Positions 1 through 64,000 of a DNA stretch of 64,000 nt are shown one piece after another. The position numbers and the translations under genes were made by a program. Origin of the DNA: Candidatus Babeliales bacterium (lineage in GTDB: Bacteria > Babelota > Babeliae > Babelales > JANWKD01); the NCBI GenBank assembly GCA_963722075.1, contig CAVRJM010000001.1:416001-480000 (forward strand). The letters run 5' to 3'. How positions within the stretch are numbered: position 1 is the stretch's first letter; each line of letters starts with the position of its first letter. The notes beneath the pieces were generated by a model, which saw only the letters and a program-made list of their open reading frames with translations, did not search any database and was not told the DNA's origin.

Positions 1-462
1 CATGATATTGGTAAAGCAGTAACTGCTGAAGTAGAAGGCCCTCATGCTTTAATAGGTGCTGATATTGCAAAGCGATGTGGTGAAAATCCAACAATCGTAA
101 ATGCGATTGCGGCGCACCATGAAGAAGTTCCTTTTTCTTCTATTTATGCCATTATCGTGGTAATTGCCGATATTATTTCTGCCTCACGCCCCGGAGCACG
201 CCGAGAAACATTATCAGCCTACATAAAACGTCTTGAAAAGCTTGAAGAGATTGCACATTCATTTGAAGGTATTAAAAAAGCCTATGCGCTGCAAGCGGGA
301 AGAGAAATTAGGATCATTGTAGAAGAAGACTTTTTAGATGATGATCGCGCTGCAAGCCTTGCGCGAGAAATTGCACAACGAGTGGAACAAGAAATGACAT
401 TCCCTGGCCAAATCAAAATTAACGTTATCAGAGAAAAACGTTCGATCGAATATGCGCGGTAA
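1..462 (+). CDS. rny: Ribonuclease Y, C-terminal part (5' end outside window)
   Basis: Frame 1 is open from base 1: HDIGKA (HD motif), [44 protein letters not shown]; lies upstream of ymdB as is typical. Confidence 0.95.
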
Positions 463-464
463 TT

Positions 465-1295
465 ATGAAAAATGGCATGCTTAGAATATTGATGGTTGGC
501 GACGTAGTGGGAGTACCGGGCTGTGCATTGTTTCAAAAATATTGCAAAAAAATAAAAGAAGAGCATTCAATAGACGCCGTTATTGTTAATGGTGAAAATA
601 GCGCTTCAAATGGGCGTGGTATAACGCCAAAAATAGTTCATTTTTTTAGGCATAATGGCGCTGATGTTATAACCACGGGCAATCATATATGGGCCAATAA
701 AGAAATTTATAACTATTTAGATCAGCACACTGATGTAATTCGGCCAGATAATTTTCCTACCGAATGTCCCGGGTCGGGCGTAACAACGTTTGAAACGAGG
801 GGATTTACTATTGGTGTGATGAATTTGCAAGGACGAATCTTTATGCGTGAGCAGGTGAGTTGTCCTTTTAAAGCAGCTGATTCTGCGCTTACTTTTTTAC
901 GTGCTAAAACTAAGATTATTTTAGTCGATTTTCATGCTGAAGCATCTTCTGAAAAAATCGGCATGGGGTTTTATTTAGATGGGAGAGTTTCGGCAGTAGT
1001 AGGTACTCACACGCATGTACAAACCGCTGATGAGCGTATTTTGCCAAACGGCACTGCATTTATTACTGATTTAGGAATGGGCGGATCGCTTAACTCAATG
1101 ATTGGCATGAATAAAGATGTTGTTCTGCAGCATTTAATTACGCAAATGCCTGCTCGCTTTGTAGTGGAAACCAAAGGACCCTTTGTATTATCTGGCGTTG
1201 TTATTGATATTGATCCAGCAACTGGTAAAGCGGTAGCAATTGAACGATTTAGAGTTATTGATAATGAATTAGTTGTTGATGAAAAATCTGAATAA
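465..1295 (+). CDS. ymdB: YmdB/TIGR00282 family metallophosphoesterase
   Basis: GDVVG, NGEN, TTGNH, DFHAEASSEK, GTHTHVQTAD motifs. Confidence 0.92.
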   Translation: MKNGMLRILMVGDVVGVPGCALFQKYCKKIKEEHSIDAVIVNGENSASNGRGITPKIVHFFRHNGADVITTGNHIWANKEIYNYLDQHTDVIRPDNFPTECPGSGVTTFETRGFTIGVMNLQGRIFMREQVSCPFKAADSALTFLRAKTKIILVDFHAEASSEKIGMGFYLDGRVSAVVGTHTHVQTADERILPNGTAFITDLGMGGSLNSMIGMNKDVVLQHLITQMPARFVVETKGPFVLSGVVIDIDPATGKAVAIERFRVIDNELVVDEKSE

Positions 1296-1315
1296 CTTAT
1301 TTTGAAAGACAATAA

Positions 1316-1939
1316 ATGGTTTACCAATTGTTTTTTGTAATATTATTTTTTTATTCTTCTCTATTTACGATGGAAGCAGAAGAGAAGTATAGAGATGAAG
1401 CTGTATGTATTAGTGCAGTAATGAATGACGAACAGAGACATCTATCAGTCACTGTACCTGTATTAAAAGATAAATATAATACGAATACTAATAAAATAGA
1501 CCCTGCTTATAAAAAAGAATTAGAACGAATAATGCGCCATGTGGCCTATACTATTTACTTTCAAGCATACGATGATGGGCAAAATGAAGTTCAATTGGAA
1601 ATTTGCAAAACTCAAGCAAGCGAGAGTGCAATGCGACTTTACCATAAAACCCTCGGTAAAAATGGCAAATGGAAAATATATTCAGGTGATACAAAAGTAT
1701 TAGGTAATGAAAACACTGTTCAAGAATTTGATGAATGTTACCGGATACAACGCCAAGTTCATCCACAAGGAATTATCGATTTATCTCCGGTGATAGGATC
1801 AACTTATCATGCCGGATATCTAGAGGCGTGGAACGATCTTAATTTTATTCAAAAACGTCCTATTTTATCAGTAATAAGCTCTTTAGGAATTGGAGCTGCT
1901 GCGGTAGGGCTTGCGTGGTGGTGGAAAACTAAAGCTTAA
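1316..1939 (+). CDS. Hypothetical protein, signal peptide and C-terminal membrane anchor
   Basis: Hydrophobic N-terminus then TME; C-terminal LGIGAAAVGLAWWWK; paralog of the next gene. Confidence 0.75.
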   Translation: MVYQLFFVILFFYSSLFTMEAEEKYRDEAVCISAVMNDEQRHLSVTVPVLKDKYNTNTNKIDPAYKKELERIMRHVAYTIYFQAYDDGQNEVQLEICKTQASESAMRLYHKTLGKNGKWKIYSGDTKVLGNENTVQEFDECYRIQRQVHPQGIIDLSPVIGSTYHAGYLEAWNDLNFIQKRPILSVISSLGIGAAAVGLAWWWKTKA

Positions 1940-2030
1940 TTTCATATCGAAACTAATATTTGCTAAATTGATTGTTGCATAAACCAAAATTATGCTAATA
2001 ATTAATTATATTTCTAATCTAGGATTGCTT

Positions 2031-2687
2031 ATGAATTTTATGAAAAGTGTTATAATAGCATCTTTATTAAATTATTCCATCGGTATATTTGCTATGGCAG
2101 CAACGATTGCAAATGTTTCTGTTGATATAAATCACCCCAGTAAAAATGAGACACTATCATTAATACTTACCATACCGCCCAATAATAAATGGTGTGATCA
2201 AGATGGTCAAATGAACGATAAAGAACTCAATAATTATGTTAAAAATATTATTGAAAGCGTTTCACAACAAGTATATGCATATGCATGTTTTCATAGCAAT
2301 AAAAGAAAGCAAGAAGCAATTCATTTACAGATTGATAAAACCGCTGAGGTAGCCCTCGCTCTGGATTACTACGCTCGGTTATATGGAAAAGATCTGCGCC
2401 AATATCATAAAGATTATGCAACATGTGCTGATGATCAAGTAATTTACGATTGTGATAATCATTACCTATTACAATTACCAGTTATTCAACAAAAAGGTAC
2501 TGATATTTCTTCACTCATTCTATCTTCTTTTGAAGCGGGATATTTAGCAGCATTTAATAGGCTGAGCGGTAAGATAAATCAAAGAGTCAGTTTTATTCAA
2601 AAATATCCACTTATTTCAGTATTAAGTTCATTTGGTATTGGTGCGGGTGTTGTTGGCCTTGCATGGTGGTGGAAATCTACTAAATGA
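2031..2687 (+). CDS. Hypothetical protein, signal peptide and C-terminal membrane anchor (paralog of 1316..1939)
   Basis: C-terminus FIQKYPLISVLSSFGIGAGVVGLAWWWK; start chosen after an AGGA SD-like motif (ORF open from 1992). Confidence 0.75.
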   Translation: MNFMKSVIIASLLNYSIGIFAMAATIANVSVDINHPSKNETLSLILTIPPNNKWCDQDGQMNDKELNNYVKNIIESVSQQVYAYACFHSNKRKQEAIHLQIDKTAEVALALDYYARLYGKDLRQYHKDYATCADDQVIYDCDNHYLLQLPVIQQKGTDISSLILSSFEAGYLAAFNRLSGKINQRVSFIQKYPLISVLSSFGIGAGVVGLAWWWKSTK

Positions 2688-2708
2688 ATTGTAAATCATT
2701 TTAGCATT

Positions 2709-2746
2709 ATAAAAAGGGGATTTGTTTTACCAAATCCCCTTTTTAT
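2709..2746 (+). terminator. Rho-independent terminator
   Basis: Perfect 16-bp inverted repeat ATAAAAAGGGGATTTG/CAAATCCCCTTTTTAT, 6-nt loop, 22 nt after a stop codon. Confidence 0.85.
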
Positions 2747-2812
2747 TTACTTATTAAGAAGCATGTTTGTAAACTATAGCTAACCTTTTAAAGCTAGGGG
2801 AAAAGGTTAACT

Positions 2813-4312
2813 ATGAATAAAAATCGTCTTTTATTACCTATTTTATGTTTGGCCTGCCAGGCAGTAGCTATGGAAAGGCCTTCTTCTTCAAAATTTGAAG
2901 ATTCTATATATGAAAATCGAGTTAATCAATTAACAATTTATAATACGATCAGCAAGGCATCGCCACCGTCTCCAAAACCGAAGACAAAGCGATCTCATTC
3001 ATTTACTATTCGTCCAGCGGAAATCGTTACTTCAAGTTCTCCTGATCTTTTGAAAAAAAATAAACGTAATTCTACCGGATCGTTTTTAAGAAGCGATTCT
3101 GAGGTAGATTTACTTACTGCATTTGATTATGAGCCTACTTTTGTATGGTTAGTTCAGAGTTTGGGACACGAAATACCTCCTAAAAAAATAGAACGGGTTG
3201 AACAAATAACAATATGGATCGATATTATTTATAAAGACCTTCTTGGTGATGATCAAAAAGATTCTGATAAGAGGTATCATCCTCATGTAATAGAATTAGA
3301 AAAATTAGCTTTACAAAGTTACTTAGTTAGTAGGTTTAAAGAATCGGCCACCAAAGAAATAAATAAAGAAAACCAACTATGTGCTGAACGATATAAAGAT
3401 ATTGCGGAAGCAAATCGGTCTAATTATTACAGTCTTTATTATTACAAGCAAGGAATTCATTTTAAGCATTTTGTCGAACTGTTAAATAACAAAGCACATA
3501 GCTTAATAGAACATTTTGATAAGCTGTTATTTTTTAATTGTGCATATTCTGTCGCATTACAAGCTAAACGATTCTTCATGCTCGCAGGCCAAACAGAAAA
3601 TAAGAGCGTAAAGGATATGTTAGAAGAAATGAACACAACTATTGGTTCTATTGAAAATTATATTAATAAAGTAGTCAGCGGTAAAAAGAGTTATAAAAAT
3701 CAAGAAGAAGATTGTTATAAACAATGCGATGCCATGCGCGAACAATTAAAACGTAATAATAAGGTAATAGAAAAGCTTGAAAAGCAATATAAAAAGAAAA
3801 AAAGTGCCTTGCGAGAATTAGATCAACTTAAAAAAATTAAAATCAAAAAACAACAACTTCGGCGCAAAGTTACGCAAGCTATTATTAATAAGCAAAAAGA
3901 ATTCTCAGAAGAATCTGATATAGATAAAAAGGATCGTTTATCGTTAGAAATTGAACAATTAAAAACAATTCAAAAAGAGAAAAATAATTTATCGTTATTG
4001 AAAAAACTACTGGAATATAAAATTGAAGCACTTAAATGGAGAATTATTGAATTGCTAAAAAAATCAGAAGACTATTACTATAAGTTAGCGCTCCAATGGG
4101 TTAATTTCTTTTCAGAACGTAATCCACAACTTACCTTTTTAGTGCAAGCTAATACCGCTTTAACACGAGCACAAAAATGGCAAAAAAAAAGAATGAATCT
4201 TGATAAAAGTACTCTTGATAATAGTGAAAAATATGAATCGTTAATGGAAAAACTCAATTGTGCCAAATTATTAATCAAGGTAAAATTAGATGAATTCGAT
4301 ATTTTTACCTAA
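2813..4312 (+). CDS. Hypothetical secreted coiled-coil protein
   Basis: 499-aa ORF, signal peptide ending AVA-MERP, K/E/L-rich helical body. Confidence 0.75.
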   Translation: MNKNRLLLPILCLACQAVAMERPSSSKFEDSIYENRVNQLTIYNTISKASPPSPKPKTKRSHSFTIRPAEIVTSSSPDLLKKNKRNSTGSFLRSDSEVDLLTAFDYEPTFVWLVQSLGHEIPPKKIERVEQITIWIDIIYKDLLGDDQKDSDKRYHPHVIELEKLALQSYLVSRFKESATKEINKENQLCAERYKDIAEANRSNYYSLYYYKQGIHFKHFVELLNNKAHSLIEHFDKLLFFNCAYSVALQAKRFFMLAGQTENKSVKDMLEEMNTTIGSIENYINKVVSGKKSYKNQEEDCYKQCDAMREQLKRNNKVIEKLEKQYKKKKSALRELDQLKKIKIKKQQLRRKVTQAIINKQKEFSEESDIDKKDRLSLEIEQLKTIQKEKNNLSLLKKLLEYKIEALKWRIIELLKKSEDYYYKLALQWVNFFSERNPQLTFLVQANTALTRAQKWQKKRMNLDKSTLDNSEKYESLMEKLNCAKLLIKVKLDEFDIFT

Positions 4313-5567
4313 AAACTTTATAAAGTATAGTGCTTTCATTTGCATAATTTCACTATGTGCTATGGAGAAAGAAGAATCAGCCTCTATTTCAGCATTACCA
4401 GATCAGTATCGGATTCTTTATAGCTCTTCAGTTGATCTACTTACTTATCTTCCTCCAGTAAAAAAAAGCGCTTTAACTCAATCAGAATTACATAAGGAAT
4501 ATTTGGCTATGCTTCTTGGAGAAAAGCCCGTTCATCCACCCTATATTTTTAACTTATTAAATGAATTAGTCAGAATGCTTGATACGGGAAATAATCTTAA
4601 AGGTTCTGAACATCGTAATTATAAAGAACGCATTAGAAAAGATAATGAAAAGTATTACCAGCATTTTTATTTTGATAAGGGAGTAACTTTACAGCGAGAA
4701 GCATCCGATTCAATTGAAACCGCTCGCCATTCATCGAGCACCAATTTCTATACGTTGGTTTTTTATTACCATGCACAAACAAAGCTTAATCAAGCAAGTG
4801 AAGCATTTGAGGAAGCAGCGAGGTATAATAAAAGCAAAGAAGAAAACGATGGTAAATTAATGGAAATATCATTGCAGTTAGAAGATCTCCAGGAAAAAGT
4901 TGTTCCACTCGTTGACCCACAGATAATAAAGCAATCTAATGTAACGTATTCAAAGGCTGAAGAGCTAAAAGAGCATTTTAAACAACTGCCCGAAATAAAA
5001 TCTGAGTTGCTTAAAAAACAAAAAGAACAAATTCCAACAAAAAAATTAAAAAAAGAAGAAAAACAAGAACTTTTAGCTAAAATTAAAAAAATATTTGATG
5101 CGGAAGAAAATGAATTAAATAGCCTTAATAAGCTTTCTGAAGATCGAATAGGCCCAGTTTTTTATCGCCAGCAACAATTGCAACAGAGTGTAGAAGGCCT
5201 AAAAAAAATGTTAGAAAATAAAAAGTTTCACTTAATGAGGCAAAAACTTCATGAAATAGAGGTTGCTGAACTGAAAAAAGATTATTTAGTTAAATTAGAT
5301 GTACTTGAAAATGACCTTTTGAAAGCGGCGAAGGATTTTTTAATACTTTTTAAAGAAAATCCACAGCATAGTTATATTAAAGGAGCAGAACAAATAATGG
5401 CTCAGGCAGCGTTAATTGGATCAGAAAAGTATACTTACTCACCCCATTTTGTAACTATAAAACAAGACGTTAGCACTATTTGGCATAGTATTAAGGTAGC
5501 AGAGCAACTTCTAGAAAATCCAAAAGATAATTGTGATTTTTGTTCCAACTTTCCTATAATGAATTAA
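4290..5567 (+). CDS. Hypothetical secreted coiled-coil protein (distant paralog of 2813..4312)
   Basis: 425-aa ORF, signal peptide ending LCA-MEKE; shares motifs with the upstream gene. Confidence 0.75.
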   Translation: MNSIFLPKNFIKYSAFICIISLCAMEKEESASISALPDQYRILYSSSVDLLTYLPPVKKSALTQSELHKEYLAMLLGEKPVHPPYIFNLLNELVRMLDTGNNLKGSEHRNYKERIRKDNEKYYQHFYFDKGVTLQREASDSIETARHSSSTNFYTLVFYYHAQTKLNQASEAFEEAARYNKSKEENDGKLMEISLQLEDLQEKVVPLVDPQIIKQSNVTYSKAEELKEHFKQLPEIKSELLKKQKEQIPTKKLKKEEKQELLAKIKKIFDAEENELNSLNKLSEDRIGPVFYRQQQLQQSVEGLKKMLENKKFHLMRQKLHEIEVAELKKDYLVKLDVLENDLLKAAKDFLILFKENPQHSYIKGAEQIMAQAALIGSEKYTYSPHFVTIKQDVSTIWHSIKVAEQLLENPKDNCDFCSNFPIMN

Positions 5568-5612
5568 AATAGTAGTTATTATCATTATAACGACATAAAC
5601 TATTATAAATAA

Positions 5613-6545
5613 ATGAGTATTTTATTACTATTATTATGCGCATTTTCAGCAAGCACCTTTACCGTAGGCAAGGCTGCTTTACAATATACCATTCCTATGT
5701 TTTTAATAGGTATACGACTTTTGGTTTCGGGTATTATTTTTTTGCTCTATTATTACTATAAATATCGCCATTTGCCATCACTTCATAAACATGATTACTG
5801 GGTACTTGCCCAAGTCTCATTTGCCAGCTTTTATTTTGCCTACGCAATGGAATTTTGGTCATTACAATATATGAGCTCCTCAAAGACAGCGCTCTTATAT
5901 AATCTTTCTCCCGTAATTGCCGCCTGTTTTTCTTATGTGGTATTTAATGAACGTATGACCGTTAAAAAAATAATTGGCTTAGCAATTTGCTTATTAAGTT
6001 TTCTGCCTATTTTTTTAGTGCCTGAGCCTTCTGAAACGCGTAGTATATTTTTTCTTTCCTGGCCAGAACTTGGCGTTATTGCAGCAGTAATCTCATTTAC
6101 CTATGGCTGGGTAGTAATGCGCAAAGCAATTAAGCGTCATTTTATTCCAACGGTTTTTGTTAATGGATCGGGAATGATTATCGGTGGCGTAGCAGCATTA
6201 TTGACCACATACATTTTCCAGATTCCGTATCTACCAGCAACGGGATGGATACATCCTTGGATACCCATGACAAATATTATGCCTTTTTTGCTGTGGGCTT
6301 TCTTATTAATTATGGTCGGCAATGTACTTTGCTATATATTGTATGGGTATTTGCTCCATAAATATACAGCTACCTTTGTCACCTTAGGGGAATTGGCAAC
6401 ACCACTTTTTGCGGCATTATATGGATGGGCATTTTTGAATGAATCGATTACCTGGAGCTTTTACTTTTCTATGATTGTTTTAGCCATTGGTTCATATATC
6501 TTTTATAAAGAAGAAAAACGATTGGGTTATTTTGAGCATGCATAA
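5613..6545 (+). CDS. DMT/EamA family transporter
   Basis: About 10 hydrophobic helices; SSSKTALLYNLSP, FNERMT and FLNESIT two-repeat pattern. Confidence 0.88.
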   Translation: MSILLLLLCAFSASTFTVGKAALQYTIPMFLIGIRLLVSGIIFLLYYYYKYRHLPSLHKHDYWVLAQVSFASFYFAYAMEFWSLQYMSSSKTALLYNLSPVIAACFSYVVFNERMTVKKIIGLAICLLSFLPIFLVPEPSETRSIFFLSWPELGVIAAVISFTYGWVVMRKAIKRHFIPTVFVNGSGMIIGGVAALLTTYIFQIPYLPATGWIHPWIPMTNIMPFLLWAFLLIMVGNVLCYILYGYLLHKYTATFVTLGELATPLFAALYGWAFLNESITWSFYFSMIVLAIGSYIFYKEEKRLGYFEHA

Positions 6546-6611
6546 CTATTGCAATTAGATTTTTAACACAGTATGTTTTTAATAAAAAAAAGTATAAAAA
6601 AAGGAAAAAGA

Positions 6612-7454
6612 ATGAAGAATAAAATAATCATTGTATGCATGGTATTACTATATAATAATTTCCTAATGGGTGCTTTCGTAGGTGCAAAACAGCATTTGGA
6701 AAATTATCCCACTCCTGTTTTTGCTACTATTAATGGTGTCACCATCACTATTGTTAGAGGGGATATTCTCACTCTAAAGAAAGATTATAATATAGAAGTA
6801 CACGCTATTGTAAATGCAGCAAATAGCGATGTTTTAAGAGTGAAAGGTGGCATTTCGGGTAAAATTTTTAGAGCTGCACATCAGCCTGGTCCAGGAAACT
6901 CTTCTGCATTAAATAATTTTATAAGCAAATATATGGTAGAAAATCAGATGCCTGAGATTCCCTTAGGAACTTATATAGTAACGCCCAGCTTTGCTTTGCT
7001 TAAAGAGGGGATTTTACATATTATCCATGCGGTAGGCCCTGACTGTAGAATTCCTGAGCAAAAAGAAGGCTTTGAAAAAACTCTCCATGATCTTTATTAT
7101 TCGATATTGAATACCGACTATATTGGGTTTAAATCAGTTGCTTTTCCTTTTATTAGCGGTGAAATATTTGCATGCCCCAAAAAAGAAGCCGCACAAGCAG
7201 AATTAGAAGCAGCTATTGAATATGCCCATAAAGGCGCTAAAAATGTTACCGAAGTTTATTTTGTTTTATATACGTTAGAAGACTATGAATTATTTGTAAG
7301 TGTATTTAAGAAATTAATGCATAATATTATGCAACCAGGGAAATTAGTCGTGGAAAAATCTTCCATTGAAGATTATTTATCTAAATTAAAAAATTCATTG
7401 CAGCAATTGCATGATCAATTAACCGGTTTAAATATTGCCAGTTTAATTTGGTAA
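6612..7454 (+). CDS. Macrodomain (ADP-ribose-binding/hydrolase) protein with signal peptide
   Basis: GDI, AIVNAAN, GGISGKI, IIHAVGP, VAFPFISGEIF motifs; start after AAGGA (ORF open from 6573). Confidence 0.85.
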   Translation: MKNKIIIVCMVLLYNNFLMGAFVGAKQHLENYPTPVFATINGVTITIVRGDILTLKKDYNIEVHAIVNAANSDVLRVKGGISGKIFRAAHQPGPGNSSALNNFISKYMVENQMPEIPLGTYIVTPSFALLKEGILHIIHAVGPDCRIPEQKEGFEKTLHDLYYSILNTDYIGFKSVAFPFISGEIFACPKKEAAQAELEAAIEYAHKGAKNVTEVYFVLYTLEDYELFVSVFKKLMHNIMQPGKLVVEKSSIEDYLSKLKNSLQQLHDQLTGLNIASLIW

Positions 7455-7459
7455 ATTCG

Positions 7460-8509
7460 TTACAAGTTGATAAAGAATTTGAGATCAAGCCAATTATTAT
7501 GAGCAACTCTTAAATCACTATTAGAAAGCGCTTTGCGTGAAAGGTACTGCTCATCACCAAACTCGTCATCATTCATATCATCCATATTGAATCGATTTTT
7601 TTGAATCCTTTTAGTAATTTCTTCAAGTGTCGGTTGGCAATATAAAAGCATTGTTTGCCCGCGCTGCGCATACGCATTATTGTATGGTAAATTAAATTTT
7701 TTATAAAAGGCATGAACAACGCACTTATATAAATCAGCTTCAGGACCGAGTATTAATTTACCGTGATCGCCCGAGGCTAATTCTAATAAATACGTATTAG
7801 CATGCCCTGATAGAAGCAATGCTTTATACAGGCTTCGAGAGCTATTAATTGAAATAGTTTTATCGTGTTTAGTGTGAATAATTAAAATGGGAATATGAGA
7901 GGGTATTTTATGTACAACATCAAGCGGGAAAATACCATTAATATTTAAGAGGGGAAAATTTCTTTTAGCTAATTTCAGACCTATTTCTTTTGAAAAGGGA
8001 ATCCAGTTTATATGGAAGCGTTTTAATAAATGCTTAATAACATTAGTAATGGTGTCAAAAGGAGATTCAAGTACTAATGCAGCTATATGATCATTATTAT
8101 GTAAAGCAGTATAATTGAGAATAGTAGAAGCACCACGTGAAATACCTGATAAAATAAATTTATGATTTTGTAATTTTTCTAAAGCAATAGTAAGGGTAAA
8201 ATCTAAGCGCTCAATATCTAATTTTTGTCCTAAATTTACTAGTTCATAATGAAAATCCATTACATTATTTTTTGAATCAGGAAAATCAAATAAAACCGCT
8301 GGTTTATTGATAACCCAATGGTCGCTTGTTGCTAAAAAAAGAGCGGCCTGTTCTTGGGTTGCTCCCAGACCATGTGCAAATATGTACCCGATTTTTTCTG
8401 GTGATAATAAAGAGCATTCATGAAAGGTAATATTTGGTTCTGCACTATATGAAAAAGAATATAAAACTATTATAACCCAAAAAAAATTAATTTTTTTTTG
8501 AATGCACAT
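7460..8509 (-). CDS. Alpha/beta hydrolase with signal peptide
   Basis: FAHGLG, GISRGA nucleophile elbow, LESPF, HTKHD, GDHG. Confidence 0.85.
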   Translation of the reverse strand: MCIQKKINFFWVIIVLYSFSYSAEPNITFHECSLLSPEKIGYIFAHGLGATQEQAALFLATSDHWVINKPAVLFDFPDSKNNVMDFHYELVNLGQKLDIERLDFTLTIALEKLQNHKFILSGISRGASTILNYTALHNNDHIAALVLESPFDTITNVIKHLLKRFHINWIPFSKEIGLKLAKRNFPLLNINGIFPLDVVHKIPSHIPILIIHTKHDKTISINSSRSLYKALLLSGHANTYLLELASGDHGKLILGPEADLYKCVVHAFYKKFNLPYNNAYAQRGQTMLLYCQPTLEEITKRIQKNRFNMDDMNDDEFGDEQYLSRKALSNSDLRVAHNNWLDLKFFINL

Positions 8510-8699
8510 TACTATCCCCTAAAATGTTACAAAAACATATAAAATTGATGTAACTTTTTTTTAGGATATCAACTCCTATAAAATCAATTCAAGAAATATT
8601 GTTAAAATAAAAAAATCATGATAGTATCAAATATTTTTATTGCATTTTTAATATAAAAATATATATTTTTAGGTATACTTATTGAGCAAGGTATACACT

Positions 8700-9656
8700 A
8701 TGTCACATTCAAAAAAATCGGTTCTTGAAGTAGATTCGCTAGTAAAAATTTTTAGTCAAAAAGGCTGGTTTGGTAAGCAAAAAGAATTTATTGCGGTAAA
8801 CGGCATTTCATTTTCATTGCAGGAAGGTGAGATACTTGGGTTTTTAGGGCCTAATGGCGCTGGAAAAACAACAACCATTCAAATTTTGCTCAGTCTTATG
8901 ACTCCTACATCTGGTAGAATTACCTATTTTGGTAAAAATTTCTTTAAATATAGATCTGAAATTTTACAAGATGTTGCTTTTGCAAGCGCCTATACCAAAT
9001 TACCTGCCCGATTAACGATATTTGAAAATCTTGATATTTATGGGCGATTATTTGGCCTTTCGGAATCTATGCGAGCAGCAAAAATAAAAGAATTTTTAAG
9101 TTTTTTTGGCATGTGGGGTTTGCGTGATAAACCGGCAGGTCTTTTATCAGCCGGGCAAACGACACGCGTTATGCTTGCCAAAGCATTTTTAGCTGACCCT
9201 AAAATAGTGCTTCTTGATGAACCAACCGCTTCATTAGATCCTGATGTAGCGTATGATGTTCGCAACTTTGTTATTCAGCAACAACGTGATCGCAATATTT
9301 CGGTTCTATTTACCTCTCACAATATGGCGGAAGTAGAAGAAATATGTGATCGGGTTCTTATTTTAAAAAATGGTTCCATAATAGCTGATAACACACCTGA
9401 GGAAATTGCTTTAAGCATCTCTAAAACCCGTTTAAGCATTATGGTTAAGGGTGAAAATCAAACAAAAACAGAACAGTATGCCCAAGAACAGCATTTGAGC
9501 TATCAAATCACTGAGCATTTTATTGAAATTCAAGTTGATGAGGAAAGAATCGCATCTCTTTTAGCTGATTTAGCTAAGCGCAATGTTAACTATTCCCAAA
9601 TTTCGATTGAAAAACCAACCCTTGAAGATTATTTTTTACATATTGCAAAGCAATAA
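8700..9656 (+). CDS. ABC transporter ATP-binding protein (ABC-2 exporter type)
   Basis: Walker A GPNGAGKTT, LSAGQ signature, LLDEPT, TSHNM; ORF open from TTG at 8682. Confidence 0.93.
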   Translation: MSHSKKSVLEVDSLVKIFSQKGWFGKQKEFIAVNGISFSLQEGEILGFLGPNGAGKTTTIQILLSLMTPTSGRITYFGKNFFKYRSEILQDVAFASAYTKLPARLTIFENLDIYGRLFGLSESMRAAKIKEFLSFFGMWGLRDKPAGLLSAGQTTRVMLAKAFLADPKIVLLDEPTASLDPDVAYDVRNFVIQQQRDRNISVLFTSHNMAEVEEICDRVLILKNGSIIADNTPEEIALSISKTRLSIMVKGENQTKTEQYAQEQHLSYQITEHFIEIQVDEERIASLLADLAKRNVNYSQISIEKPTLEDYFLHIAKQ

Positions 9657-9671
9657 GGGAAAGGGCATGTT

Positions 9672-10466
9672 ATGAAATTATATAGAATTAATGCCATAAC
9701 ATTACGCCATCTCATTTTAACATTTCGCGATTTACATCGATTTATTGAATTAGTTTATTGGCCACTTTTAGATATCATTATCTGGGGGTTTACTACTCAA
9801 TGGATTCAAAAAAATCAAATTAATACCATACAAGTAAGCTTTATTTTGCTTACATCACTTATTTTTTGGCAAGTAATTTTTAGAGCTCAAATGGAAATTA
9901 ATTTTAGCTTGTTAGATGAGATTTGGTCACATAATTTAACTAATCTTTTCTCAACACCTATACATCTGAGTGAATGGATTACTTCAGTTATGATTATTGG
10001 CTTTCTCAAGTGTCTTTTTACGATGGGGTTTGGTATTACGGCAGTATGGCTTTTATATTCAATTAATGTTTTTAAACTCGGTTTTACCATTTTTTATTTG
10101 TTTATCATTAGTATTATTTCTGGCTGGGGCATAGGATTTTTAACTACCGCGGCTATTTCTTATTGGGGACAGAAAATGCAAATGCTTGCATGGACCGTTA
10201 TTTGGTTCTTTGCACCCTTTAGTGGTGTTTTTTATCCCATTGAAATTTTACCATCCTGGGTACAGAAAATTTCAGCAATAACTCCCATGTCATATCTTTT
10301 TGAAGGTATACGATCCCTTATAACTACAGGGAACATTCCCTATTCAATGATTATTTGCGCATTCTGTTTATCGCTTGTCTACTTATTGGTATCGATTATT
10401 ATTTTTAAATATGCCTTTGAAAAAACTAAAATATATGGGCTAGCTCGATTAGAACGCTATGAATAA
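9672..10466 (+). CDS. ABC-2 type permease
   Basis: About 6 TM helices; SGVFYPIEILPSW motif. Confidence 0.88.
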   Translation: MKLYRINAITLRHLILTFRDLHRFIELVYWPLLDIIIWGFTTQWIQKNQINTIQVSFILLTSLIFWQVIFRAQMEINFSLLDEIWSHNLTNLFSTPIHLSEWITSVMIIGFLKCLFTMGFGITAVWLLYSINVFKLGFTIFYLFIISIISGWGIGFLTTAAISYWGQKMQMLAWTVIWFFAPFSGVFYPIEILPSWVQKISAITPMSYLFEGIRSLITTGNIPYSMIICAFCLSLVYLLVSIIIFKYAFEKTKIYGLARLERYE

Positions 10467-10475
10467 GAAAATTGT

Positions 10476-11264
10476 ATGAAATTATATAGAGTTCAAGCAG
10501 TAATGCTGCGTCATTTATTATTATCATTTCGTGTTTTTGGAAACGTTATCAATTTATTTTATTGGCCACTGCTTAATATTTTACTGTGGGGTTTTAATAG
10601 TGTTTGGAACGAGCAAACACAACATCAACCAGCAGAAGTAACCTTAGCTTTACTAACCGCGCTTATGCTTTGGCAAATATTATTTCGTCTTAATATGGAA
10701 ATTTGTATTAACTTATTTGATGAGATACAATCACATGATTTTTCGAGTCTTTTTAGCACACCCTTAACTCTTGCTGAATGGAGTATGGCGGTTGTGGGAT
10801 TAGGATTTTTAAAATCAATTATCACTTTTATTTTTGCTAATCTTATGATTTTTATTTTGTATAGCGTCAATATTCTTACTCTTGGCTGGTATTTGGTTCC
10901 CTTTTTGGGGCTTATTGCGCTTACTGGTTGGGCAGTAGGATTTTTAACGGCATGCGGAATTGTTTATTGGGGCAAAAGTGTACATGAATTGGTATGGGTA
11001 TGTGTATGGGCTTTTGTACCCTTTAGTGGTATTTTTTACTCAGTTACGGTACTTCCAAAATGGGCACAATATATTGCAGCGCTTATTCCGCAATCATATT
11101 TATTTGAAGCGCTTCGTACCTTTATTTTACACAATGCCTTACCGCTTCAGCCATTACTTATAAGTTTTTTATTAAGCATACTGTATTTATGCGGTTCATT
11201 AGTCTTTTTTAACTACTCATTTGAAAAAAGTAAAAGCAAGGGACTTTCGCGCTTAGAACATTAG
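10476..11264 (+). CDS. ABC-2 type permease (paralog of the previous gene)
   Basis: MKLYR start, YWPLL, SGIFYSVTVLPKW. Confidence 0.88.
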   Translation: MKLYRVQAVMLRHLLLSFRVFGNVINLFYWPLLNILLWGFNSVWNEQTQHQPAEVTLALLTALMLWQILFRLNMEICINLFDEIQSHDFSSLFSTPLTLAEWSMAVVGLGFLKSIITFIFANLMIFILYSVNILTLGWYLVPFLGLIALTGWAVGFLTACGIVYWGKSVHELVWVCVWAFVPFSGIFYSVTVLPKWAQYIAALIPQSYLFEALRTFILHNALPLQPLLISFLLSILYLCGSLVFFNYSFEKSKSKGLSRLEH

Positions 11265-11357
11265 GGTAGTTTTCCTGGCGTTATACTTTACTTTTTGTTT
11301 TTTGGTTAATTATTCTAAAAGCATAATTCTCAAAAGTAACTAAAAAAGGACGTTAGT

Positions 11358-12206
11358 ATGAAAGCGATATGGCAGGGAACCTTATCATTTGGCATGGTCA
11401 ATATTCCCGTGGGGCTTTATTCAGCAATTGAAACGCAATCACTTGGCTTTACTATGTTGTGTGGTACCTGTAAAAACCCAATTCATTATAAAAGATGGTG
11501 CGATCACTGCAAAAAAGAAGTTATCTGGGACAATATTGTTAAAGGATTTAAAATAAAGAAAGATACCTATTTTATTCTGACGCAAGAAAATCTTCATAAA
11601 TTAAAACCAACCAAAACCGATGCCATTGATATTCAAGAATTTGTAGATGTTTCCTTAATTGAACCGATTTATTTAGAAAAGCACTATTATCTGGCACCTA
11701 AAAAATCTGGTGAAAAAGCATATTTTTTATTTGTTAAAGCATTAAATGCTGCTGCAAAAGTAGCAGTTGGCATTTTTGTTATGCGTGATAAAGAGCATGT
11801 GTGTGTTATATGGCCTTATTTAAACGGGTTATTATTGACCACCTTAAATTATGCCTATGAAATTAAAGATATGGATGCTATTGAAACGCTCAAAGATGCT
11901 GCACCAAAAATTACCGAATCTGAACTTAAGCTGGCACTTAAATTAATTGATATGCAAACAAAAAAAAGTTTCGATTTATCAAAATATAAAGATCATTTTG
12001 CCGAGCGTCTTGCAGCCGTGATAAAAAAAGGAGGTAAAACGAAATTATTACCTGAGGAAAAACCACGCAAGACAACACATGAATCTGCATTGCTTACTGC
12101 ATTACGGGCAAGTATAGAAAAGCCAAAAGCACGCGCAACTAAGGCATCGGTAGCACGCGCTTCTTCGCGCCCAAGAAAGCCTGCTATGAAAGCAAAAAAA
12201 CGGTAG
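11358..12206 (+). CDS. ku: Ku protein (NHEJ DNA end-binding)
   Basis: MKAIWQGTLSFGMVNIPV, YYLAP, basic C-terminal tail. Confidence 0.93.
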   Translation: MKAIWQGTLSFGMVNIPVGLYSAIETQSLGFTMLCGTCKNPIHYKRWCDHCKKEVIWDNIVKGFKIKKDTYFILTQENLHKLKPTKTDAIDIQEFVDVSLIEPIYLEKHYYLAPKKSGEKAYFLFVKALNAAAKVAVGIFVMRDKEHVCVIWPYLNGLLLTTLNYAYEIKDMDAIETLKDAAPKITESELKLALKLIDMQTKKSFDLSKYKDHFAERLAAVIKKGGKTKLLPEEKPRKTTHESALLTALRASIEKPKARATKASVARASSRPRKPAMKAKKR

Positions 12207-12212
12207 TAATTA

Positions 12213-12776
12213 TTATTGACGATTAATATCTGCTATTAATTTCTGTAATTCAGTATCGATAAGTTCTGATTGTGGATTTTCAAGCCTCCCTAACTCTTTT
12301 CTATTATTTATTAACACAAAAGTTGGGACTGCAGTAATATCACCTTGTTCAGCAATCTTAAATAATTTAGATACTTCAATGATAACAAACTTTGCCTTGT
12401 CAGCATTGTTTTCAGCCATACGATGAAACCCGTTAAGTACTTGCATGTTTATCGGATCCGTTTCATCATAAAAAAGAAGCATACTTGGGCCTTTGAAATT
12501 GAGTACTTCAGATTCAAATGCCATTTCAGCCGGGCTAAAATTTTTCATTAAAACATCTATAGTTTCGGGTGCATTCTTAGCTTCAGGCGCCAATATATTT
12601 GCTAGTTTTTGTTCTTTGAGCAGCTGTACAATAATATTAGCAGAACTATTTAAATCGACTACTGCATCACTTTTTTCAATTTGTTGAGATGCAGGTATCG
12701 CATATTTTTGATGATCAGATGAATTACATCCTGCTAAAAAAATAATAATAGGTATAAAAATAATTATATGCTTCAT
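12213..12776 (-). CDS. Lipoprotein with thioredoxin-like fold, no CxxC
   Basis: Lipobox LAGC; C-terminal ITAVPTFVLINNRKELGR resembles the Trx cis-Pro region. Confidence 0.7.
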   Translation of the reverse strand: MKHIIIFIPIIIFLAGCNSSDHQKYAIPASQQIEKSDAVVDLNSSANIIVQLLKEQKLANILAPEAKNAPETIDVLMKNFSPAEMAFESEVLNFKGPSMLLFYDETDPINMQVLNGFHRMAENNADKAKFVIIEVSKLFKIAEQGDITAVPTFVLINNRKELGRLENPQSELIDTELQKLIADINRQ

Positions 12777-12895
12777 AACTATTAATATAGGTGTAATTTT
12801 TATTTTTTCAAACTAAAAATTTGATTAATAAGCGTATGAATATTAAGCTATCTTTAATTATATTGAGTAAATAAATAGCCTTATAATGGATTTCA

Positions 12896-14317
12896 ATGAG
12901 TGAAAAATTAGCTGATATAAAAACTAACTTCCCCGAGTGGTACCAAGATGTTGTTTACAAATCGCATCTAGCAGATCAAGCACCCGTACGCGGCTGCATG
13001 ATAATTCGTCCTTATGGATACGCCTTATGGGAAAACATCCGCGATACTCTTGATAAAAGAATTAAAGATACGGGACATCATAATGCTTACTTTCCCTTAT
13101 TTATTCCCGAAGAATTTTTAAAAAGAGAAGAAAAACATGTTGAAGGTTTTTCGCCTGAGCTTGCAATTGTAACGCATGCTGGTGGCAAAGATTTAGAAGA
13201 GCCATTAGTAGTTCGCCCAACCTCAGAAACAATGATCCATTATATGTTCGCCCAATGGATTAAATCGTGGCGCGATTTACCCATGAAAATAAATCAATGG
13301 GCAAATGTAGTGCGCTGGGAAATGCGCACGCGGCCTTTTTTGCGTACCACAGAATTTTTGTGGCAAGAAGGCCATACGGCACATGAAACAGCGCAGCAAG
13401 CGCAAGATGAAGCAGAATTAATGTTTAACGAGTATTATGATTTGTTCACCAACTATTTGGCAATCCCTGTTGTAAAAGGAAAAAAATCAGAAAGTGAAAA
13501 ATTTGCTGGTGCTGATACTACGTACACCATTGAAGGAATGATGCAAGATGGTAGGGCATTACAAATGTGTACTTCTCATATTATTTCTCGCAACTTTTCA
13601 AAAGCATTTAACATTTTGTATCAAACACGTGAAGGAAATCTTGATCACCCTTATTTAACCAGTTGGGGATTTACCACGCGTTCTATTGGCGCTATTGTTA
13701 TGGTGCATGGCGATCAAAAAGGACTTATTTTACCCCCTAAAGTTGCTCCTATTCAGGTGGTGATTATTCCTATTTATAAAACTGATGATGATAAACAAGC
13801 ATTACTTGATATGGTAAATAATGTGGCGATGCGTTTAAAAGCTATTGCGCGTATTACTATTGATGATAATGAACATATGCGCCCAGGTGAGAAATTTTAT
13901 ACTTGGGAACTTAAAGGGGTGCCGTTGCGTGTGGAAATTGGATCACGCGATCTTAAAAATGGTACGGTAGTGCTTGCTGATCGAATCGGCATTGCTAAAG
14001 AGACAGTACCGGTAAATGCTATTATTGAAGCGGTACAAGGCCGCCTTGAATTGGTGCAGCAGAAAATGTTTGAGCGTGCCCAAGAACGCTTAAAAACACA
14101 ATGGCATATGGGCAATAAACTGACTGAATTTGGTAGCAAAATAGAAGAACAGGGCGGTTTTTGGCAAACAGGCTGGTGTCGCGATGCTGCATGCGAATTG
14201 CTTCTTAAGCAATATAAAGCAACTATCCGCTGCCTTCTTGATGAAGTTACCGCGGCAGTATGTTTTAATTGCAATAAGAAATCGATTAGTGATATTTTAG
14301 TAGCTAAATCGTATTAA
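12896..14317 (+). CDS. proS: Prolyl-tRNA synthetase (eukaryote/archaea-like type)
   Basis: VRPTSET, VVRWEMRTRPFLRTTEFLWQEGHT, SWGFTTR, C-terminal Zn Cys and AKSY end. Confidence 0.96.
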   Translation: MSEKLADIKTNFPEWYQDVVYKSHLADQAPVRGCMIIRPYGYALWENIRDTLDKRIKDTGHHNAYFPLFIPEEFLKREEKHVEGFSPELAIVTHAGGKDLEEPLVVRPTSETMIHYMFAQWIKSWRDLPMKINQWANVVRWEMRTRPFLRTTEFLWQEGHTAHETAQQAQDEAELMFNEYYDLFTNYLAIPVVKGKKSESEKFAGADTTYTIEGMMQDGRALQMCTSHIISRNFSKAFNILYQTREGNLDHPYLTSWGFTTRSIGAIVMVHGDQKGLILPPKVAPIQVVIIPIYKTDDDKQALLDMVNNVAMRLKAIARITIDDNEHMRPGEKFYTWELKGVPLRVEIGSRDLKNGTVVLADRIGIAKETVPVNAIIEAVQGRLELVQQKMFERAQERLKTQWHMGNKLTEFGSKIEEQGGFWQTGWCRDAACELLLKQYKATIRCLLDEVTAAVCFNCNKKSISDILVAKSY

Positions 14318-14856
14318 TCTCCGCTAAATAATTCAATAATAGCAGGGTTAAATTCAGGAATATCGTCAGGTTTTCTACTAGTGACTAAATTGCCATCACG
14401 GACTACTTGTTTATCAATCCAAAGAGCTCCAGCATTCATAAGATCAACTTTAATAGAAGGCCATGAAGTCATGGTACGATCCTGTACTGCTTGTGCATTA
14501 ATAAGTGTCCATGGGCCATGACAAATTGCCGCAATTGGTTTGCCAGCAATGGTAAAATGTTTAACAAAATCTATTGCTTCCGGAATCATGCGTAAACGAT
14601 CAGGATTTATAACGCCGCCGGGCAACAAAAGTCCTTTATAATCTTCTGGATGCGCATTGGATAAATAAATATCAACATCAAATGTATCGGCCCAGTTATT
14701 ATCTTTCCAACCTCGCACGGTTGATTTTTCGGGAGATATTAAATCAACACGCGCACCTGCTTCTTGTAATGCTGCACGAGGCTTAGTCATTTCATCTTGC
14801 TCAAAACCATTGGCTACTAATAAGGCTATACGAACGCCTGATAATTGAGTACTCAT
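14314..14856 (-). CDS. PfpI/DJ-1 family protein
   Basis: GFEQDE, LPGGVINPD, AAICHGPW, TSRKPDD. Confidence 0.92.
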   Translation of the reverse strand: MSTQLSGVRIALLVANGFEQDEMTKPRAALQEAGARVDLISPEKSTVRGWKDNNWADTFDVDIYLSNAHPEDYKGLLLPGGVINPDRLRMIPEAIDFVKHFTIAGKPIAAICHGPWTLINAQAVQDRTMTSWPSIKVDLMNAGALWIDKQVVRDGNLVTSRKPDDIPEFNPAIIELFSGD

Positions 14857-14956
14857 GCATCGATCCTTTTCTATTTTATTGCAACCGTATTTATACTACT
14901 ATACTATTATCTTCATAATAAATCTGTTACTGCCTATGCAGGCTATTTGAATAATT

Positions 14957-15853
14957 ATGGAATCTATTTTAAATAAATTTGAAGCTTATCTAGTCACCAA
15001 AAAATGCGCTGCTCTTAATAGTGTACATGCGTATGTTGCTGATATAAAACAGTTCGCTTTATTTACGCAAACTAATCAACAAACATTAATGACCGCTAAT
15101 CAAGATACGATCAAATTGTTTTTGAAAGAGCTCAAAAAAAAGAATATAACCAGTCGTTCTATTGCACGTAAAATTTCTTCATTAAAATTATTTTACAAAT
15201 GGGCACAGGATCAATTGCAATGGAATAATATAGCAACCAATTTTATAATTCCCAAGATAGAAAAAAAATTACCTGAATTTCTTACTCCTGAAGAAGTGCA
15301 AGAATTATTAGAAGTTGCTCAAAATGACACCGCGGAAAATGGAAAACGGAACTTTGTACTCTTGTATTTATTATATGCAGGAGGTTTGCGTATTTCTGAG
15401 CTCACTTCATTACGTATACCTCAAATAAGCTTTACCGAGGGTATTGTAAAAGTGCATGGTAAAGGGGCCAAGGAACGCATTGTCCCATTACCGCATGCCA
15501 TTATGGAATTATTAAAAGAATATTTAGATAGTGTACATAAAAAATTTGTTGCTGCTCATCAAGCAACTGATTACCTTTTTCCCACCATATATGCAGGCAA
15601 AATAAAGCCGCTCTCACGCCAAGCTTGTTGGATGATGTTGAAAGAACTTTGTAAAAAAACAACTATTAATCGTCCTATTTCGCCCCATGTATTACGCCAT
15701 TCTATTGCCACTCATTTATTAAAAAATGGCGCCCATTTACGATCATTGCAGCTGTTGTTGGGACATGAAAACTTGTCTACGGTAGAAATATACACGCATA
15801 TTGAATTAAGTTATTTGCGTACTGTTTATGATAAAAAACATCCGCGTTCGTAA
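14957..15853 (+). CDS. xerD: XerC/XerD-type tyrosine recombinase
   Basis: GLRISEL, GKGAKER, HVLRHS, LLGH, IYTH, ending HPRS; xerD versus xerC is tentative. Confidence 0.85.
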   Translation: MESILNKFEAYLVTKKCAALNSVHAYVADIKQFALFTQTNQQTLMTANQDTIKLFLKELKKKNITSRSIARKISSLKLFYKWAQDQLQWNNIATNFIIPKIEKKLPEFLTPEEVQELLEVAQNDTAENGKRNFVLLYLLYAGGLRISELTSLRIPQISFTEGIVKVHGKGAKERIVPLPHAIMELLKEYLDSVHKKFVAAHQATDYLFPTIYAGKIKPLSRQACWMMLKELCKKTTINRPISPHVLRHSIATHLLKNGAHLRSLQLLLGHENLSTVEIYTHIELSYLRTVYDKKHPRS

Positions 15854-16075
15854 CTCACTTTGGTGCTACTACAACTATTTTGAATACAAAAATGTCTATA
15901 TTTGTTGTAAATTAATGAGCAATGATTAAACTTTTCTTAGAGAAATAATAGTTACAAAATTATAAATTTTATATTTTTTGGGGTTAAAGGATTTTTGTGA
16001 TTAAAAAGAATATAGCATTATTTTCAACTAACCGACCAATAAATAAAATAGAAAAAAGAAGGAAAAAACAGCTAT

Positions 16076-17194
16076 ATGGCTACCACATTTACCATTGATC
16101 AGAAAAAGCTTCTTTCTGTATTATCAGCAATGCAACCGATTTGTACCAAAAGAACTACCCTCGATACTACAACTTCTATATTATTTCACGTTGGCAATCG
16201 TGAATTAGTGTTAAAAAGTACCGATTTAGAAATCGCGCTGCAATCAACCTGTATGTTGCCTTATCAAAATATACATAGTGAATATTCTTTTCTAGTTTCA
16301 GGTAAGCGAATTTTTGACTTAGTCAAAGAATTAGAAGACGAAATAACGTTTAATTTTGAAAATAATCAGCTCTCGCTTGAAGCAAATAATATACAATTGT
16401 CTTTGAATGTAAAAGAGGCAGAAGGGTTTCCACCATTTCCAGAACGTATTGAAAACTTAATGCATATAGATGCTGCATTTTTTCTTACATTATTAGAGAA
16501 AGTTGCTTTTTTAATTCCGCAAAATAATGCAAACTCAGCATTAAACGGGCTCTTTTTAGAAGTTAATGCTACCGGATTAACCATGACCACTACCGATGGG
16601 CATTGCCTTGCACAAGTAGAATCGAGCAGCATATGCCTTGAGCAAGAAAAAAAATGGTTACTACCACGCCGTGCTATATTTGAACTTAAAAAAATATTAG
16701 AAAGCTCAGAAACAACAACTATTTTCTTAGGAATTTGTGCTAATCAATTAGTATTCTCCGGAGAATCATTCAATTTTTTTACAAAACTATTATCTGAACA
16801 ATTTCCTGCGTATCGTACTATTTTAAATAAGGATGATTTTTTGCCTGCATACGTTGATCGTACCCATTTAATTAAAACATTACGGCGCTCAGCATGCTTA
16901 CTCTCAGGACAATTTTTGGCAACCACGTTTGGATTCAATAAAGAGTTGCTTAACGTTGCTTTACAAAATAAAGAAGTAGGCAAATTACAAGAAGCGTTAC
17001 CAATTGAAGGCTTTACTGCCGATCAGCTTGATATACGTTTTTATGCTCCCTATATTCTGAATGGGTTGCAGGCTTTTTCTGAAGAAAAATTATTGTTTTA
17101 CTTAAAAAATGCAACCAAACCAATTATTTTCCAAGCTGATAGCGATAACTGCAAAATGACCTATTTAGTCATGCCGGTGTCTCCTACCGCTTAA
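16076..17194 (+). CDS. dnaN: DNA polymerase III beta clamp
   Basis: STDLEI, TTDGHCL, FPAY, YLVMPV; 372 aa. Confidence 0.93.
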   Translation: MATTFTIDQKKLLSVLSAMQPICTKRTTLDTTTSILFHVGNRELVLKSTDLEIALQSTCMLPYQNIHSEYSFLVSGKRIFDLVKELEDEITFNFENNQLSLEANNIQLSLNVKEAEGFPPFPERIENLMHIDAAFFLTLLEKVAFLIPQNNANSALNGLFLEVNATGLTMTTTDGHCLAQVESSSICLEQEKKWLLPRRAIFELKKILESSETTTIFLGICANQLVFSGESFNFFTKLLSEQFPAYRTILNKDDFLPAYVDRTHLIKTLRRSACLLSGQFLATTFGFNKELLNVALQNKEVGKLQEALPIEGFTADQLDIRFYAPYILNGLQAFSEEKLLFYLKNATKPIIFQADSDNCKMTYLVMPVSPTA

Positions 17195-17215
17195 TACCAT
17201 TTAAGAAGTAACCTT

Positions 17216-18301
17216 GTGCGTATATACCATCTTCAAGTGAAAAATTTTCGTTGCTTTACTGATTTTTCGCTTGATTTTAACGAGCCATTAATAGTAATTA
17301 CCGGTCGAAACGGGTCAGGGAAATCGTCCCTTTTGGAGGCGCTGCACTATTGTTGCTATTTACGTTCATTTCGCACTCATTTGCCCCGTGAGCTTATTAA
17401 TTTTATCAGTGAAAACTTTTTTATTAAAATTAAGCTCCATAGCCAGGCAGATGCACTATTTGATCATGAGCTTCAAGTAGGATTTTCAAAAAAGAAGCGG
17501 CTTATTAAAATTGATCAGCATCCGGTACAATCATATAAAGAGCTTGCAGCGTATTACCGGGTGATTACTGCCACCGAAGATGATTTAGTTCTTATTAAAG
17601 GATCTCCCGATATTAGACGCTTATTTCTTGATCAGGCATTAATGTTGGAAAATCCATCATTAGCAGGCACATTAAAGAGATATCGCCATATCGTTGAAAA
17701 TCGTAACGCGCTTTTACAACAACCACCGTATAATTATGAATCCTATAAAATATGGACGGAACAGCTGTGGACAGAAAGTATTACCATTCAAGAGCAACGA
17801 AGGCATTTTTTAGCTAATTTAGAGGAAAAAATACAACAGCTACTGCATGAACTTTTTGACAAAGAAATGCAGGTTTCATTTACGTACCATGCCAAAAAAA
17901 CAGAAATCGGACAATCATTTGAAGATTTTTGGATGAATATTGAAGCAATGCGGTCCATGGAAGGAGCCTTTAAAAGATCATTGTTTGGTGCCCACTTAGA
18001 TGACTTTTCTATTAATTTCTGCAATAAGACATCCCGCGCCTACGCTTCTCGAGGACAACAAAAGCTGCTCATAATGCTTATTAAAATAGCTCAGATGGAA
18101 GCGGTTGCCCTTCAATCTGGTCCATTACTATTATTACTTGACGACTTTCTAACTGATTTTGATGAACACCGCGGCCGTACCTTACTTTCTTATATAACGC
18201 AGTTACCCCATCAAATTATTATTACTAGACCGACCCGGGGAGGGTATCTAGAGGAGTTGGTTCAGAGTGGCCGTGCTCAGCATATTGAATTGACTCCCTG
18301 A
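17216..18301 (+). CDS. recF: DNA replication/repair protein RecF
   Basis: NFR, GRNGSGKS, RSFRT, GAHLDD, ASRGQQK, LLLLDD. Confidence 0.93.
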   Translation: MRIYHLQVKNFRCFTDFSLDFNEPLIVITGRNGSGKSSLLEALHYCCYLRSFRTHLPRELINFISENFFIKIKLHSQADALFDHELQVGFSKKKRLIKIDQHPVQSYKELAAYYRVITATEDDLVLIKGSPDIRRLFLDQALMLENPSLAGTLKRYRHIVENRNALLQQPPYNYESYKIWTEQLWTESITIQEQRRHFLANLEEKIQQLLHELFDKEMQVSFTYHAKKTEIGQSFEDFWMNIEAMRSMEGAFKRSLFGAHLDDFSINFCNKTSRAYASRGQQKLLIMLIKIAQMEAVALQSGPLLLLLDDFLTDFDEHRGRTLLSYITQLPHQIIITRPTRGGYLEELVQSGRAQHIELTP

Positions 18302-18341
18302 AACAATAATAATTATTTAATCAATTATAGTTTTTTGTTAG

Positions 18342-18370
18342 TTGACAGTTATAAAAAAACAGGATAAATT
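18342..18370 (+). promoter_or_regulatory. Sigma70-like promoter with no downstream CDS
   Basis: TTGACA-17 nt-TAAATT; a second TTGACA-16 nt-CATAAT at 18429-18456. Confidence 0.5.
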
Positions 18371-18523
18371 ATTAGTAATAATTACTGAAAATATGGCTTA
18401 ATATAGCGTTATGTTTAAATTATACATATTGACATTTTCTATATTTTATCCATAATTAAAATTGAACATACTGCAAAGTCGATAACAACAATTACTTAGG
18501 CTTCATTACTACTCTCCTTTTTT

Positions 18524-18562
18524 CCACCACATTGACTTACGTCAATGTGGTGGTTTTATTTT
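18524..18562 (+). terminator. Rho-independent terminator
   Basis: 13-bp perfect stem CCACCACATTGAC/GTCAATGTGGTGG, TTAC loop, followed by TTTTATTTT. Confidence 0.85.
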
Positions 18563-18680
18563 AACTATAAAAACCGCTTTATAGTACGATATTCGCAGAG
18601 ATCATTTCAATTAGAAACAATTATTCAATAATTTGAAGACTGATGAGAATCCTGTTATAAAATAATGACTTATTATTTAT

Positions 18681-18827
18681 TTACTGGATCCCCACGCTAC
18701 GCTCGGGACGACGATGGTCCAAAAACAAAAGAACGTCGTTGCGAGTTTATCCGACTTCGCCAAGGCTACTTCGGACAGGAGAAGCAACTGCGTCCGCCGT
18801 AGTTTTAACGAAGGCTGGATCCAGTAA
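18681..18827. repeat. Palindromic repeat cluster A (RPE/REP-like pair with two nested ~30-nt hairpins)
   Basis: CTGGATCCCCACGCTACGCTCGGGACGAC plus GTCGTTGCGAG..GAAGCAA..TCCAG interrupted at 18750-18779 and 18788-18819. Confidence 0.85.
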
Positions 18828-18864
18828 TCTATTTAAGTCTTTTAATTCTATACTTTAAAGGCAG

Positions 18865-19530
18865 TCATTTAACTAATTCATAAATATGAACAGGAGTGGA
18901 ACTGGACCAGGTCATTGGCAAATTCATCGTAGTTATTAATTTAAAATTTTTGTTATCGGGTAACGATTTTAACGTAATTATTCGTAGGCCCGGTTTTAAA
19001 GTTGCTAATTTCGCAGTAATTTGTTGCATCAATTCTGAAGAAAAACAAGTTGAACACATAAAAAAAATGGTCACCTCATTTAAGTTAACATTAAGGATAT
19101 TATCATTATAAAATTCAAGAATACGGTTGTCTGGTAGCTTTTTATCTTTGCGCAATGCCTCTTTAACAGTGAGCGCCTTATTATACCGTTCTTTAGAAAG
19201 CTCTATGCCGATACTTTTTTTTACTGGCGATGAAAGCAAAAACTGGATAACTAATTTTCCTACACCACATCCAGCGTCAGCAAAAACATCTGTTTTCTTT
19301 GGCTGAAGATAATTAATTAATTTTTCTACTGAATCGCAGGTAATTTCTCCATACGTTGAAGCGCACCCGTTTTTTTTAATATGCTCTTCATCTTCTTTTG
19401 AAATCCCAAAACCGCTAACAGTATTATAGTACTGATCAATAATTTTTTTACATTCAGCAGTGTTATCAAGAGAATAGCTCTTGTTAGCTAGTAAAATCAT
19501 GATGAATATAAAATAGTTATTTGCTTTCAT
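18865..19530 (-). CDS. Class I SAM-dependent methyltransferase, DOT1-like, with signal peptide
   Basis: TYGEI, FADAGCGVGK, GIELSKER, FMCSTCF, LKPG motifs. Confidence 0.8.
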   Translation of the reverse strand: MKANNYFIFIMILLANKSYSLDNTAECKKIIDQYYNTVSGFGISKEDEEHIKKNGCASTYGEITCDSVEKLINYLQPKKTDVFADAGCGVGKLVIQFLLSSPVKKSIGIELSKERYNKALTVKEALRKDKKLPDNRILEFYNDNILNVNLNEVTIFFMCSTCFSSELMQQITAKLATLKPGLRIITLKSLPDNKNFKLITTMNLPMTWSSSTPVHIYELVK

Positions 19531-19610
19531 AAAATCCCCTTATAAAAAATATATAAATATCCCTTGTATTAATAGTAAAGTGAATTACGAATGTAAATCA
19601 ATGTTATAAA

Positions 19611-21485
19611 ATGTTTAATCATACTATGATACTTAATTTATTTATTCACTGGATCCTTACGTTCCGTCTCCGTTTAATCCAGCCGTCGCTAAAAAAGCTA
19701 TGGCGGAGTAAACAACTTCGCCGGACACGCGCTTGCTATTACGGAATCCGGCGTAGCCTTAGCAAAGTCGGACGCGCGCTCCTCAGGATGACATTCACAG
19801 GTCTTCTTGTCATTCTGATCCGCCATCGCCCAAGGCTAAGGCGCGACAAGGGCCGCCTGCCCCGTCGAAGCTTAACGAAGACGGGTAGGAATCCAGTTAT
19901 AGAACTAATTCCTTATCGAGTTGTATGGATAGTTATATTTGGATTATTGAATTTAGAAAATCCTACTAGAGCCCAACCAAAATCAACATTTCTTTCTTGC
20001 CATGAGTTACAGGAATATCAAAAGCGTAACCCACAGGCGCTGTGGCATATTACTTGTCCCACTACCGGTTTAGTATCAGAAGAAAAAATTAAAACCTCTT
20101 ATGCACCGCATTTATTTAGCTTATGGCAATTAGCCCCTAAAAAAGGTGCTGGTATTACTATTGCATTATTTGATACGGGGGTAGCAGCATTCCAAACGGA
20201 ACATACCTGGTGCAAACGCCATCCACAACTGGTGTTTCCTCAAGATTTAATTAATAACTATTTAAATATAACCAAAACATACGAATTAGAATCGTTAGCT
20301 ACTTATATTGAATCAATAACAGAAATCAATCCTGAAAACACCCAATTAATATCATGGATCAATGAATATTGCATAAACGGTAGTAAAAAACCGATGATAG
20401 ATTTTATTACTATGCACAACAAGCCGCTAAATCTTATTGAATCAATCGTACATGGAAGGCGGGGCATTAAACCGGGGGGTGCCATTCGCTTTTTTTCGCC
20501 AATTGAATTGCAAAATCCATCTGGCAAAGCAATTTTGGAACTATTGCCTATTGCATTTAGCACGCAGCACCATGATATTTATTGTAGCCATGGCACTCAT
20601 ATGTATGGCTTAATTAATGCGCAACCGATATCATCATGCGGTGTGGTTGGTATTGCACCCAATGCGCGTTGCGTTATGTATAAAATAGCTAAAGAAATGG
20701 GAAAAACCGATACCGCATTATTATTAAAAGGACTCAAAGAAGCGCGCGTTATTCAACCCGATATTATTAACTTAAGCTTAAAGATTAACGAAACAAACAA
20801 AGAAACATTAAATGAGCTGGCAGCCCAATTACGGTTTTTTAACTACAGTATTGCAGCCAGCGGCAATGAGCTAGATACTACAAGAAGAAGATCGCTCCCG
20901 TATTCTTTAACACAATTACCAGTTACGTGGACCGTTGGCGCATACGCATATCATGGTAATAGCTATACCGTTGCCCCATTTTCTCAATATCAAAAGGGAA
21001 TGGGACCTCATTTTGTAGCACCAGGTGATGAAATTATTAGTACTGCCGTACGGTACACCAATTATAAACAAGAAAATGGCTATCTATGCATGAGTGGGAC
21101 ATCGATGGCAGCAGCACTCATGTCGGGGTTTTTGGCGCTTATTTTGGCAGAATTTCAACATGATTTTACTAAAGAACAAATTTTACAGGTATGTATGTAC
21201 GCAGCGATCAAATTGGGCCGAACACCTGAATGGTTTGACAGTTCATTATATGGCGTTGTTGATATGCGAACGGCATTATTTATGCTTTGGGTTGCTCGAG
21301 CCATCAAAGAAAAGAAGATTGTTAATTATGATTTTGAAAAAAATTTTAACCATATTATAACCGTTATCAAACAATGCTTGAAAGATCAAAAATGGGCCTT
21401 AAAGAATAAAAAACCAAATTTAAGTATAATTATTAACTATTATGCTAATAAGGTAATAGATGAACTTCAACAAGAGCAAGAATAA
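19611..21485 (+). CDS. S8 subtilisin-like serine protease; start uncertain, N-terminus repeat-derived
   Basis: Catalytic DTG, HGTH, AASGN, SGTSMA. Confidence 0.85.
   Translation: MFNHTMILNLFIHWILTFRLRLIQPSLKKLWRSKQLRRTRACYYGIRRSLSKVGRALLRMTFTGLLVILIRHRPRLRRDKGRLPRRSLTKTGRNPVIELIPYRVVWIVIFGLLNLENPTRAQPKSTFLSCHELQEYQKRNPQALWHITCPTTGLVSEEKIKTSYAPHLFSLWQLAPKKGAGITIALFDTGVAAFQTEHTWCKRHPQLVFPQDLINNYLNITKTYELESLATYIESITEINPENTQLISWINEYCINGSKKPMIDFITMHNKPLNLIESIVHGRRGIKPGGAIRFFSPIELQNPSGKAILELLPIAFSTQHHDIYCSHGTHMYGLINAQPISSCGVVGIAPNARCVMYKIAKEMGKTDTALLLKGLKEARVIQPDIINLSLKINETNKETLNELAAQLRFFNYSIAASGNELDTTRRRSLPYSLTQLPVTWTVGAYAYHGNSYTVAPFSQYQKGMGPHFVAPGDEIISTAVRYTNYKQENGYLCMSGTSMAAALMSGFLALILAEFQHDFTKEQILQVCMYAAIKLGRTPEWFDSSLYGVVDMRTALFMLWVARAIKEKKIVNYDFEKNFNHIITVIKQCLKDQKWALKNKKPNLSIIINYYANKVIDELQQEQE
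19641..19896. repeat. Palindromic repeat cluster B (pair with five nested hairpins)
   Basis: TTTATTCACTGGATCCTTA matches the reverse complement of 60171-60189; GCTCCTCAGGATGACATTC resembles the reverse of the unit at 37253-37292; GC-rich inserts. Confidence 0.85.
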
Positions 21486-21514
21486 AAATTATTTCCGTTG
21501 AATATATACTATTG

Positions 21515-21542
21515 TTTTAACATAATATGCATTATCGGTTTA
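21515..21542 (-). other. dif: dif site (XerCD chromosome dimer resolution site)
   Basis: Minus strand TAAACCGATAA-TGCATA-TTATGTTAAAA versus E. coli dif GGTGCGCATAA-TGTATA-TTATGTTAAAT; genes converge on it. Confidence 0.8.
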
Positions 21543-22038
21543 ATAAATTATTATTCCTTTGCTGACTCCATAAGCAACATAACGTAACGGCTAACGCATC
21601 AGTAACATCTTTTTTATCCGGGGCATTAAGTAATGGAAATAGTCTCATAACAACGCGCGCTACTTGATCTTTATCGGCACCACCAAATCCCGTTACTGAT
21701 AATTTAATTTCTCGGGGAGCAAATTCTGATAAATTCAATTGATAGGTATCTGCTAATAAATAAACAATACCGCGTAAATAGCCAAGTTTTAAAAAATTTT
21801 GTGCATTTTTGCCCAAAAACGGTGTTTCTAATGCTATAGTTGTTATTTGTAATAATTGAATCTTCTGGGTAAAAAATCTATGAAAAATTCCTATGCGCTC
21901 GGGAATTGGTTTTGTTGATGACATTTTTAAATATCCATAATCAATAAGCTGCGCTTGGTGGCCCTCTTTTTTTAATATTCCATATCCCGTTACAGATAAT
22001 CCCGGATCAATGCCTAAAATTATGGTTTTATTGTTCAT
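21532..22038 (-). CDS. ruvC: Holliday junction resolvase RuvC
   Basis: ILGIDPG, TGYG, ALE, GFGGADKDQV, DVTDALAV. Confidence 0.95.
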   Translation of the reverse strand: MNNKTIILGIDPGLSVTGYGILKKEGHQAQLIDYGYLKMSSTKPIPERIGIFHRFFTQKIQLLQITTIALETPFLGKNAQNFLKLGYLRGIVYLLADTYQLNLSEFAPREIKLSVTGFGGADKDQVARVVMRLFPLLNAPDKKDVTDALAVTLCCLWSQQRNNNLLNR

Positions 22039-22115
22039 AATTAAAATCTTGTTTTTTTCATTTCTATTCGTTTACTATCAATTACATAAAAAACAGGTAT
22101 ATGCAAGGGAAAAAA

Positions 22116-22949
22116 ATGAAAAATATGAGAAATATTTTTTACTTATTATTTATTTTTTCTTCTTTAAAAGGCTCCTTGCTTGAAGATAATTTAAATAGTT
22201 TAAAGGAAAAGCTTTCTTCATTACATACTTATTTAACCGGAGAAAGAACGACCATATCCTCTTCTGGCCAACACAATATAATTATTCTTGCATACGATAA
22301 TTTAATAGAGTTTGCTCAGGAGTTAGTTGCCAGTAAATTTAGGCCAACTCCCAATATCAATTTTTCATTTAATTATGATGCCCTACCCCTTGAAAATAGT
22401 AAGTCGCGCTTTGTAGCACCAACTATTGCTCAAGAGAAAACCAACGAAAATAAAAATCTATGGTACGCTATCAGTAAATATACCTCATTTGATGAGGCAT
22501 ACCAGGCATTAGAACAACAACTGGCTGGAAACCAGACTGGTGATTTTTATGATATTCGTGAGATTCGCTGGCTAAGAAAAATCAAACCAGGAGAAAAAAC
22601 GCCAGATGAGCGGCTCGTTAGTTTTGGCATGTTACCACATAACGATTGGGTTGAAAAATTACCAGATCCTGCTGGCACAACACTTTCCATAGAGAAGATT
22701 GATCAACTTATTAATTTTGCGCAATCACATAATGCGGATATAATTTTTTGGCTTTCATATTGGCCGCGAACATTACCGGAAGAAGCGCTCAATAAACTAT
22801 TACAGGATGACACCTTATATAATAATACAAAAAAATATATTCAAATGTTGCCAAGTCAAATAAGTAAAGGTTTTTTTGAAAATGCTGTTCTAAGCGGTAA
22901 ACAAGCTATAGAAGAACTTCAATCTGCCATGAGAAAAAGGAAAATGTAA
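22116..22949 (+). CDS. Hypothetical secreted protein with N-terminal Leu-helix module
   Basis: Signal peptide then LEDNLNSLKEKLSSLHTYL; ORF open from 22101. Confidence 0.72.
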   Translation: MKNMRNIFYLLFIFSSLKGSLLEDNLNSLKEKLSSLHTYLTGERTTISSSGQHNIIILAYDNLIEFAQELVASKFRPTPNINFSFNYDALPLENSKSRFVAPTIAQEKTNENKNLWYAISKYTSFDEAYQALEQQLAGNQTGDFYDIREIRWLRKIKPGEKTPDERLVSFGMLPHNDWVEKLPDPAGTTLSIEKIDQLINFAQSHNADIIFWLSYWPRTLPEEALNKLLQDDTLYNNTKKYIQMLPSQISKGFFENAVLSGKQAIEELQSAMRKRKM

Positions 22950-23650
22950 TGAAGAAAATCATTTTATTATTATTAATTATTAGTCATCAATTATTATATA
23001 GTGTTGGACTTGAAGATTTATTAAGAGACTTGAACAACAAACTCAAAGCATTACAAATTAACTTAACCAAGCCAGGAATGATGCAAGCTCCTTTCTTTGA
23101 AAGTGTTCAAGGCTCATTACCTCAACCATCGCAACAACCAAAAGAGCGGCGTGAAAGACAAAGAAAAGGATTTATGACGAAGCTTGCTCCTGAATTATTG
23201 TATCAAGCACAACCGATTCAAGTTGCTTCAAATCTTGTCGAAGGAAGATCCGGAAAAACAGAACAGTACCTTTTAAATAAATTAAATGTAATTTCAGGTT
23301 ATGATTTACAGCCATTGAAAGATCCAATGAATCCTGCAAAAATAGGTTTTTGGATAGATTATGTTACGGCTCGTGCTTTTATTGCTGATGTACAAAAAGA
23401 AGCAAAAGATTTTTATAATAATATTGAAAATTTATTTTATATTTATATCGTTACTGAGTCAAATGTTCAATATCCACTTATTGAGGATGAGCAAAGTGGT
23501 TTCTTTGCCTATCCCATATTAATAAGATTGCATGGAAATGATGATCCAGAACAGTTCATTTCTCAAGAAGGTAAGAATAATATTGAACGAATTCGCCAAC
23601 GTATACAGAAAATACAGTCAGAAGTACGGCCTGGATTTTATGAAATATAG
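22949..23650 (+). CDS. Hypothetical secreted protein with N-terminal Leu-helix module
   Basis: MKKIILLLLII signal then LEDLLRDLNNKLKALQINL; TAATG overlap with the previous gene. Confidence 0.75.
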   Translation: MKKIILLLLIISHQLLYSVGLEDLLRDLNNKLKALQINLTKPGMMQAPFFESVQGSLPQPSQQPKERRERQRKGFMTKLAPELLYQAQPIQVASNLVEGRSGKTEQYLLNKLNVISGYDLQPLKDPMNPAKIGFWIDYVTARAFIADVQKEAKDFYNNIENLFYIYIVTESNVQYPLIEDEQSGFFAYPILIRLHGNDDPEQFISQEGKNNIERIRQRIQKIQSEVRPGFYEI

Positions 23651-23653
23651 TTA

Positions 23654-25036
23654 TTATTCTTCATAATCGGTATCTTCAAAACGCACAATATCGCGCACAT
23701 AATTAAGAAATACGGTACCCGTTGGCCCATTACGTTGCTTACCTACAATAAGCTCAGTAAGTGATGGGTTTTCTGTTTCGGGATTGTATACTACATCTCG
23801 GTAGACAAACATAATGAGATCGGCATCTTGTTCAATTGCTCCCGATTCACGCAAGTCTGATAGCATAGGGCGTTTATCCATGCGGCTATCAACGGCACGG
23901 GATAATTGTGAAAGTGCAATAACGGGAATATTAAGTTCTTTTGCAAGCGCTTTAAGTGAGCGCGATATTTCTGAAACTTCCTGATGACGATTTTCATGCT
24001 TACGATTAGAATGTAACAATTGTAAGTAATCAATAATAAGAAAATCTAATTTATGCTCCGCTTTTAATTTGCGTGCTTTGGTACGCAAATCCATCACCGT
24101 TACCATGGCCGTGTCATCAATAAAGAGATTCAAATTAGAAAGCTGTCCGGCAACATTAGTAAGTTCAAACCATTCGTCAGAGCTTATGGTTGCATTTCTA
24201 ATATTATGGTGTGCAATGGTGGTTTGCATGGATAGAAGTCGTAGAGTAAGTTGCTCGGCGGCCATTTCTAATGAAAAAAAGCCAACGGTATATCCTTGGG
24301 AGGCTGCCGTTATTGCAAAATTTAGTGATAACGCTGTTTTTCCCATGGAAGGACGTGCTGCAACAACAATAAGGTCGCCGTTTTGAAATCCCGATGTCAT
24401 GGTATCTAATTTTTTATATCCAGAGGTGATCCCCGTAATGCCCTTTATTTGACTTTTAATATCCGATAAATGTTGGAACGTTTTTTTAAGCCATATATTG
24501 AGTTGTACAAACGTTTGCTGTGATCGCTTATTAGAAATTTGAAAAATAGTTTTCTCTGCTAAATCTAATACTGCTTCTATCTCTTTTTCATTTTGATCAT
24601 AGCAATTGGTAATAATTTGAGCGGCAGAATGAATAAGTTCACGTAATATTGCTTTTTCTTTAATAATTTGGGCATGTTGCCCAATAAGGCCAACCGAAGG
24701 AATATCTTCTTGTAAAGAAATCAAATAGGTAATACCGCCTATTTCTTGTAAATGTCCTTTTTTATCAAGCTCATCCTGGAGCGTAATAAGATCTAATTTT
24801 TTAAAACTTTGAGTAAGTTCAAGTGCTGTTTTAAAAATAACTTTATGATGAACATTATAAAAATCATCAGGAATCAAAATCTCAGCAATTTGATTTATCG
24901 ATTCATCATTGAGTAAAAGAGCACTCAATACTGCCCGTTCAGCTTGTTCACTAAAGGGAAGTCGCTGTCCAATAACTTTCTGTATTTGTTCTTCTTTAAC
25001 GCGTTGGGCATAAGATGCATGGGTGTCCTTACTCAT
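23654..25036 (-). CDS. dnaB: Replicative DNA helicase DnaB
   Basis: AARPSMGKT, FSLEM, IDYLQL, LSQLSR, DLRESGAIEQDAD, KQRNGPTG. Confidence 0.97.
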   Translation of the reverse strand: MSKDTHASYAQRVKEEQIQKVIGQRLPFSEQAERAVLSALLLNDESINQIAEILIPDDFYNVHHKVIFKTALELTQSFKKLDLITLQDELDKKGHLQEIGGITYLISLQEDIPSVGLIGQHAQIIKEKAILRELIHSAAQIITNCYDQNEKEIEAVLDLAEKTIFQISNKRSQQTFVQLNIWLKKTFQHLSDIKSQIKGITGITSGYKKLDTMTSGFQNGDLIVVAARPSMGKTALSLNFAITAASQGYTVGFFSLEMAAEQLTLRLLSMQTTIAHHNIRNATISSDEWFELTNVAGQLSNLNLFIDDTAMVTVMDLRTKARKLKAEHKLDFLIIDYLQLLHSNRKHENRHQEVSEISRSLKALAKELNIPVIALSQLSRAVDSRMDKRPMLSDLRESGAIEQDADLIMFVYRDVVYNPETENPSLTELIVGKQRNGPTGTVFLNYVRDIVRFEDTDYEE

Positions 25037-25061
25037 TGATGAACCTATATAGTGATGTTTT

Positions 25062-25508
25062 TTATTCTGAAATAACTTTTAATTTTAAAACGGGTTGTAA
25101 GCGAGAAGAAAGTTTAATGGTCACCTCATAGGTGCCAACTGTTTTAATAGACTTATCAAAATGTACCTGACTTTTGGAAATGGAAATCTTTTTTTCTTTT
25201 GCTAATAAATCAACCACTTCAGCAGGCGCTATTGAAGCATAGAGTCTTCCATTATCATGAGTACGTTTCTTTAAGGTTAGGTTTGTTTTTTTTATATCCT
25301 CAGCAAGCATGGAGGTTACCGTCGCAATAACTTCTTTTCGTTGCTCAACTTGTTTAATTTTACCCGCATAAAATTGTTCATTTTGAGGGGTAACTTGAAC
25401 GGCAAGCTTATTAGGAAAGAGGAAATTTTGTGCATAGCCATCAGCTACTTTTAAAATTTCACCCGCTAAACCGATACGCTCGATATTTTTTAATAGATAC
25501 ACTTTCAT
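25062..25508 (-). CDS. rplI: 50S ribosomal protein L9
   Basis: MKVYLL, VADGYAQNFLFP, GRLYASI, IKTVG. Confidence 0.95.
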   Translation of the reverse strand: MKVYLLKNIERIGLAGEILKVADGYAQNFLFPNKLAVQVTPQNEQFYAGKIKQVEQRKEVIATVTSMLAEDIKKTNLTLKKRTHDNGRLYASIAPAEVVDLLAKEKKISISKSQVHFDKSIKTVGTYEVTIKLSSRLQPVLKLKVISE

Positions 25509-25577
25509 AAGATTCTTTCGTAAAAAAACTGTTATTAAAATTATAGCCTAAAAAAAAGGCCTTGAAAATGCGTATTA

Positions 25578-26891
25578 TTATCTTACGCTTGGTAACAGGT
25601 ACTCGTACCCCTGTGGATCAATATATGAATTATACTGATAACTACAATAAAGAAGCTTACTTTTGCCTTGGATTGCTTCGATAATACCATATAAATACAT
25701 AAGGCGTGCAATCCAAGACCCATAAAACCAGGAATCGTTAATTATGCATACGGATATGGTATCTGAAGGAAGTCGTTCTTTTTTAAAAAAAAGCTCAGAG
25801 CAAATAAGCGGATTAGAACCAATAGTATCATCAAAAGTAACCTTATCACTGCTCGCGGCCGTAAAAGGACCACTTTCTTTAAAAAAAAGTTCCCTTGCCC
25901 ATTCATTTGTTAAGAATAAATTAGGCACCCGCTCCGTAAAAAAAAGCGGTTGCTGCTTATCATAATAATGATAAATCTCCCCTTTTTTTATATAATATAA
26001 GGTATTGTAAATATGTTTTCCTTCTTTGCGGTGGCTACCAATAATGATATCGCAAACCCCTTCTACATCCCACATGCCTGCATAGCGGCCCATGGTATTC
26101 AATGGATAGGGAAACATTGATTCTGGCATAATGATAGTCTGTACTAATGGATGATTATTTTTGAGCGTTATCAGCAATTGCATAATTTTTTCAGCCTGAT
26201 CAGCCGCCGGATTAATAGAACTCATAGCAGAAACACAGCCCACTTTTTGAGTAATATCCGGCAATTCTGTTTTGCGATTTCTTGAAAAAAAGAGCGATAC
26301 CATGAGAAAAAAACTGAGTAACGGATACGAATATCTTCCTTTCATGTGTTTATTCATTAAAAAACATAATGCTGACAACAAAATAACACATAAAAGAGCG
26401 CCATTTTTCCCGAGTAATAACAGTATTAACCGCCACAGTTCTCTCATACTTAAGGGTATAACTGGATTAATAATAGGTATCCCTGCCCTTTCTCCGATAA
26501 TCCAAAAAAAATAGTGCTCCATGAATAGCCAATAACCAAAGGTAACCGCTATTGCTAATAAGGTAGAATATAAAGCTTTTGATAGTGCCTTGCTGCTTTC
26601 AAGCAAGAAGAACCAAGTACCGCTTATTAATGCGGTATATAGTATAATAAAACTAAGCGCATACCAGCGACCTATGCCAAAACCGCGATACCAGATAATT
26701 AAGTAGAAATCCGAGAGTATACAGGAATAAAATTGGATACCCCAAACGCAGCCCATTTTAAAGGTAAGTGGCGCTTGTGCTAATGCAAAAAAAAGTAGCG
26801 CAAAAGAAAGAATAATAGCTTCAGCGCCGTATGAAGGAACCATATAGGCAAGAGCTGCAAGCAAAGCAGAACTGCTAACTGCCAACAACAT
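25578..26891 (-). CDS. lnt: Apolipoprotein N-acyltransferase-like protein (CN-hydrolase fold)
   Basis: N-terminal TM bundle; MPES, YNT, YDK, LICSE, NDSWF give an E-K-C triad. Confidence 0.75.
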   Translation of the reverse strand: MLLAVSSSALLAALAYMVPSYGAEAIILSFALLFFALAQAPLTFKMGCVWGIQFYSCILSDFYLIIWYRGFGIGRWYALSFIILYTALISGTWFFLLESSKALSKALYSTLLAIAVTFGYWLFMEHYFFWIIGERAGIPIINPVIPLSMRELWRLILLLLGKNGALLCVILLSALCFLMNKHMKGRYSYPLLSFFLMVSLFFSRNRKTELPDITQKVGCVSAMSSINPAADQAEKIMQLLITLKNNHPLVQTIIMPESMFPYPLNTMGRYAGMWDVEGVCDIIIGSHRKEGKHIYNTLYYIKKGEIYHYYDKQQPLFFTERVPNLFLTNEWARELFFKESGPFTAASSDKVTFDDTIGSNPLICSELFFKKERLPSDTISVCIINDSWFYGSWIARLMYLYGIIEAIQGKSKLLYCSYQYNSYIDPQGYEYLLPSVR

Positions 26892-27315
26892 AATCGCTAA
26901 TTTTATAGTCTACAACACCTTCTTTGAATTCGCGTATTAGACTGCAAGAATGTATATATGGATATGGTGTTCGCATGGTTATCTTAATTATAATGGTTGT
27001 ATCATTTTTGGAAGTAAACAACACCGTACCCTTATACGTTTTATGCTGTACTACCCAACCGGGTAATTCAAATGAGAGATTCTTTTTATAATTCTCTTTA
27101 TAATAGTGAATCATTTCAAAATTATTTTTACATAAATCCAGCGCCCAAACAAGCAATGCATTGCTTGTTTGATATTGTTGATCCTGCTCCTGTTTTTTAA
27201 TAACCAAATCATGACTCGTTATAGTCAATTGCCAGCATAATAGACAAAAAATCATACAGATACTCGTAAGTAAGACCATAGTTAATAAAGCTGAACCATC
27301 TTTATATAGCATCAT
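26875..27315 (-). CDS. PilX/GspK-like minor pilin
   Basis: G|SALLTMVLL class III-like leader without Glu5; last of three coupled pilin-like genes. Confidence 0.6.
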   Translation of the reverse strand: MMLYKDGSALLTMVLLTSICMIFCLLCWQLTITSHDLVIKKQEQDQQYQTSNALLVWALDLCKNNFEMIHYYKENYKKNLSFELPGWVVQHKTYKGTVLFTSKNDTTIIIKITMRTPYPYIHSCSLIREFKEGVVDYKISDYVVGS

Positions 27316-27935
27316 AAATACCTATTATTAAAACAGATAGTTTGTTCAGCGCTAAATGGTGATGATAAGCCTACATCAACGGTTATTGAATTAGTAATTA
27401 AGGTAAGCATATGCTTAGATGCATTATAGTGATAATGAAAAGTAAGTGATTGAATATCATCAATAATAATATTGGTACGCTTAGAGCCCCATACGTGCTG
27501 ATGCGGGAAATAGGTTCCTGTTATATATACCAGCTTATTGTCTTGGATTGTGATACAATAATCTTTATTCTGCTTAGATGAGTGCCATAAAACACAATTT
27601 TTTTCCAATTTGTGCCACTGCTTTTTATCAGCATCAGCATTCTCAAGCTCATAACGGATGGTATTCAGCGCGTTTAAACACATAAGTTCTTTTTGTACCT
27701 GCTTACTTTCTTTTTTTAAACCGCCTATTATTTGCATTACTGCCTGCATAAAAAAAATTGATACTATACCAAAAATAGTTAAGTAAATCATGAATTCAAT
27801 GATAAAAAAACCATTATGAATGATTTTATTAATGGATGGCCGCGCAAGCTCGCCATGACAACTTTCATTTCGATTGTCATTCCGAACGTAGTGTGGGAAT
27901 CCATTAAATAATTCTCCTCTTTTCTTAAGCCTCAT
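27312..27935 (-). CDS. PilW/PulJ-like minor pilin with a repeat inserted in its leader
   Basis: G|FFIIEFMIYL prepilin motif; ATGA overlaps at both ends. Confidence 0.7.
   Translation of the reverse strand: MRLKKRGELFNGFPHYVRNDNRNESCHGELARPSINKIIHNGFFIIEFMIYLTIFGIVSIFFMQAVMQIIGGLKKESKQVQKELMCLNALNTIRYELENADADKKQWHKLEKNCVLWHSSKQNKDYCITIQDNKLVYITGTYFPHQHVWGSKRTNIIIDDIQSLTFHYHYNASKHMLTLITNSITVDVGLSSPFSAEQTICFNNRYL
27829..27907. repeat. Palindromic repeat cluster C, inside coding sequence
   Basis: TTAATGGATGGCCGCGCAAGCTCGCCATGACA...TGTCATTCCGAACGTAGTGTGGGAATCCATTAA; resembles 60106-60181 and 37211-37241. Confidence 0.85.
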
Positions 27936-28318
27936 ATAATAATTCCTGCTGTTGTTGATAGTGAACGTTGTTCCTTATGCCAACCAAGCCAGGATACGGT
28001 AAGATGTAAACACCGCGCTTTGCTTACTAAGGGGGGATTTGTTATCGGCACATCAAACGGAAATGGTTCATTTGACCACCGTATTATACCATCAGGATGG
28101 GTATATTGCTGTTTGTTTAGAATTTCTGGCTGGTAAATAATGGTGCTCATAAATGAATTAATGAGCATTAACGCTTTATAGCGATGTATAGCTTCATAAT
28201 TTATTCTAATAATATGCATTTGATAGAGCTGCATAATATAGATAAAAACCAAAAATAAAAGAAGTCCTATTAAGAGTTCTATTAATAAAAACCCTTGCCT
28301 TAAATTCTTTTTAGCCAT
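27932..28318 (-). CDS. PilV/PulI-like minor pilin
   Basis: RQG|FLLIELLIGL prepilin motif; LTVSW near the C-terminus. Confidence 0.72.
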   Translation of the reverse strand: MAKKNLRQGFLLIELLIGLLLFLVFIYIMQLYQMHIIRINYEAIHRYKALMLINSFMSTIIYQPEILNKQQYTHPDGIIRWSNEPFPFDVPITNPPLVSKARCLHLTVSWLGWHKEQRSLSTTAGIII

Positions 28319-28419
28319 CTACGCCAGTTTACTAATCTTAAAAAATCCATATTCTAAAAGGTGAAATCTATTATCTCTAACATAAAATCTATTTAACCCA
28401 TACTTAGTATGAGGATCGT

Positions 28420-30567
28420 ATGAAATATAAATCAACTATTTTAGTAATGTTCTTAACGCTTATCATTAATGGCTTAATTATTCACCATAGTTATGCACAA
28501 CCGACCGGACCAAGCGGTCCCGCTCAAAACAAACCCGCCGGACCTGGTGGTAAGCCTGCATTGCCTCCTGGAATGTCTGAAGAAGAATTGAAAATGTTTA
28601 CTGAATTCATTGATAGTTTAGATCAAGAAACTATTGATGCTCTTACTGCAATTGGCGAAGAAATTATTAAAGAAGCGGATGAATTAGGTATCGATCCTTT
28701 TGAATATATAGAGTTACAAGCAAAAATGCAGCAAGATTTTGAAGAACAGCAAAAGAAAAAACCAAGCGGTCCTCAACCAGAGAAAGCAAAAGTAGAAAAA
28801 CCTGTTTCAACCACCGTTGCACCACTTGCAGAAGCACAAACAGCACAAGATGTGTTTGCTGGCATTGCCAAAATCATTCCAATTATTATGCAAAAAACAG
28901 TATCAGATATTAATTTATCTAATGACATACTGCCATTCAAATATCGATTAGACGACTTAGTATTTTACTTTACTAAATTATCTGACCAAAAAATGCTTAA
29001 ATATTTAAATGATCCAAGCTTTGCGCCATTAATTGATAATGCTAAGAAGCTGTATAAAGAACTTATGCAATTAAATGAGCAATTTGCTCCTGCTGAATTT
29101 AGTTTAGAAGGGGAAGATGCTTATGAAATATTAAATGTGTCTCGTTCCGCAACACCAAATGAAATCGTACAGGCTTATGACAAAATAACCAAAATAACTG
29201 ATCCTGATACCCTTGAATTACAGCTTATTAAAGATGGAAAATCGGATCAGGATATTAAAACAGAAGTGGAAAAAGCAAAAAAAATATTTGATTCAATTAA
29301 CCGTGCTTATGATACACTACGCGCAAAAGAAGAATCAAAATATCTTCTTGATAGGATGCTTGATGCAATCAGTAATGCAATCGATACTAATAAGGTTATC
29401 GAGCAAGCGCGGACCGTTTTACAAAAATACGAACCAGAAGCACTTAAACTCAAACAAGAACAAGAAAAAGTAGAAGCTGAGGCGCGTAAAAAACAAGAAG
29501 CATTTATCAAAAAACGCGCTATTACTACTCGCGCTTTTGCAATGCCACCTGCTTCTAAAAAGTTTAAAAAAGGTTTTAAAGAAGAAGGATTTGGCGGCGG
29601 TGCGGGAGGCGGATATGATTACGGATTTGGCGGCGGTGGCGGCGCTCCAACTACTGAACGAATGAAGCCTTCCTATGGCGGTGGATTTAAGCCAACCACA
29701 AAACCATCTGGTGGGAAATATGGCGAAGAAGATAAGAAAAAAAAGAAAGAGGAAAAAGAAGAAAAAAAAGAGAAGAAGATAAAAGGCGAAAAAGAAGGCG
29801 CTGCAAAAGGTAAAGGGAAAGCTGAAAAAGAATCTAAGGACGTTTTAGTTGCCACCGGTTCCTTAAAAGAGAAGCTTAGCGATTTAAAAGAGTTCATAAA
29901 AAATAATGGGCTTGTTAAAGGAGCCGCTATTGTACAGCCGGGCCATGTTATTAATGAAGGTGAAGGATTGATGCATTTTCTTACTACACCATACCCGGCA
30001 GGAGCTGACGCGGCAGCAACTGCTAAGATAAAAAGTGATCAGGATGCACTGCTTATTGCCTTTATAGTTGACCTCACTAAAAAATATAATGATATTGCAA
30101 AGTTCGTTAAAAAGACTTTAGATGAAACATTAACTAAACGAGATGACCAGAAGAAGTTTAAAGAAGAAGCTCAAAAGGCATATAAGAAGTTTGAAGATTC
30201 TGATGAATTTAAATCAATTAATATTTTAGTAAAAAAAGCTTCTGATAGGCCAGGCGATTTTCTAACACAAACAAATCCCGCAAACATAGACCCAGCAAAA
30301 AGAACATTGGTGTTAAACACAACTGGGCAACCATGTACTGAAGGCGAAGAGAATCCCGAGCCGCTTATTAAATGTTTACGTACAGCTTATAAGAAGTTTC
30401 GTGATTTAATTGGCTATAAAGAAGAAGGCGCACCGGGATCTGTTCCCGTTCGTCCTGCAGGGCCCGCACCAATTAATATAGTGCCACAGCAACCAATTGG
30501 TAATCAACAACAAGCAGCTAATAATCGCCCGGTATTACCTTCTACCATACCGATTATTCCAAATTAA
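28420..30567 (+). CDS. Secreted protein with an atypical J-domain and low-complexity segments
   Basis: Signal peptide; DAYEILNVSRSAT...DPD...FDSINRAYDTL; Gly-rich, K/E-rich and Pro-rich tracts. Confidence 0.72.
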   Translation: MKYKSTILVMFLTLIINGLIIHHSYAQPTGPSGPAQNKPAGPGGKPALPPGMSEEELKMFTEFIDSLDQETIDALTAIGEEIIKEADELGIDPFEYIELQAKMQQDFEEQQKKKPSGPQPEKAKVEKPVSTTVAPLAEAQTAQDVFAGIAKIIPIIMQKTVSDINLSNDILPFKYRLDDLVFYFTKLSDQKMLKYLNDPSFAPLIDNAKKLYKELMQLNEQFAPAEFSLEGEDAYEILNVSRSATPNEIVQAYDKITKITDPDTLELQLIKDGKSDQDIKTEVEKAKKIFDSINRAYDTLRAKEESKYLLDRMLDAISNAIDTNKVIEQARTVLQKYEPEALKLKQEQEKVEAEARKKQEAFIKKRAITTRAFAMPPASKKFKKGFKEEGFGGGAGGGYDYGFGGGGGAPTTERMKPSYGGGFKPTTKPSGGKYGEEDKKKKKEEKEEKKEKKIKGEKEGAAKGKGKAEKESKDVLVATGSLKEKLSDLKEFIKNNGLVKGAAIVQPGHVINEGEGLMHFLTTPYPAGADAAATAKIKSDQDALLIAFIVDLTKKYNDIAKFVKKTLDETLTKRDDQKKFKEEAQKAYKKFEDSDEFKSINILVKKASDRPGDFLTQTNPANIDPAKRTLVLNTTGQPCTEGEENPEPLIKCLRTAYKKFRDLIGYKEEGAPGSVPVRPAGPAPINIVPQQPIGNQQQAANNRPVLPSTIPIIPN

Positions 30568-30587
30568 GATTCGTTAGATTAATAGAA

Positions 30588-30630
30588 AACAAAAGAGGCG
30601 CGCTGTAAAACACAGCGCGCCTCTTTTGTT
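30588..30630. terminator. Bidirectional Rho-independent terminator
   Basis: 19-bp perfect inverted repeat AACAAAAGAGGCGCGCTGT/ACAGCGCGCCTCTTTTGTT between convergent genes. Confidence 0.88.
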
Positions 30631-30658
30631 AATATGAAAAGATTGATTCCCAATTAAA

Positions 30659-33586
30659 CTAATTTCTAACAATTGCAGCACAGCGCTTACATAATCCATC
30701 AGGATCCTGCGTAATTTCCCATTGCCAGCAACGGGGACACTTAGTCCCTTGCGCATGTTCTACGCGTGCATATAACCCAGGATGTTCTGTTTCTTTTAAA
30801 TCATCCATCGGATCAGCTACCGGAGTAATTTGTGAGACGATCATAAATTCTTTTAAGAACTGCCCAAATGTTTGCCCAGATTTTTGTAAGTCTGCAATAA
30901 ATGCCTCCAACAATTTTTTTTCTTGGGTAGGCAAATCCAGGTAGAATATGATATGTGCCTCAAGGCTATGCTTAATAATCCCCTGCTCTCGTTGCAATTC
31001 AATTGCCTTGAGTAATGCAGAACGGATTGCTAATAACAACTGCCATTGTTGCTTACGTAATGAAACAAAGCTTAAGGCCGCAATAGAGTTTAAGGTATGG
31101 TGCTGCATATGGAAATGCCACGGCACGAATTCCCATTGTTCCCGTTCAGAACGCACTTTTAATGATTGCCACACGGATTCTAATTCATTAAATGATTGTA
31201 AATGAATTGATTCTTTTTTATCAGGTTGATAATGATCAGCTATTTGTTCAGCAGTGAAAGAAAGTATCGGGGCCATTAATTTTGTTACGGTATCCAATAT
31301 GAGCCAACATGCTGTTTGTGCTGATCGCCGTTCATGGCCATCTGCCCTATCGGCATATAAACGGTCTTTAATAATATCAAGATAGCGCGCACTTAAGGTG
31401 ACGGTACAATAATCGCTGAGCGTGTGATATACGGAAGTAAAATCATTAGTTATGTAATAATATTGGATGGTTGAACTAATCTCATACAATTCCTCTAATG
31501 CATATTGATCAATAATCAACATGTTTTCTACTGGTATAGCATCACGCTCAAAAGAAAAATCGTAGAGGTTAGCAAGCAAAAAGCGGCACGTATTGCGAAT
31601 TTTTTGAAACACCTGGCTTACATTATTTAATAATACATCAGAAACAACCGGATCATTTGATAAGGTAATACTGGATGCCCATAAGCGTACCGTATCAGTA
31701 CCATATTTTTTAATAAGTTCCGCTGGCTCTACCACGTTGCCCAGTGATTTGGACATTTTTTGACCCTGCTCATCAACAATAAAGCGATGCGTCAAAAAAG
31801 TACGGGCACATGGCTTTTTTTCAAGCACTAAACTGGTCAATAAGGAGCTTTGGAACCAGCCGCGATGCTGATCAAGCCCTTCAAGATACAAATCTGCAGG
31901 GTATCCTAGATCAGGATTTTTATATAATACCGCAAAATGGCTTATTCCCGAATCAAACCATACATCAAGAATATCTTTTTCTTTAACAAATGAACGCGCC
32001 TTACATTGTGGGCACGCAGGATCAATCTCTAGTGCTTCTATTGAAACGGTATCCCAATATTCTACCCCTTCTTGTTCAACACCACGGGCAACTTTCTCAA
32101 TTAATTCGGAACTGGTGTATACATAATTGCAATTTTTGCATAATAACCCAGGAATTGGAACGCCCCACGCGCGTTGCCGAGAAAGGCACCATTCCAAGCG
32201 CCCTGAAATCGTTGCTTTCAAATAGTTATTTGATTTTTCAGGCAAGAAGGCAATAGTTTCAATCGCTTCAAGCGCATGCTCTTTAAGATTGTTATGTTCA
32301 AGATCACAAAACCATTGATTGGTGGCACGGAATATGAGGCCGTTATGGCAACGCCAGCAATGCGGATACGAGTGGCGTATAGTATTTTTAAAGAATAATG
32401 AGCCATTGTGTGCCGCTTTTTTAATGACCCAAATTTGACCGTCGGTAACGCTCATACCCTGGAGCTCTTCCGGGTCAATGCCAACAGTATATTTCCCATC
32501 GGGGCTTATGGGAGAAAAAATTTCTAAATTATGTTTAAGGGCAATTTCATAGTCGATTGGCCCGCAACCAGGTGCGCAATGGACGGCTGCTGTTCCATCT
32601 TCTAATCCAACAGAATGATCCAAAATCACCGGTACGGTTAATGATTCAATAAAAGGATGCCGCACGTTACTATTTTCCAACAACGCAGAATTGAGCACTG
32701 CTACCACCTTTTTAGGGGTTTCTTTAAGATTGCAGATGGTATCAGATAATGCTGAGGCGACAATAATATATTCGTCATTAAAATCTAATACATCATATTC
32801 TGTATCGGGTTTAAGTATAACGGCGCGATTAAGAGGCAGTGTCCAGGGGGTCGTTGTCCATACTAATATGCTTACTGGTTTACCTTGACAGATAGGTAGT
32901 AGCCGGTGAACGTCTTTTGGTTCGAGATTAAATCGTATATATATTGAAGGATCTTTACGTTCCTTATATTCAATTTCAGCGCTCGCAAGTACGGTTTGGT
33001 CATACATACACCAAGGAACTGTTTTATTTTTTCTTTCAATATATCCTTCCTTAAATAGAATACCAAAGGAACGTATAATGGTTGCTTCGTAATCATAATT
33101 CATGGTTAGGTAGGGTTTATCCCAATGCATTAATACCCCTAGCCTTTTAAATTCTTCTTTTTGAATTTCTATCCATTTAGAAGCATACAGCCGGCATTGT
33201 TTTTTAATTGATTCCGGCGCAAGATCGGGAAATTCTTTTACTACTTTTAATTCAATAGGGAGTCCATGGCAATCCCATCCGGGTATTACGGGAACGTATT
33301 TACCAAACATTCGTTGTGATTTACATACGATGTCTTTTAATATTTTGTTATATGCCCCTCCCAAATGGACATGGCCATTTGCATAGGGTGGGCCGTCATG
33401 GAAAATAAAGGAAGGTTTCCCTTTATTATGGGTAAAGGTTTTATTATAAAGGTCATCGTCTTGCCATCGTTTTAAAATAATCGGGTCTTCTTGCCCAGCG
33501 TTTGCACGGATAGGAAAATCGGTGCGCGGTAAATTAAGTGTATCTTTAAAACTTTTTTGTGTTTTTACATCGCTTTGCGCTGCCAT
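30659..33586 (-). CDS. ileS: Isoleucyl-tRNA synthetase (type 1)
   Basis: DGPPYANG, PGWDCHGLPIE, WTTTPWTLP, KMSKS, C-terminal KCPRCW Zn finger. Confidence 0.97.
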   Translation of the reverse strand: MAAQSDVKTQKSFKDTLNLPRTDFPIRANAGQEDPIILKRWQDDDLYNKTFTHNKGKPSFIFHDGPPYANGHVHLGGAYNKILKDIVCKSQRMFGKYVPVIPGWDCHGLPIELKVVKEFPDLAPESIKKQCRLYASKWIEIQKEEFKRLGVLMHWDKPYLTMNYDYEATIIRSFGILFKEGYIERKNKTVPWCMYDQTVLASAEIEYKERKDPSIYIRFNLEPKDVHRLLPICQGKPVSILVWTTTPWTLPLNRAVILKPDTEYDVLDFNDEYIIVASALSDTICNLKETPKKVVAVLNSALLENSNVRHPFIESLTVPVILDHSVGLEDGTAAVHCAPGCGPIDYEIALKHNLEIFSPISPDGKYTVGIDPEELQGMSVTDGQIWVIKKAAHNGSLFFKNTIRHSYPHCWRCHNGLIFRATNQWFCDLEHNNLKEHALEAIETIAFLPEKSNNYLKATISGRLEWCLSRQRAWGVPIPGLLCKNCNYVYTSSELIEKVARGVEQEGVEYWDTVSIEALEIDPACPQCKARSFVKEKDILDVWFDSGISHFAVLYKNPDLGYPADLYLEGLDQHRGWFQSSLLTSLVLEKKPCARTFLTHRFIVDEQGQKMSKSLGNVVEPAELIKKYGTDTVRLWASSITLSNDPVVSDVLLNNVSQVFQKIRNTCRFLLANLYDFSFERDAIPVENMLIIDQYALEELYEISSTIQYYYITNDFTSVYHTLSDYCTVTLSARYLDIIKDRLYADRADGHERRSAQTACWLILDTVTKLMAPILSFTAEQIADHYQPDKKESIHLQSFNELESVWQSLKVRSEREQWEFVPWHFHMQHHTLNSIAALSFVSLRKQQWQLLLAIRSALLKAIELQREQGIIKHSLEAHIIFYLDLPTQEKKLLEAFIADLQKSGQTFGQFLKEFMIVSQITPVADPMDDLKETEHPGLYARVEHAQGTKCPRCWQWEITQDPDGLCKRCAAIVRN

Positions 33587-33697
33587 AAAAAACCCTTATA
33601 ATAATCCTTAATAAAATACATAATAAATAATACTTATTAGTATATCACAGCTCCTTCAAAACATAAAAATTAACGTAACTTACGCAGCGGTACAAAA

Positions 33698-33757
33698 AGA
33701 ATAGAGTAAAACTAAATTCTATTTATAATGTAGATAGATTTAGTTTTACTCTATTCT
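33698..33757. repeat. 20-bp perfect inverted repeat in the divergent ileS/murD intergenic region
   Basis: AGAATAGAGTAAAACTAAAT ... ATTTAGTTTTACTCTATTCT. Confidence 0.75.
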
Positions 33758-33826
33758 AAGTTCTGTATAATAAGTTTAGAAAGCTATGGGAATATTTACA
33801 TATATATAAAATTATCAGAAAAAACT

Positions 33827-35164
33827 ATGAGTTTTATCAATAAAAAAATAGGCATATGGGGATTTGGCGTTGTCGGCAAAGCCGCCCTTAAATTCTTTAG
33901 TAACTATACTGCCAATCTTACCATAATGGATAAAAAAGAATTATCAGATGAGGATCTGATACTACTAAAACGCTATAAAGCGCACGTTATCCCCGAGACT
34001 AACAACTCAGATTTTTTCATTGATAACGATCTCATCATCCCAAGCCCGGGTATAAATACCCAGCCATACCATGCATATCGCCATAAATTTATTACCGAAC
34101 TCGATATTATACAGCAGCTATTTACCAAACCAATAGTGGCAATTACGGGCACCGTAGGAAAAACATCCATTACTCATATATTGTCTACTCTCATAGCGCA
34201 CCATATGCCCATAGTAACTGGTGGCAATATTGGCGTGGGAATGCTTGAACTCATAGAAAAACAAGATGAATGCTCAATGATGTTCCTAGAAGTCTCCAGC
34301 TTTCAATTAGAACATTGCACGTGCTTTGCTCCGCAGTTGGCAATTTGGACCAATTTTTATCCAAATCATTTGGATAGACATCAATCATTGGAAGAATATT
34401 TTAAGGCAAAAGCTACTATAATTGCTCATCAAAATGAATCGCAAAGTGCCCTGATACCCATAGAGCTTGCATCACACGTAAATAATATGCATTACAAATC
34501 GCGCATTCATTTTTTTTCACCAGAAAAACCAACGGATACTCTTTTACATACTATGCCAGCAATGAGCATGATATTTTGGATCCAAGAAAATAATATTGTC
34601 TGTTTTTCAAAAAAAACAGTAAAAAAAATAGCACCATTGCATACCGAAGGGACTTTTTCTATAAACTGGCTCATTATCCAGGCAGCCTTATATATTCTTA
34701 ATTTACCACAACCAACAACAACTCAGATAACAATACCAGAACATCGCATAGAAAAGATTGAATCAGCAAACAACATAGAATTTTACAATGATTCCAAATC
34801 AACTATTATGGAATCAACCATTGCCGCCGTTAATAAATTACAATCAAAGCCTATTATTTTATTATTAGGAGGATTAAGCAAAGGTGCCGACCGCTCATCA
34901 AAAATTAAAGAACTACAACACAAAGTAACATATATAATAACCTTTGGTACCGAATCATCCCTACTCCATCATGCTGCTCAACAACATAATATTCCTTGCA
35001 TATCGGTAAATACCTTAGACCAAGCGGTGAACCACGCCTACTCAATTGCATGCCCCGGAGACCAAATTATATTATCACCCGGCGGATCGAGCTATGATCA
35101 ATTCACTGATTATAAAGCGCGTGGCGCACATTTCAAAAAAATCGTACAGACGCTCATTACATAA
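33827..35164 (+). CDS. murD: UDP-MurNAc-L-Ala:D-Glu ligase
   Basis: PSPGI, AITGTVGKT, GGNIG, LEVSSFQL, NHLDRH, NDSKST, LSPGGSSYDQF. Confidence 0.95.
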   Translation: MSFINKKIGIWGFGVVGKAALKFFSNYTANLTIMDKKELSDEDLILLKRYKAHVIPETNNSDFFIDNDLIIPSPGINTQPYHAYRHKFITELDIIQQLFTKPIVAITGTVGKTSITHILSTLIAHHMPIVTGGNIGVGMLELIEKQDECSMMFLEVSSFQLEHCTCFAPQLAIWTNFYPNHLDRHQSLEEYFKAKATIIAHQNESQSALIPIELASHVNNMHYKSRIHFFSPEKPTDTLLHTMPAMSMIFWIQENNIVCFSKKTVKKIAPLHTEGTFSINWLIIQAALYILNLPQPTTTQITIPEHRIEKIESANNIEFYNDSKSTIMESTIAAVNKLQSKPIILLLGGLSKGADRSSKIKELQHKVTYIITFGTESSLLHHAAQQHNIPCISVNTLDQAVNHAYSIACPGDQIILSPGGSSYDQFTDYKARGAHFKKIVQTLIT

Positions 35165-35234
35165 TTTTCATTAAATAATTACGCTAAAATTATCTACATC
35201 AACAGACTAAGATTACTTATTTAGCTTTCCATAT

Positions 35235-35313
35235 TGTCATCCTGAGCGCGTCCGACTTCGCCAAGGCTCCGATGGATTCTTACGATCTTGTAAAACAAGA
35301 TCTCAGAATGACA
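35235..35313. repeat. Palindromic repeat cluster D
   Basis: TGTCATCCTGAG...CTCAGAATGACA enclosing a partial TCCGACTTCGCCAAGGCT hairpin. Confidence 0.8.
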
Positions 35314-35427
35314 GCATTAACAATAACACTCGCATTATCAGACACAACCAATCTATTGATTATTTTTTTAATTATGATTTAAATTTAAAAGTACCATTGA
35401 AAATAATTTGATATGTAGGGACAAGTA

Positions 35428-37053
35428 ATGAAAAATAATATCAAAAGTCTCGTACTCATCTTATGCATGGTAATGCCAGTCTATCCGCTTGAACAAATTG
35501 CCATTGTATTTATTGTGGATCAACTTTCCTATAGTGCATTAAAAAAAGTACAACCGTTCCTACAAGGCGGTATAAAAGAATTATTAGATAACGGTGTGAT
35601 ATATACCGATGCGCATTTTAACCATGCACACACCTCAACCGGCCCGGGGCATGCAACATTAAATACCGGCGTTTATAACCATGGCATCATTGGCAATTAT
35701 TGGTACAACAAAGAAGGAAAAAAAATAGCATGCGATTATGATACGCCAGATAGGGCAGCTCAATTTTTATATGCGCATCCTAAAAAAGGAAAATCCCCCC
35801 GCAATCTTGCAACCGACGGCATTTCCGATCAGGTGATGCTTGCATCAACTACTATTGCACAAAATTTGGTGGCAGCAGTTTCTTTAAAAAGTCGTGCTGC
35901 CATATTTTCTGCAGGCAGATTAGGAAAAGCAGCATGGTTTGAAACTGAACTTGGTGCATTCACCTCAAGTAAGGCATATTTTCGTCACTTACCTTCGTGG
36001 ATTCAAGAATTTAATCAGATGAGTAATATGCAAAGTACCAATGCACTTTTTTGGAAGCCCATCTATTCTTTAGGCAGCGCCGCCTATGCCATGGCTAAAA
36101 GAGATTATAGTGCCGCTCGCTTACCCTCGATTATTAACAAAAAATTAACACACGAATTTTTTAAACAAGACAAACATAAAGAGCATCATCATCCGTATAA
36201 TTTTATTTCCTATAGCCCACAATCAAATAAATTATTACTTGATTTAGCTGAACAGTATTTAAAAAAAGCATTACCACAAAATCCGCATAAAATATTACTC
36301 TGGATCAGCATGAGCAGCCTTGATAAAATTGGTCATATATATGGGCCCGATAGCTTAGAATACATCGACACGATTTATCATATTGATACTTACTTACAAT
36401 CATTTATGAACCGTATCAAAAATAGTATTTCTCCAACCAAAATCACCTTCGCATTTACTGCCGATCATGGAAGTGCCCCATTGGTTGAACTGTTGCAAAA
36501 AGAGCAATTTACATTGGCATATCGATTATTTACTAACAAAATACAAGACGAATTAAATGATATATTGGAAGATCGATTTGGGGTGCCATCCAGCATTCAA
36601 GGAATAGATGGCTCTTCAATCTACTTAAATCATAAAAACCTAGAACCACTCACAACAGTGCAAAAAAGACGATTAATCGATGCAATTAAATCCCATATGC
36701 AAAAACAAGAAGGGGTAAAACAAGTATGGACGTACGAGGAATTAGAAAATCAAAATCCAGCTCCCACTGATATTGCTTCATTTTTTAAAAACCAATTATT
36801 TCCTGGGCGAACTGCTTCGATTTTATATCAAACACTCCCCTATACGTACATGACAACTGATAAAGTTGGTACCGGCCACGTTTCTTGTTATGATTATACA
36901 ACGCACGTGCCCCTTGTAATATACCAACCAGTACAAGAAAAGAGACGTACTATTAATAAGCGCGTATCAATGACACAATTTGCACCTACTATAGCAGAAA
37001 AATTATCGATAGATAAACCATCGGCGTGTTTAGATAATGTATTGCCAGAATAG
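35428..37053 (+). CDS. Alkaline phosphatase superfamily protein (PafA-like), secreted
   Basis: VDQ, TSTGPGHAT, GIIGN, SLKSRAA, DKIGHIYGP, TADHG, HVPL. Confidence 0.88.
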   Translation: MKNNIKSLVLILCMVMPVYPLEQIAIVFIVDQLSYSALKKVQPFLQGGIKELLDNGVIYTDAHFNHAHTSTGPGHATLNTGVYNHGIIGNYWYNKEGKKIACDYDTPDRAAQFLYAHPKKGKSPRNLATDGISDQVMLASTTIAQNLVAAVSLKSRAAIFSAGRLGKAAWFETELGAFTSSKAYFRHLPSWIQEFNQMSNMQSTNALFWKPIYSLGSAAYAMAKRDYSAARLPSIINKKLTHEFFKQDKHKEHHHPYNFISYSPQSNKLLLDLAEQYLKKALPQNPHKILLWISMSSLDKIGHIYGPDSLEYIDTIYHIDTYLQSFMNRIKNSISPTKITFAFTADHGSAPLVELLQKEQFTLAYRLFTNKIQDELNDILEDRFGVPSSIQGIDGSSIYLNHKNLEPLTTVQKRRLIDAIKSHMQKQEGVKQVWTYEELENQNPAPTDIASFFKNQLFPGRTASILYQTLPYTYMTTDKVGTGHVSCYDYTTHVPLVIYQPVQEKRRTINKRVSMTQFAPTIAEKLSIDKPSACLDNVLPE

Positions 37054-37150
37054 AAATTGACACGGCTTTTAGAAATATATTAATCTGGGTTTTGTTTTGC
37101 TCAGTTTGTAAGTACTAATTAAAGCATAAAAATATACACACTTAGAAAGA

Positions 37151-37292
37151 CGTCGTTGCGAGCTCGTCGAAGCAATCCAGATTAAAAATAGAATAATGAT
37201 GAATATTTATTAATGGATCACCACGCAAGCTCGTGATGACAATGCTACCCATGAATGTCATCATGAGGAGCGTAAGCGACGTGAGGATCCAG
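37151..37292. repeat. Palindromic repeat cluster E (three uninterrupted units)
   Basis: CGTCGTTGCGAGCTCGTCGAAGCAATCCAG; TGGATCACCACGCAAGCTCGTGATGACA; GTCATCATGAGGAGCGTAAGCGACGTGAGGATCCAG. Confidence 0.88.
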
Positions 37293-37314
37293 GTAAAAAA
37301 AGAAAAAAAACCAT

Positions 37315-38421
37315 ATGTTTTATGATCAAAAACAATTATATACCGACCTCAAAATCTTTCTTTCACTTATTACCTGCCTTATAATATTAGGCTTTCTGTT
37401 TATATATTCATCAAGCTCAGTATATGCATTAGAAAAATTCGGCACTGCCAGTTATTTTGTAAAAAAACAGTTCTTTGGATTTATACTCGGTATGGCAGGC
37501 TTATTAATAGCGCGTTACTTTCCACTTGATTTTATTAAAAGCTTATGCCCGCTATTTTTCGGGTCCTCATTATTGCTTACGCTTTTAACTTTAGTGCCCT
37601 TTTTTTCCGAACGTATTCATGGATCTCGCCGTTGGCTTTATTGCTATGGGTACAGCTTCCAACCGAGCGAATTATTAAAAATGGCACTCATTCTTTTTCT
37701 TGCCTATTTTTTATCAAAACAACAATCATATGGCTACTCATTTAAATATAGCTACCTTCCTTTTGTTTCGATTATTGCTTTAGTAGCAATAATTTTACTT
37801 AAGCAGCCTGATTTTGGCATGGCACTTACTATCTTAATAACATCATTTTTATTATTTTTTATTGTACAATTCAAAACAAAACATCTGGTTTTAACCGCAA
37901 CTACGTTGATACCCACCATTGGCGCATTGATATATTTACAACCATACCGCTGGCAACGAGTCCTGACCTTTTTAAATCCGTGGAATGATCCAAAAGGTGC
38001 TGGGTTTCAAATTATTCAATCATTGATTGCAATCGGATCTGGCAGCTTACTGGGTATTGGAATTTCTCATTCAAAGCAAAAATTTTTCTATTTGCCCATG
38101 CAGCACACAGATTTCATCTTTTCCATTATTGCTGAAGAAACGGGATTTGCTGGATCGCTCGTTATTATTACCCTTTATTTTCTTTTTTTATATTTTGGTA
38201 TGCGTATAGCTTGGCAATTACGGGATAATTTCTCTTCATTAGTTACCTTGGGATTTGTTATTCTTATCACCTTACAAACCACTATAAATCTTGCTGTTAC
38301 TACCGGAATGGTTCCCACTAAAGGTATAGGGCTTCCCTTTGTCAGTTATGGAATTTCAGCACTATTATGTAATTTATGCATGGTAGGGCTTATTATCAAT
38401 TGCGTATCAGAAAATAGGTGA
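37315..38421 (+). CDS. ftsW: SEDS peptidoglycan glycosyltransferase FtsW
   Basis: GSRRW, FQPSE, QPDFG, GFQIIQS, QKFFYLP, HTDFIF, PTKGIGLPFVSYG. Confidence 0.93.
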   Translation: MFYDQKQLYTDLKIFLSLITCLIILGFLFIYSSSSVYALEKFGTASYFVKKQFFGFILGMAGLLIARYFPLDFIKSLCPLFFGSSLLLTLLTLVPFFSERIHGSRRWLYCYGYSFQPSELLKMALILFLAYFLSKQQSYGYSFKYSYLPFVSIIALVAIILLKQPDFGMALTILITSFLLFFIVQFKTKHLVLTATTLIPTIGALIYLQPYRWQRVLTFLNPWNDPKGAGFQIIQSLIAIGSGSLLGIGISHSKQKFFYLPMQHTDFIFSIIAEETGFAGSLVIITLYFLFLYFGMRIAWQLRDNFSSLVTLGFVILITLQTTINLAVTTGMVPTKGIGLPFVSYGISALLCNLCMVGLIINCVSENR

Positions 38422-38435
38422 CAACGCAGTTGTCA

Positions 38436-39353
38436 TCATTTCATATCATTAAAAATTTTTTGTGCCTTAATTATTGATCGTGCGGATTTCTTCATTGTTT
38501 CCCATGGATCACCCTTTTTTTCTAAGCGTTTAAACACCGTAAAAATTGAATACCGCTGAGAATCTAATTTGGCATCATCAACTTCATGCCAATCGATGGG
38601 GGTAGCAACGGGAGCACCTGGATGCGCTCTAATAGCATAAGGTGCTACTGCAGTTGCTGTATATGAATTACGTAAATAATCTAAAAAAATTTTTTTTCCG
38701 CGTTTTGATTTACGCAGCTCCAGCGTTAAGTTATCAGGATCAACTTGTTGTAAAAAAAATGCAATATCATAGGCAAATGCACGCACTTTTTCAAAAGGCT
38801 GCTTACGATCAAGCGGAACCACCACATGCAATCCGCGCGATCCGGTGGTCATTACAAACGGCACTAAGCCAAGTTTTTCTAAAAATTCTTTAAAAAGGAG
38901 CGCCGTTTTTCTGATTTGATTAAAATCAAATTTTTCCCCGGAAGGATCTAAATCAAAAATCATACGATCGGGGTAATTGAGCTTATCAATTTTACTCAGC
39001 CAAATATGAGGCGTTAAACAAAGTTGGTTTGCTAAATAAACTAGGGTCGCTTTTTGATCAACCACAACATAATGAACAATTTTACCCTCTTCCGATTTAA
39101 TCGGTTCTAAGGTAATCCACTTAGGAAAATATTCTCCCGCGTTTTTTTGAAAAAATCCTTCTTCATTAATGCCATTAGGATACCGCAGCATAGAAACGGG
39201 TCGATTTTTCATATACGGTATCATGGTAGCAGCAATTTGGTAATAATAAGCAACTACTTCTTGTTTAGTAATTTTATCCATTGGAAACAGAATCTTATCA
39301 AGATGAGTAAGCTCAATAGTATGTCCGCTAATGGTAATATTATTTTTTACCAT
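38436..39353 (-). CDS. LigD polymerase (primase-polymerase) domain, stand-alone
   Basis: RYPNGI, FFQK, PDRMIFDLDP, TTGSRGLH, FLDYLRN, APYAIR; ORF open from 39365. Confidence 0.92.
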   Translation of the reverse strand: MVKNNITISGHTIELTHLDKILFPMDKITKQEVVAYYYQIAATMIPYMKNRPVSMLRYPNGINEEGFFQKNAGEYFPKWITLEPIKSEEGKIVHYVVVDQKATLVYLANQLCLTPHIWLSKIDKLNYPDRMIFDLDPSGEKFDFNQIRKTALLFKEFLEKLGLVPFVMTTGSRGLHVVVPLDRKQPFEKVRAFAYDIAFFLQQVDPDNLTLELRKSKRGKKIFLDYLRNSYTATAVAPYAIRAHPGAPVATPIDWHEVDDAKLDSQRYSIFTVFKRLEKKGDPWETMKKSARSIIKAQKIFNDMK

Positions 39354-39951
39354 ACTTAGCCTCAACTTGTGCTTCTTTTTTTATTTGAGCTAACGTACGG
39401 TCGGAAAGCGCTGATTTTGTTTTATTCTTTATGGCCGGAATTTTTTTATCCTCTTTCATTTTAAATATAAGCCAATTTTTTTTATCATCATGTAATTTAG
39501 TACGAACTAATGCGTACAAGCCATGTAATTTTTTACCTTCTAAATTAACTTCGATTTTCCCATCCAGCAATGCTTTTTCCATCGAAATGCCATAGGGCTC
39601 TTTAGCATTTTCAAAGGTACCGATATCCCACACCATAACCGTTCCTGCTCCATAATTTCCTTCAGGAATTACCCCTTCAAAGGTTGCGTAATCCATGGGA
39701 TGATCTTCCGTCATCACCGCTAAATGCTTTTCATTAGGATTGGTGGAAGGTCCTTTTGGCACGGCCCAAGAAACTAATACGCCATCAATTTCAAGCCTAA
39801 AATCATAATGCAAATGAGAAGCGTCATGCTTTTGAATAACAAAAATGGGATTCTTTTTTTTAGTTCTTTTAACTACCCCGCGCGGTTCAGGCGTTTTTTT
39901 AAAAGAACGTTTCTTGCGATACTCTTTTAACGGCGTTTTTTTTGTAGGCAT
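39340..39951 (-). CDS. LigD 3'-phosphoesterase domain, stand-alone
   Basis: YRKKRSFKKTPEP, FVIQKHDASHLHYDFRLE, SWAVPKGP, EDHP, YGAG; start after GGAG (ORF open from 40053). Confidence 0.92.
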   Translation of the reverse strand: MPTKKTPLKEYRKKRSFKKTPEPRGVVKRTKKKNPIFVIQKHDASHLHYDFRLEIDGVLVSWAVPKGPSTNPNEKHLAVMTEDHPMDYATFEGVIPEGNYGAGTVMVWDIGTFENAKEPYGISMEKALLDGKIEVNLEGKKLHGLYALVRTKLHDDKKNWLIFKMKEDKKIPAIKNKTKSALSDRTLAQIKKEAQVEAKYGKK

Positions 39952-40194
39952 CGAAACTCCAGAGAGAGAATTCAAAATACAAAAACAAATGAGTAAGCGG
40001 TTTAATGATATGTTCATGAGCATATGGTATAATGCCCTATTATATTTTTTCAAGAATATGAGTGGAATCTTTTAAGAGCTGTATAGCCCATTAATCCTAT
40101 TCCTGCTGTTTTCCTCTAGATTCTATTAAGTTTATATCTTTAATTACTTCTAATGCAAAAAAATTTGCTCAATTGATATAAACGTACAAATGTA

Positions 40195-40389
40195 CGTCGT
40201 TGCGAGCTTGTCGAAGCAATCCAGTCTTTTTAAAATTTTTCAAAGTTTTATCAATTTTGCTTGTGAATAATAATACTTATATTTTAAATTTAAACCTTTT
40301 AATAATTCATTCAACTTTAGCCTATCACTTTTTACAAATGCTTATTGTATTATTTTAATCTTGATTGCTTCGACAGGCTCGCAACGACG
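40195..40389. repeat. Palindromic repeat cluster F: two inverted 30-nt units around a 135-nt AT-rich spacer (MITE-like)
   Basis: 40195-40224 versus the reverse complement of 40360-40389: 28 of 30 identical. Confidence 0.85.
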
Positions 40390-40497
40390 GTTTTCCGCGC
40401 TTATGTTATCACCTGGTGCAGATCAATGTGATAGATTAAACACGTTCTAAGTCTTGTGTACAATTATGCTTTTAAGACTCAACACAAAAAAATCACT

Positions 40498-42006
40498 TTA
40501 TTTCCATTGCATTGCTAAATCAACAAGCAAGCGAACGCCTACGCCCGTAGCACCGGTAGAATAATAACTAATATCAGGAACATCAAAAGCAGTTCCAGCA
40601 ATATCTAAATGCACCCATGGCGTTTCGCCAACAAAATTCTGTAAAAAAAATCCAGCCGTAATAGCACCTGCTTTATATTTTGAACTACCAATATTGCAAA
40701 TATCTGCAACCTGAGACTTAATTGCTGCTTTATAATCATTATCAAATGGCAGTGGCCATACGCGATCACCTGATGTTTTTGCTGCTTCTTGCACCTTATT
40801 TGCTAATTCCTGATGCTGGCTCATCATACCGCTAAAGAATGGCCCTAATGCATAGGCGCATGCTCCGGTAAGCGTTGCTAAATCTATAATGGCATCAGGC
40901 TTATAATGCTTTACTGCATACGAAAGCGCATCAGCCAAAATTAAACGCCCTTCAGCATCAGTATTACGAACTTCTGCTGTTTTGCCATTATAAAAACGTA
41001 AAATATCGCCTGGCTTAGTTGCTTTACCACTTGGCATATTTTCTGAAAGTGGTGCAATAGCAATAATATTTACTGGTGGCTTTAAATGAGCAAGTGCTTG
41101 CATAGCACCAATCACCGCAGCAGCACCGGACATGTCTTCTTTCATGGTTTCCATCGAAGCCGCTGGTTTAATACTCAAACCACCTGAATCAAAGGTGATT
41201 CCTTTACCAACAAATGCTATTGTTTGCGCATGCGGCTTGGTGGTCTTATATTCCATAATCACTAATTTTGCATCTTGATCAGATCCTGCTGAAACGCCCG
41301 CAAGTCCGCCCATCCCCATTTCTTTAATTTCATGCTCAGTAAAAATGGTAATACCAAGGCCATGATTATGCGCAATCTGTTTTGCTTTATCAGCAAGCTC
41401 CATTGGCGGTAATGCAGTTGGTGGTAAATCAACCCAATTACGCGCATCATTTACCGCGCGAGCAATAATTAATCCGTCATGCGCACCTTCTTGAGTGTCT
41501 TTAATGAGAGCCGGTTCAACAACACCAGTAATCATAATATTATGATCAACTTTGCGCTCTGGATCAGTGATATACGAATCAAATTGGTACGCTGCCATTT
41601 TTGCAATAACTGCAGTTTGCTGTGCTAAATAGTGCTGCGTAACACCAAAAAGAGTCGCTGAAGGCAATACCATCGCCGTATGTTTTAATTTGCGACTTTG
41701 TACCGTTTTAACCATTTTACCAAGCGCGCGCCGATATACTTCAATATCAATCACCCCTTTAACTGGTTTTCCTAAACCAGCAAAAAATAGGGTGTGATTT
41801 TTTTTACCTACCGAGCAAGGGACAATCAATAATGAACCATTCTTTCCAGTGAATGATGATTCATGCATGAAATCAAGCAACGTAGGGAAATAGGTTGAAG
41901 CAATTTCTTGTAATTGCGGTGTAGTTGAAAAATCTTGCTCTAGAAACAGAGCGGTCGCTTCAGATTTATGAGTTAAAAGCGGTTTATCAGAAAATGTTAT
42001 TTCCAT
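40498..42006 (-). CDS. pepA: Leucyl aminopeptidase (M17)
   Basis: VGKGITFDSGG, MKEDMSG, NTDAEGRLIL, ATLTGA, HLDIAG. Confidence 0.96.
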   Translation of the reverse strand: MEITFSDKPLLTHKSEATALFLEQDFSTTPQLQEIASTYFPTLLDFMHESSFTGKNGSLLIVPCSVGKKNHTLFFAGLGKPVKGVIDIEVYRRALGKMVKTVQSRKLKHTAMVLPSATLFGVTQHYLAQQTAVIAKMAAYQFDSYITDPERKVDHNIMITGVVEPALIKDTQEGAHDGLIIARAVNDARNWVDLPPTALPPMELADKAKQIAHNHGLGITIFTEHEIKEMGMGGLAGVSAGSDQDAKLVIMEYKTTKPHAQTIAFVGKGITFDSGGLSIKPAASMETMKEDMSGAAAVIGAMQALAHLKPPVNIIAIAPLSENMPSGKATKPGDILRFYNGKTAEVRNTDAEGRLILADALSYAVKHYKPDAIIDLATLTGACAYALGPFFSGMMSQHQELANKVQEAAKTSGDRVWPLPFDNDYKAAIKSQVADICNIGSSKYKAGAITAGFFLQNFVGETPWVHLDIAGTAFDVPDISYYSTGATGVGVRLLVDLAMQWK

Positions 42007-42076
42007 AGAAAATCTCTTATTAAATATTTTTAACTATTTATGTAATTATAAAAAATAATACGAGGTATGACTAGAG

Positions 42077-42109
42077 TTAAGGGCCCGTATACTCGATACG
42101 AGCCCTTAA
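42077..42109 (-). terminator. Probable terminator hairpin after the 1934-aa gene
   Basis: TTAAGGGCCCGTAT/ATACGAGCCCTTAA stem; one mismatch becomes G-U on the minus strand; weak U tail. Confidence 0.6.
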
Positions 42110-42118
42110 TTATTTTTG

Positions 42119-45100
42119 CTATTTCTTTTGTGCAGCGGGCGGCGCAGCATACCGATATTCCAATCGATATGGGAGGCCATTCTTATCATAACCCACGGAA
42201 AGTTGTAATAAATCAAGCAATGTTAATAATTGGGATGAATTGAGCGATTGCCCTGTTGGGAACCCTGTTTCATCGTATAAAATACCATTGCTGATATCCA
42301 CCGACCAGCCATTACTTTCTGGCGTATAATATGTTTGACCAGCATCTTGCGGTTGGCCAAGCGGATACACATAACGGTTTATGGTTCCCTTCACCTTCTT
42401 ATAAATGAACATATTACCGGTATTATCCAAGGTAACATTCCCTGCACTTTTCATTGGTACCGTTCTCAATGAGGAATTAGTAGGCACAGAAGCAGGAAAA
42501 TATACCGTTCCAGCGCTCTTCTCTGCATTTAATTGGGATACCAATGCACGACGTCCTACGCCCGTTACTGGGGTGCCAAATGGCACAAAGCTACTGACAT
42601 TAAGACCACCAAATCCACCTTCACAATAATTATTTTTCTGCAATTGAGATATGCTTCCTTGTTTTAAGAGTGCAAGATTTAAATGGAAGGTTGTCGAGTC
42701 ATCGCATACTTCAAACTCAGGGTTCAATAAATAATAATCAAATTCAAAATCATATGAAGTACCGCCATCCTGAATGGTTAACCACGTAGCCATTAACCCA
42801 ATACCATTAGATGCATTTGGTTGTATCGACTGCTTATTTATCTTCACCGTAATTTGTTGTTTGGTTACACTACCATCAGTAGTATTTGTTTTATTATAAA
42901 AAGTGGTCATAGTTCCGGGGTTGAACATACACAATTGGTTCTGATAAAGCACGCCCAAGAGCGTATGTTGTTTATCAAACACAATGCCATATGTTTTAGG
43001 ACGTGCTGGCGTTAATGGAATATTATCGATATCAGTAATATAATTATCAGTGGTATTGAATACTCCTTGTTCTACTGGTTGGCCCGTATCACGCGTTTGA
43101 GCGTATAATAAGAGCGAATAATATAAGCCTGGATCTTTATCATACTTACCCAGCAAGGTAAATTGACCAGTTGCAGAAACATTCCATACTAAATAAAAGG
43201 GATTCGTTTCTCCCGTCATAGCAGGATGTTGCACATCTATTTTGCTGCCATCTGAATTGGTAGTACACCACATAACCCGAATCTTCTGATCAGGATTAGC
43301 ATCATTAACCATTTCAAAGTAGGTTCCTTGCACCTTGTAATCCTTGGTTTCCATAGCAGCAAATTGACCAACCATCGTATAAAAGCCATACGGGCTCAGC
43401 GGTTTACCAACAGCTTGACTTGGCGCTAAGGCAACTTTTTTAACATCATCAGCATCGTAACCGATCAGTAATTTATTCCCTGTCTTATCGGTATAAACCT
43501 CCGATTCAAACCAACGTGGCGTACCATCAAGGTTATACCCATAGCCTGAAGCTAAATCGATATAGTATGATTGCACCCCTGAAGTAACTTTTACAAAGAA
43601 TGCATCTATCTGCGTATGATAATAAAAATCAAACTGCGCACCAGCCTTAATGCTTTCAAAGCCAGTGGCAGGTATCATAAATTGCCCGCTTGGATTGTCT
43701 TTCGTTTTAGTACCTTGCATTGGTAATGTTGACACCGTTACGCCAAGCATGCGTTGTTGTTGCCCTTGAGCATTAACAACAACCCCTGCAAAGTTCCGCG
43801 CTTGTAGCAATGCCCATCCCGTCAATAACCCCGTTGCCTGCCCAGTGCTATCATATACCATGCCCATTCCTGAATCGTACGTTTGAGTAATATTGAAATC
43901 GATGAAAGTAGTATCAGGACCAAAATTAGTTGCTGGGGTATTTGCTGGCGGCGTACTAAACACATACCCAGGCGTCATAACATAATATTTTAATAACGTA
44001 GATCCTAATTTATATTGCTTTAAATATCGCGGTAACAAATTAGGATTATCAACAAACGGCAATGTTTTTAATTGTGCTATCACGTCACTATTCAAGGGTG
44101 CATATATTTTCTTATCAGCAGCTTCCTGATCAGCAATTTGCTTACCATACGCTTTAATGTTAGTAACGGTTTGCTGCGCTAACGTTTTAATTTTTTTTAC
44201 CAGATCGGAGCGTAATGGCAACGGCGCCGTTTTTTGTGCGATTATACCAAGGGTTCGATTTGCAAAACCGAGCACATCGGTAATAGTATCTTTGATTTTA
44301 AACATGCCGTAGGAACCAAGATAATTACCGGTACGATCAAAGGTAGCACCGGAAATTAAACTCACAATTGAATACGTATTAGCACCTAACTGCGTACCAA
44401 ATTCATAATTGTACACCGTATTACCTTGCACATCTTTGATTGGGTTATTCGAAGAATCAAGTGCTGCAGTACGTTCCACACATACATAATAATCGTTCAC
44501 TTGTTGTATTACGGATGCCACCTCATTTCCTTTTGCATCCAACGGGCTTGGTAAATTAGTAACATCAGCATAAATAAATTGGTCAGCAAAATAATCTTGT
44601 TTATTTAAATATAAAAGGACCGTACCAAAGCCAGTTCCTGGCCCATACAAATTATTAATAATTGAAGCAGTATATGCTGCTTGCGAATCAGTAATTTTTT
44701 GTAACAAACTTGAAATGGTAATATGCGCTCGTTTTACTAAAGTATCCACATTCAATGGCGGCTGACTTACTTTACTACCCGGTAATTTATTTGCAGTCGG
44801 TTGTGCTGCCGCTGCATATACATTACCATTACTCAAACTTATGGCATATGACTGCCCACCAAACGCTTGTCCAATATTTTTACCGGTAGGATCATCCGCC
44901 ATTACTAAATATTCATCAGGGTAATTATCAGAAACATATACATAGTTTTGTTTTGCAATTGCATCATCACTGACTGCCTGCACTTGAATAGGCCCTAAGG
45001 TAGTTTGCGCAAAATCAAATGGTCCCATTTGATCGGTAATATACGAAGGATTGTTTTTATCAAGTGTTGCTATCCATTTATCATGCGTGGTGTATATGGC

Positions 45101-47923
45101 AGTTAACAATGCTGACTTTCCTAAAAATGTTTTAACGGTATTTGAACCCATTTTTAACTGATTAAGTGCCCAATACTGCCCAAATGCTGTACGTGCAGCA
45201 GCAGGTATCGGTGGTTGAATATCTTTACCAAACAATGGATTAAATGGATATTCCATAAATAATGTATAAAGCGGCGATTTACCAGTATATAAAAGTTTAT
45301 ATTTGGTTACATCATCCGGTACACTATTGGTTACAAACGGGGTTCCGGAGGTGCTGTCGTCACCAATTGTTTGGTAAATATACAGGGGGAGCAAGGTATT
45401 GGTCAACGTGCGATTTCCATAGGGCTGCAAGACAGCATTATAAGAACGACTAGTTACTAAGCTTACAAACAATACCAAATCGGCAGATGGTAATTGAAGT
45501 ATATTTTTCTTCGCATCTATACCTATAAAGTAATCATCAATTCCCTTACCTAAATAATCAGCCGCCTTATAAATAAATGTATTTGCCGCAAGCAATGTTG
45601 GATCAATAGTCAAAGTAACCGATCCGTAACTAAATGGCCCCTTTACTGCTTGCTCCGAGCAATATGTTTTAATTACATCAATTTGATTTGCAAGCATTTG
45701 ATCGCCTTGTACAAGGTCACTTATTTTTATGGCAGGAGCTTTATACGTGGTAAGGCCGCTCGTAGTATATAAATATCCCTCTTCCTGCAATAAGCTCGCC
45801 ATATATTTTATTTCAGGATTTAAAATATAGGTTGCATAATTATACGGCGGTTGCGGAATGGGAACTTGTAACGGTATTATATTATCTTGGTCATCCATAA
45901 ATACCACATAATCCACTAAGTTATCAAGAGCTGCTTTATCTTCAGGATTGTCAGGAGACAATGAGCTGCGAATGTTTTGAATAAATGGCGTATCTTTTGT
46001 TTGATAAATATGAACACCTTTGGCAACATAAGGCTCATCAGTACCAAGTTGTTCTGAAGGGGCAATGAATTTCGCTAATGGAGTGCCATTAAGGCCTCGA
46101 ATGCCCTGAACTGAATAGTTACCAAACTTAAGACCATTTTGAAGTGCCATTATAGTTTGATTTAATAAAGGCGGATAAAGATTCTCCCCTTTCCCCGCTG
46201 GTGTTGCAAATAAACTGCCAATAAACGGGTTTCCTTTATAACCAGTTGAACGATTCAGTTGATAATACTGATACACTTCCCCTTTGGCACCGCTTGCAAC
46301 TTCTCCTGATAGAGCGTCTAAGATTTCTTTTAAACTTTGAGTTTTGCCCGTGGCTTCAAGTAATGGCACCGTCATATTATCAGGATCATTCGGTTGCCCA
46401 TCACCCACAAATACATAACCGGTGTTTAAATGAATCATCACATTTGGAAAATTATTAGCATCATTAATAGCGCTGCTTGCAACAGTACCATACTCTGGAA
46501 AGGCTGCATAATAATTTGCTGTTTTTAAAAATTCATCATTTAAAGGCTGCCCTTCATAAGGAACACCCACATAGACAAATTTAGAATTGGCTGGCTGTTC
46601 ATTATTAATAAACTCATTTGGCAATTTCATTAAAATACCGCCAAATTTTTGAATCTTTTTAAGATTATTTATTTGACTTATATTATTAAAAACATCTTCA
46701 ATAGCTTGCATGCCCATAGGCCCTAAGCCAAAAAGAATGCCTCCAATAAGCTGAGAACCAAAATGAGTCCATAAAAATCCAGGAGATGCTTTGAAACCTT
46801 CAATCAGCTTTCTACCTACATTTCCCATGCGAACGCTATTATTTTCAAACCAGCCGGAATTATCTAATAACTTTTTACGAGAAGTAGTAACTGCTTCTTC
46901 AGCTTCTTTAAGCTCTCCTTGAGCATCAGTCAATTCCGTGGCATTAGAACCTTTACCATGAAGACCTTCATAATACTTTACTTTTTTTTTAGCTAAGTCA
47001 CGAGCTCCTTTTGCCTGTTCATATTCTTGATTTGCTTGTCGTTTTATCAGTTCCTGATTTGTTTTTTCAGCATCTTTAGCAGCCGCCTTATTTTCAGTAA
47101 GCTCTCCCTTGCGTTGTGCAATAGCATCATCATCACCAGCTTCTCGAGCTCGCTTTAAATTATATTCTGATTGAAGCGTTTCCTTGCGCGCACTTAATAC
47201 ATTATCTTGCGCTTCTGTCTTTAATGATTTTGCATTTTTGTTATAAACTTCTTGTGCTGCATCTAAATCACTTTTAGCTGTAGTGAGATCACCTGGGCCG
47301 CCCTTATATATTTCTTTTATATTATTTTGCTTTTGCAAAACGTCATCGTGAGAAATATCACGCGCAACAACTTTTGGCGATTCTTTATCTAAACTTATTT
47401 TAAGTGGCTCAGGAACGTCAACTACGTCATGAGGAACAACTTTAGCACCCTTAATAACCTTACTAGCATTGGGAAAATCTTCTAAAACTGCTTGTTCTTG
47501 AATACTTATACCATTATCTTTTACAATTGTTTCTAATTTATCTATAAAACCAGTATTTGCTTCCACCGCAAGTTTATTGGCTGCCTCCATATCAATTTCT
47601 AGTTTTCCTCCCTCAACTTCGTGAATTTCGCTCTTCAGTTGTTTTGCCCACGAATCAATTTCTTCAGTCATTGCGTTTAGTTCTGCTTCTGGTAAATTGG
47701 CTAATCTATCCCCTGTTAAATTACCCATTTGTTCAGAAATTTCTCCAACAAGTTCTTGTTCAGCTTCTGGTCCCAATTTACTGACAACATCTTCACCGAG
47801 TCCCTCTATAAGTGCTTTTTCAGCAACTTCTCCAACACCTTCCATAGCACAAATTTTATTATTAATTTCGGCACACAATAAAAAAATTAGAAATATAAAA
47901 AAGCTAATTCTAGTAAGCTTCAT
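42119..47923 (-). CDS. Large secreted hypothetical protein (1934 aa)
   Basis: Signal peptide then AMEG; coiled-coil N-region, hydrophobic segment, repeated beta-rich modules. Confidence 0.8.
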   Translation of the reverse strand: MKLTRISFFIFLIFLLCAEINNKICAMEGVGEVAEKALIEGLGEDVVSKLGPEAEQELVGEISEQMGNLTGDRLANLPEAELNAMTEEIDSWAKQLKSEIHEVEGGKLEIDMEAANKLAVEANTGFIDKLETIVKDNGISIQEQAVLEDFPNASKVIKGAKVVPHDVVDVPEPLKISLDKESPKVVARDISHDDVLQKQNNIKEIYKGGPGDLTTAKSDLDAAQEVYNKNAKSLKTEAQDNVLSARKETLQSEYNLKRAREAGDDDAIAQRKGELTENKAAAKDAEKTNQELIKRQANQEYEQAKGARDLAKKKVKYYEGLHGKGSNATELTDAQGELKEAEEAVTTSRKKLLDNSGWFENNSVRMGNVGRKLIEGFKASPGFLWTHFGSQLIGGILFGLGPMGMQAIEDVFNNISQINNLKKIQKFGGILMKLPNEFINNEQPANSKFVYVGVPYEGQPLNDEFLKTANYYAAFPEYGTVASSAINDANNFPNVMIHLNTGYVFVGDGQPNDPDNMTVPLLEATGKTQSLKEILDALSGEVASGAKGEVYQYYQLNRSTGYKGNPFIGSLFATPAGKGENLYPPLLNQTIMALQNGLKFGNYSVQGIRGLNGTPLAKFIAPSEQLGTDEPYVAKGVHIYQTKDTPFIQNIRSSLSPDNPEDKAALDNLVDYVVFMDDQDNIIPLQVPIPQPPYNYATYILNPEIKYMASLLQEEGYLYTTSGLTTYKAPAIKISDLVQGDQMLANQIDVIKTYCSEQAVKGPFSYGSVTLTIDPTLLAANTFIYKAADYLGKGIDDYFIGIDAKKNILQLPSADLVLFVSLVTSRSYNAVLQPYGNRTLTNTLLPLYIYQTIGDDSTSGTPFVTNSVPDDVTKYKLLYTGKSPLYTLFMEYPFNPLFGKDIQPPIPAAARTAFGQYWALNQLKMGSNTVKTFLGKSALLTAIYTTHDKWIATLDKNNPSYITDQMGPFDFAQTTLGPIQVQAVSDDAIAKQNYVYVSDNYPDEYLVMADDPTGKNIGQAFGGQSYAISLSNGNVYAAAAQPTANKLPGSKVSQPPLNVDTLVKRAHITISSLLQKITDSQAAYTASIINNLYGPGTGFGTVLLYLNKQDYFADQFIYADVTNLPSPLDAKGNEVASVIQQVNDYYVCVERTAALDSSNNPIKDVQGNTVYNYEFGTQLGANTYSIVSLISGATFDRTGNYLGSYGMFKIKDTITDVLGFANRTLGIIAQKTAPLPLRSDLVKKIKTLAQQTVTNIKAYGKQIADQEAADKKIYAPLNSDVIAQLKTLPFVDNPNLLPRYLKQYKLGSTLLKYYVMTPGYVFSTPPANTPATNFGPDTTFIDFNITQTYDSGMGMVYDSTGQATGLLTGWALLQARNFAGVVVNAQGQQQRMLGVTVSTLPMQGTKTKDNPSGQFMIPATGFESIKAGAQFDFYYHTQIDAFFVKVTSGVQSYYIDLASGYGYNLDGTPRWFESEVYTDKTGNKLLIGYDADDVKKVALAPSQAVGKPLSPYGFYTMVGQFAAMETKDYKVQGTYFEMVNDANPDQKIRVMWCTTNSDGSKIDVQHPAMTGETNPFYLVWNVSATGQFTLLGKYDKDPGLYYSLLLYAQTRDTGQPVEQGVFNTTDNYITDIDNIPLTPARPKTYGIVFDKQHTLLGVLYQNQLCMFNPGTMTTFYNKTNTTDGSVTKQQITVKINKQSIQPNASNGIGLMATWLTIQDGGTSYDFEFDYYLLNPEFEVCDDSTTFHLNLALLKQGSISQLQKNNYCEGGFGGLNVSSFVPFGTPVTGVGRRALVSQLNAEKSAGTVYFPASVPTNSSLRTVPMKSAGNVTLDNTGNMFIYKKVKGTINRYVYPLGQPQDAGQTYYTPESNGWSVDISNGILYDETGFPTGQSLNSSQLLTLLDLLQLSVGYDKNGLPYRLEYRYAAPPAAQKK

Positions 47924-48171
47924 ACCTAAACTCCTACTAACTTCGTCTCATTTTTTAATAATTATTTTTTATAATAGAAGAGCGATTTTACAAAATTCAA
48001 TGTTTTATAAAATTCTAAGGTAAAGGAGGGTTGAATTTAGAATTAGCAAACGCTTAAATAAATATGAAAAGAGCATATTATATCTGTTCACTGAAAATAA
48101 TGATATTCATAAGTAATTAACTTATTTAATGAAGGATTATTACAGTAGCAAGTTACATTGCGGTAATATTC

Positions 48172-48984
48172 TTAATTAATTGTAATTCCAAGTTCTTGCA
48201 AATCTTCTAGTAATTGATCCGCATTTTTAAAATGAATACCAATAATACCTTCTTGCGCTGCAGCTTCTACATTTTTTAATTTATCATCAATAAAAATGAG
48301 TTTGCGATTTCTCAATTCAGGATTATTACCAATCGCTTCTTTTAATTTGGTAAAATAGGCAAGATCTGGTTTTTTTAAGATAATATAGGTATGGCTTTTT
48401 GAAGAATCTTCATAAGAATAATCAGTATTATAATCGCAGGTATAAATTAATGAATAATGCCCTACCGATGGCACCACCCCATTGCTCATTAAATCTTTAA
48501 AGGTTGATTCTTCATGACTGGTAGCAATCACAATAGGATATTTTTGCTCAAACAGGTTTAGCATCAATTCAATAGAATGTTTATACGCTTTTGCTTAATT
48601 TATATAACGCCGCAATTGTTCCATCAAAGGAATTGATGAATAAGTATCTTGCGCCACTATAGGAAATTTTTCTTCAACCTGCCGCAAATAAATATCAAAA
48701 CTTCCTTGGTCAACTTCTCTTTTAAAGTTATTTTTAAATTCAACACCTAAAGCAGGAATCGTCTTAACTAATTCTATTTTATTGGTAGCATCGACAAAAA
48801 AATTATAAATAAAACTAATATACGATTCTTCAGCTTTTCCGCGATCTAATAATACTTGATCAACATCCCACATAAGTACTGGTAATGTATCTTCATCATG
48901 AGAAATTGGATTTTCAGGGTAAATTATAGTGCCTTGTAAAGGAAAATAGAGAGCAAGAATAAGAAATAAAGATAATCGTTTCAA
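48172..48984 (-). pseudogene. HAD-superfamily phosphatase interrupted by one in-frame TAA (48595-48597)
   Basis: Motif I WDVDQVL in the 5' ORF; ATS, KKPD and FIDDKLKNV in the 3' ORF; both ORFs share the same frame. Confidence 0.75.
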
Positions 48985-49088
48985 TAGTATATAACCTCCA
49001 ACAACTAATAAGTATTTAATGTATCATATACTATGAAAATTGTCAAATTTCTATTTGAATTAAATAAGGACTATAGACAAACGCCTTC

Positions 49089-51650
49089 TTATAAAGATAC
49101 AGACTGTTCATCAATAAAATGAATAGTATCTGCAATTATAGATGTAAGATGGTGTAAATAACCACCAAGCTGCTCAGTATCCGATACTGCTAAAGAAGAT
49201 GGTAGATTCTTCTGCAACTGCTCAATTTTATCATCCATATCTTCAAATTTTACTTTCATCCCTTTTAGGTAAGCCCGCGTAGAATTTTTTAATAAACCGG
49301 GCACCAGACGAGTCAATTTCCTTATATCTTTTTTTATAGAAGAAAACAAATCAAAATAACTATTAATTTTTTCCTGTATCTCTTTATTAGTTATATTTTG
49401 TAATGAAAGGTATTCAGATAGTTCTTTTTTATTAAAACGCTCAATGGCATCAAATGTTTTTTGAATCTTAGATAATTTTGGTATATGCACAAATTCTGCT
49501 ATAAATTCACAATTTTTATTTTCACATATATCTTCTAATTCTAATAAATAGGTTATTTGATCTTCTAACGTGGTGTCCAAGAACAATTTTTTCTCTATAA
49601 GCGGCTTTAAAAATGGATTACCTAACAATATTTCAAAGGGGATTGATTTAAGATTCTTTTCAAGCACCGGTAAAAATAAATCAACATCTTGGCTGGTTTG
49701 AAATTTGGTTATGATTAACGATATAAATTCCTTAATATTTGCTGGCTTTTTTAATGATTCGATTAACAAATTCTTTATAATTAATTTATTAGTATCAAAA
49801 TGCTGTGCAAAATAAGCAAATGCTTTCTCAAATTCACTTCTTTTATTCATATTTAAATAAAACATTAATTGATTTCTCCACCCCGACATCGGTAATGAAT
49901 TTCGTAAGTTATCAAATAAAGAACTTTCGGGAATAAACGAAATACAATTATTATATAATAAATACAAAATACTATTGGTTGGCGCAGGTATTTTAGCAAT
50001 TATGTTTATTATGGTATTTTCTTTATGTTCCTGGGTATCCTGTAATTCAATAAAGGAATGATTAGCCTCGGGAGTGATATACCAATCGAATGTATAACGA
50101 TCATTGAGGATAATGGTGATATCTTCTGATTCTTCTTTACTAATTTCAATAGATTTATTATCCGATGAAAGAACTTTTTCTAATATTTCTAATTTTTGAG
50201 TTTCAGACATCTTTTCAAAAGAATCATTATGATCCAGTATCAAGTGGTGAATAACGGCTAATATATTATTGAGGGTAGGTTTTATTTCGCAAATAGACGC
50301 GTCAGCCGGAATTTTATAAGCAACACGAGCAAGTTCAGAAACAATCGCTGCAAATTGATTATGCACCTTTTTTAATTGAGCTTGAAATGGATCATTATTT
50401 TCTTGGTAAAATGTAACTAGGGACCGATTAATCATTAATTCAGGATATTTTTCAGCCATTGCTAATAAATAATTAATATTAAATATGCCAAGTGTCTCAT
50501 CAAAAAGAACTATATTGAAAAAATTTCTTATAGCTGTTTCTACACAATCAGGAAATTCATGCCCTTTAAAAACAGCATCATCTGGCTTAATAATTGGTGG
50601 AATCTTACCGATGCGGCTAAAATAACAATAAAAAATTATCTTTTCATAATCTTGAACCAATTGAATTGGTTCTTCTGTAAGCCTTCTTTTAATGTTAATA
50701 AAATCTTCTTTAGTATAGCGATCATCAGCAGTAAATAAATCGAGTGCATTTTTGTTAATAAGCGTTGGATTTCTATTATGTAGTTCTTGAGCAAAATCTT
50801 TAAAATCTTGCCGAGATTGTGCCTTTTTCCATAAAAAAGCTAAAAGGAGGTGATGCACGGTAAATGGCAAATAAAAGTAATAAGGAGCGCTACATTCATA
50901 CTGTGCCTTAACAATATTTGTTACCAGTTTAATTAAACTTTCTTTAGTTAAATCATGATTATACTGTTGCTTTAAAAATTCTTTAACATCAAGTTCTTTT
51001 TTTAATTGTGCCAATGAAGGTAACGCTGCCTTTTCTTTTTTTTTAGAAACTAATAACGTTTCTAGTGCCTTTCGTTCTTGTCCGCTCGCTTTTTTAGCAT
51101 CATTGGCTAATTGAATTACTTCTTGATTGAGTTTTACTACCGTAAGGTATTGTCTAACTACCGGCGATCGTTCGCTCATTTCCATCTCTAATTGTTTTCT
51201 TTTTTCCGCCGCTTCTTTTAATAAGCGGTTATAATGAAGATTGTGAATAATATCTGTCAGCAAACTAGTATAAAACTCTTGAATGGTGGCATACTGCCCA
51301 CGCATCTGTTTATCTAAATGAGTAATAATTACTGCTATGGTAGACGGTTTAAAATAGTAAGCAGCATTACGTGGCAATACAGTAGTCCCAAAGGTAATTC
51401 CATCATATTGTAAATGAAACATATTTTTAATTAATTGAATGGTTGTTTGCGTTTCATTCCCGTAACGATACAGGTTTTGCACCATATTATTATTCCACCA
51501 GATCAACCCATTGAGCGGAGATACATATTCTTTAGAAGGGGAAATGAGCGCATGGATCCCCTTAATATCAATAAAAGATAACTCTGCTTTCAATTGAAGA
51601 ACGCAAAAAAAAGTTACTAAATAGAACCATTTTTTAGAACAAATCATCAT
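49089..51650 (-). CDS. Hypothetical secreted protein (853 aa)
   Basis: Signal peptide; helical body; FPDCVETAIRN motif. Confidence 0.75.
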   Translation of the reverse strand: MMICSKKWFYLVTFFCVLQLKAELSFIDIKGIHALISPSKEYVSPLNGLIWWNNNMVQNLYRYGNETQTTIQLIKNMFHLQYDGITFGTTVLPRNAAYYFKPSTIAVIITHLDKQMRGQYATIQEFYTSLLTDIIHNLHYNRLLKEAAEKRKQLEMEMSERSPVVRQYLTVVKLNQEVIQLANDAKKASGQERKALETLLVSKKKEKAALPSLAQLKKELDVKEFLKQQYNHDLTKESLIKLVTNIVKAQYECSAPYYFYLPFTVHHLLLAFLWKKAQSRQDFKDFAQELHNRNPTLINKNALDLFTADDRYTKEDFINIKRRLTEEPIQLVQDYEKIIFYCYFSRIGKIPPIIKPDDAVFKGHEFPDCVETAIRNFFNIVLFDETLGIFNINYLLAMAEKYPELMINRSLVTFYQENNDPFQAQLKKVHNQFAAIVSELARVAYKIPADASICEIKPTLNNILAVIHHLILDHNDSFEKMSETQKLEILEKVLSSDNKSIEISKEESEDITIILNDRYTFDWYITPEANHSFIELQDTQEHKENTIINIIAKIPAPTNSILYLLYNNCISFIPESSLFDNLRNSLPMSGWRNQLMFYLNMNKRSEFEKAFAYFAQHFDTNKLIIKNLLIESLKKPANIKEFISLIITKFQTSQDVDLFLPVLEKNLKSIPFEILLGNPFLKPLIEKKLFLDTTLEDQITYLLELEDICENKNCEFIAEFVHIPKLSKIQKTFDAIERFNKKELSEYLSLQNITNKEIQEKINSYFDLFSSIKKDIRKLTRLVPGLLKNSTRAYLKGMKVKFEDMDDKIEQLQKNLPSSLAVSDTEQLGGYLHHLTSIIADTIHFIDEQSVSL

Positions 51651-51665
51651 TTTTCCTTCTAGAAC

Positions 51666-52262
51666 TTACCAGCAGCAGCCACCGCCGCCCCAGCCGCCAT
51701 AAAAGCCCCAACCACAAGGCCTGCAACAACCACCCCAATTATACCAACACGGGCCCCATGCCGCCCATGCTGCCCATTGTGCTTGTTGCCGTTGTTTATA
51801 TTCTTTTCTTTTTTTATGAATAATAGTATCAATATCCTGCGAAAGATACGATTCAATAAAAGCATTGATATCACATTCATGCACAAAACCATCTAATCGT
51901 GCACCAGGAACGGGGATCCCGCCAGCAAAAATCACGATAATAGGCAAGCGCGAAAAACCCAAATCGCGCGCAATAGAACAATCGGTATCACAATTAACCA
52001 TAATAAAATCAATATCTGCTTGACGAAAACTGCTATTTTGACTTACGGAATTAAACCTGCTTTTAAGTTCTTTTGCTGCTTGTTTTGAACTGATCTGGTT
52101 AGGAGCGCAGGCATTATCAGTACTATAAAATTGCACTACCGATAAATAAGATTCATTTATACGCGAAAAGAATCTGCTACGGGAATTAAGTTCTATAAAA
52201 CGAGAATATATGCATGAAAAAAAGGATAGGCATACCATCACATAAATAAGCAGTCTTTTCAT
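51666..52262 (-). CDS. Secreted thioredoxin-like protein with W/G/C-rich tail
   Basis: VVQFY, FIMVNCD, RLPIIVIFAGG; tail WAAWAAWGPCWYNWGGCCRPCGWG. Confidence 0.65.
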   Translation of the reverse strand: MKRLLIYVMVCLSFFSCIYSRFIELNSRSRFFSRINESYLSVVQFYSTDNACAPNQISSKQAAKELKSRFNSVSQNSSFRQADIDFIMVNCDTDCSIARDLGFSRLPIIVIFAGGIPVPGARLDGFVHECDINAFIESYLSQDIDTIIHKKRKEYKQRQQAQWAAWAAWGPCWYNWGGCCRPCGWGFYGGWGGGGCCW

Positions 52263-52283
52263 ATAATGCCTTTATAACAATTC

Positions 52284-53336
52284 TTATAAACTTAAGGTAT
52301 TGTAATCATCTTTATAAACCTTCTGTTGCTTTTTTTGTATGTATGAACCATCTAAGTAGCTATCAATCATTTTTTTAACGATGTACATATATTTTTCTGG
52401 GTTATAAAAAAAGGAATCGAAATGACGACGTCCTGCCGTAATCCAAAGCCGCTTAAAGCTCGCAACGTTATTAAAAAGATTTTTTGCTGCATTTATTGAT
52501 ACTTTTTCATCATTATCACAATGAATAATAAGGCATGGTACTTTTACTTTTTTTATTGATTCCATCGGGCTAACGGGGTAAATATACGTATTAGTAGCGG
52601 TCGCATCCATATTAGCTACTGTTTTTAATAATGCTTTTAATAATTTTTGAATATAGGGGTGAAACGCATATTTTTGGAAAAAAGTACATCCAGGCAAGCC
52701 AAATGAATAACCAAAAAAGGAAAACTGCATATTCTCAAGACCTTTTTTAATCACATTCTTACTTTTATCATACGCACTATCCAGTATCATTAAATGGAAC
52801 AGATCTGGATTGGCAGATTGTGCTTCAATAGCCGCAACGCCTCCCATAGAAAAACCATAGGCAATTCGCGGCAAATCTTTTAAATCAGGCCGTTCTTTAA
52901 TATAATTCACTGCTGCTATTACATCTTGGGCTTCATCCTTACCAAAAGTACAACATTGCGCTTCATCAATATTTTCACCATGGGCCCTAAAATCAAACGT
53001 TACTACGTGAAAATCAGGAAACAAAAATGCTCGAATAAATGAGGAATCAAATTTATCACACATAAATCCATTTAAAATAAATACGATGCCACGGGCATTT
53101 TTTCGTTTTAATAGAAAACCATGACGTAAAATTGTTTCAGTAGAATCTTGGTCCATAAGCGAATTAAAGGAGATTTTTTCTAATGAACCTTCGGGTTGAA
53201 TATATTTGTTTTTTTTGGTTAAAAATTCAGCCATAGCTTCGTAGGTGTTTTGATCAATACAAAAGAGATAACTATAACTGAGTAAAATAAAACAGAAAGG
53301 ATATATGAATCGTGCTATTATGTTTATTGTCTTCAT
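52284..53336 (-). CDS. Alpha/beta hydrolase with signal peptide
   Basis: FDFRAHG, GFSMGG, IHCDND, RRH. Confidence 0.88.
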   Translation of the reverse strand: MKTINIIARFIYPFCFILLSYSYLFCIDQNTYEAMAEFLTKKNKYIQPEGSLEKISFNSLMDQDSTETILRHGFLLKRKNARGIVFILNGFMCDKFDSSFIRAFLFPDFHVVTFDFRAHGENIDEAQCCTFGKDEAQDVIAAVNYIKERPDLKDLPRIAYGFSMGGVAAIEAQSANPDLFHLMILDSAYDKSKNVIKKGLENMQFSFFGYSFGLPGCTFFQKYAFHPYIQKLLKALLKTVANMDATATNTYIYPVSPMESIKKVKVPCLIIHCDNDEKVSINAAKNLFNNVASFKRLWITAGRRHFDSFFYNPEKYMYIVKKMIDSYLDGSYIQKKQQKVYKDDYNTLSL

Positions 53337-53362
53337 TAACTATCCTTTCTTTTGGTAAAAAG

Positions 53363-53421
53363 CTGGATCACCACGCCTTGTCCGCCATAGCCTTGGCGAC
53401 GTCGGATACGCTCGTGACGAC
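53363..53421. repeat. Palindromic repeat G with a precise 30-nt hairpin insertion
   Basis: CTGGATCACCACGC[CTTGTCCGCCATAGCCTTGGCGACGTCGGA]TACGCTCGTGACGAC. Confidence 0.88.
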
Positions 53422-53621
53422 TTCCGTCGCTATTATCTCTTATCTTTTTACATGGTATGGATTCTTTTTAAGTGACCATACAATGCTCATTATTGAGTGT
53501 ATCAGTAATTATTTTCTATTTGCAACAACAAATTGATTGGTTGAAAAAAGCGCTGATTTTAACGGCGTTTTTATATAAAATAAAATTTATATAATTGTTT
53601 CAGATAGAAACAAATATGCAA

Positions 53622-54761
53622 TTATGCATCACTTTTTGACGGTTGATAAAACCGAGATTCGATTTTGTTAGAAAAATCAGGCGTAAAGCCAATAGCTTGT
53701 AGAAATTCTATAGCATCCATACCCGCTTTTGCACCATCCCCGGCCGCTGTAACACTTTTTTGATAGCGTGGATCTTCCACCGTACCGGCAGCAAATACCC
53801 CTTTTTTAGAGGTTACTTGGGTATGATCAAAAACTTTAATAAATCCTTCCTCATCAAGCTCTAAAGCATCTTTGAATAAAGCAGAACGCGGCACGAATCC
53901 AAGGGCAAAATAAACCGATTGTATTGGCATTTGAGTAGTTTTATTAGTTTTCTTATCCATAACTTCTATTGCTTCTACCCGCTCAGTACCAAGTATTCTT
54001 TTCACCTCAATATTATATTTAATTTCAATTTTACTGTTCTTTTTTAAATAATCCTGCACTATTGCGGTTGCTCGCATCTCAGGCCCACGCACCAAAAGAG
54101 TAACTTTTTTTGCAAATGCCGATAGTTGTTGCGCGCGATCTGCGGCGGCATCGCCGCCTCCTATTATGGCAACTTCTTTATCCTGATCAAAAGGAGCATC
54201 ACAAATGGAACATACCCCTATTCCTTTGCCCCAAAACTCTTTTATTCCCGGAATATCCAATGTTCTTTGCGAACCACCAGTAGCAATAATAACTGTTAAC
54301 GCCTGTATAGTTGTACCATTTGATAAGGTGATTTGGAATGGCCATTCATTAAGATTCACCTGCGAAACTTCAACTTCTTCTAATTGAGCCCCAAAATGTT
54401 GTGCCTGTGCTTTTAAATCATTCATAATATCAAGACCAGGCATTTTTTGGCGGGCAGGCCAATTTTCTACATAACTTGCTTCCGTTAATTGTCCGCCAAT
54501 TTCAGATCCTGAAATCACGCGGGTTCTGAACTTCGCTCGAGAGGTGTACATTGCCGCTGTTAATCCAGCAGGCCCTGACCCAATGACCACTACCGGTTCA
54601 ATTTCAGTTTTATTAAAGAGAGATTCGATTGGGTAATCCTTTGGATCAACCGCCGGAACCGATTGATCATCAGGCAATACAGCATAGCCAATAGAATAGA
54701 GGCTAAAAAAAACTAATATGAAAATAAGATGAAATGCCTTTTTATGCGTAACCATAGCCAT
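53622..54761 (-). CDS. trxB: Thioredoxin reductase with N-terminal signal peptide
   Basis: IGSGPAG, GGQL, VENWP, CSICD, IGGGD, GVFAAG. Confidence 0.88.
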   Translation of the reverse strand: MAMVTHKKAFHLIFILVFFSLYSIGYAVLPDDQSVPAVDPKDYPIESLFNKTEIEPVVVIGSGPAGLTAAMYTSRAKFRTRVISGSEIGGQLTEASYVENWPARQKMPGLDIMNDLKAQAQHFGAQLEEVEVSQVNLNEWPFQITLSNGTTIQALTVIIATGGSQRTLDIPGIKEFWGKGIGVCSICDAPFDQDKEVAIIGGGDAAADRAQQLSAFAKKVTLLVRGPEMRATAIVQDYLKKNSKIEIKYNIEVKRILGTERVEAIEVMDKKTNKTTQMPIQSVYFALGFVPRSALFKDALELDEEGFIKVFDHTQVTSKKGVFAAGTVEDPRYQKSVTAAGDGAKAGMDAIEFLQAIGFTPDFSNKIESRFYQPSKSDA

Positions 54762-54853
54762 TTACACTCCCCTAATTTAATGGTGAGGCGTGCTCATACA
54801 ACGGGGCTTAACTATTGTTAAGCATACATAAATGGCGCTCTTATTTTCAATAA

Positions 54854-56305
54854 TTAAGCAAGGTCCTTAAGAAATTCTGTAAGCGCCTCATACGATAAGC
54901 TACCAACCTGTTCTTTCACAAGTTTACCATTTTTGAAAACAAGTAACGTTGGTACCGACGTAATTTTGTATTCATTTGCAAGAGCAGGGATTTCGTTAGC
55001 ATTAATTTTTATAAATGTCGTGCGATCACCCATTTCAGACGCAATCTGTTCTAAAGCTGGCAGCATATATTTACATGCTGGGCACTGAGTTGTATAAAAA
55101 TCAACAATCAATATTGCTCGCTCATTACGTAAGGATTCAAATTGTTCTTTAGATGTTACCGCTAAAATAGCCTTGCTAGGTACAGAATCAATCTCGGGCT
55201 TTTTTATATCAAAATAATTAGCTTCTATTTGCTTTGCTACTTTTACATTAAATCCATGATTTTGTAAAAATCCTAAGGCATCTAAAGCCGCTTTAATACC
55301 ACTACCTGCAGCTACCCCCGCTTGCCTATATATTTTATCTTCTATATCACCCGCAGCGAAAATGCCGGGTTTAGAAGTAGCCTGCGTTTTACCAGAAGTA
55401 ATAATGTAACCATCTGCATCAGTTTTAATTTGACCATTACATAAAGAAGTAGTGTTTGGCTTATGACCAATTGCTAAAAAGACCCCGCTTACAGATTTTG
55501 TAAACGTTTCATTTGTTTTATTATTATGTATCAGAACATGCGTTACTTCAGATCCATTCCCATATATTTCTTTAACTTCGCTATTATAGAGTACTTCAAT
55601 AGAATCAACATCCTTAATGCGATCTTGCATTGCAACCGAAGCACGCATAGCATCTTTACGAACTAAAATGGTAACTTTTTTAGCATATGATGATAACTGT
55701 AATGCTTCTTCAAGCGCTGAATCACCACCACCAACTACAACAACGTCTTTATCTTTATGGAACGGTGCATCGCAAATAGCACACGTTGTTACCCCTTTCC
55801 CCCAATATTCATCTTCTCCGGGTATACCTAATTTTGCTGGTGAAGCACCTGCAGCAACTATAATTGTTAATGCATTAATTGTTTTTCCTGATTGAGTGAT
55901 AACCTTATATGGCCATACAGAACAGTCAATAGACGCGGCGCTATCATAAATAATTTCAGCACCAAAATGTTCCGCTTGTTTTTGTAAACTCAACATAATA
56001 TCTGGACCTAGTTGATCCAATAAACCAGGAAAATTTTCAACACGGGTTGTGCTTCCTAATTGTCCTCCTGGTTGAGAACCTACTAAAACTGCTGTCTTGA
56101 TTTTTCCTCGCGCTGCGTAAATGGCCGCGCTATATCCTGCACAACCTGAACCGATAATAAGGATGGGTTCGATATTTTTCTTACCTATTACCGCCGTCAT
56201 ATCAATGGGGTTAGAGCGCAACAATAAGAAAGTACCACTCAAACCAATAGTTAAAACAAACAAAGCCCCTAATAAAAATTTAATATATTTCTGCATTAAT
56301 AACAC
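54854..56305 (-). CDS. trxB: Thioredoxin reductase-thioredoxin fusion (NTRC-like) with N-terminal signal/anchor
   Basis: IGSGCAG, VENFPG, CAICD, GGGDSA, GIFAAGD; C-terminal VDFYTTQCPAC...SVPT Trx domain. Confidence 0.9.
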   Translation of the reverse strand: MLLMQKYIKFLLGALFVLTIGLSGTFLLLRSNPIDMTAVIGKKNIEPILIIGSGCAGYSAAIYAARGKIKTAVLVGSQPGGQLGSTTRVENFPGLLDQLGPDIMLSLQKQAEHFGAEIIYDSAASIDCSVWPYKVITQSGKTINALTIIVAAGASPAKLGIPGEDEYWGKGVTTCAICDAPFHKDKDVVVVGGGDSALEEALQLSSYAKKVTILVRKDAMRASVAMQDRIKDVDSIEVLYNSEVKEIYGNGSEVTHVLIHNNKTNETFTKSVSGVFLAIGHKPNTTSLCNGQIKTDADGYIITSGKTQATSKPGIFAAGDIEDKIYRQAGVAAGSGIKAALDALGFLQNHGFNVKVAKQIEANYFDIKKPEIDSVPSKAILAVTSKEQFESLRNERAILIVDFYTTQCPACKYMLPALEQIASEMGDRTTFIKINANEIPALANEYKITSVPTLLVFKNGKLVKEQVGSLSYEALTEFLKDLA

Positions 56306-56411
56306 CTTTATTACTATTTTTATTCTAAAAATAAATTGACAAAAAACCTAAAAAACTCATACTGTAAACGTTATTTTTATAGTATAACCTTAATTTTTAT
56401 AAAGGAAAAGT

Positions 56412-56933
56412 ATGTCCACCCTGTTAAATACAAAAAGAATATTTTTTTTATCATTAAGCCTCCTTATTGCCGCTCCTGTCTCTTTAAGAGCCCACACCGA
56501 TAACCTAAATCCGGCTATAGAAATTACGACAGCCGATCAATTAACATCCTTACTTAATAGTATGGACCCCGTTGAGAAGAAACAATTTGAAGAATTATTG
56601 GATGAAATTGCAATAATTTCTCATAAAGATAAGAAAGAATCTTCTGCCTTAAATCAACTAGCCGCTCTTCTTAAAAAAGTACCTTATGCTAAGCTTTCAG
56701 CAGTTGGTATTTCCCTTATATTTGCTATTTTATACTGGGAATATGTAGCTCCTTATCTCAAAAAGAAATACCCATCAGAACAAGGTGAAACCTTAGTTGA
56801 ACTTCCTAAATTAGTAATGGGTTCTTTAATCTTGGATGAAATTAAAGATTTCTTAAAGGAAATGCGTCTTGCTTTTAAGGAAGACGTTTATTCTTTAGTT
56901 ACAGCAACCAAAAAGGCAATTGCTGCATTATAA
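56412..56933 (+). CDS. Hypothetical membrane protein
   Basis: Signal peptide plus one internal TM helix; SD-like AAGGA; followed by a terminator. Confidence 0.7.
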   Translation: MSTLLNTKRIFFLSLSLLIAAPVSLRAHTDNLNPAIEITTADQLTSLLNSMDPVEKKQFEELLDEIAIISHKDKKESSALNQLAALLKKVPYAKLSAVGISLIFAILYWEYVAPYLKKKYPSEQGETLVELPKLVMGSLILDEIKDFLKEMRLAFKEDVYSLVTATKKAIAAL

Positions 56934-56943
56934 TATTGTTAAC

Positions 56944-56981
56944 AAAATATAAGCCTGGCACATTTGTCAGGCTTATATTTT
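56944..56981 (+). terminator. Rho-independent terminator
   Basis: AAAATATAAGCCTGGCA/TGTCAGGCTTATATTTT stem. Confidence 0.8.
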
Positions 56982-57153
56982 ATACCGTTAAATTATTATT
57001 AACATTTAGTAATTTTTTTATTGATTCTATTTTATTTTGATAAAGATTTATTTTTATTATTATTTGACATGCCTTATAAGGAATTTTATTATTGATATAA
57101 TCAAATAATAATGAAATATTCACTAACTGTTCATCGCTAAAGGTCAAATTTCA

Positions 57154-60093
57154 ATGAATTTTCACGTATATCGTCCCTATATATATATTTTCCTGTATAT
57201 TTGTTCCACCTTAGCAATAGCAGAAAATCCTACTCAAGCAATTGACGAAGTTTTTATTGATGAGCAAGAATTTGAAAATTTGTCACCCGCCAGCCCTCAT
57301 CTTCCGGTAACACCGCAACCACAAAGCCCCGCACAACCAATCGAGGATGTTACTCCTCAGGCCTCAACCATAAATCAAAAGCAGCTTGATGTGTTAGTGG
57401 TAACATTAGAAAATAACTTTAAACAATTAGATGTTATCTTAGAACAAATCGCCTTAGTAATTAATAATAATCAAATACGAAAATTATCTACAAAAGATGT
57501 AATTTTAGATGAAATTATTAAAATTCGCTCTTTAGTAGGTATGATCATACAAAATATTGCTTCTATTAATACCCCAGATAAAGCAACTCAACTGATTGAA
57601 ATTGCTCAAAAATTAACAAGCCATGTACAATATCTTTTAACCACGAATCTTGTTAATTTTAAGCCTTTTGACTTTGAAAAAGCCTTTGCACCAACTACAC
57701 GGGTATCTTTACCAACAACCTATGGTTTTGAACAATTAGAAAAAATGGCACTGCAAAATACGCTTACCCTTGGTACCTTGAAGGCGCATTCAGAAAATGT
57801 TGGGCTCAATAGCTTTCATATTTTTTATCGAAAACTAGAAAAACTCAACCAAGAATATAAGATTCTTCATAAATTAACCATTGCAGCTGGGGTGGGATTG
57901 GCGTTGCTCTGGTTTGATTTCTTATGTGATCGCGCGTTTTCAGTAAAATTACAAGAATGGTGGAATAAATTATTTAATATACAACCGGAACCTTCTCATA
58001 CAGTATTGAATCCCTCCTTATTAACTACTTCCCCACCACAAAATTCAAGCACCATTACTCAATTAATTACCTCTAATCAAGTAACTCCCGCAGTTACTAA
58101 TAATAAACCCACTGTTGCATCAGTTAAACCATCGAGCCCTTCTGAGACTAGCAATATGCCAACAGATGTTACTGATTTTCAAAAAGGAGTAGATTTTGGA
58201 AAAGGTGTAGTACAGGGAAAATGGCTTGCACAGCAAGAGCTTCGTGAGAAAATGTTACAGCAACAACAAACTGCTACATCTAAAAGCATGTGGGGCAATT
58301 GGATTTTATCATTAAAAAATTTCCTTGGTAATAGAGTTCCTGATACACGCGCTGGTATCGAGGCTATCCCACCTGAGCAACGTGGTATGGTAACTTATAC
58401 ACAAAACTTCTTTGAACGTCATTTAAAATTATTTACGTTCGCCTTCACCCCCATTGCCCTTTTTGATCTGTTTAAACCTACCCTTAAAGAATGGGGAACC
58501 GGTAGCTATAATTGGTTAATGGCCAAAGTGGAGCATGTTACCGCCTTTTTACGGGGTGGACCGGTACGGCGTCAGATGGATATTTGGGCAGAAAAAGAGA
58601 TTACGATTACCTTTGATGATGTTATTGGCAATGAACATGCCAAAAAAATATTAATGCGTATTGTTGATTATATTATCGATTATGAAAACCGCGATCGCCA
58701 AGGAATTATACCAGAAACAGGCATTCTATTAGTAGGACCGCCACGTACTGGTAAAACATACTTAGCGCAAGCATTAGCGGGCACCATCAAAAAAGGCTTG
58801 ATTGAAAGTGGTAATTTTGAAACAATGCGTTACTTAGAACTTACTACCGCAGAACTAAAACAACATGGTATTAGCAATATTCTTTTAGGCGCTAAGACTT
58901 TTGCCCCTATTATTATCTTTATCGATGAAATTGATAGCGGTGGATTCCAACGTGAACGTGATGCTGCTGCATTGGGTGAACTGCAAGTGGCTATGAGTAC
59001 CCTTAATAGAGATAAATCTAAAAAAGTAATCATTTTAGCAGCTACCAATAAACCTGAAAATCTTGATTATTCACTTCTTGAACCAGGACGATTTGGTAAA
59101 CAAATTGACTTCACTAAGCCAACGTTCACCGAACGCAAAGAATATCTCACCCGTGAATTATCAAAACGCTCAGCACTTATCGATGAACAATATATTGATA
59201 AACTTGCCCACCAAAGTGAAGATTCCACCTATGACGCATTGCATGAGGTTATTGTAACGGCATTACAAAAAGCTAAATCACGAGGATCAGTACTCACCTG
59301 GAACGATTTAGACGAAGCATTTGATGAAGATGTTAATAAAATTATCTTAGATGACCATATGTTACCGCCAGCAGAACAATATACTATTGCAGCCCATCAA
59401 GCTGGACATGCTTATATGCGTATTTTAAGTAATGCGCGGCTACAATTAACCAAAGTTACGATCAAGCCAACCTCTGCTAAAGTTAATGAACAAGCAGTAA
59501 TTGCTAAATATTTTGACAATAATAATAAGAAAAAAGATCAAAAAGAAACCAAAACAATTGAATATGGTAAAGTATTTACTGCTCATGATACCGGCGCACT
59601 TAAATTTGAAAATGCGCAGGATTTACGCCATGAATTACTCATCAGCTTAGCAGGTCACGTGGCAGAAAAATTACTTTTTGATGCAACCGGATATAGTTAT
59701 CATAGTCATGATAATGAAGACGCATTAAATATTGCTAAGCATATTGTTTTTGAGGGCATTCCAGACAAAGAAATGCCAAAATCAATTCGTGAAGAATATC
59801 TGATGAAGGCATATGATTTGGTAAAAGAGTATCAACAAAAAGCAATAGAACTATTAACGCAGCACAAAGAAGAACTCATTGTTATTACCAATATGTTGTA
59901 TGAACAAAAAACATTACTGGCAACCGATATTATAGAGATATTGCAGCTTCTAAAAGAGGAAGACGGGCATCCTCAGGATGATACTGCTGATGAACAGGAT
60001 AGCTCAGAAGAAGTTGATGAAGAAGTAGTAGATGAGACTCCTTCTTTTACAGAAGCTGATAATGCGCTCATCCCTGATGTTGAATTTGCCTAA
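57154..60093 (+). CDS. FtsH-like AAA+ ATPase with degenerate M41 protease domain
   Basis: FDDVIG, GPPRTGKT, IFIDEID, AATNKP, PGRF; HQAGH in place of HEAGH; LAGHVAE. Confidence 0.85.
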   Translation: MNFHVYRPYIYIFLYICSTLAIAENPTQAIDEVFIDEQEFENLSPASPHLPVTPQPQSPAQPIEDVTPQASTINQKQLDVLVVTLENNFKQLDVILEQIALVINNNQIRKLSTKDVILDEIIKIRSLVGMIIQNIASINTPDKATQLIEIAQKLTSHVQYLLTTNLVNFKPFDFEKAFAPTTRVSLPTTYGFEQLEKMALQNTLTLGTLKAHSENVGLNSFHIFYRKLEKLNQEYKILHKLTIAAGVGLALLWFDFLCDRAFSVKLQEWWNKLFNIQPEPSHTVLNPSLLTTSPPQNSSTITQLITSNQVTPAVTNNKPTVASVKPSSPSETSNMPTDVTDFQKGVDFGKGVVQGKWLAQQELREKMLQQQQTATSKSMWGNWILSLKNFLGNRVPDTRAGIEAIPPEQRGMVTYTQNFFERHLKLFTFAFTPIALFDLFKPTLKEWGTGSYNWLMAKVEHVTAFLRGGPVRRQMDIWAEKEITITFDDVIGNEHAKKILMRIVDYIIDYENRDRQGIIPETGILLVGPPRTGKTYLAQALAGTIKKGLIESGNFETMRYLELTTAELKQHGISNILLGAKTFAPIIIFIDEIDSGGFQRERDAAALGELQVAMSTLNRDKSKKVIILAATNKPENLDYSLLEPGRFGKQIDFTKPTFTERKEYLTRELSKRSALIDEQYIDKLAHQSEDSTYDALHEVIVTALQKAKSRGSVLTWNDLDEAFDEDVNKIILDDHMLPPAEQYTIAAHQAGHAYMRILSNARLQLTKVTIKPTSAKVNEQAVIAKYFDNNNKKKDQKETKTIEYGKVFTAHDTGALKFENAQDLRHELLISLAGHVAEKLLFDATGYSYHSHDNEDALNIAKHIVFEGIPDKEMPKSIREEYLMKAYDLVKEYQQKAIELLTQHKEELIVITNMLYEQKTLLATDIIEILQLLKEEDGHPQDDTADEQDSSEEVDEEVVDETPSFTEADNALIPDVEFA

Positions 60094-60105
60094 GGATGTT
60101 ATTAA

Positions 60106-60240
60106 TTAATGGATTCCCACGCAAGCTCGGAATGACAAAAAGAACGATGAATGTCATCCTGAACGAAGTGTAAGGATCCAGTGAATAAATCCAATAACAT
60201 TTAACAAAATCTGGATTGCTTCGACAAGCTCGCAACGACA
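60106..60240. repeat. Palindromic repeat cluster H (three uninterrupted units)
   Basis: TGGATTCCCACGCAAGCTCGGAATGACA; GTCATCCTGAACGAAGTGTAAGGATCCAG; CTGGATTGCTTCGACAAGCTCGCAACGAC. Confidence 0.88.
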
Positions 60241-60306
60241 GCTATTTTAAATTACGTATATCTTGATGATTTGAGTATATTATTGCTTCATAAAAATCAA
60301 TAGAAC

Positions 60307-60768
60307 CTAATCTACTGTAATCGCATCAATCATAGCAATTCGTTTCTCATAACGATCATGTTTAAATGATGCATGTAACCACGCGGTTACCATGCTTGTT
60401 AATTGATCGTATTCAATAAAATCTGCCGGAATTACTAATATATTGCTATTATCATCTTCCTTAGAAAGCCGAGCAATCTCTGTATTCCAGGCAACTGCTG
60501 CGTAAATGCCAGTAAACCGATTTGCTGCTATTGCCATGCCAACGCCCGTACCACATAATAAAATGCCACATTGCGCATCACTATTTAACATTTTCTGGCA
60601 TACGGCAATAGAAAATTCCGGATAATCAGAGCGCTCATTAGTATAAGCACCCACATCGATCCATGCAATCGCAAACAATTCAGAATTATATTGTTGCTTC
60701 AATTTCTCTTTTAATGAAAAACCCCGGTGATCAGCGCCAACGGCAATTATTATTTCTTTTTTTATCAT
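60307..60768 (-). CDS. rpiB: Ribose-5-phosphate isomerase B
   Basis: GADHRG, DYP, LCGTGVGMAIAANR. Confidence 0.92.
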   Translation of the reverse strand: MIKKEIIIAVGADHRGFSLKEKLKQQYNSELFAIAWIDVGAYTNERSDYPEFSIAVCQKMLNSDAQCGILLCGTGVGMAIAANRFTGIYAAVAWNTEIARLSKEDDNSNILVIPADFIEYDQLTSMVTAWLHASFKHDRYEKRIAMIDAITVD

Positions 60769-60775
60769 ATTGTTA

Positions 60776-61477
60776 TTATATGTTCGTTTTTAAATCGTAC
60801 GCTAGAATATCTTCCTGCAGCGGATGCGTATCAATAACGTGTAACGCCATATCCAATGGCCAACATATAGCTGTTTCATAGCCAACCCGCCGTAGTACCA
60901 ATTCTATAGTGCTCACGCCAGGGTATAAAATTGCATTATCATATTCATCATGTGCATTAAATTGAATAAGGTACTGCTTTTTAAAAACCGTTAGATATTT
61001 GCCAAAAAAATAACGAAATTCATGTGGCAATTCAACTAGCTTAATTTTAGCGGGCGCATAATAGTTATTACCAATTTTTAGCTGCACAATCCATTGGGGG
61101 TTTTCATCAGTTAATAAAGCACCTACATTTCCGTTGATTACTGCTAACATATAAAATGAAATATACGGTGCAAACTCATCATATTGATCCTGTAAAAATT
61201 CGTCATATTGGTTAGCATTCAAGCCATATTTAGAACCATACGAGCAGGCATATGCTTGTAATACCTGTTTATTAATCCATAATGCATCAAATAATCCAAG
61301 CGTAGTAAATTGATCGTAGGCACGCGCTGAACGAATATAGGGTTGAACAATAGAAAAACAGGTCTCGATTTTAGTTCCTTGGCATACGATGCTTTGTCCC
61401 CAATAAATATAGCGATAACAGCCAGGAAACGGTATAAGGATGAGTAAAAAAAATAGATAATACAAGGATTGCTTCAT
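60776..61477 (-). CDS. Hypothetical lipoprotein
   Basis: Hydrophobic N-terminus ending FPGC; start after GAGG (ORF open from TTG at 61507). Confidence 0.65.
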   Translation of the reverse strand: MKQSLYYLFFLLILIPFPGCYRYIYWGQSIVCQGTKIETCFSIVQPYIRSARAYDQFTTLGLFDALWINKQVLQAYACSYGSKYGLNANQYDEFLQDQYDEFAPYISFYMLAVINGNVGALLTDENPQWIVQLKIGNNYYAPAKIKLVELPHEFRYFFGKYLTVFKKQYLIQFNAHDEYDNAILYPGVSTIELVLRRVGYETAICWPLDMALHVIDTHPLQEDILAYDLKTNI

Positions 61478-61563
61478 CAATGCCTCTTTATTTTTGTAAT
61501 CAAACAAAGGATACTAGTATCCTAAATAAAAGAAAACGATTTTACAAGGTCCAAAATAAATAA

Positions 61564-62793
61564 ATGAAAAGCATTAGTTTACTCTTATCATGGCGCTATT
61601 TACGCGCTCTACAGTATGAAAAAAATATCAGTACCATGGCAACAATATCATTTATAGGAATTATGGTGGGAACTATATGCCTTACCCTAGTCGCTTGTAT
61701 TATGCGTGGCTTTGAACGTGCTACGTATCAAACATTACAAGGATCACATGCAACATTCACTATGGAATCACATGGTAATCAATTAGCGTTTGAAGCCATA
61801 GAAAAAATTGTTCAAAAAGAATTTCCGCATCTTTACTGTAGTCCCAGTGATATACAATATATAATGGTACAAGATCATGCTGGTACCTTAAGTAATTTAG
61901 TAGCATTACGAGGCATTGATGCTGATAAAGAAGTGTATACGGCGCAATTAGAAAAAAAAATAATTGATTCTATAATTCCTGATCAAAAAACATTTCATGC
62001 AACACTTAATAAAAGCGTTCTCATTGGCCATCAGCTGGCACGCATACTTAATGTAACAAGTGGTGATACCATTCCCATTTTTTTTGTGCCCGATCATGAA
62101 CAAGACAATAAAAAAATTACGTTAGAGCAGCTTGAATTAACTATTGGTGGTATCTTTAAAACCGGCATAGAAGAATTTGATGCTAATCTTATTATTTGTT
62201 CGCTTGAACAATTACAATCTATTTTTCCCCAAAGCGGTATCACCGCCATACATTTCACCCCAAAACAAAGTTCCGATGAAAAAATAATCCAAGAACAATT
62301 AAAAAAAAGATTTCATCTGCCAGTATATTCATGGAAAGATCGTTATCCAGCATTGGTGGCTGCACTTACCCTAGAAAAATATGCCAGCATAATTGTGTTA
62401 ACATTGATTATTATTATTGCGAGCATGACTATTTTATCGTTATTATTTATGCACATATTTCAAAAGCGTAGCGATATTGCCATATTAAAAATCACCGGCG
62501 CTTCTACTCAACAAATACGGGCACTTTTTTTTAACATGGGAATTTTTATTACGCTTTCAGCGTTGGTTATAGGACTTATTATTGCCTTCTTACTGGGCGT
62601 AGCATTACAACATTATATTATCATAGAGCTTCCTGATGCCTATTTTGTAACTAATTTACCTATAGCATTAGAACCTTCAATTTTTGGTATGGTTTTTTTA
62701 ATTGTCTTATGTATTAGTATGTGCGCTACTTGGCTAGCAACGTGTGCTGCTCATACCATTAACATCGCTGATGTATTACGTTTTGAACGGTAA
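61564..62793 (+). CDS. LolC/LolE-type ABC permease
   Basis: SWRYL, IMRGF, LRGID, GIFKTG, ALTLEK, DIAILKITGA, YFVTNLP. Confidence 0.88.
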   Translation: MKSISLLLSWRYLRALQYEKNISTMATISFIGIMVGTICLTLVACIMRGFERATYQTLQGSHATFTMESHGNQLAFEAIEKIVQKEFPHLYCSPSDIQYIMVQDHAGTLSNLVALRGIDADKEVYTAQLEKKIIDSIIPDQKTFHATLNKSVLIGHQLARILNVTSGDTIPIFFVPDHEQDNKKITLEQLELTIGGIFKTGIEEFDANLIICSLEQLQSIFPQSGITAIHFTPKQSSDEKIIQEQLKKRFHLPVYSWKDRYPALVAALTLEKYASIIVLTLIIIIASMTILSLLFMHIFQKRSDIAILKITGASTQQIRALFFNMGIFITLSALVIGLIIAFLLGVALQHYIIIELPDAYFVTNLPIALEPSIFGMVFLIVLCISMCATWLATCAAHTINIADVLRFER

Positions 62794-62919
62794 TATTACT
62801 ATACGTGATAATTTTTAAAAAAAATCTATTAAAATAATCCTTGATAATTTACTTTCAATAACAAATTTTGTACTATCGGATGGACACAATTTTTAAACAC
62901 TTTTTCATAAAAGGAATGT

Positions 62920-63591
62920 ATGAAAAAAATACTTATATTTGCAGCGTTTGCTGTAGGTGCATTGAGTAATAATTCGGTGCATAGTATGGAAACGTTACAA
63001 AATAATACTATGGTAAAAGTAGTTGGTACAGGGTTAGGTGCTTGCGCATTACTTTATACAACGCATAAACTTTCAGAAAATAAAAGGGTTAAAGGCATAT
63101 GTAAAAGTTACGATGTTCACCCAAAAGCACTGAGCAATCTTATTAATTTATCAGGGGGCTTGCTCTGTGCTAGTTTATTTACGAATAAAGATACTTCCCA
63201 GGTTTTCCGCGAATTTGCCTGGAAAGCGCCCTTAATTGCATCTATTTTTGTTGCCACACACACAGCTCGTGCAAAAGAATTTTTAAGTTGGGCTTCATTT
63301 GATCTGGGAGAATATATTACCTGTTCTCGTCCTCATCCAAGCACGGTTGATCGTATGAGAAATGAAGAAATAAAAAAGATACAAGATGATACAAAGAAGA
63401 GTGAAGAAGAAAAAGCAGCTGAAATAGTTAAAGTAAATAAGAAAGCTGCTCAAATCAAAACGTGCACCTTTGGATGCGAGAGATGTCAATTAACAGGAGC
63501 AGTTACTATAGTTGGTCTTTGGAAATTTGCAACTCAAGGATGTCCGATACTTATAGATATTATAAAACAAAAACTTTTTTCCCATGCTTAA
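62920..63591 (+). CDS. Hypothetical secreted/membrane protein
   Basis: MKKILIF signal then SMETL; hydrophobic segments; CxxxCxxC near the C-terminus. Confidence 0.7.
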   Translation: MKKILIFAAFAVGALSNNSVHSMETLQNNTMVKVVGTGLGACALLYTTHKLSENKRVKGICKSYDVHPKALSNLINLSGGLLCASLFTNKDTSQVFREFAWKAPLIASIFVATHTARAKEFLSWASFDLGEYITCSRPHPSTVDRMRNEEIKKIQDDTKKSEEEKAAEIVKVNKKAAQIKTCTFGCERCQLTGAVTIVGLWKFATQGCPILIDIIKQKLFSHA

Positions 63592-63609
63592 AATAAAATT
63601 CTAATATAA

Positions 63610-63638
63610 AAGCAGTATGGTTTTATTACATACTGCTT
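63610..63638 (+). terminator. Possible terminator hairpin
   Basis: AAGCAGTATG/CATACTGCTT stem after the stop codon. Confidence 0.55.
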
Positions 63639-63648
63639 AATATTTCAT

Positions 63649-64000
63649 ATGGTTACCATAGAGCAAAAACTCTTCAAACTTCCATCTTTTCACCTCACTA
63701 ATAAACGCGTTTTATTACGCGTTGATCTTAATGTTCCCATTCATAATGGAAACATTATGGATGATTTTCGCTTACACGCCATTCTTCCTACGCTTAATTA
63801 TTTAATTGAACATCAGGCTATTATTATTTTGGCAACGCATATCGGTCGCCCACAAGGCAAAAAAATTCCCGCACTTTCTACCCAGCATTTAGTGCCATGG
63901 TTTAAAAAACATGGCTACGAGGTTATTTTTGAACCGAATCTCACAACAGCAATTAACACCAATTATCCTTCATCATCAATTATTTTGCTTGAGAATATGC
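63649..64000 (+). CDS. pgk: Phosphoglycerate kinase, N-terminal part (runs off window)
   Basis: KRVLLRVDLNVP, DDFRL, ATHIGRP, LLENM read directly from the sequence. Confidence 0.92.
   Translation, partial: MVTIEQKLFKLPSFHLTNKRVLLRVDLNVPIHNGNIMDDFRLHAILPTLNYLIEHQAIIILATHIGRPQGKKIPALSTQHLVPWFKKHGYEVIFEPNLTTAINTNYPSSSIILLENM

Follow-up and report, generated by a model that had tools for sequence, protein, structure and literature searches.

Host repeats and nested inserts in the window

The 64-kb stretch of DNA analysed here (the window) belongs to the genome of a Babeliales/Dependentiae bacterium and carries eight clusters of a palindromic repeat, host repeat A, some of which hold copies of a second, shorter element, insert B (Table 1). 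A sequence-only reading of the window had listed these clusters and the insert copies, and we recovered all of them at the same places or within a few bases. All eight B copies scored in the window lie in or against a host A unit, and the site at 19663-19729 proved to be three-tiered, consisting of a B copy whose loop holds a second B copy (19678-19713).

Table 1. Host repeat A units and B copies in the 64-kb window (the strand of B is that of the tail-first reading, CYTG...CGGA)
Positions	Strand	Feature
18684-18712	-	Host A, empty
18735-18824	+	Host A (subtype flanking ssnA-like genes), filled with two inverted B
18750-18779	-	B in host loop region
18788-18819	+	B at foot of host stem, GGA^TCCA register
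19649-19792	-	Host A, long subtype, two B copies, one holding a third
19663-19729	-	B at host internal loop, own loop interrupted
19678-19713	-	B nested in apical loop of another B (third tier)
19743-19772	+	B, recurrent subtype with altered tail
19809-19896	+	Host A, decayed, filled with two B
19819-19850	-	B, decayed
19856-19885	+	B
27832-27859	-	Host A, empty
27876-27904	+	Host A, empty
35236-35312	.	Two fused host A units, partial B at joint
35251-35276	-	B, partial: tail missing, right arm continuing into next host unit
37152-37180	+	Host A, empty
37213-37240	-	Host A, empty
37257-37292	+	Host A, long subtype, empty
40196-40224	+	Host A, empty
40361-40388	-	Host A, empty, slightly decayed; inverted partner of 40196
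53363-53421	-	Host A filled at apical-loop edge
53377-53406	+	B, exactly 30 nt, no duplication
60109-60136	-	Host A, empty
60153-60181	+	Host A, empty
60211-60239	-	Host A, empty

Host A is the already known CGTC-tagged REP, or Ssn-related motif (SRM). By the definition given in the available text of PMC3733652 and PMC11893778, it has a 5' (C/T)GTC tag, an AT-opened stem and a short tail fitting CCA(G). A descriptor found 216 empty units genome-wide and none in three shuffles; the hosts have 44% A+T, and 10 of the 216 lie within ORFs of at least 150 aa, nearly all at 5' ends that are probably over-long start calls. Inverted copies of host A surround all three ssnA-like single-domain GIY-YIG genes of the genome, which encode 90-100 aa, lie outside the window (one of them is intact) and form a separate clade in the tree (support 97/100); their assignment to the ssnA type is based on length, flanks and clade.

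Structure and distribution of insert B

Insert B is a discrete unit of 30-33 nt with a 4-5-nt tail of the CYTG type (CTTG, CCTG or CGTG), a 6-bp stem that is free in sequence, a conserved internal loop and a variable apical loop; a GTAG-like word lies inside the internal loop, not at the end of B. Because single copies folded no better than shuffles (z -0.2 to -1.7), the assignment as a hairpin rests on covariation and not on energy. With no pairing demanded, three stem positions were Watson-Crick in 55, 49 and 55 of 59 copies, against shuffle maxima of 39, 38 and 52, and four pair types occurred at the first two of them.

The genome contains 156 B copies (0-2 in shuffles), of which 106 are in or against a host A unit, where about one would be expected by chance. 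The nesting reported from the window is real, but its proposed restriction to host units holds for the window and not for the genome: 25 copies are found no more than 200 nt from the 3' end of a tRNA/tmRNA gene, and there are also copies nested in the loop of another B or placed in hairpins of unrelated families. Two B copies were present in 33 of the 67 filled host clusters, and host-embedded copies often form inverted pairs that fold with each other. Many of them are a second, inverted hairpin type rather than the one found at the start of tRNA trailers, about 22 form a class with an altered tail and extra bases, and the subtypes keep to particular insertion registers. The base 5' of B is A or T in 80 of 84 canonical copies, which are not independent of each other. 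We rejected in-frame protein insertion, as in the Rickettsia RPEs, as a general feature, since only seven of the 156 copies are in ORFs of at least 150 aa, nearly all at 5' ends that are again probably over-long start calls.

Rfam gave no match in the window or at 18250-19950, and around 12 unplaced B copies it gave only one tRNA. In a metagenome scan, the matches listed (at least 121 stretches, 80 loci kept) included 40 loci with a full B by a strict expression, 29 of them also with the 5' host half; the remaining 40 listed loci were decayed B copies or chance. The literature searched contained no description of B, its tRNA link or its nesting, although supplements or figures of PMC11893778 and PMC3733652 may show such copies.

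Junctions of filled and empty sites

Removal of 53377-53406 from the unit at 53363 leaves a 29-nt unit with four genome copies within two substitutions, whereas cuts moved by 1-2 nt, or removals of 29 or 31 nt, leave sequences with none, confirming the exact 30-nt insertion that had been proposed for this site. Read contigs of two runs (X1 and X2) span the filled site without other letters or gaps, so the site is not an assembly artefact; neither an empty allele nor the joint was seen in the reads of four of the seven listed runs. The more general claim, that removing inserts restores host units, stood in part. When cut exactly, 14 of the 106 host-embedded copies restored a 12-nt junction known from an empty unit, and 10 more did so in a register one base longer (other offsets, 0-4), so that about 24 of 106 restored an existing empty junction and the remaining copies did not.

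B was found inserted on either strand and in eight or more registers, located at the apical loop, the internal loop or the foot of the stem. Junction ambiguity was 0 nt in 69 of the 106 copies and 1-3 nt in the other 37, with a maximum of 3 nt. The junctions showed 31 different 4-mers on the 5' side and 48 on the other side, and thus no fixed tetranucleotide. The CCA following tRNA-end copies was considered as a target duplication and rejected, as elsewhere the tail is followed by CC and any base.

Filled and empty sites had been expected to align at sharp junctions in related genomes. The Dependentiae relatives, at 65-77% DNA identity, were too distant for orthologous comparison at the sites of the window: G001 has no repeat in the 53363 and 60106 spacers, and G003 and G004 have other host subtypes at other positions. 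In G004 one host subtype occurs both empty (L078) and filled (L073). The expectation was borne out in Bradyrhizobium, where orthologous sites belonging to three unrelated hairpin families either have no insert or hold a B of exactly 30-33 nt, without target duplication. Among 30 loci compared at one site (17 with no recognisable host unit), 11 alleles were empty and two were filled, each by exactly 30 nt in the same register. The second host family shows an exact 32-nt insertion against the empty allele in L373, and the third an exact 33-nt insertion against L380-L382; five further loci (L374, L375, L376, L377 and L383) are rearranged at these two sites. For L220 the orthologous site is replaced or deleted, and the empty units seen were only paralogous. 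The ends of B are identical to the base across the three families, which have no homology to B, and in two Bradyrhizobium genomes each of the 16 strict matches inspected by eye falls within a hairpin repeat. B is best read as a non-autonomous element with sharp ends that inserts without target duplication. It is likely to have been spread by the nuclease described below, encoded beside its tRNA-end copies, rather than by a known transposase. The earlier proposal of a minimal element that targets another repeat and is mobilised in trans gains support from these results.

Association with tRNA ends and a GIY-YIG nuclease clade

At 27 of the 37 tRNA/tmRNA genes, a B-family hairpin begins precisely at the CCA. 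Such hairpins also precede, in this genome and across phyla, a clade of 80-aa Slx1-like GIY-YIG genes (support 99/100) apart from the Ssn clade, so that the search for GIY-YIG genes flanked by either repeat, suggested by the sequence-only reading, yielded two clades, one belonging to the host and the other to the insert. B was found in the flanks of 20 of the 21 rows of this second clade (with a tRNA/tmRNA upstream in 12 of 21), in none of six rows of the Ssn clade and in three of eight of a third GIY-YIG clade, which has flanking hairpins of its own with B inside them. A loose regular expression for the third hairpin family mislabelled four rows of the B-linked clade, and the tree group statistics for B and C were left unused.

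Across phyla, B was present within 250 nt upstream of the nuclease gene in 44 of 80 loci, compared with five of 432 control blocks, and a tRNA/tmRNA lay within 500 nt of the gene in 51 of the 80. In a phylum sample of 151 genomes, B occurred in 57 of 92 gene-positive and 11 of 59 gene-negative genomes (OR 7.1, kin not being independent); accordingly, 35 of the 92 gene-positive genomes had no strict B pattern and 11 of the 68 B-positive genomes had no gene of the clade. No link of B with ssnA was seen in this sample (13/24; p 0.37), and at E 1e-25 ssnA was not found in 55 of the 68 B-positive genomes. Physical and phyletic linkage ties B to one nuclease clade, although the linkage could mean merely that gene and hairpin travel jointly to tRNA ends.

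In this genome the B-linked gene is multi-copy and often broken, with one intact copy (G000:C1:371244), and unlike ssnA it lies outside, downstream of, a tRNA-anchored inverted hairpin pair. Its product of 79-80 aa is a bare GIY-YIG domain ending in KSGSGR, with a PF01541 match above the cut-off and catalytic-type residues Y5, Y17, G19, R27, H31 and E63 invariant in 20 of 20 proteins. The AlphaFold model (pLDDT 94.8) had At-HIGLE and Slx1 as the best Foldseek folds (E 1e-4 to 3e-3, TM 0.72-0.76). Both the fold and the Tyr, Tyr, Arg, His and Glu active-site residues are those of GIY-YIG nucleases.

Possible mode of spread

We favour, with some reserve, the explanation that B, a hairpin at tRNA/tmRNA CCA ends and inside hairpin repeats, is mobilised in trans by the 80-residue Slx1-like nuclease. 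The nuclease would bind B as single-stranded DNA and cut beside its tail, by analogy with SsnA beside its own motif, and might also nick other hairpins at unpaired positions that replication exposes, in the way that Slx1 acts on branched DNA. B would then be joined in by strand transfer or by ligation in host repair. Filled host units may partly have been re-copied whole by the spreader of the host, probably the ssnA-like genes, and B copies would therefore outnumber insertion events. GIY-YIG enzymes are, to our knowledge, hydrolases, and we consequently know of no precedent for the joining step. A bolder proposal, which we regard as doubtful, is that the 80-residue protein is in itself a complete single-strand transposase. 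It would cut out or copy the 30-nt hairpin and then join this, with no duplication, to any DNA hairpin at positions that are unpaired; tRNA 3' ends and rival repeats (Ssn, RAYT-type and others) would be among the targets.

B might instead have spread without a catalyst of its own, through template switching or gene conversion where hairpins stall forks, with the Slx1-like gene merely homing to tRNA ends and dragging B along, or nicking hairpins without recognising B. The frequent inverted, mutually folding pairs in hosts, the register-bound subtypes, as copying of whole composites would give, and the junctions with 1-3 nt of ambiguity are consistent with this; we consider it unlikely in view of the base-exact ends in three unrelated host families, the lack of microhomology at most junctions (69/106) and the A or T 5' of nearly all canonical (non-independent) copies, compared with 44% A+T in the hosts.

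It is still less probable that SsnA, the host's own enzyme, makes the breaks at which B is captured and then carried as a passenger. In its favour, this genome has three ssnA-like genes between inverted host units and carries most of its B copies in hosts, and loop extensions are tolerated by SsnA according to the available text of PMC11893778; in the same text, the cut of SsnA falls outside the motif, upstream of the tag, whereas B lies inside. The many B-positive genomes with no ssnA detected also speak against this explanation, as do the B copies that occupy tRNA ends and other hairpin families.

The HUH/Y1 transposase (RAYT or IS200/IS605 TnpA) that the sequence-only reading had invoked as driver in trans now appears very improbable, even though the absence of target duplication, the hairpin anatomy and the inverted doublets would suit it, one intact IS200 TnpA gene is present in the genome, and at the tRNA CCA and stem-foot TCC registers the right arm of B could pair with the next 3 nt, like Y1 guides. 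RAYT (NF047646) was found in one of 151 genomes of the phylum and not in this genome, whereas B is in 68; the phylum-wide survey covered RAYT, not IS200 TnpA. The TnpA gene (C1:156495), the sole Y1 gene here, has ends of its own that by eye are unrelated, with no B or host unit in the 330 nt upstream or 400 nt downstream. In IS200/IS605 elements the left end adjoins a fixed target of four or five nucleotides, and such a fixed 4-mer is absent here.

Movement through RNA, with B released as a pre-tRNA 3' trailer and reverse-transcribed into nicks in a SINE-like manner, would suit the hairpins starting at CCA, and priming of reverse transcription by GIY-YIG domains is known from Penelope elements, but this is the least credible of these explanations, as this 99%-complete genome gave no RVT_1 match, many host-embedded copies are of the inverted type not found at the trailer start, and target duplications and added tails are absent.

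On the question of the spread of REP-like palindromes, of which the CGTC class has no known transposase according to the available text of PMC3733652, the present case contributes alleles that are exactly filled or empty, a substrate of 30 nt and a candidate enzyme of 80 residues, and cultured Bradyrhizobium has all of these. Where the Ssn system comprised a single nuclease-hairpin pair, there are now three clades or more, each with hairpins of its own, and one of them invades the others as well as the ends of most tRNA genes. If a GIY-YIG single-strand transposase were indeed at work, this would be a new transposition chemistry and one of the smallest mobile units, parasitic on other repeats; an enzyme that cuts hairpin loops or joins DNA would also be a very small tool for single-stranded DNA.

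Comparison with known systems

The small GIY-YIG enzyme SsnA (CDD cd10448) binds its hairpin in single-stranded DNA and cuts a few nucleotides upstream, tolerating loop extensions (Chenal 2025, PMC11893778). As far as the available text of that paper describes the Ssn system and its NTS/SRM hairpins, host A shares the GTC tag, the AT-opened stem, the CCAG tail and the inverted copies around 90-100-aa GIY-YIG genes. B shares the general build (short 5' tag, stem, GA-rich internal loop and variable apical loop) and likewise has a single-domain GIY-YIG gene linked to it, but it shows a CYTG-type tail and a sequence-free stem in place of the CGTC tag, AT-opened stem and CYRG tail. Its nuclease differs in clade, length, KSGSGR end and Slx1-like fold, and the gene lies downstream of a tRNA-anchored pair, not between inverted motifs; it may still work like an Ssn. 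The same text reports cutting, and does not report insertion, a tRNA link or nesting.

In the available text of Di Nocera et al. (2013, PMC3733652), CGTC REPs have the CGTC/TGTC tag, AT first pairs, CCA tail and dimers that host A fits, no enzyme is named for them, and there is no mention of 'GIY'. REPs regularly inside other palindromes are already mentioned there (T. roseum GTAG-23, H. neapolitanus CGTC-1 and A. variabilis GTAG-15), but in those cases it is the REP that inserts, into a single target, whereas here the REPs are the targets, and B is neither GTAG- nor CGTC-tagged, enters several host families and tRNA ends, and has a candidate enzyme. B is also not a classical MITE, defined in that paper by terminal inverted repeats, target duplication and 70-300 bp, as it has 30-33 nt, an asymmetric tail and no duplication.

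REPIN/RAYT and IS200/IS605 systems, in the available text of Bertels and Rainey (2011, PMC3116915), are likewise miniature non-autonomous hairpins in inverted doublets, served in trans by a single- or low-copy enzyme without target duplication. B differs from REPIN/RAYT in having no RAYT, GTAG tag or fixed target 4-mer and in its linked enzyme, which is GIY-YIG and not HUH; it resembles IS200/IS605 in the lack of duplication and differs in lacking a fixed target and ends shared with TnpA.

The closest solved folds of the B-linked protein are those of the structure-specific endonucleases Slx1 and At-HIGLE. Slx1-type enzymes cut at junctions of single- and double-stranded DNA, which would fit the insertion of B at unpaired positions of hairpins. 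In contrast to these endonucleases, the B-linked protein is a bare 80-aa domain, encoded in multiple copies and tied to tRNA ends and a repeat.

Nesting of B in host repeat A

The window (G000:C1:416001-480000) belongs to a genome of 1.47 Mb and 34.7% GC. The DnaN encoded there shares 57-64% identity with three records labelled Babeliales/Dependentiae and 20-23% with an alphaproteobacterium and a CPR genome, which makes the organism a Dependentiae bacterium. The genome contains 216 empty units of the host repeat A (shuffled sequences, 0), and those in the window lie beside ordinary genes (recF, methyltransferase, subtilase, murD, ftsW/rodA, trxB-like and ftsH-like). The tag, stem and tail of A agree with CGTC-tagged REPs and also with the SRM (Ssn-related motif), as these are described in PMC3733652 and PMC11893778, respectively; judged from these features, A is an already known kind of repeat. 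No Rfam family matched the window. The insert B, a hairpin of 30-33 nt, occurs in 156 copies genome-wide (shuffles, 0-2): 45 lie inside a host that excision restores and 61 directly against half of one, while 25 are no more than 200 nt away from the 3' end of a tRNA/tmRNA and 25 were unplaced, many of these in decayed hosts or inside another insert. With 0.6% of the genome taken up by hosts, about 0.8 copies would be expected in them by chance; the filled host clusters number about 67.

The clusters and insert copies were found where the sequence-only reading had placed them. Excision of B from the filled host listed in the table gives a unit with four genome copies within two substitutions, whereas six alternative cuts gave no near copies in the genome, and the filled site was matched by contigs from two sequencing runs. 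The proposed lack of target duplication was also borne out: 69 of 106 junctions were free of any ambiguity, which reached 3 nt at most. The observation itself stood, and the interpretation survived in part. B is not confined to host A but also occurs at tRNA/tmRNA ends, in the loop of another B and in other hairpin families.

Features of the window and one host pair elsewhere in the genome
Position	Strand	Feature	Observation
18492-18564		Noncoding element, 72 nt, downstream of recF	89-90% identity in three relatives (G001, G003, G004), flanks diverged
18865-19530	-	DOT1-like methyltransferase	Export signal predicted; methyltransferase conserved in G003 and G004
19611-21485		Subtilase ORF	Stop-free through the entire repeat cluster
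19649-19896		Repeat cluster
27312-27935	-	ORF	First 40 codons in frame across host pair
27832-27904		Host A pair
39340-40053	-	LigD 3'-phosphoesterase domain encoded on its own	In a reduced intracellular genome
53363		Host A unit filled by B	Exactly 30 nt interrupt it at CACGC^TACGC
G000:C1:1048228-1048300		Host A pair	Mid-way in a 1.7-kb ORF

Several repeats overlap reading frames. Subtilase orthologues start about 45-50 residues ahead of a conserved WH motif, just past the position of the repeat cluster, and the ORF has either a displaced start or about 83 repeat-derived codons ahead of its signal peptide. The start call of the ORF across the other window pair is probably over-long, and the pair outside the window is the one clear candidate for in-frame repeat insertion into a protein. 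The noncoding element, a candidate small RNA with no match in Rfam, has a promoter-like stretch upstream, a CU-rich run that resembles an anti-Shine-Dalgarno sequence, and a hairpin of terminator-like form with variable pairs on the loop side.

Structure of B and its occurrence at tRNA ends

B is made up of a tail (4-5 nt), a stem (6 bp), an internal loop that is conserved (TTCG/TACG opposite CTWC on one strand, which makes the complementary strand GA-rich), a short inner stem and a loop whose length varies. When 59 cases were anchored only on CCA and the inner motif, three stem positions were paired in 55, 49 and 55 of them (shuffle maxima 39, 38 and 52), and the first two showed four different Watson-Crick pairs each. 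These pairing counts indicate that the stem is conserved in structure, not in sequence; single copies folded no more stably than shuffles.

B-family hairpins follow 27 of the 37 tRNA/tmRNA ends, 12 with the internal loop of B and the remaining 15 with an inner arm that differs. The latter, all outside the window, are near-identical hairpins with a CATTT/AAATG inner arm, which suggests a recent sweep or conversion. The tRNAs without an end hairpin are the three with CAT anticodons and those for Trp, Ile, Ala, Cys, Pro and Val(GAC).

Insertion sites and filled and empty alleles

In this genome B is found in both strands (24 restored hosts on one, 21 on the other) and at a minimum of eight registers: the apical-loop edge in three loop variants, either arm of the internal loop, the stem foot and the loop of another B. 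No fixed target word was found at these junctions, and A or T directly precedes B in 80 of 84 canonical copies. The relatives from the phylum had diverged too far for orthologous sites to be compared; one relative (G004) has a different host subtype both filled and empty, another (G003) has B with compensatory stems, and metagenomes showed like nesting, with GA^AGC registers, among the matches listed.

Orthologous sites were available in Bradyrhizobium, which also has the tRNA-B-gene cassette (L119, L132). In two genomes, all 16 strict hits inspected were inside hairpin repeats, 11 in CGTC REPs and the other five spread over a hybrid, a repeat with a GTAG tag, a CGTC repeat of a second type and a CCTCTCCC hairpin; three other Alphaproteobacteria tested gave no strict hits. 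Among 30 loci of one orthologous spacer, 11 alleles were empty and two were filled by exactly 30 nt at the identical point, with two different B variants. At two further spacers the empty alleles showed exact gaps of 32 nt (one genome) and 33 nt (three genomes) in the apical loops of unrelated hairpins. These sites are the decisive test that B inserts, and does so beyond host A. One allele of the first spacer (L366, in G177) retains just the left third of B, possibly through imprecise loss.

Association of B with a small GIY-YIG gene

Of the eight GIY-YIG matches in the genome, one is a long protein and the other seven are short genes. Inverted host A units enclose each of three short genes (one intact), which is the arrangement that Chenal et al. 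(PMC11893778) give for ssnA. The other four short genes are of another type (one clearly intact, one without ATG, two broken), and three of them come after tRNA genes, with a leader in which a B-family hairpin starting from the tRNA CCA is followed by an AT-rich spacer and the gene; the two best-kept leaders have a second, inverted B between spacer and gene.

A tree of 35 short genes from this genome and its relatives (from 56 loci, after removal of those with more than two stops or 99 aa) separated into three groups, namely Ssn-type genes, genes whose products end in KSGSGR, and a third type that has a hairpin of its own. B was present in the flanks of 20/21, 0/6 and 3/8 rows, respectively, and in the three third-type rows it was located within that type's hairpin. 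Third-type genes (L010, L012, L015, L017 and L026, in G040, G030, G018, G033 and G037) are flanked by an inverted family of the CCCTGAG...GTCGAAGGG type, which brings the nuclease-hairpin pairs that coexist in the phylum to at least three.

The link between B and the gene extends far beyond the phylum. Among the best 80 of 592 GTDB loci listed as matches, spanning Alphaproteobacteria, Verrucomicrobia, Acidobacteria, CPR and others, 44 had B within 250 nt upstream (control blocks, 5/432) and 51 had a tRNA/tmRNA within 500 nt. Within the phylum, 68 of 151 genomes have the strict B pattern (reversed control, 0), 92 have the KSGSGR gene and 57 have both (odds ratio 7.1, with kin being non-independent). 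The GIY-YIG catalytic set was kept in 20/20 KSGSGR sequences, and the best structural matches of the protein model (pLDDT 94.8) were At-HIGLE and Slx1, with which a sequence search weakly concurred.

Possible mechanism and comparison with known systems

The unit boundaries, targets and nuclease linkage of B are observed. SsnA binds its hairpin solely in the form of ssDNA and makes its cut a few bases upstream (PMC11893778); by analogy, B would be bound by the KSGSGR nuclease, which would also set the tail end of the hairpin. The Slx1-like fold of this nuclease suggests that it may also nick single-strand/double-strand junctions, the places where B lands, and B might be joined in either through strand transfer carried out by the enzyme or through ligation during host repair. 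The LigD 3'-phosphoesterase gene could supply an end-processing activity relevant to the repair of nuclease nicks. One odd junction and fixed B subtypes recur in many filled units, some of which have therefore probably been copied again in their entirety; this would be permitted by the tolerance of SsnA for loop extensions (PMC11893778).

Four other explanations were weighed, and at least one observation speaks against each. Spread of B without a dedicated catalyst is unlikely, and capture of B at breaks made by SsnA somewhat more so, ssnA being found in 24 of the 151 phylum genomes without association with B (p 0.37). Movement by a Y1 transposase, which the sequence-only reading preferred with GIY-YIG as its fallback, is improbable; RAYT occurs in one of the 151. 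A route via RNA is very improbable.

B and the KSGSGR nuclease would operate like the Ssn/SRM and RAYT/REP pairs, yet belong to neither. REPs within other palindromes are mentioned in passing, with a single target and no enzyme, by Di Nocera et al. (PMC3733652), and searches of the main text of freely available papers found no description of B. Our results add the invasion of at least four further repeat families by the tRNA-end hairpin, with exact filled and empty alleles of its insertion in cultured bacteria.
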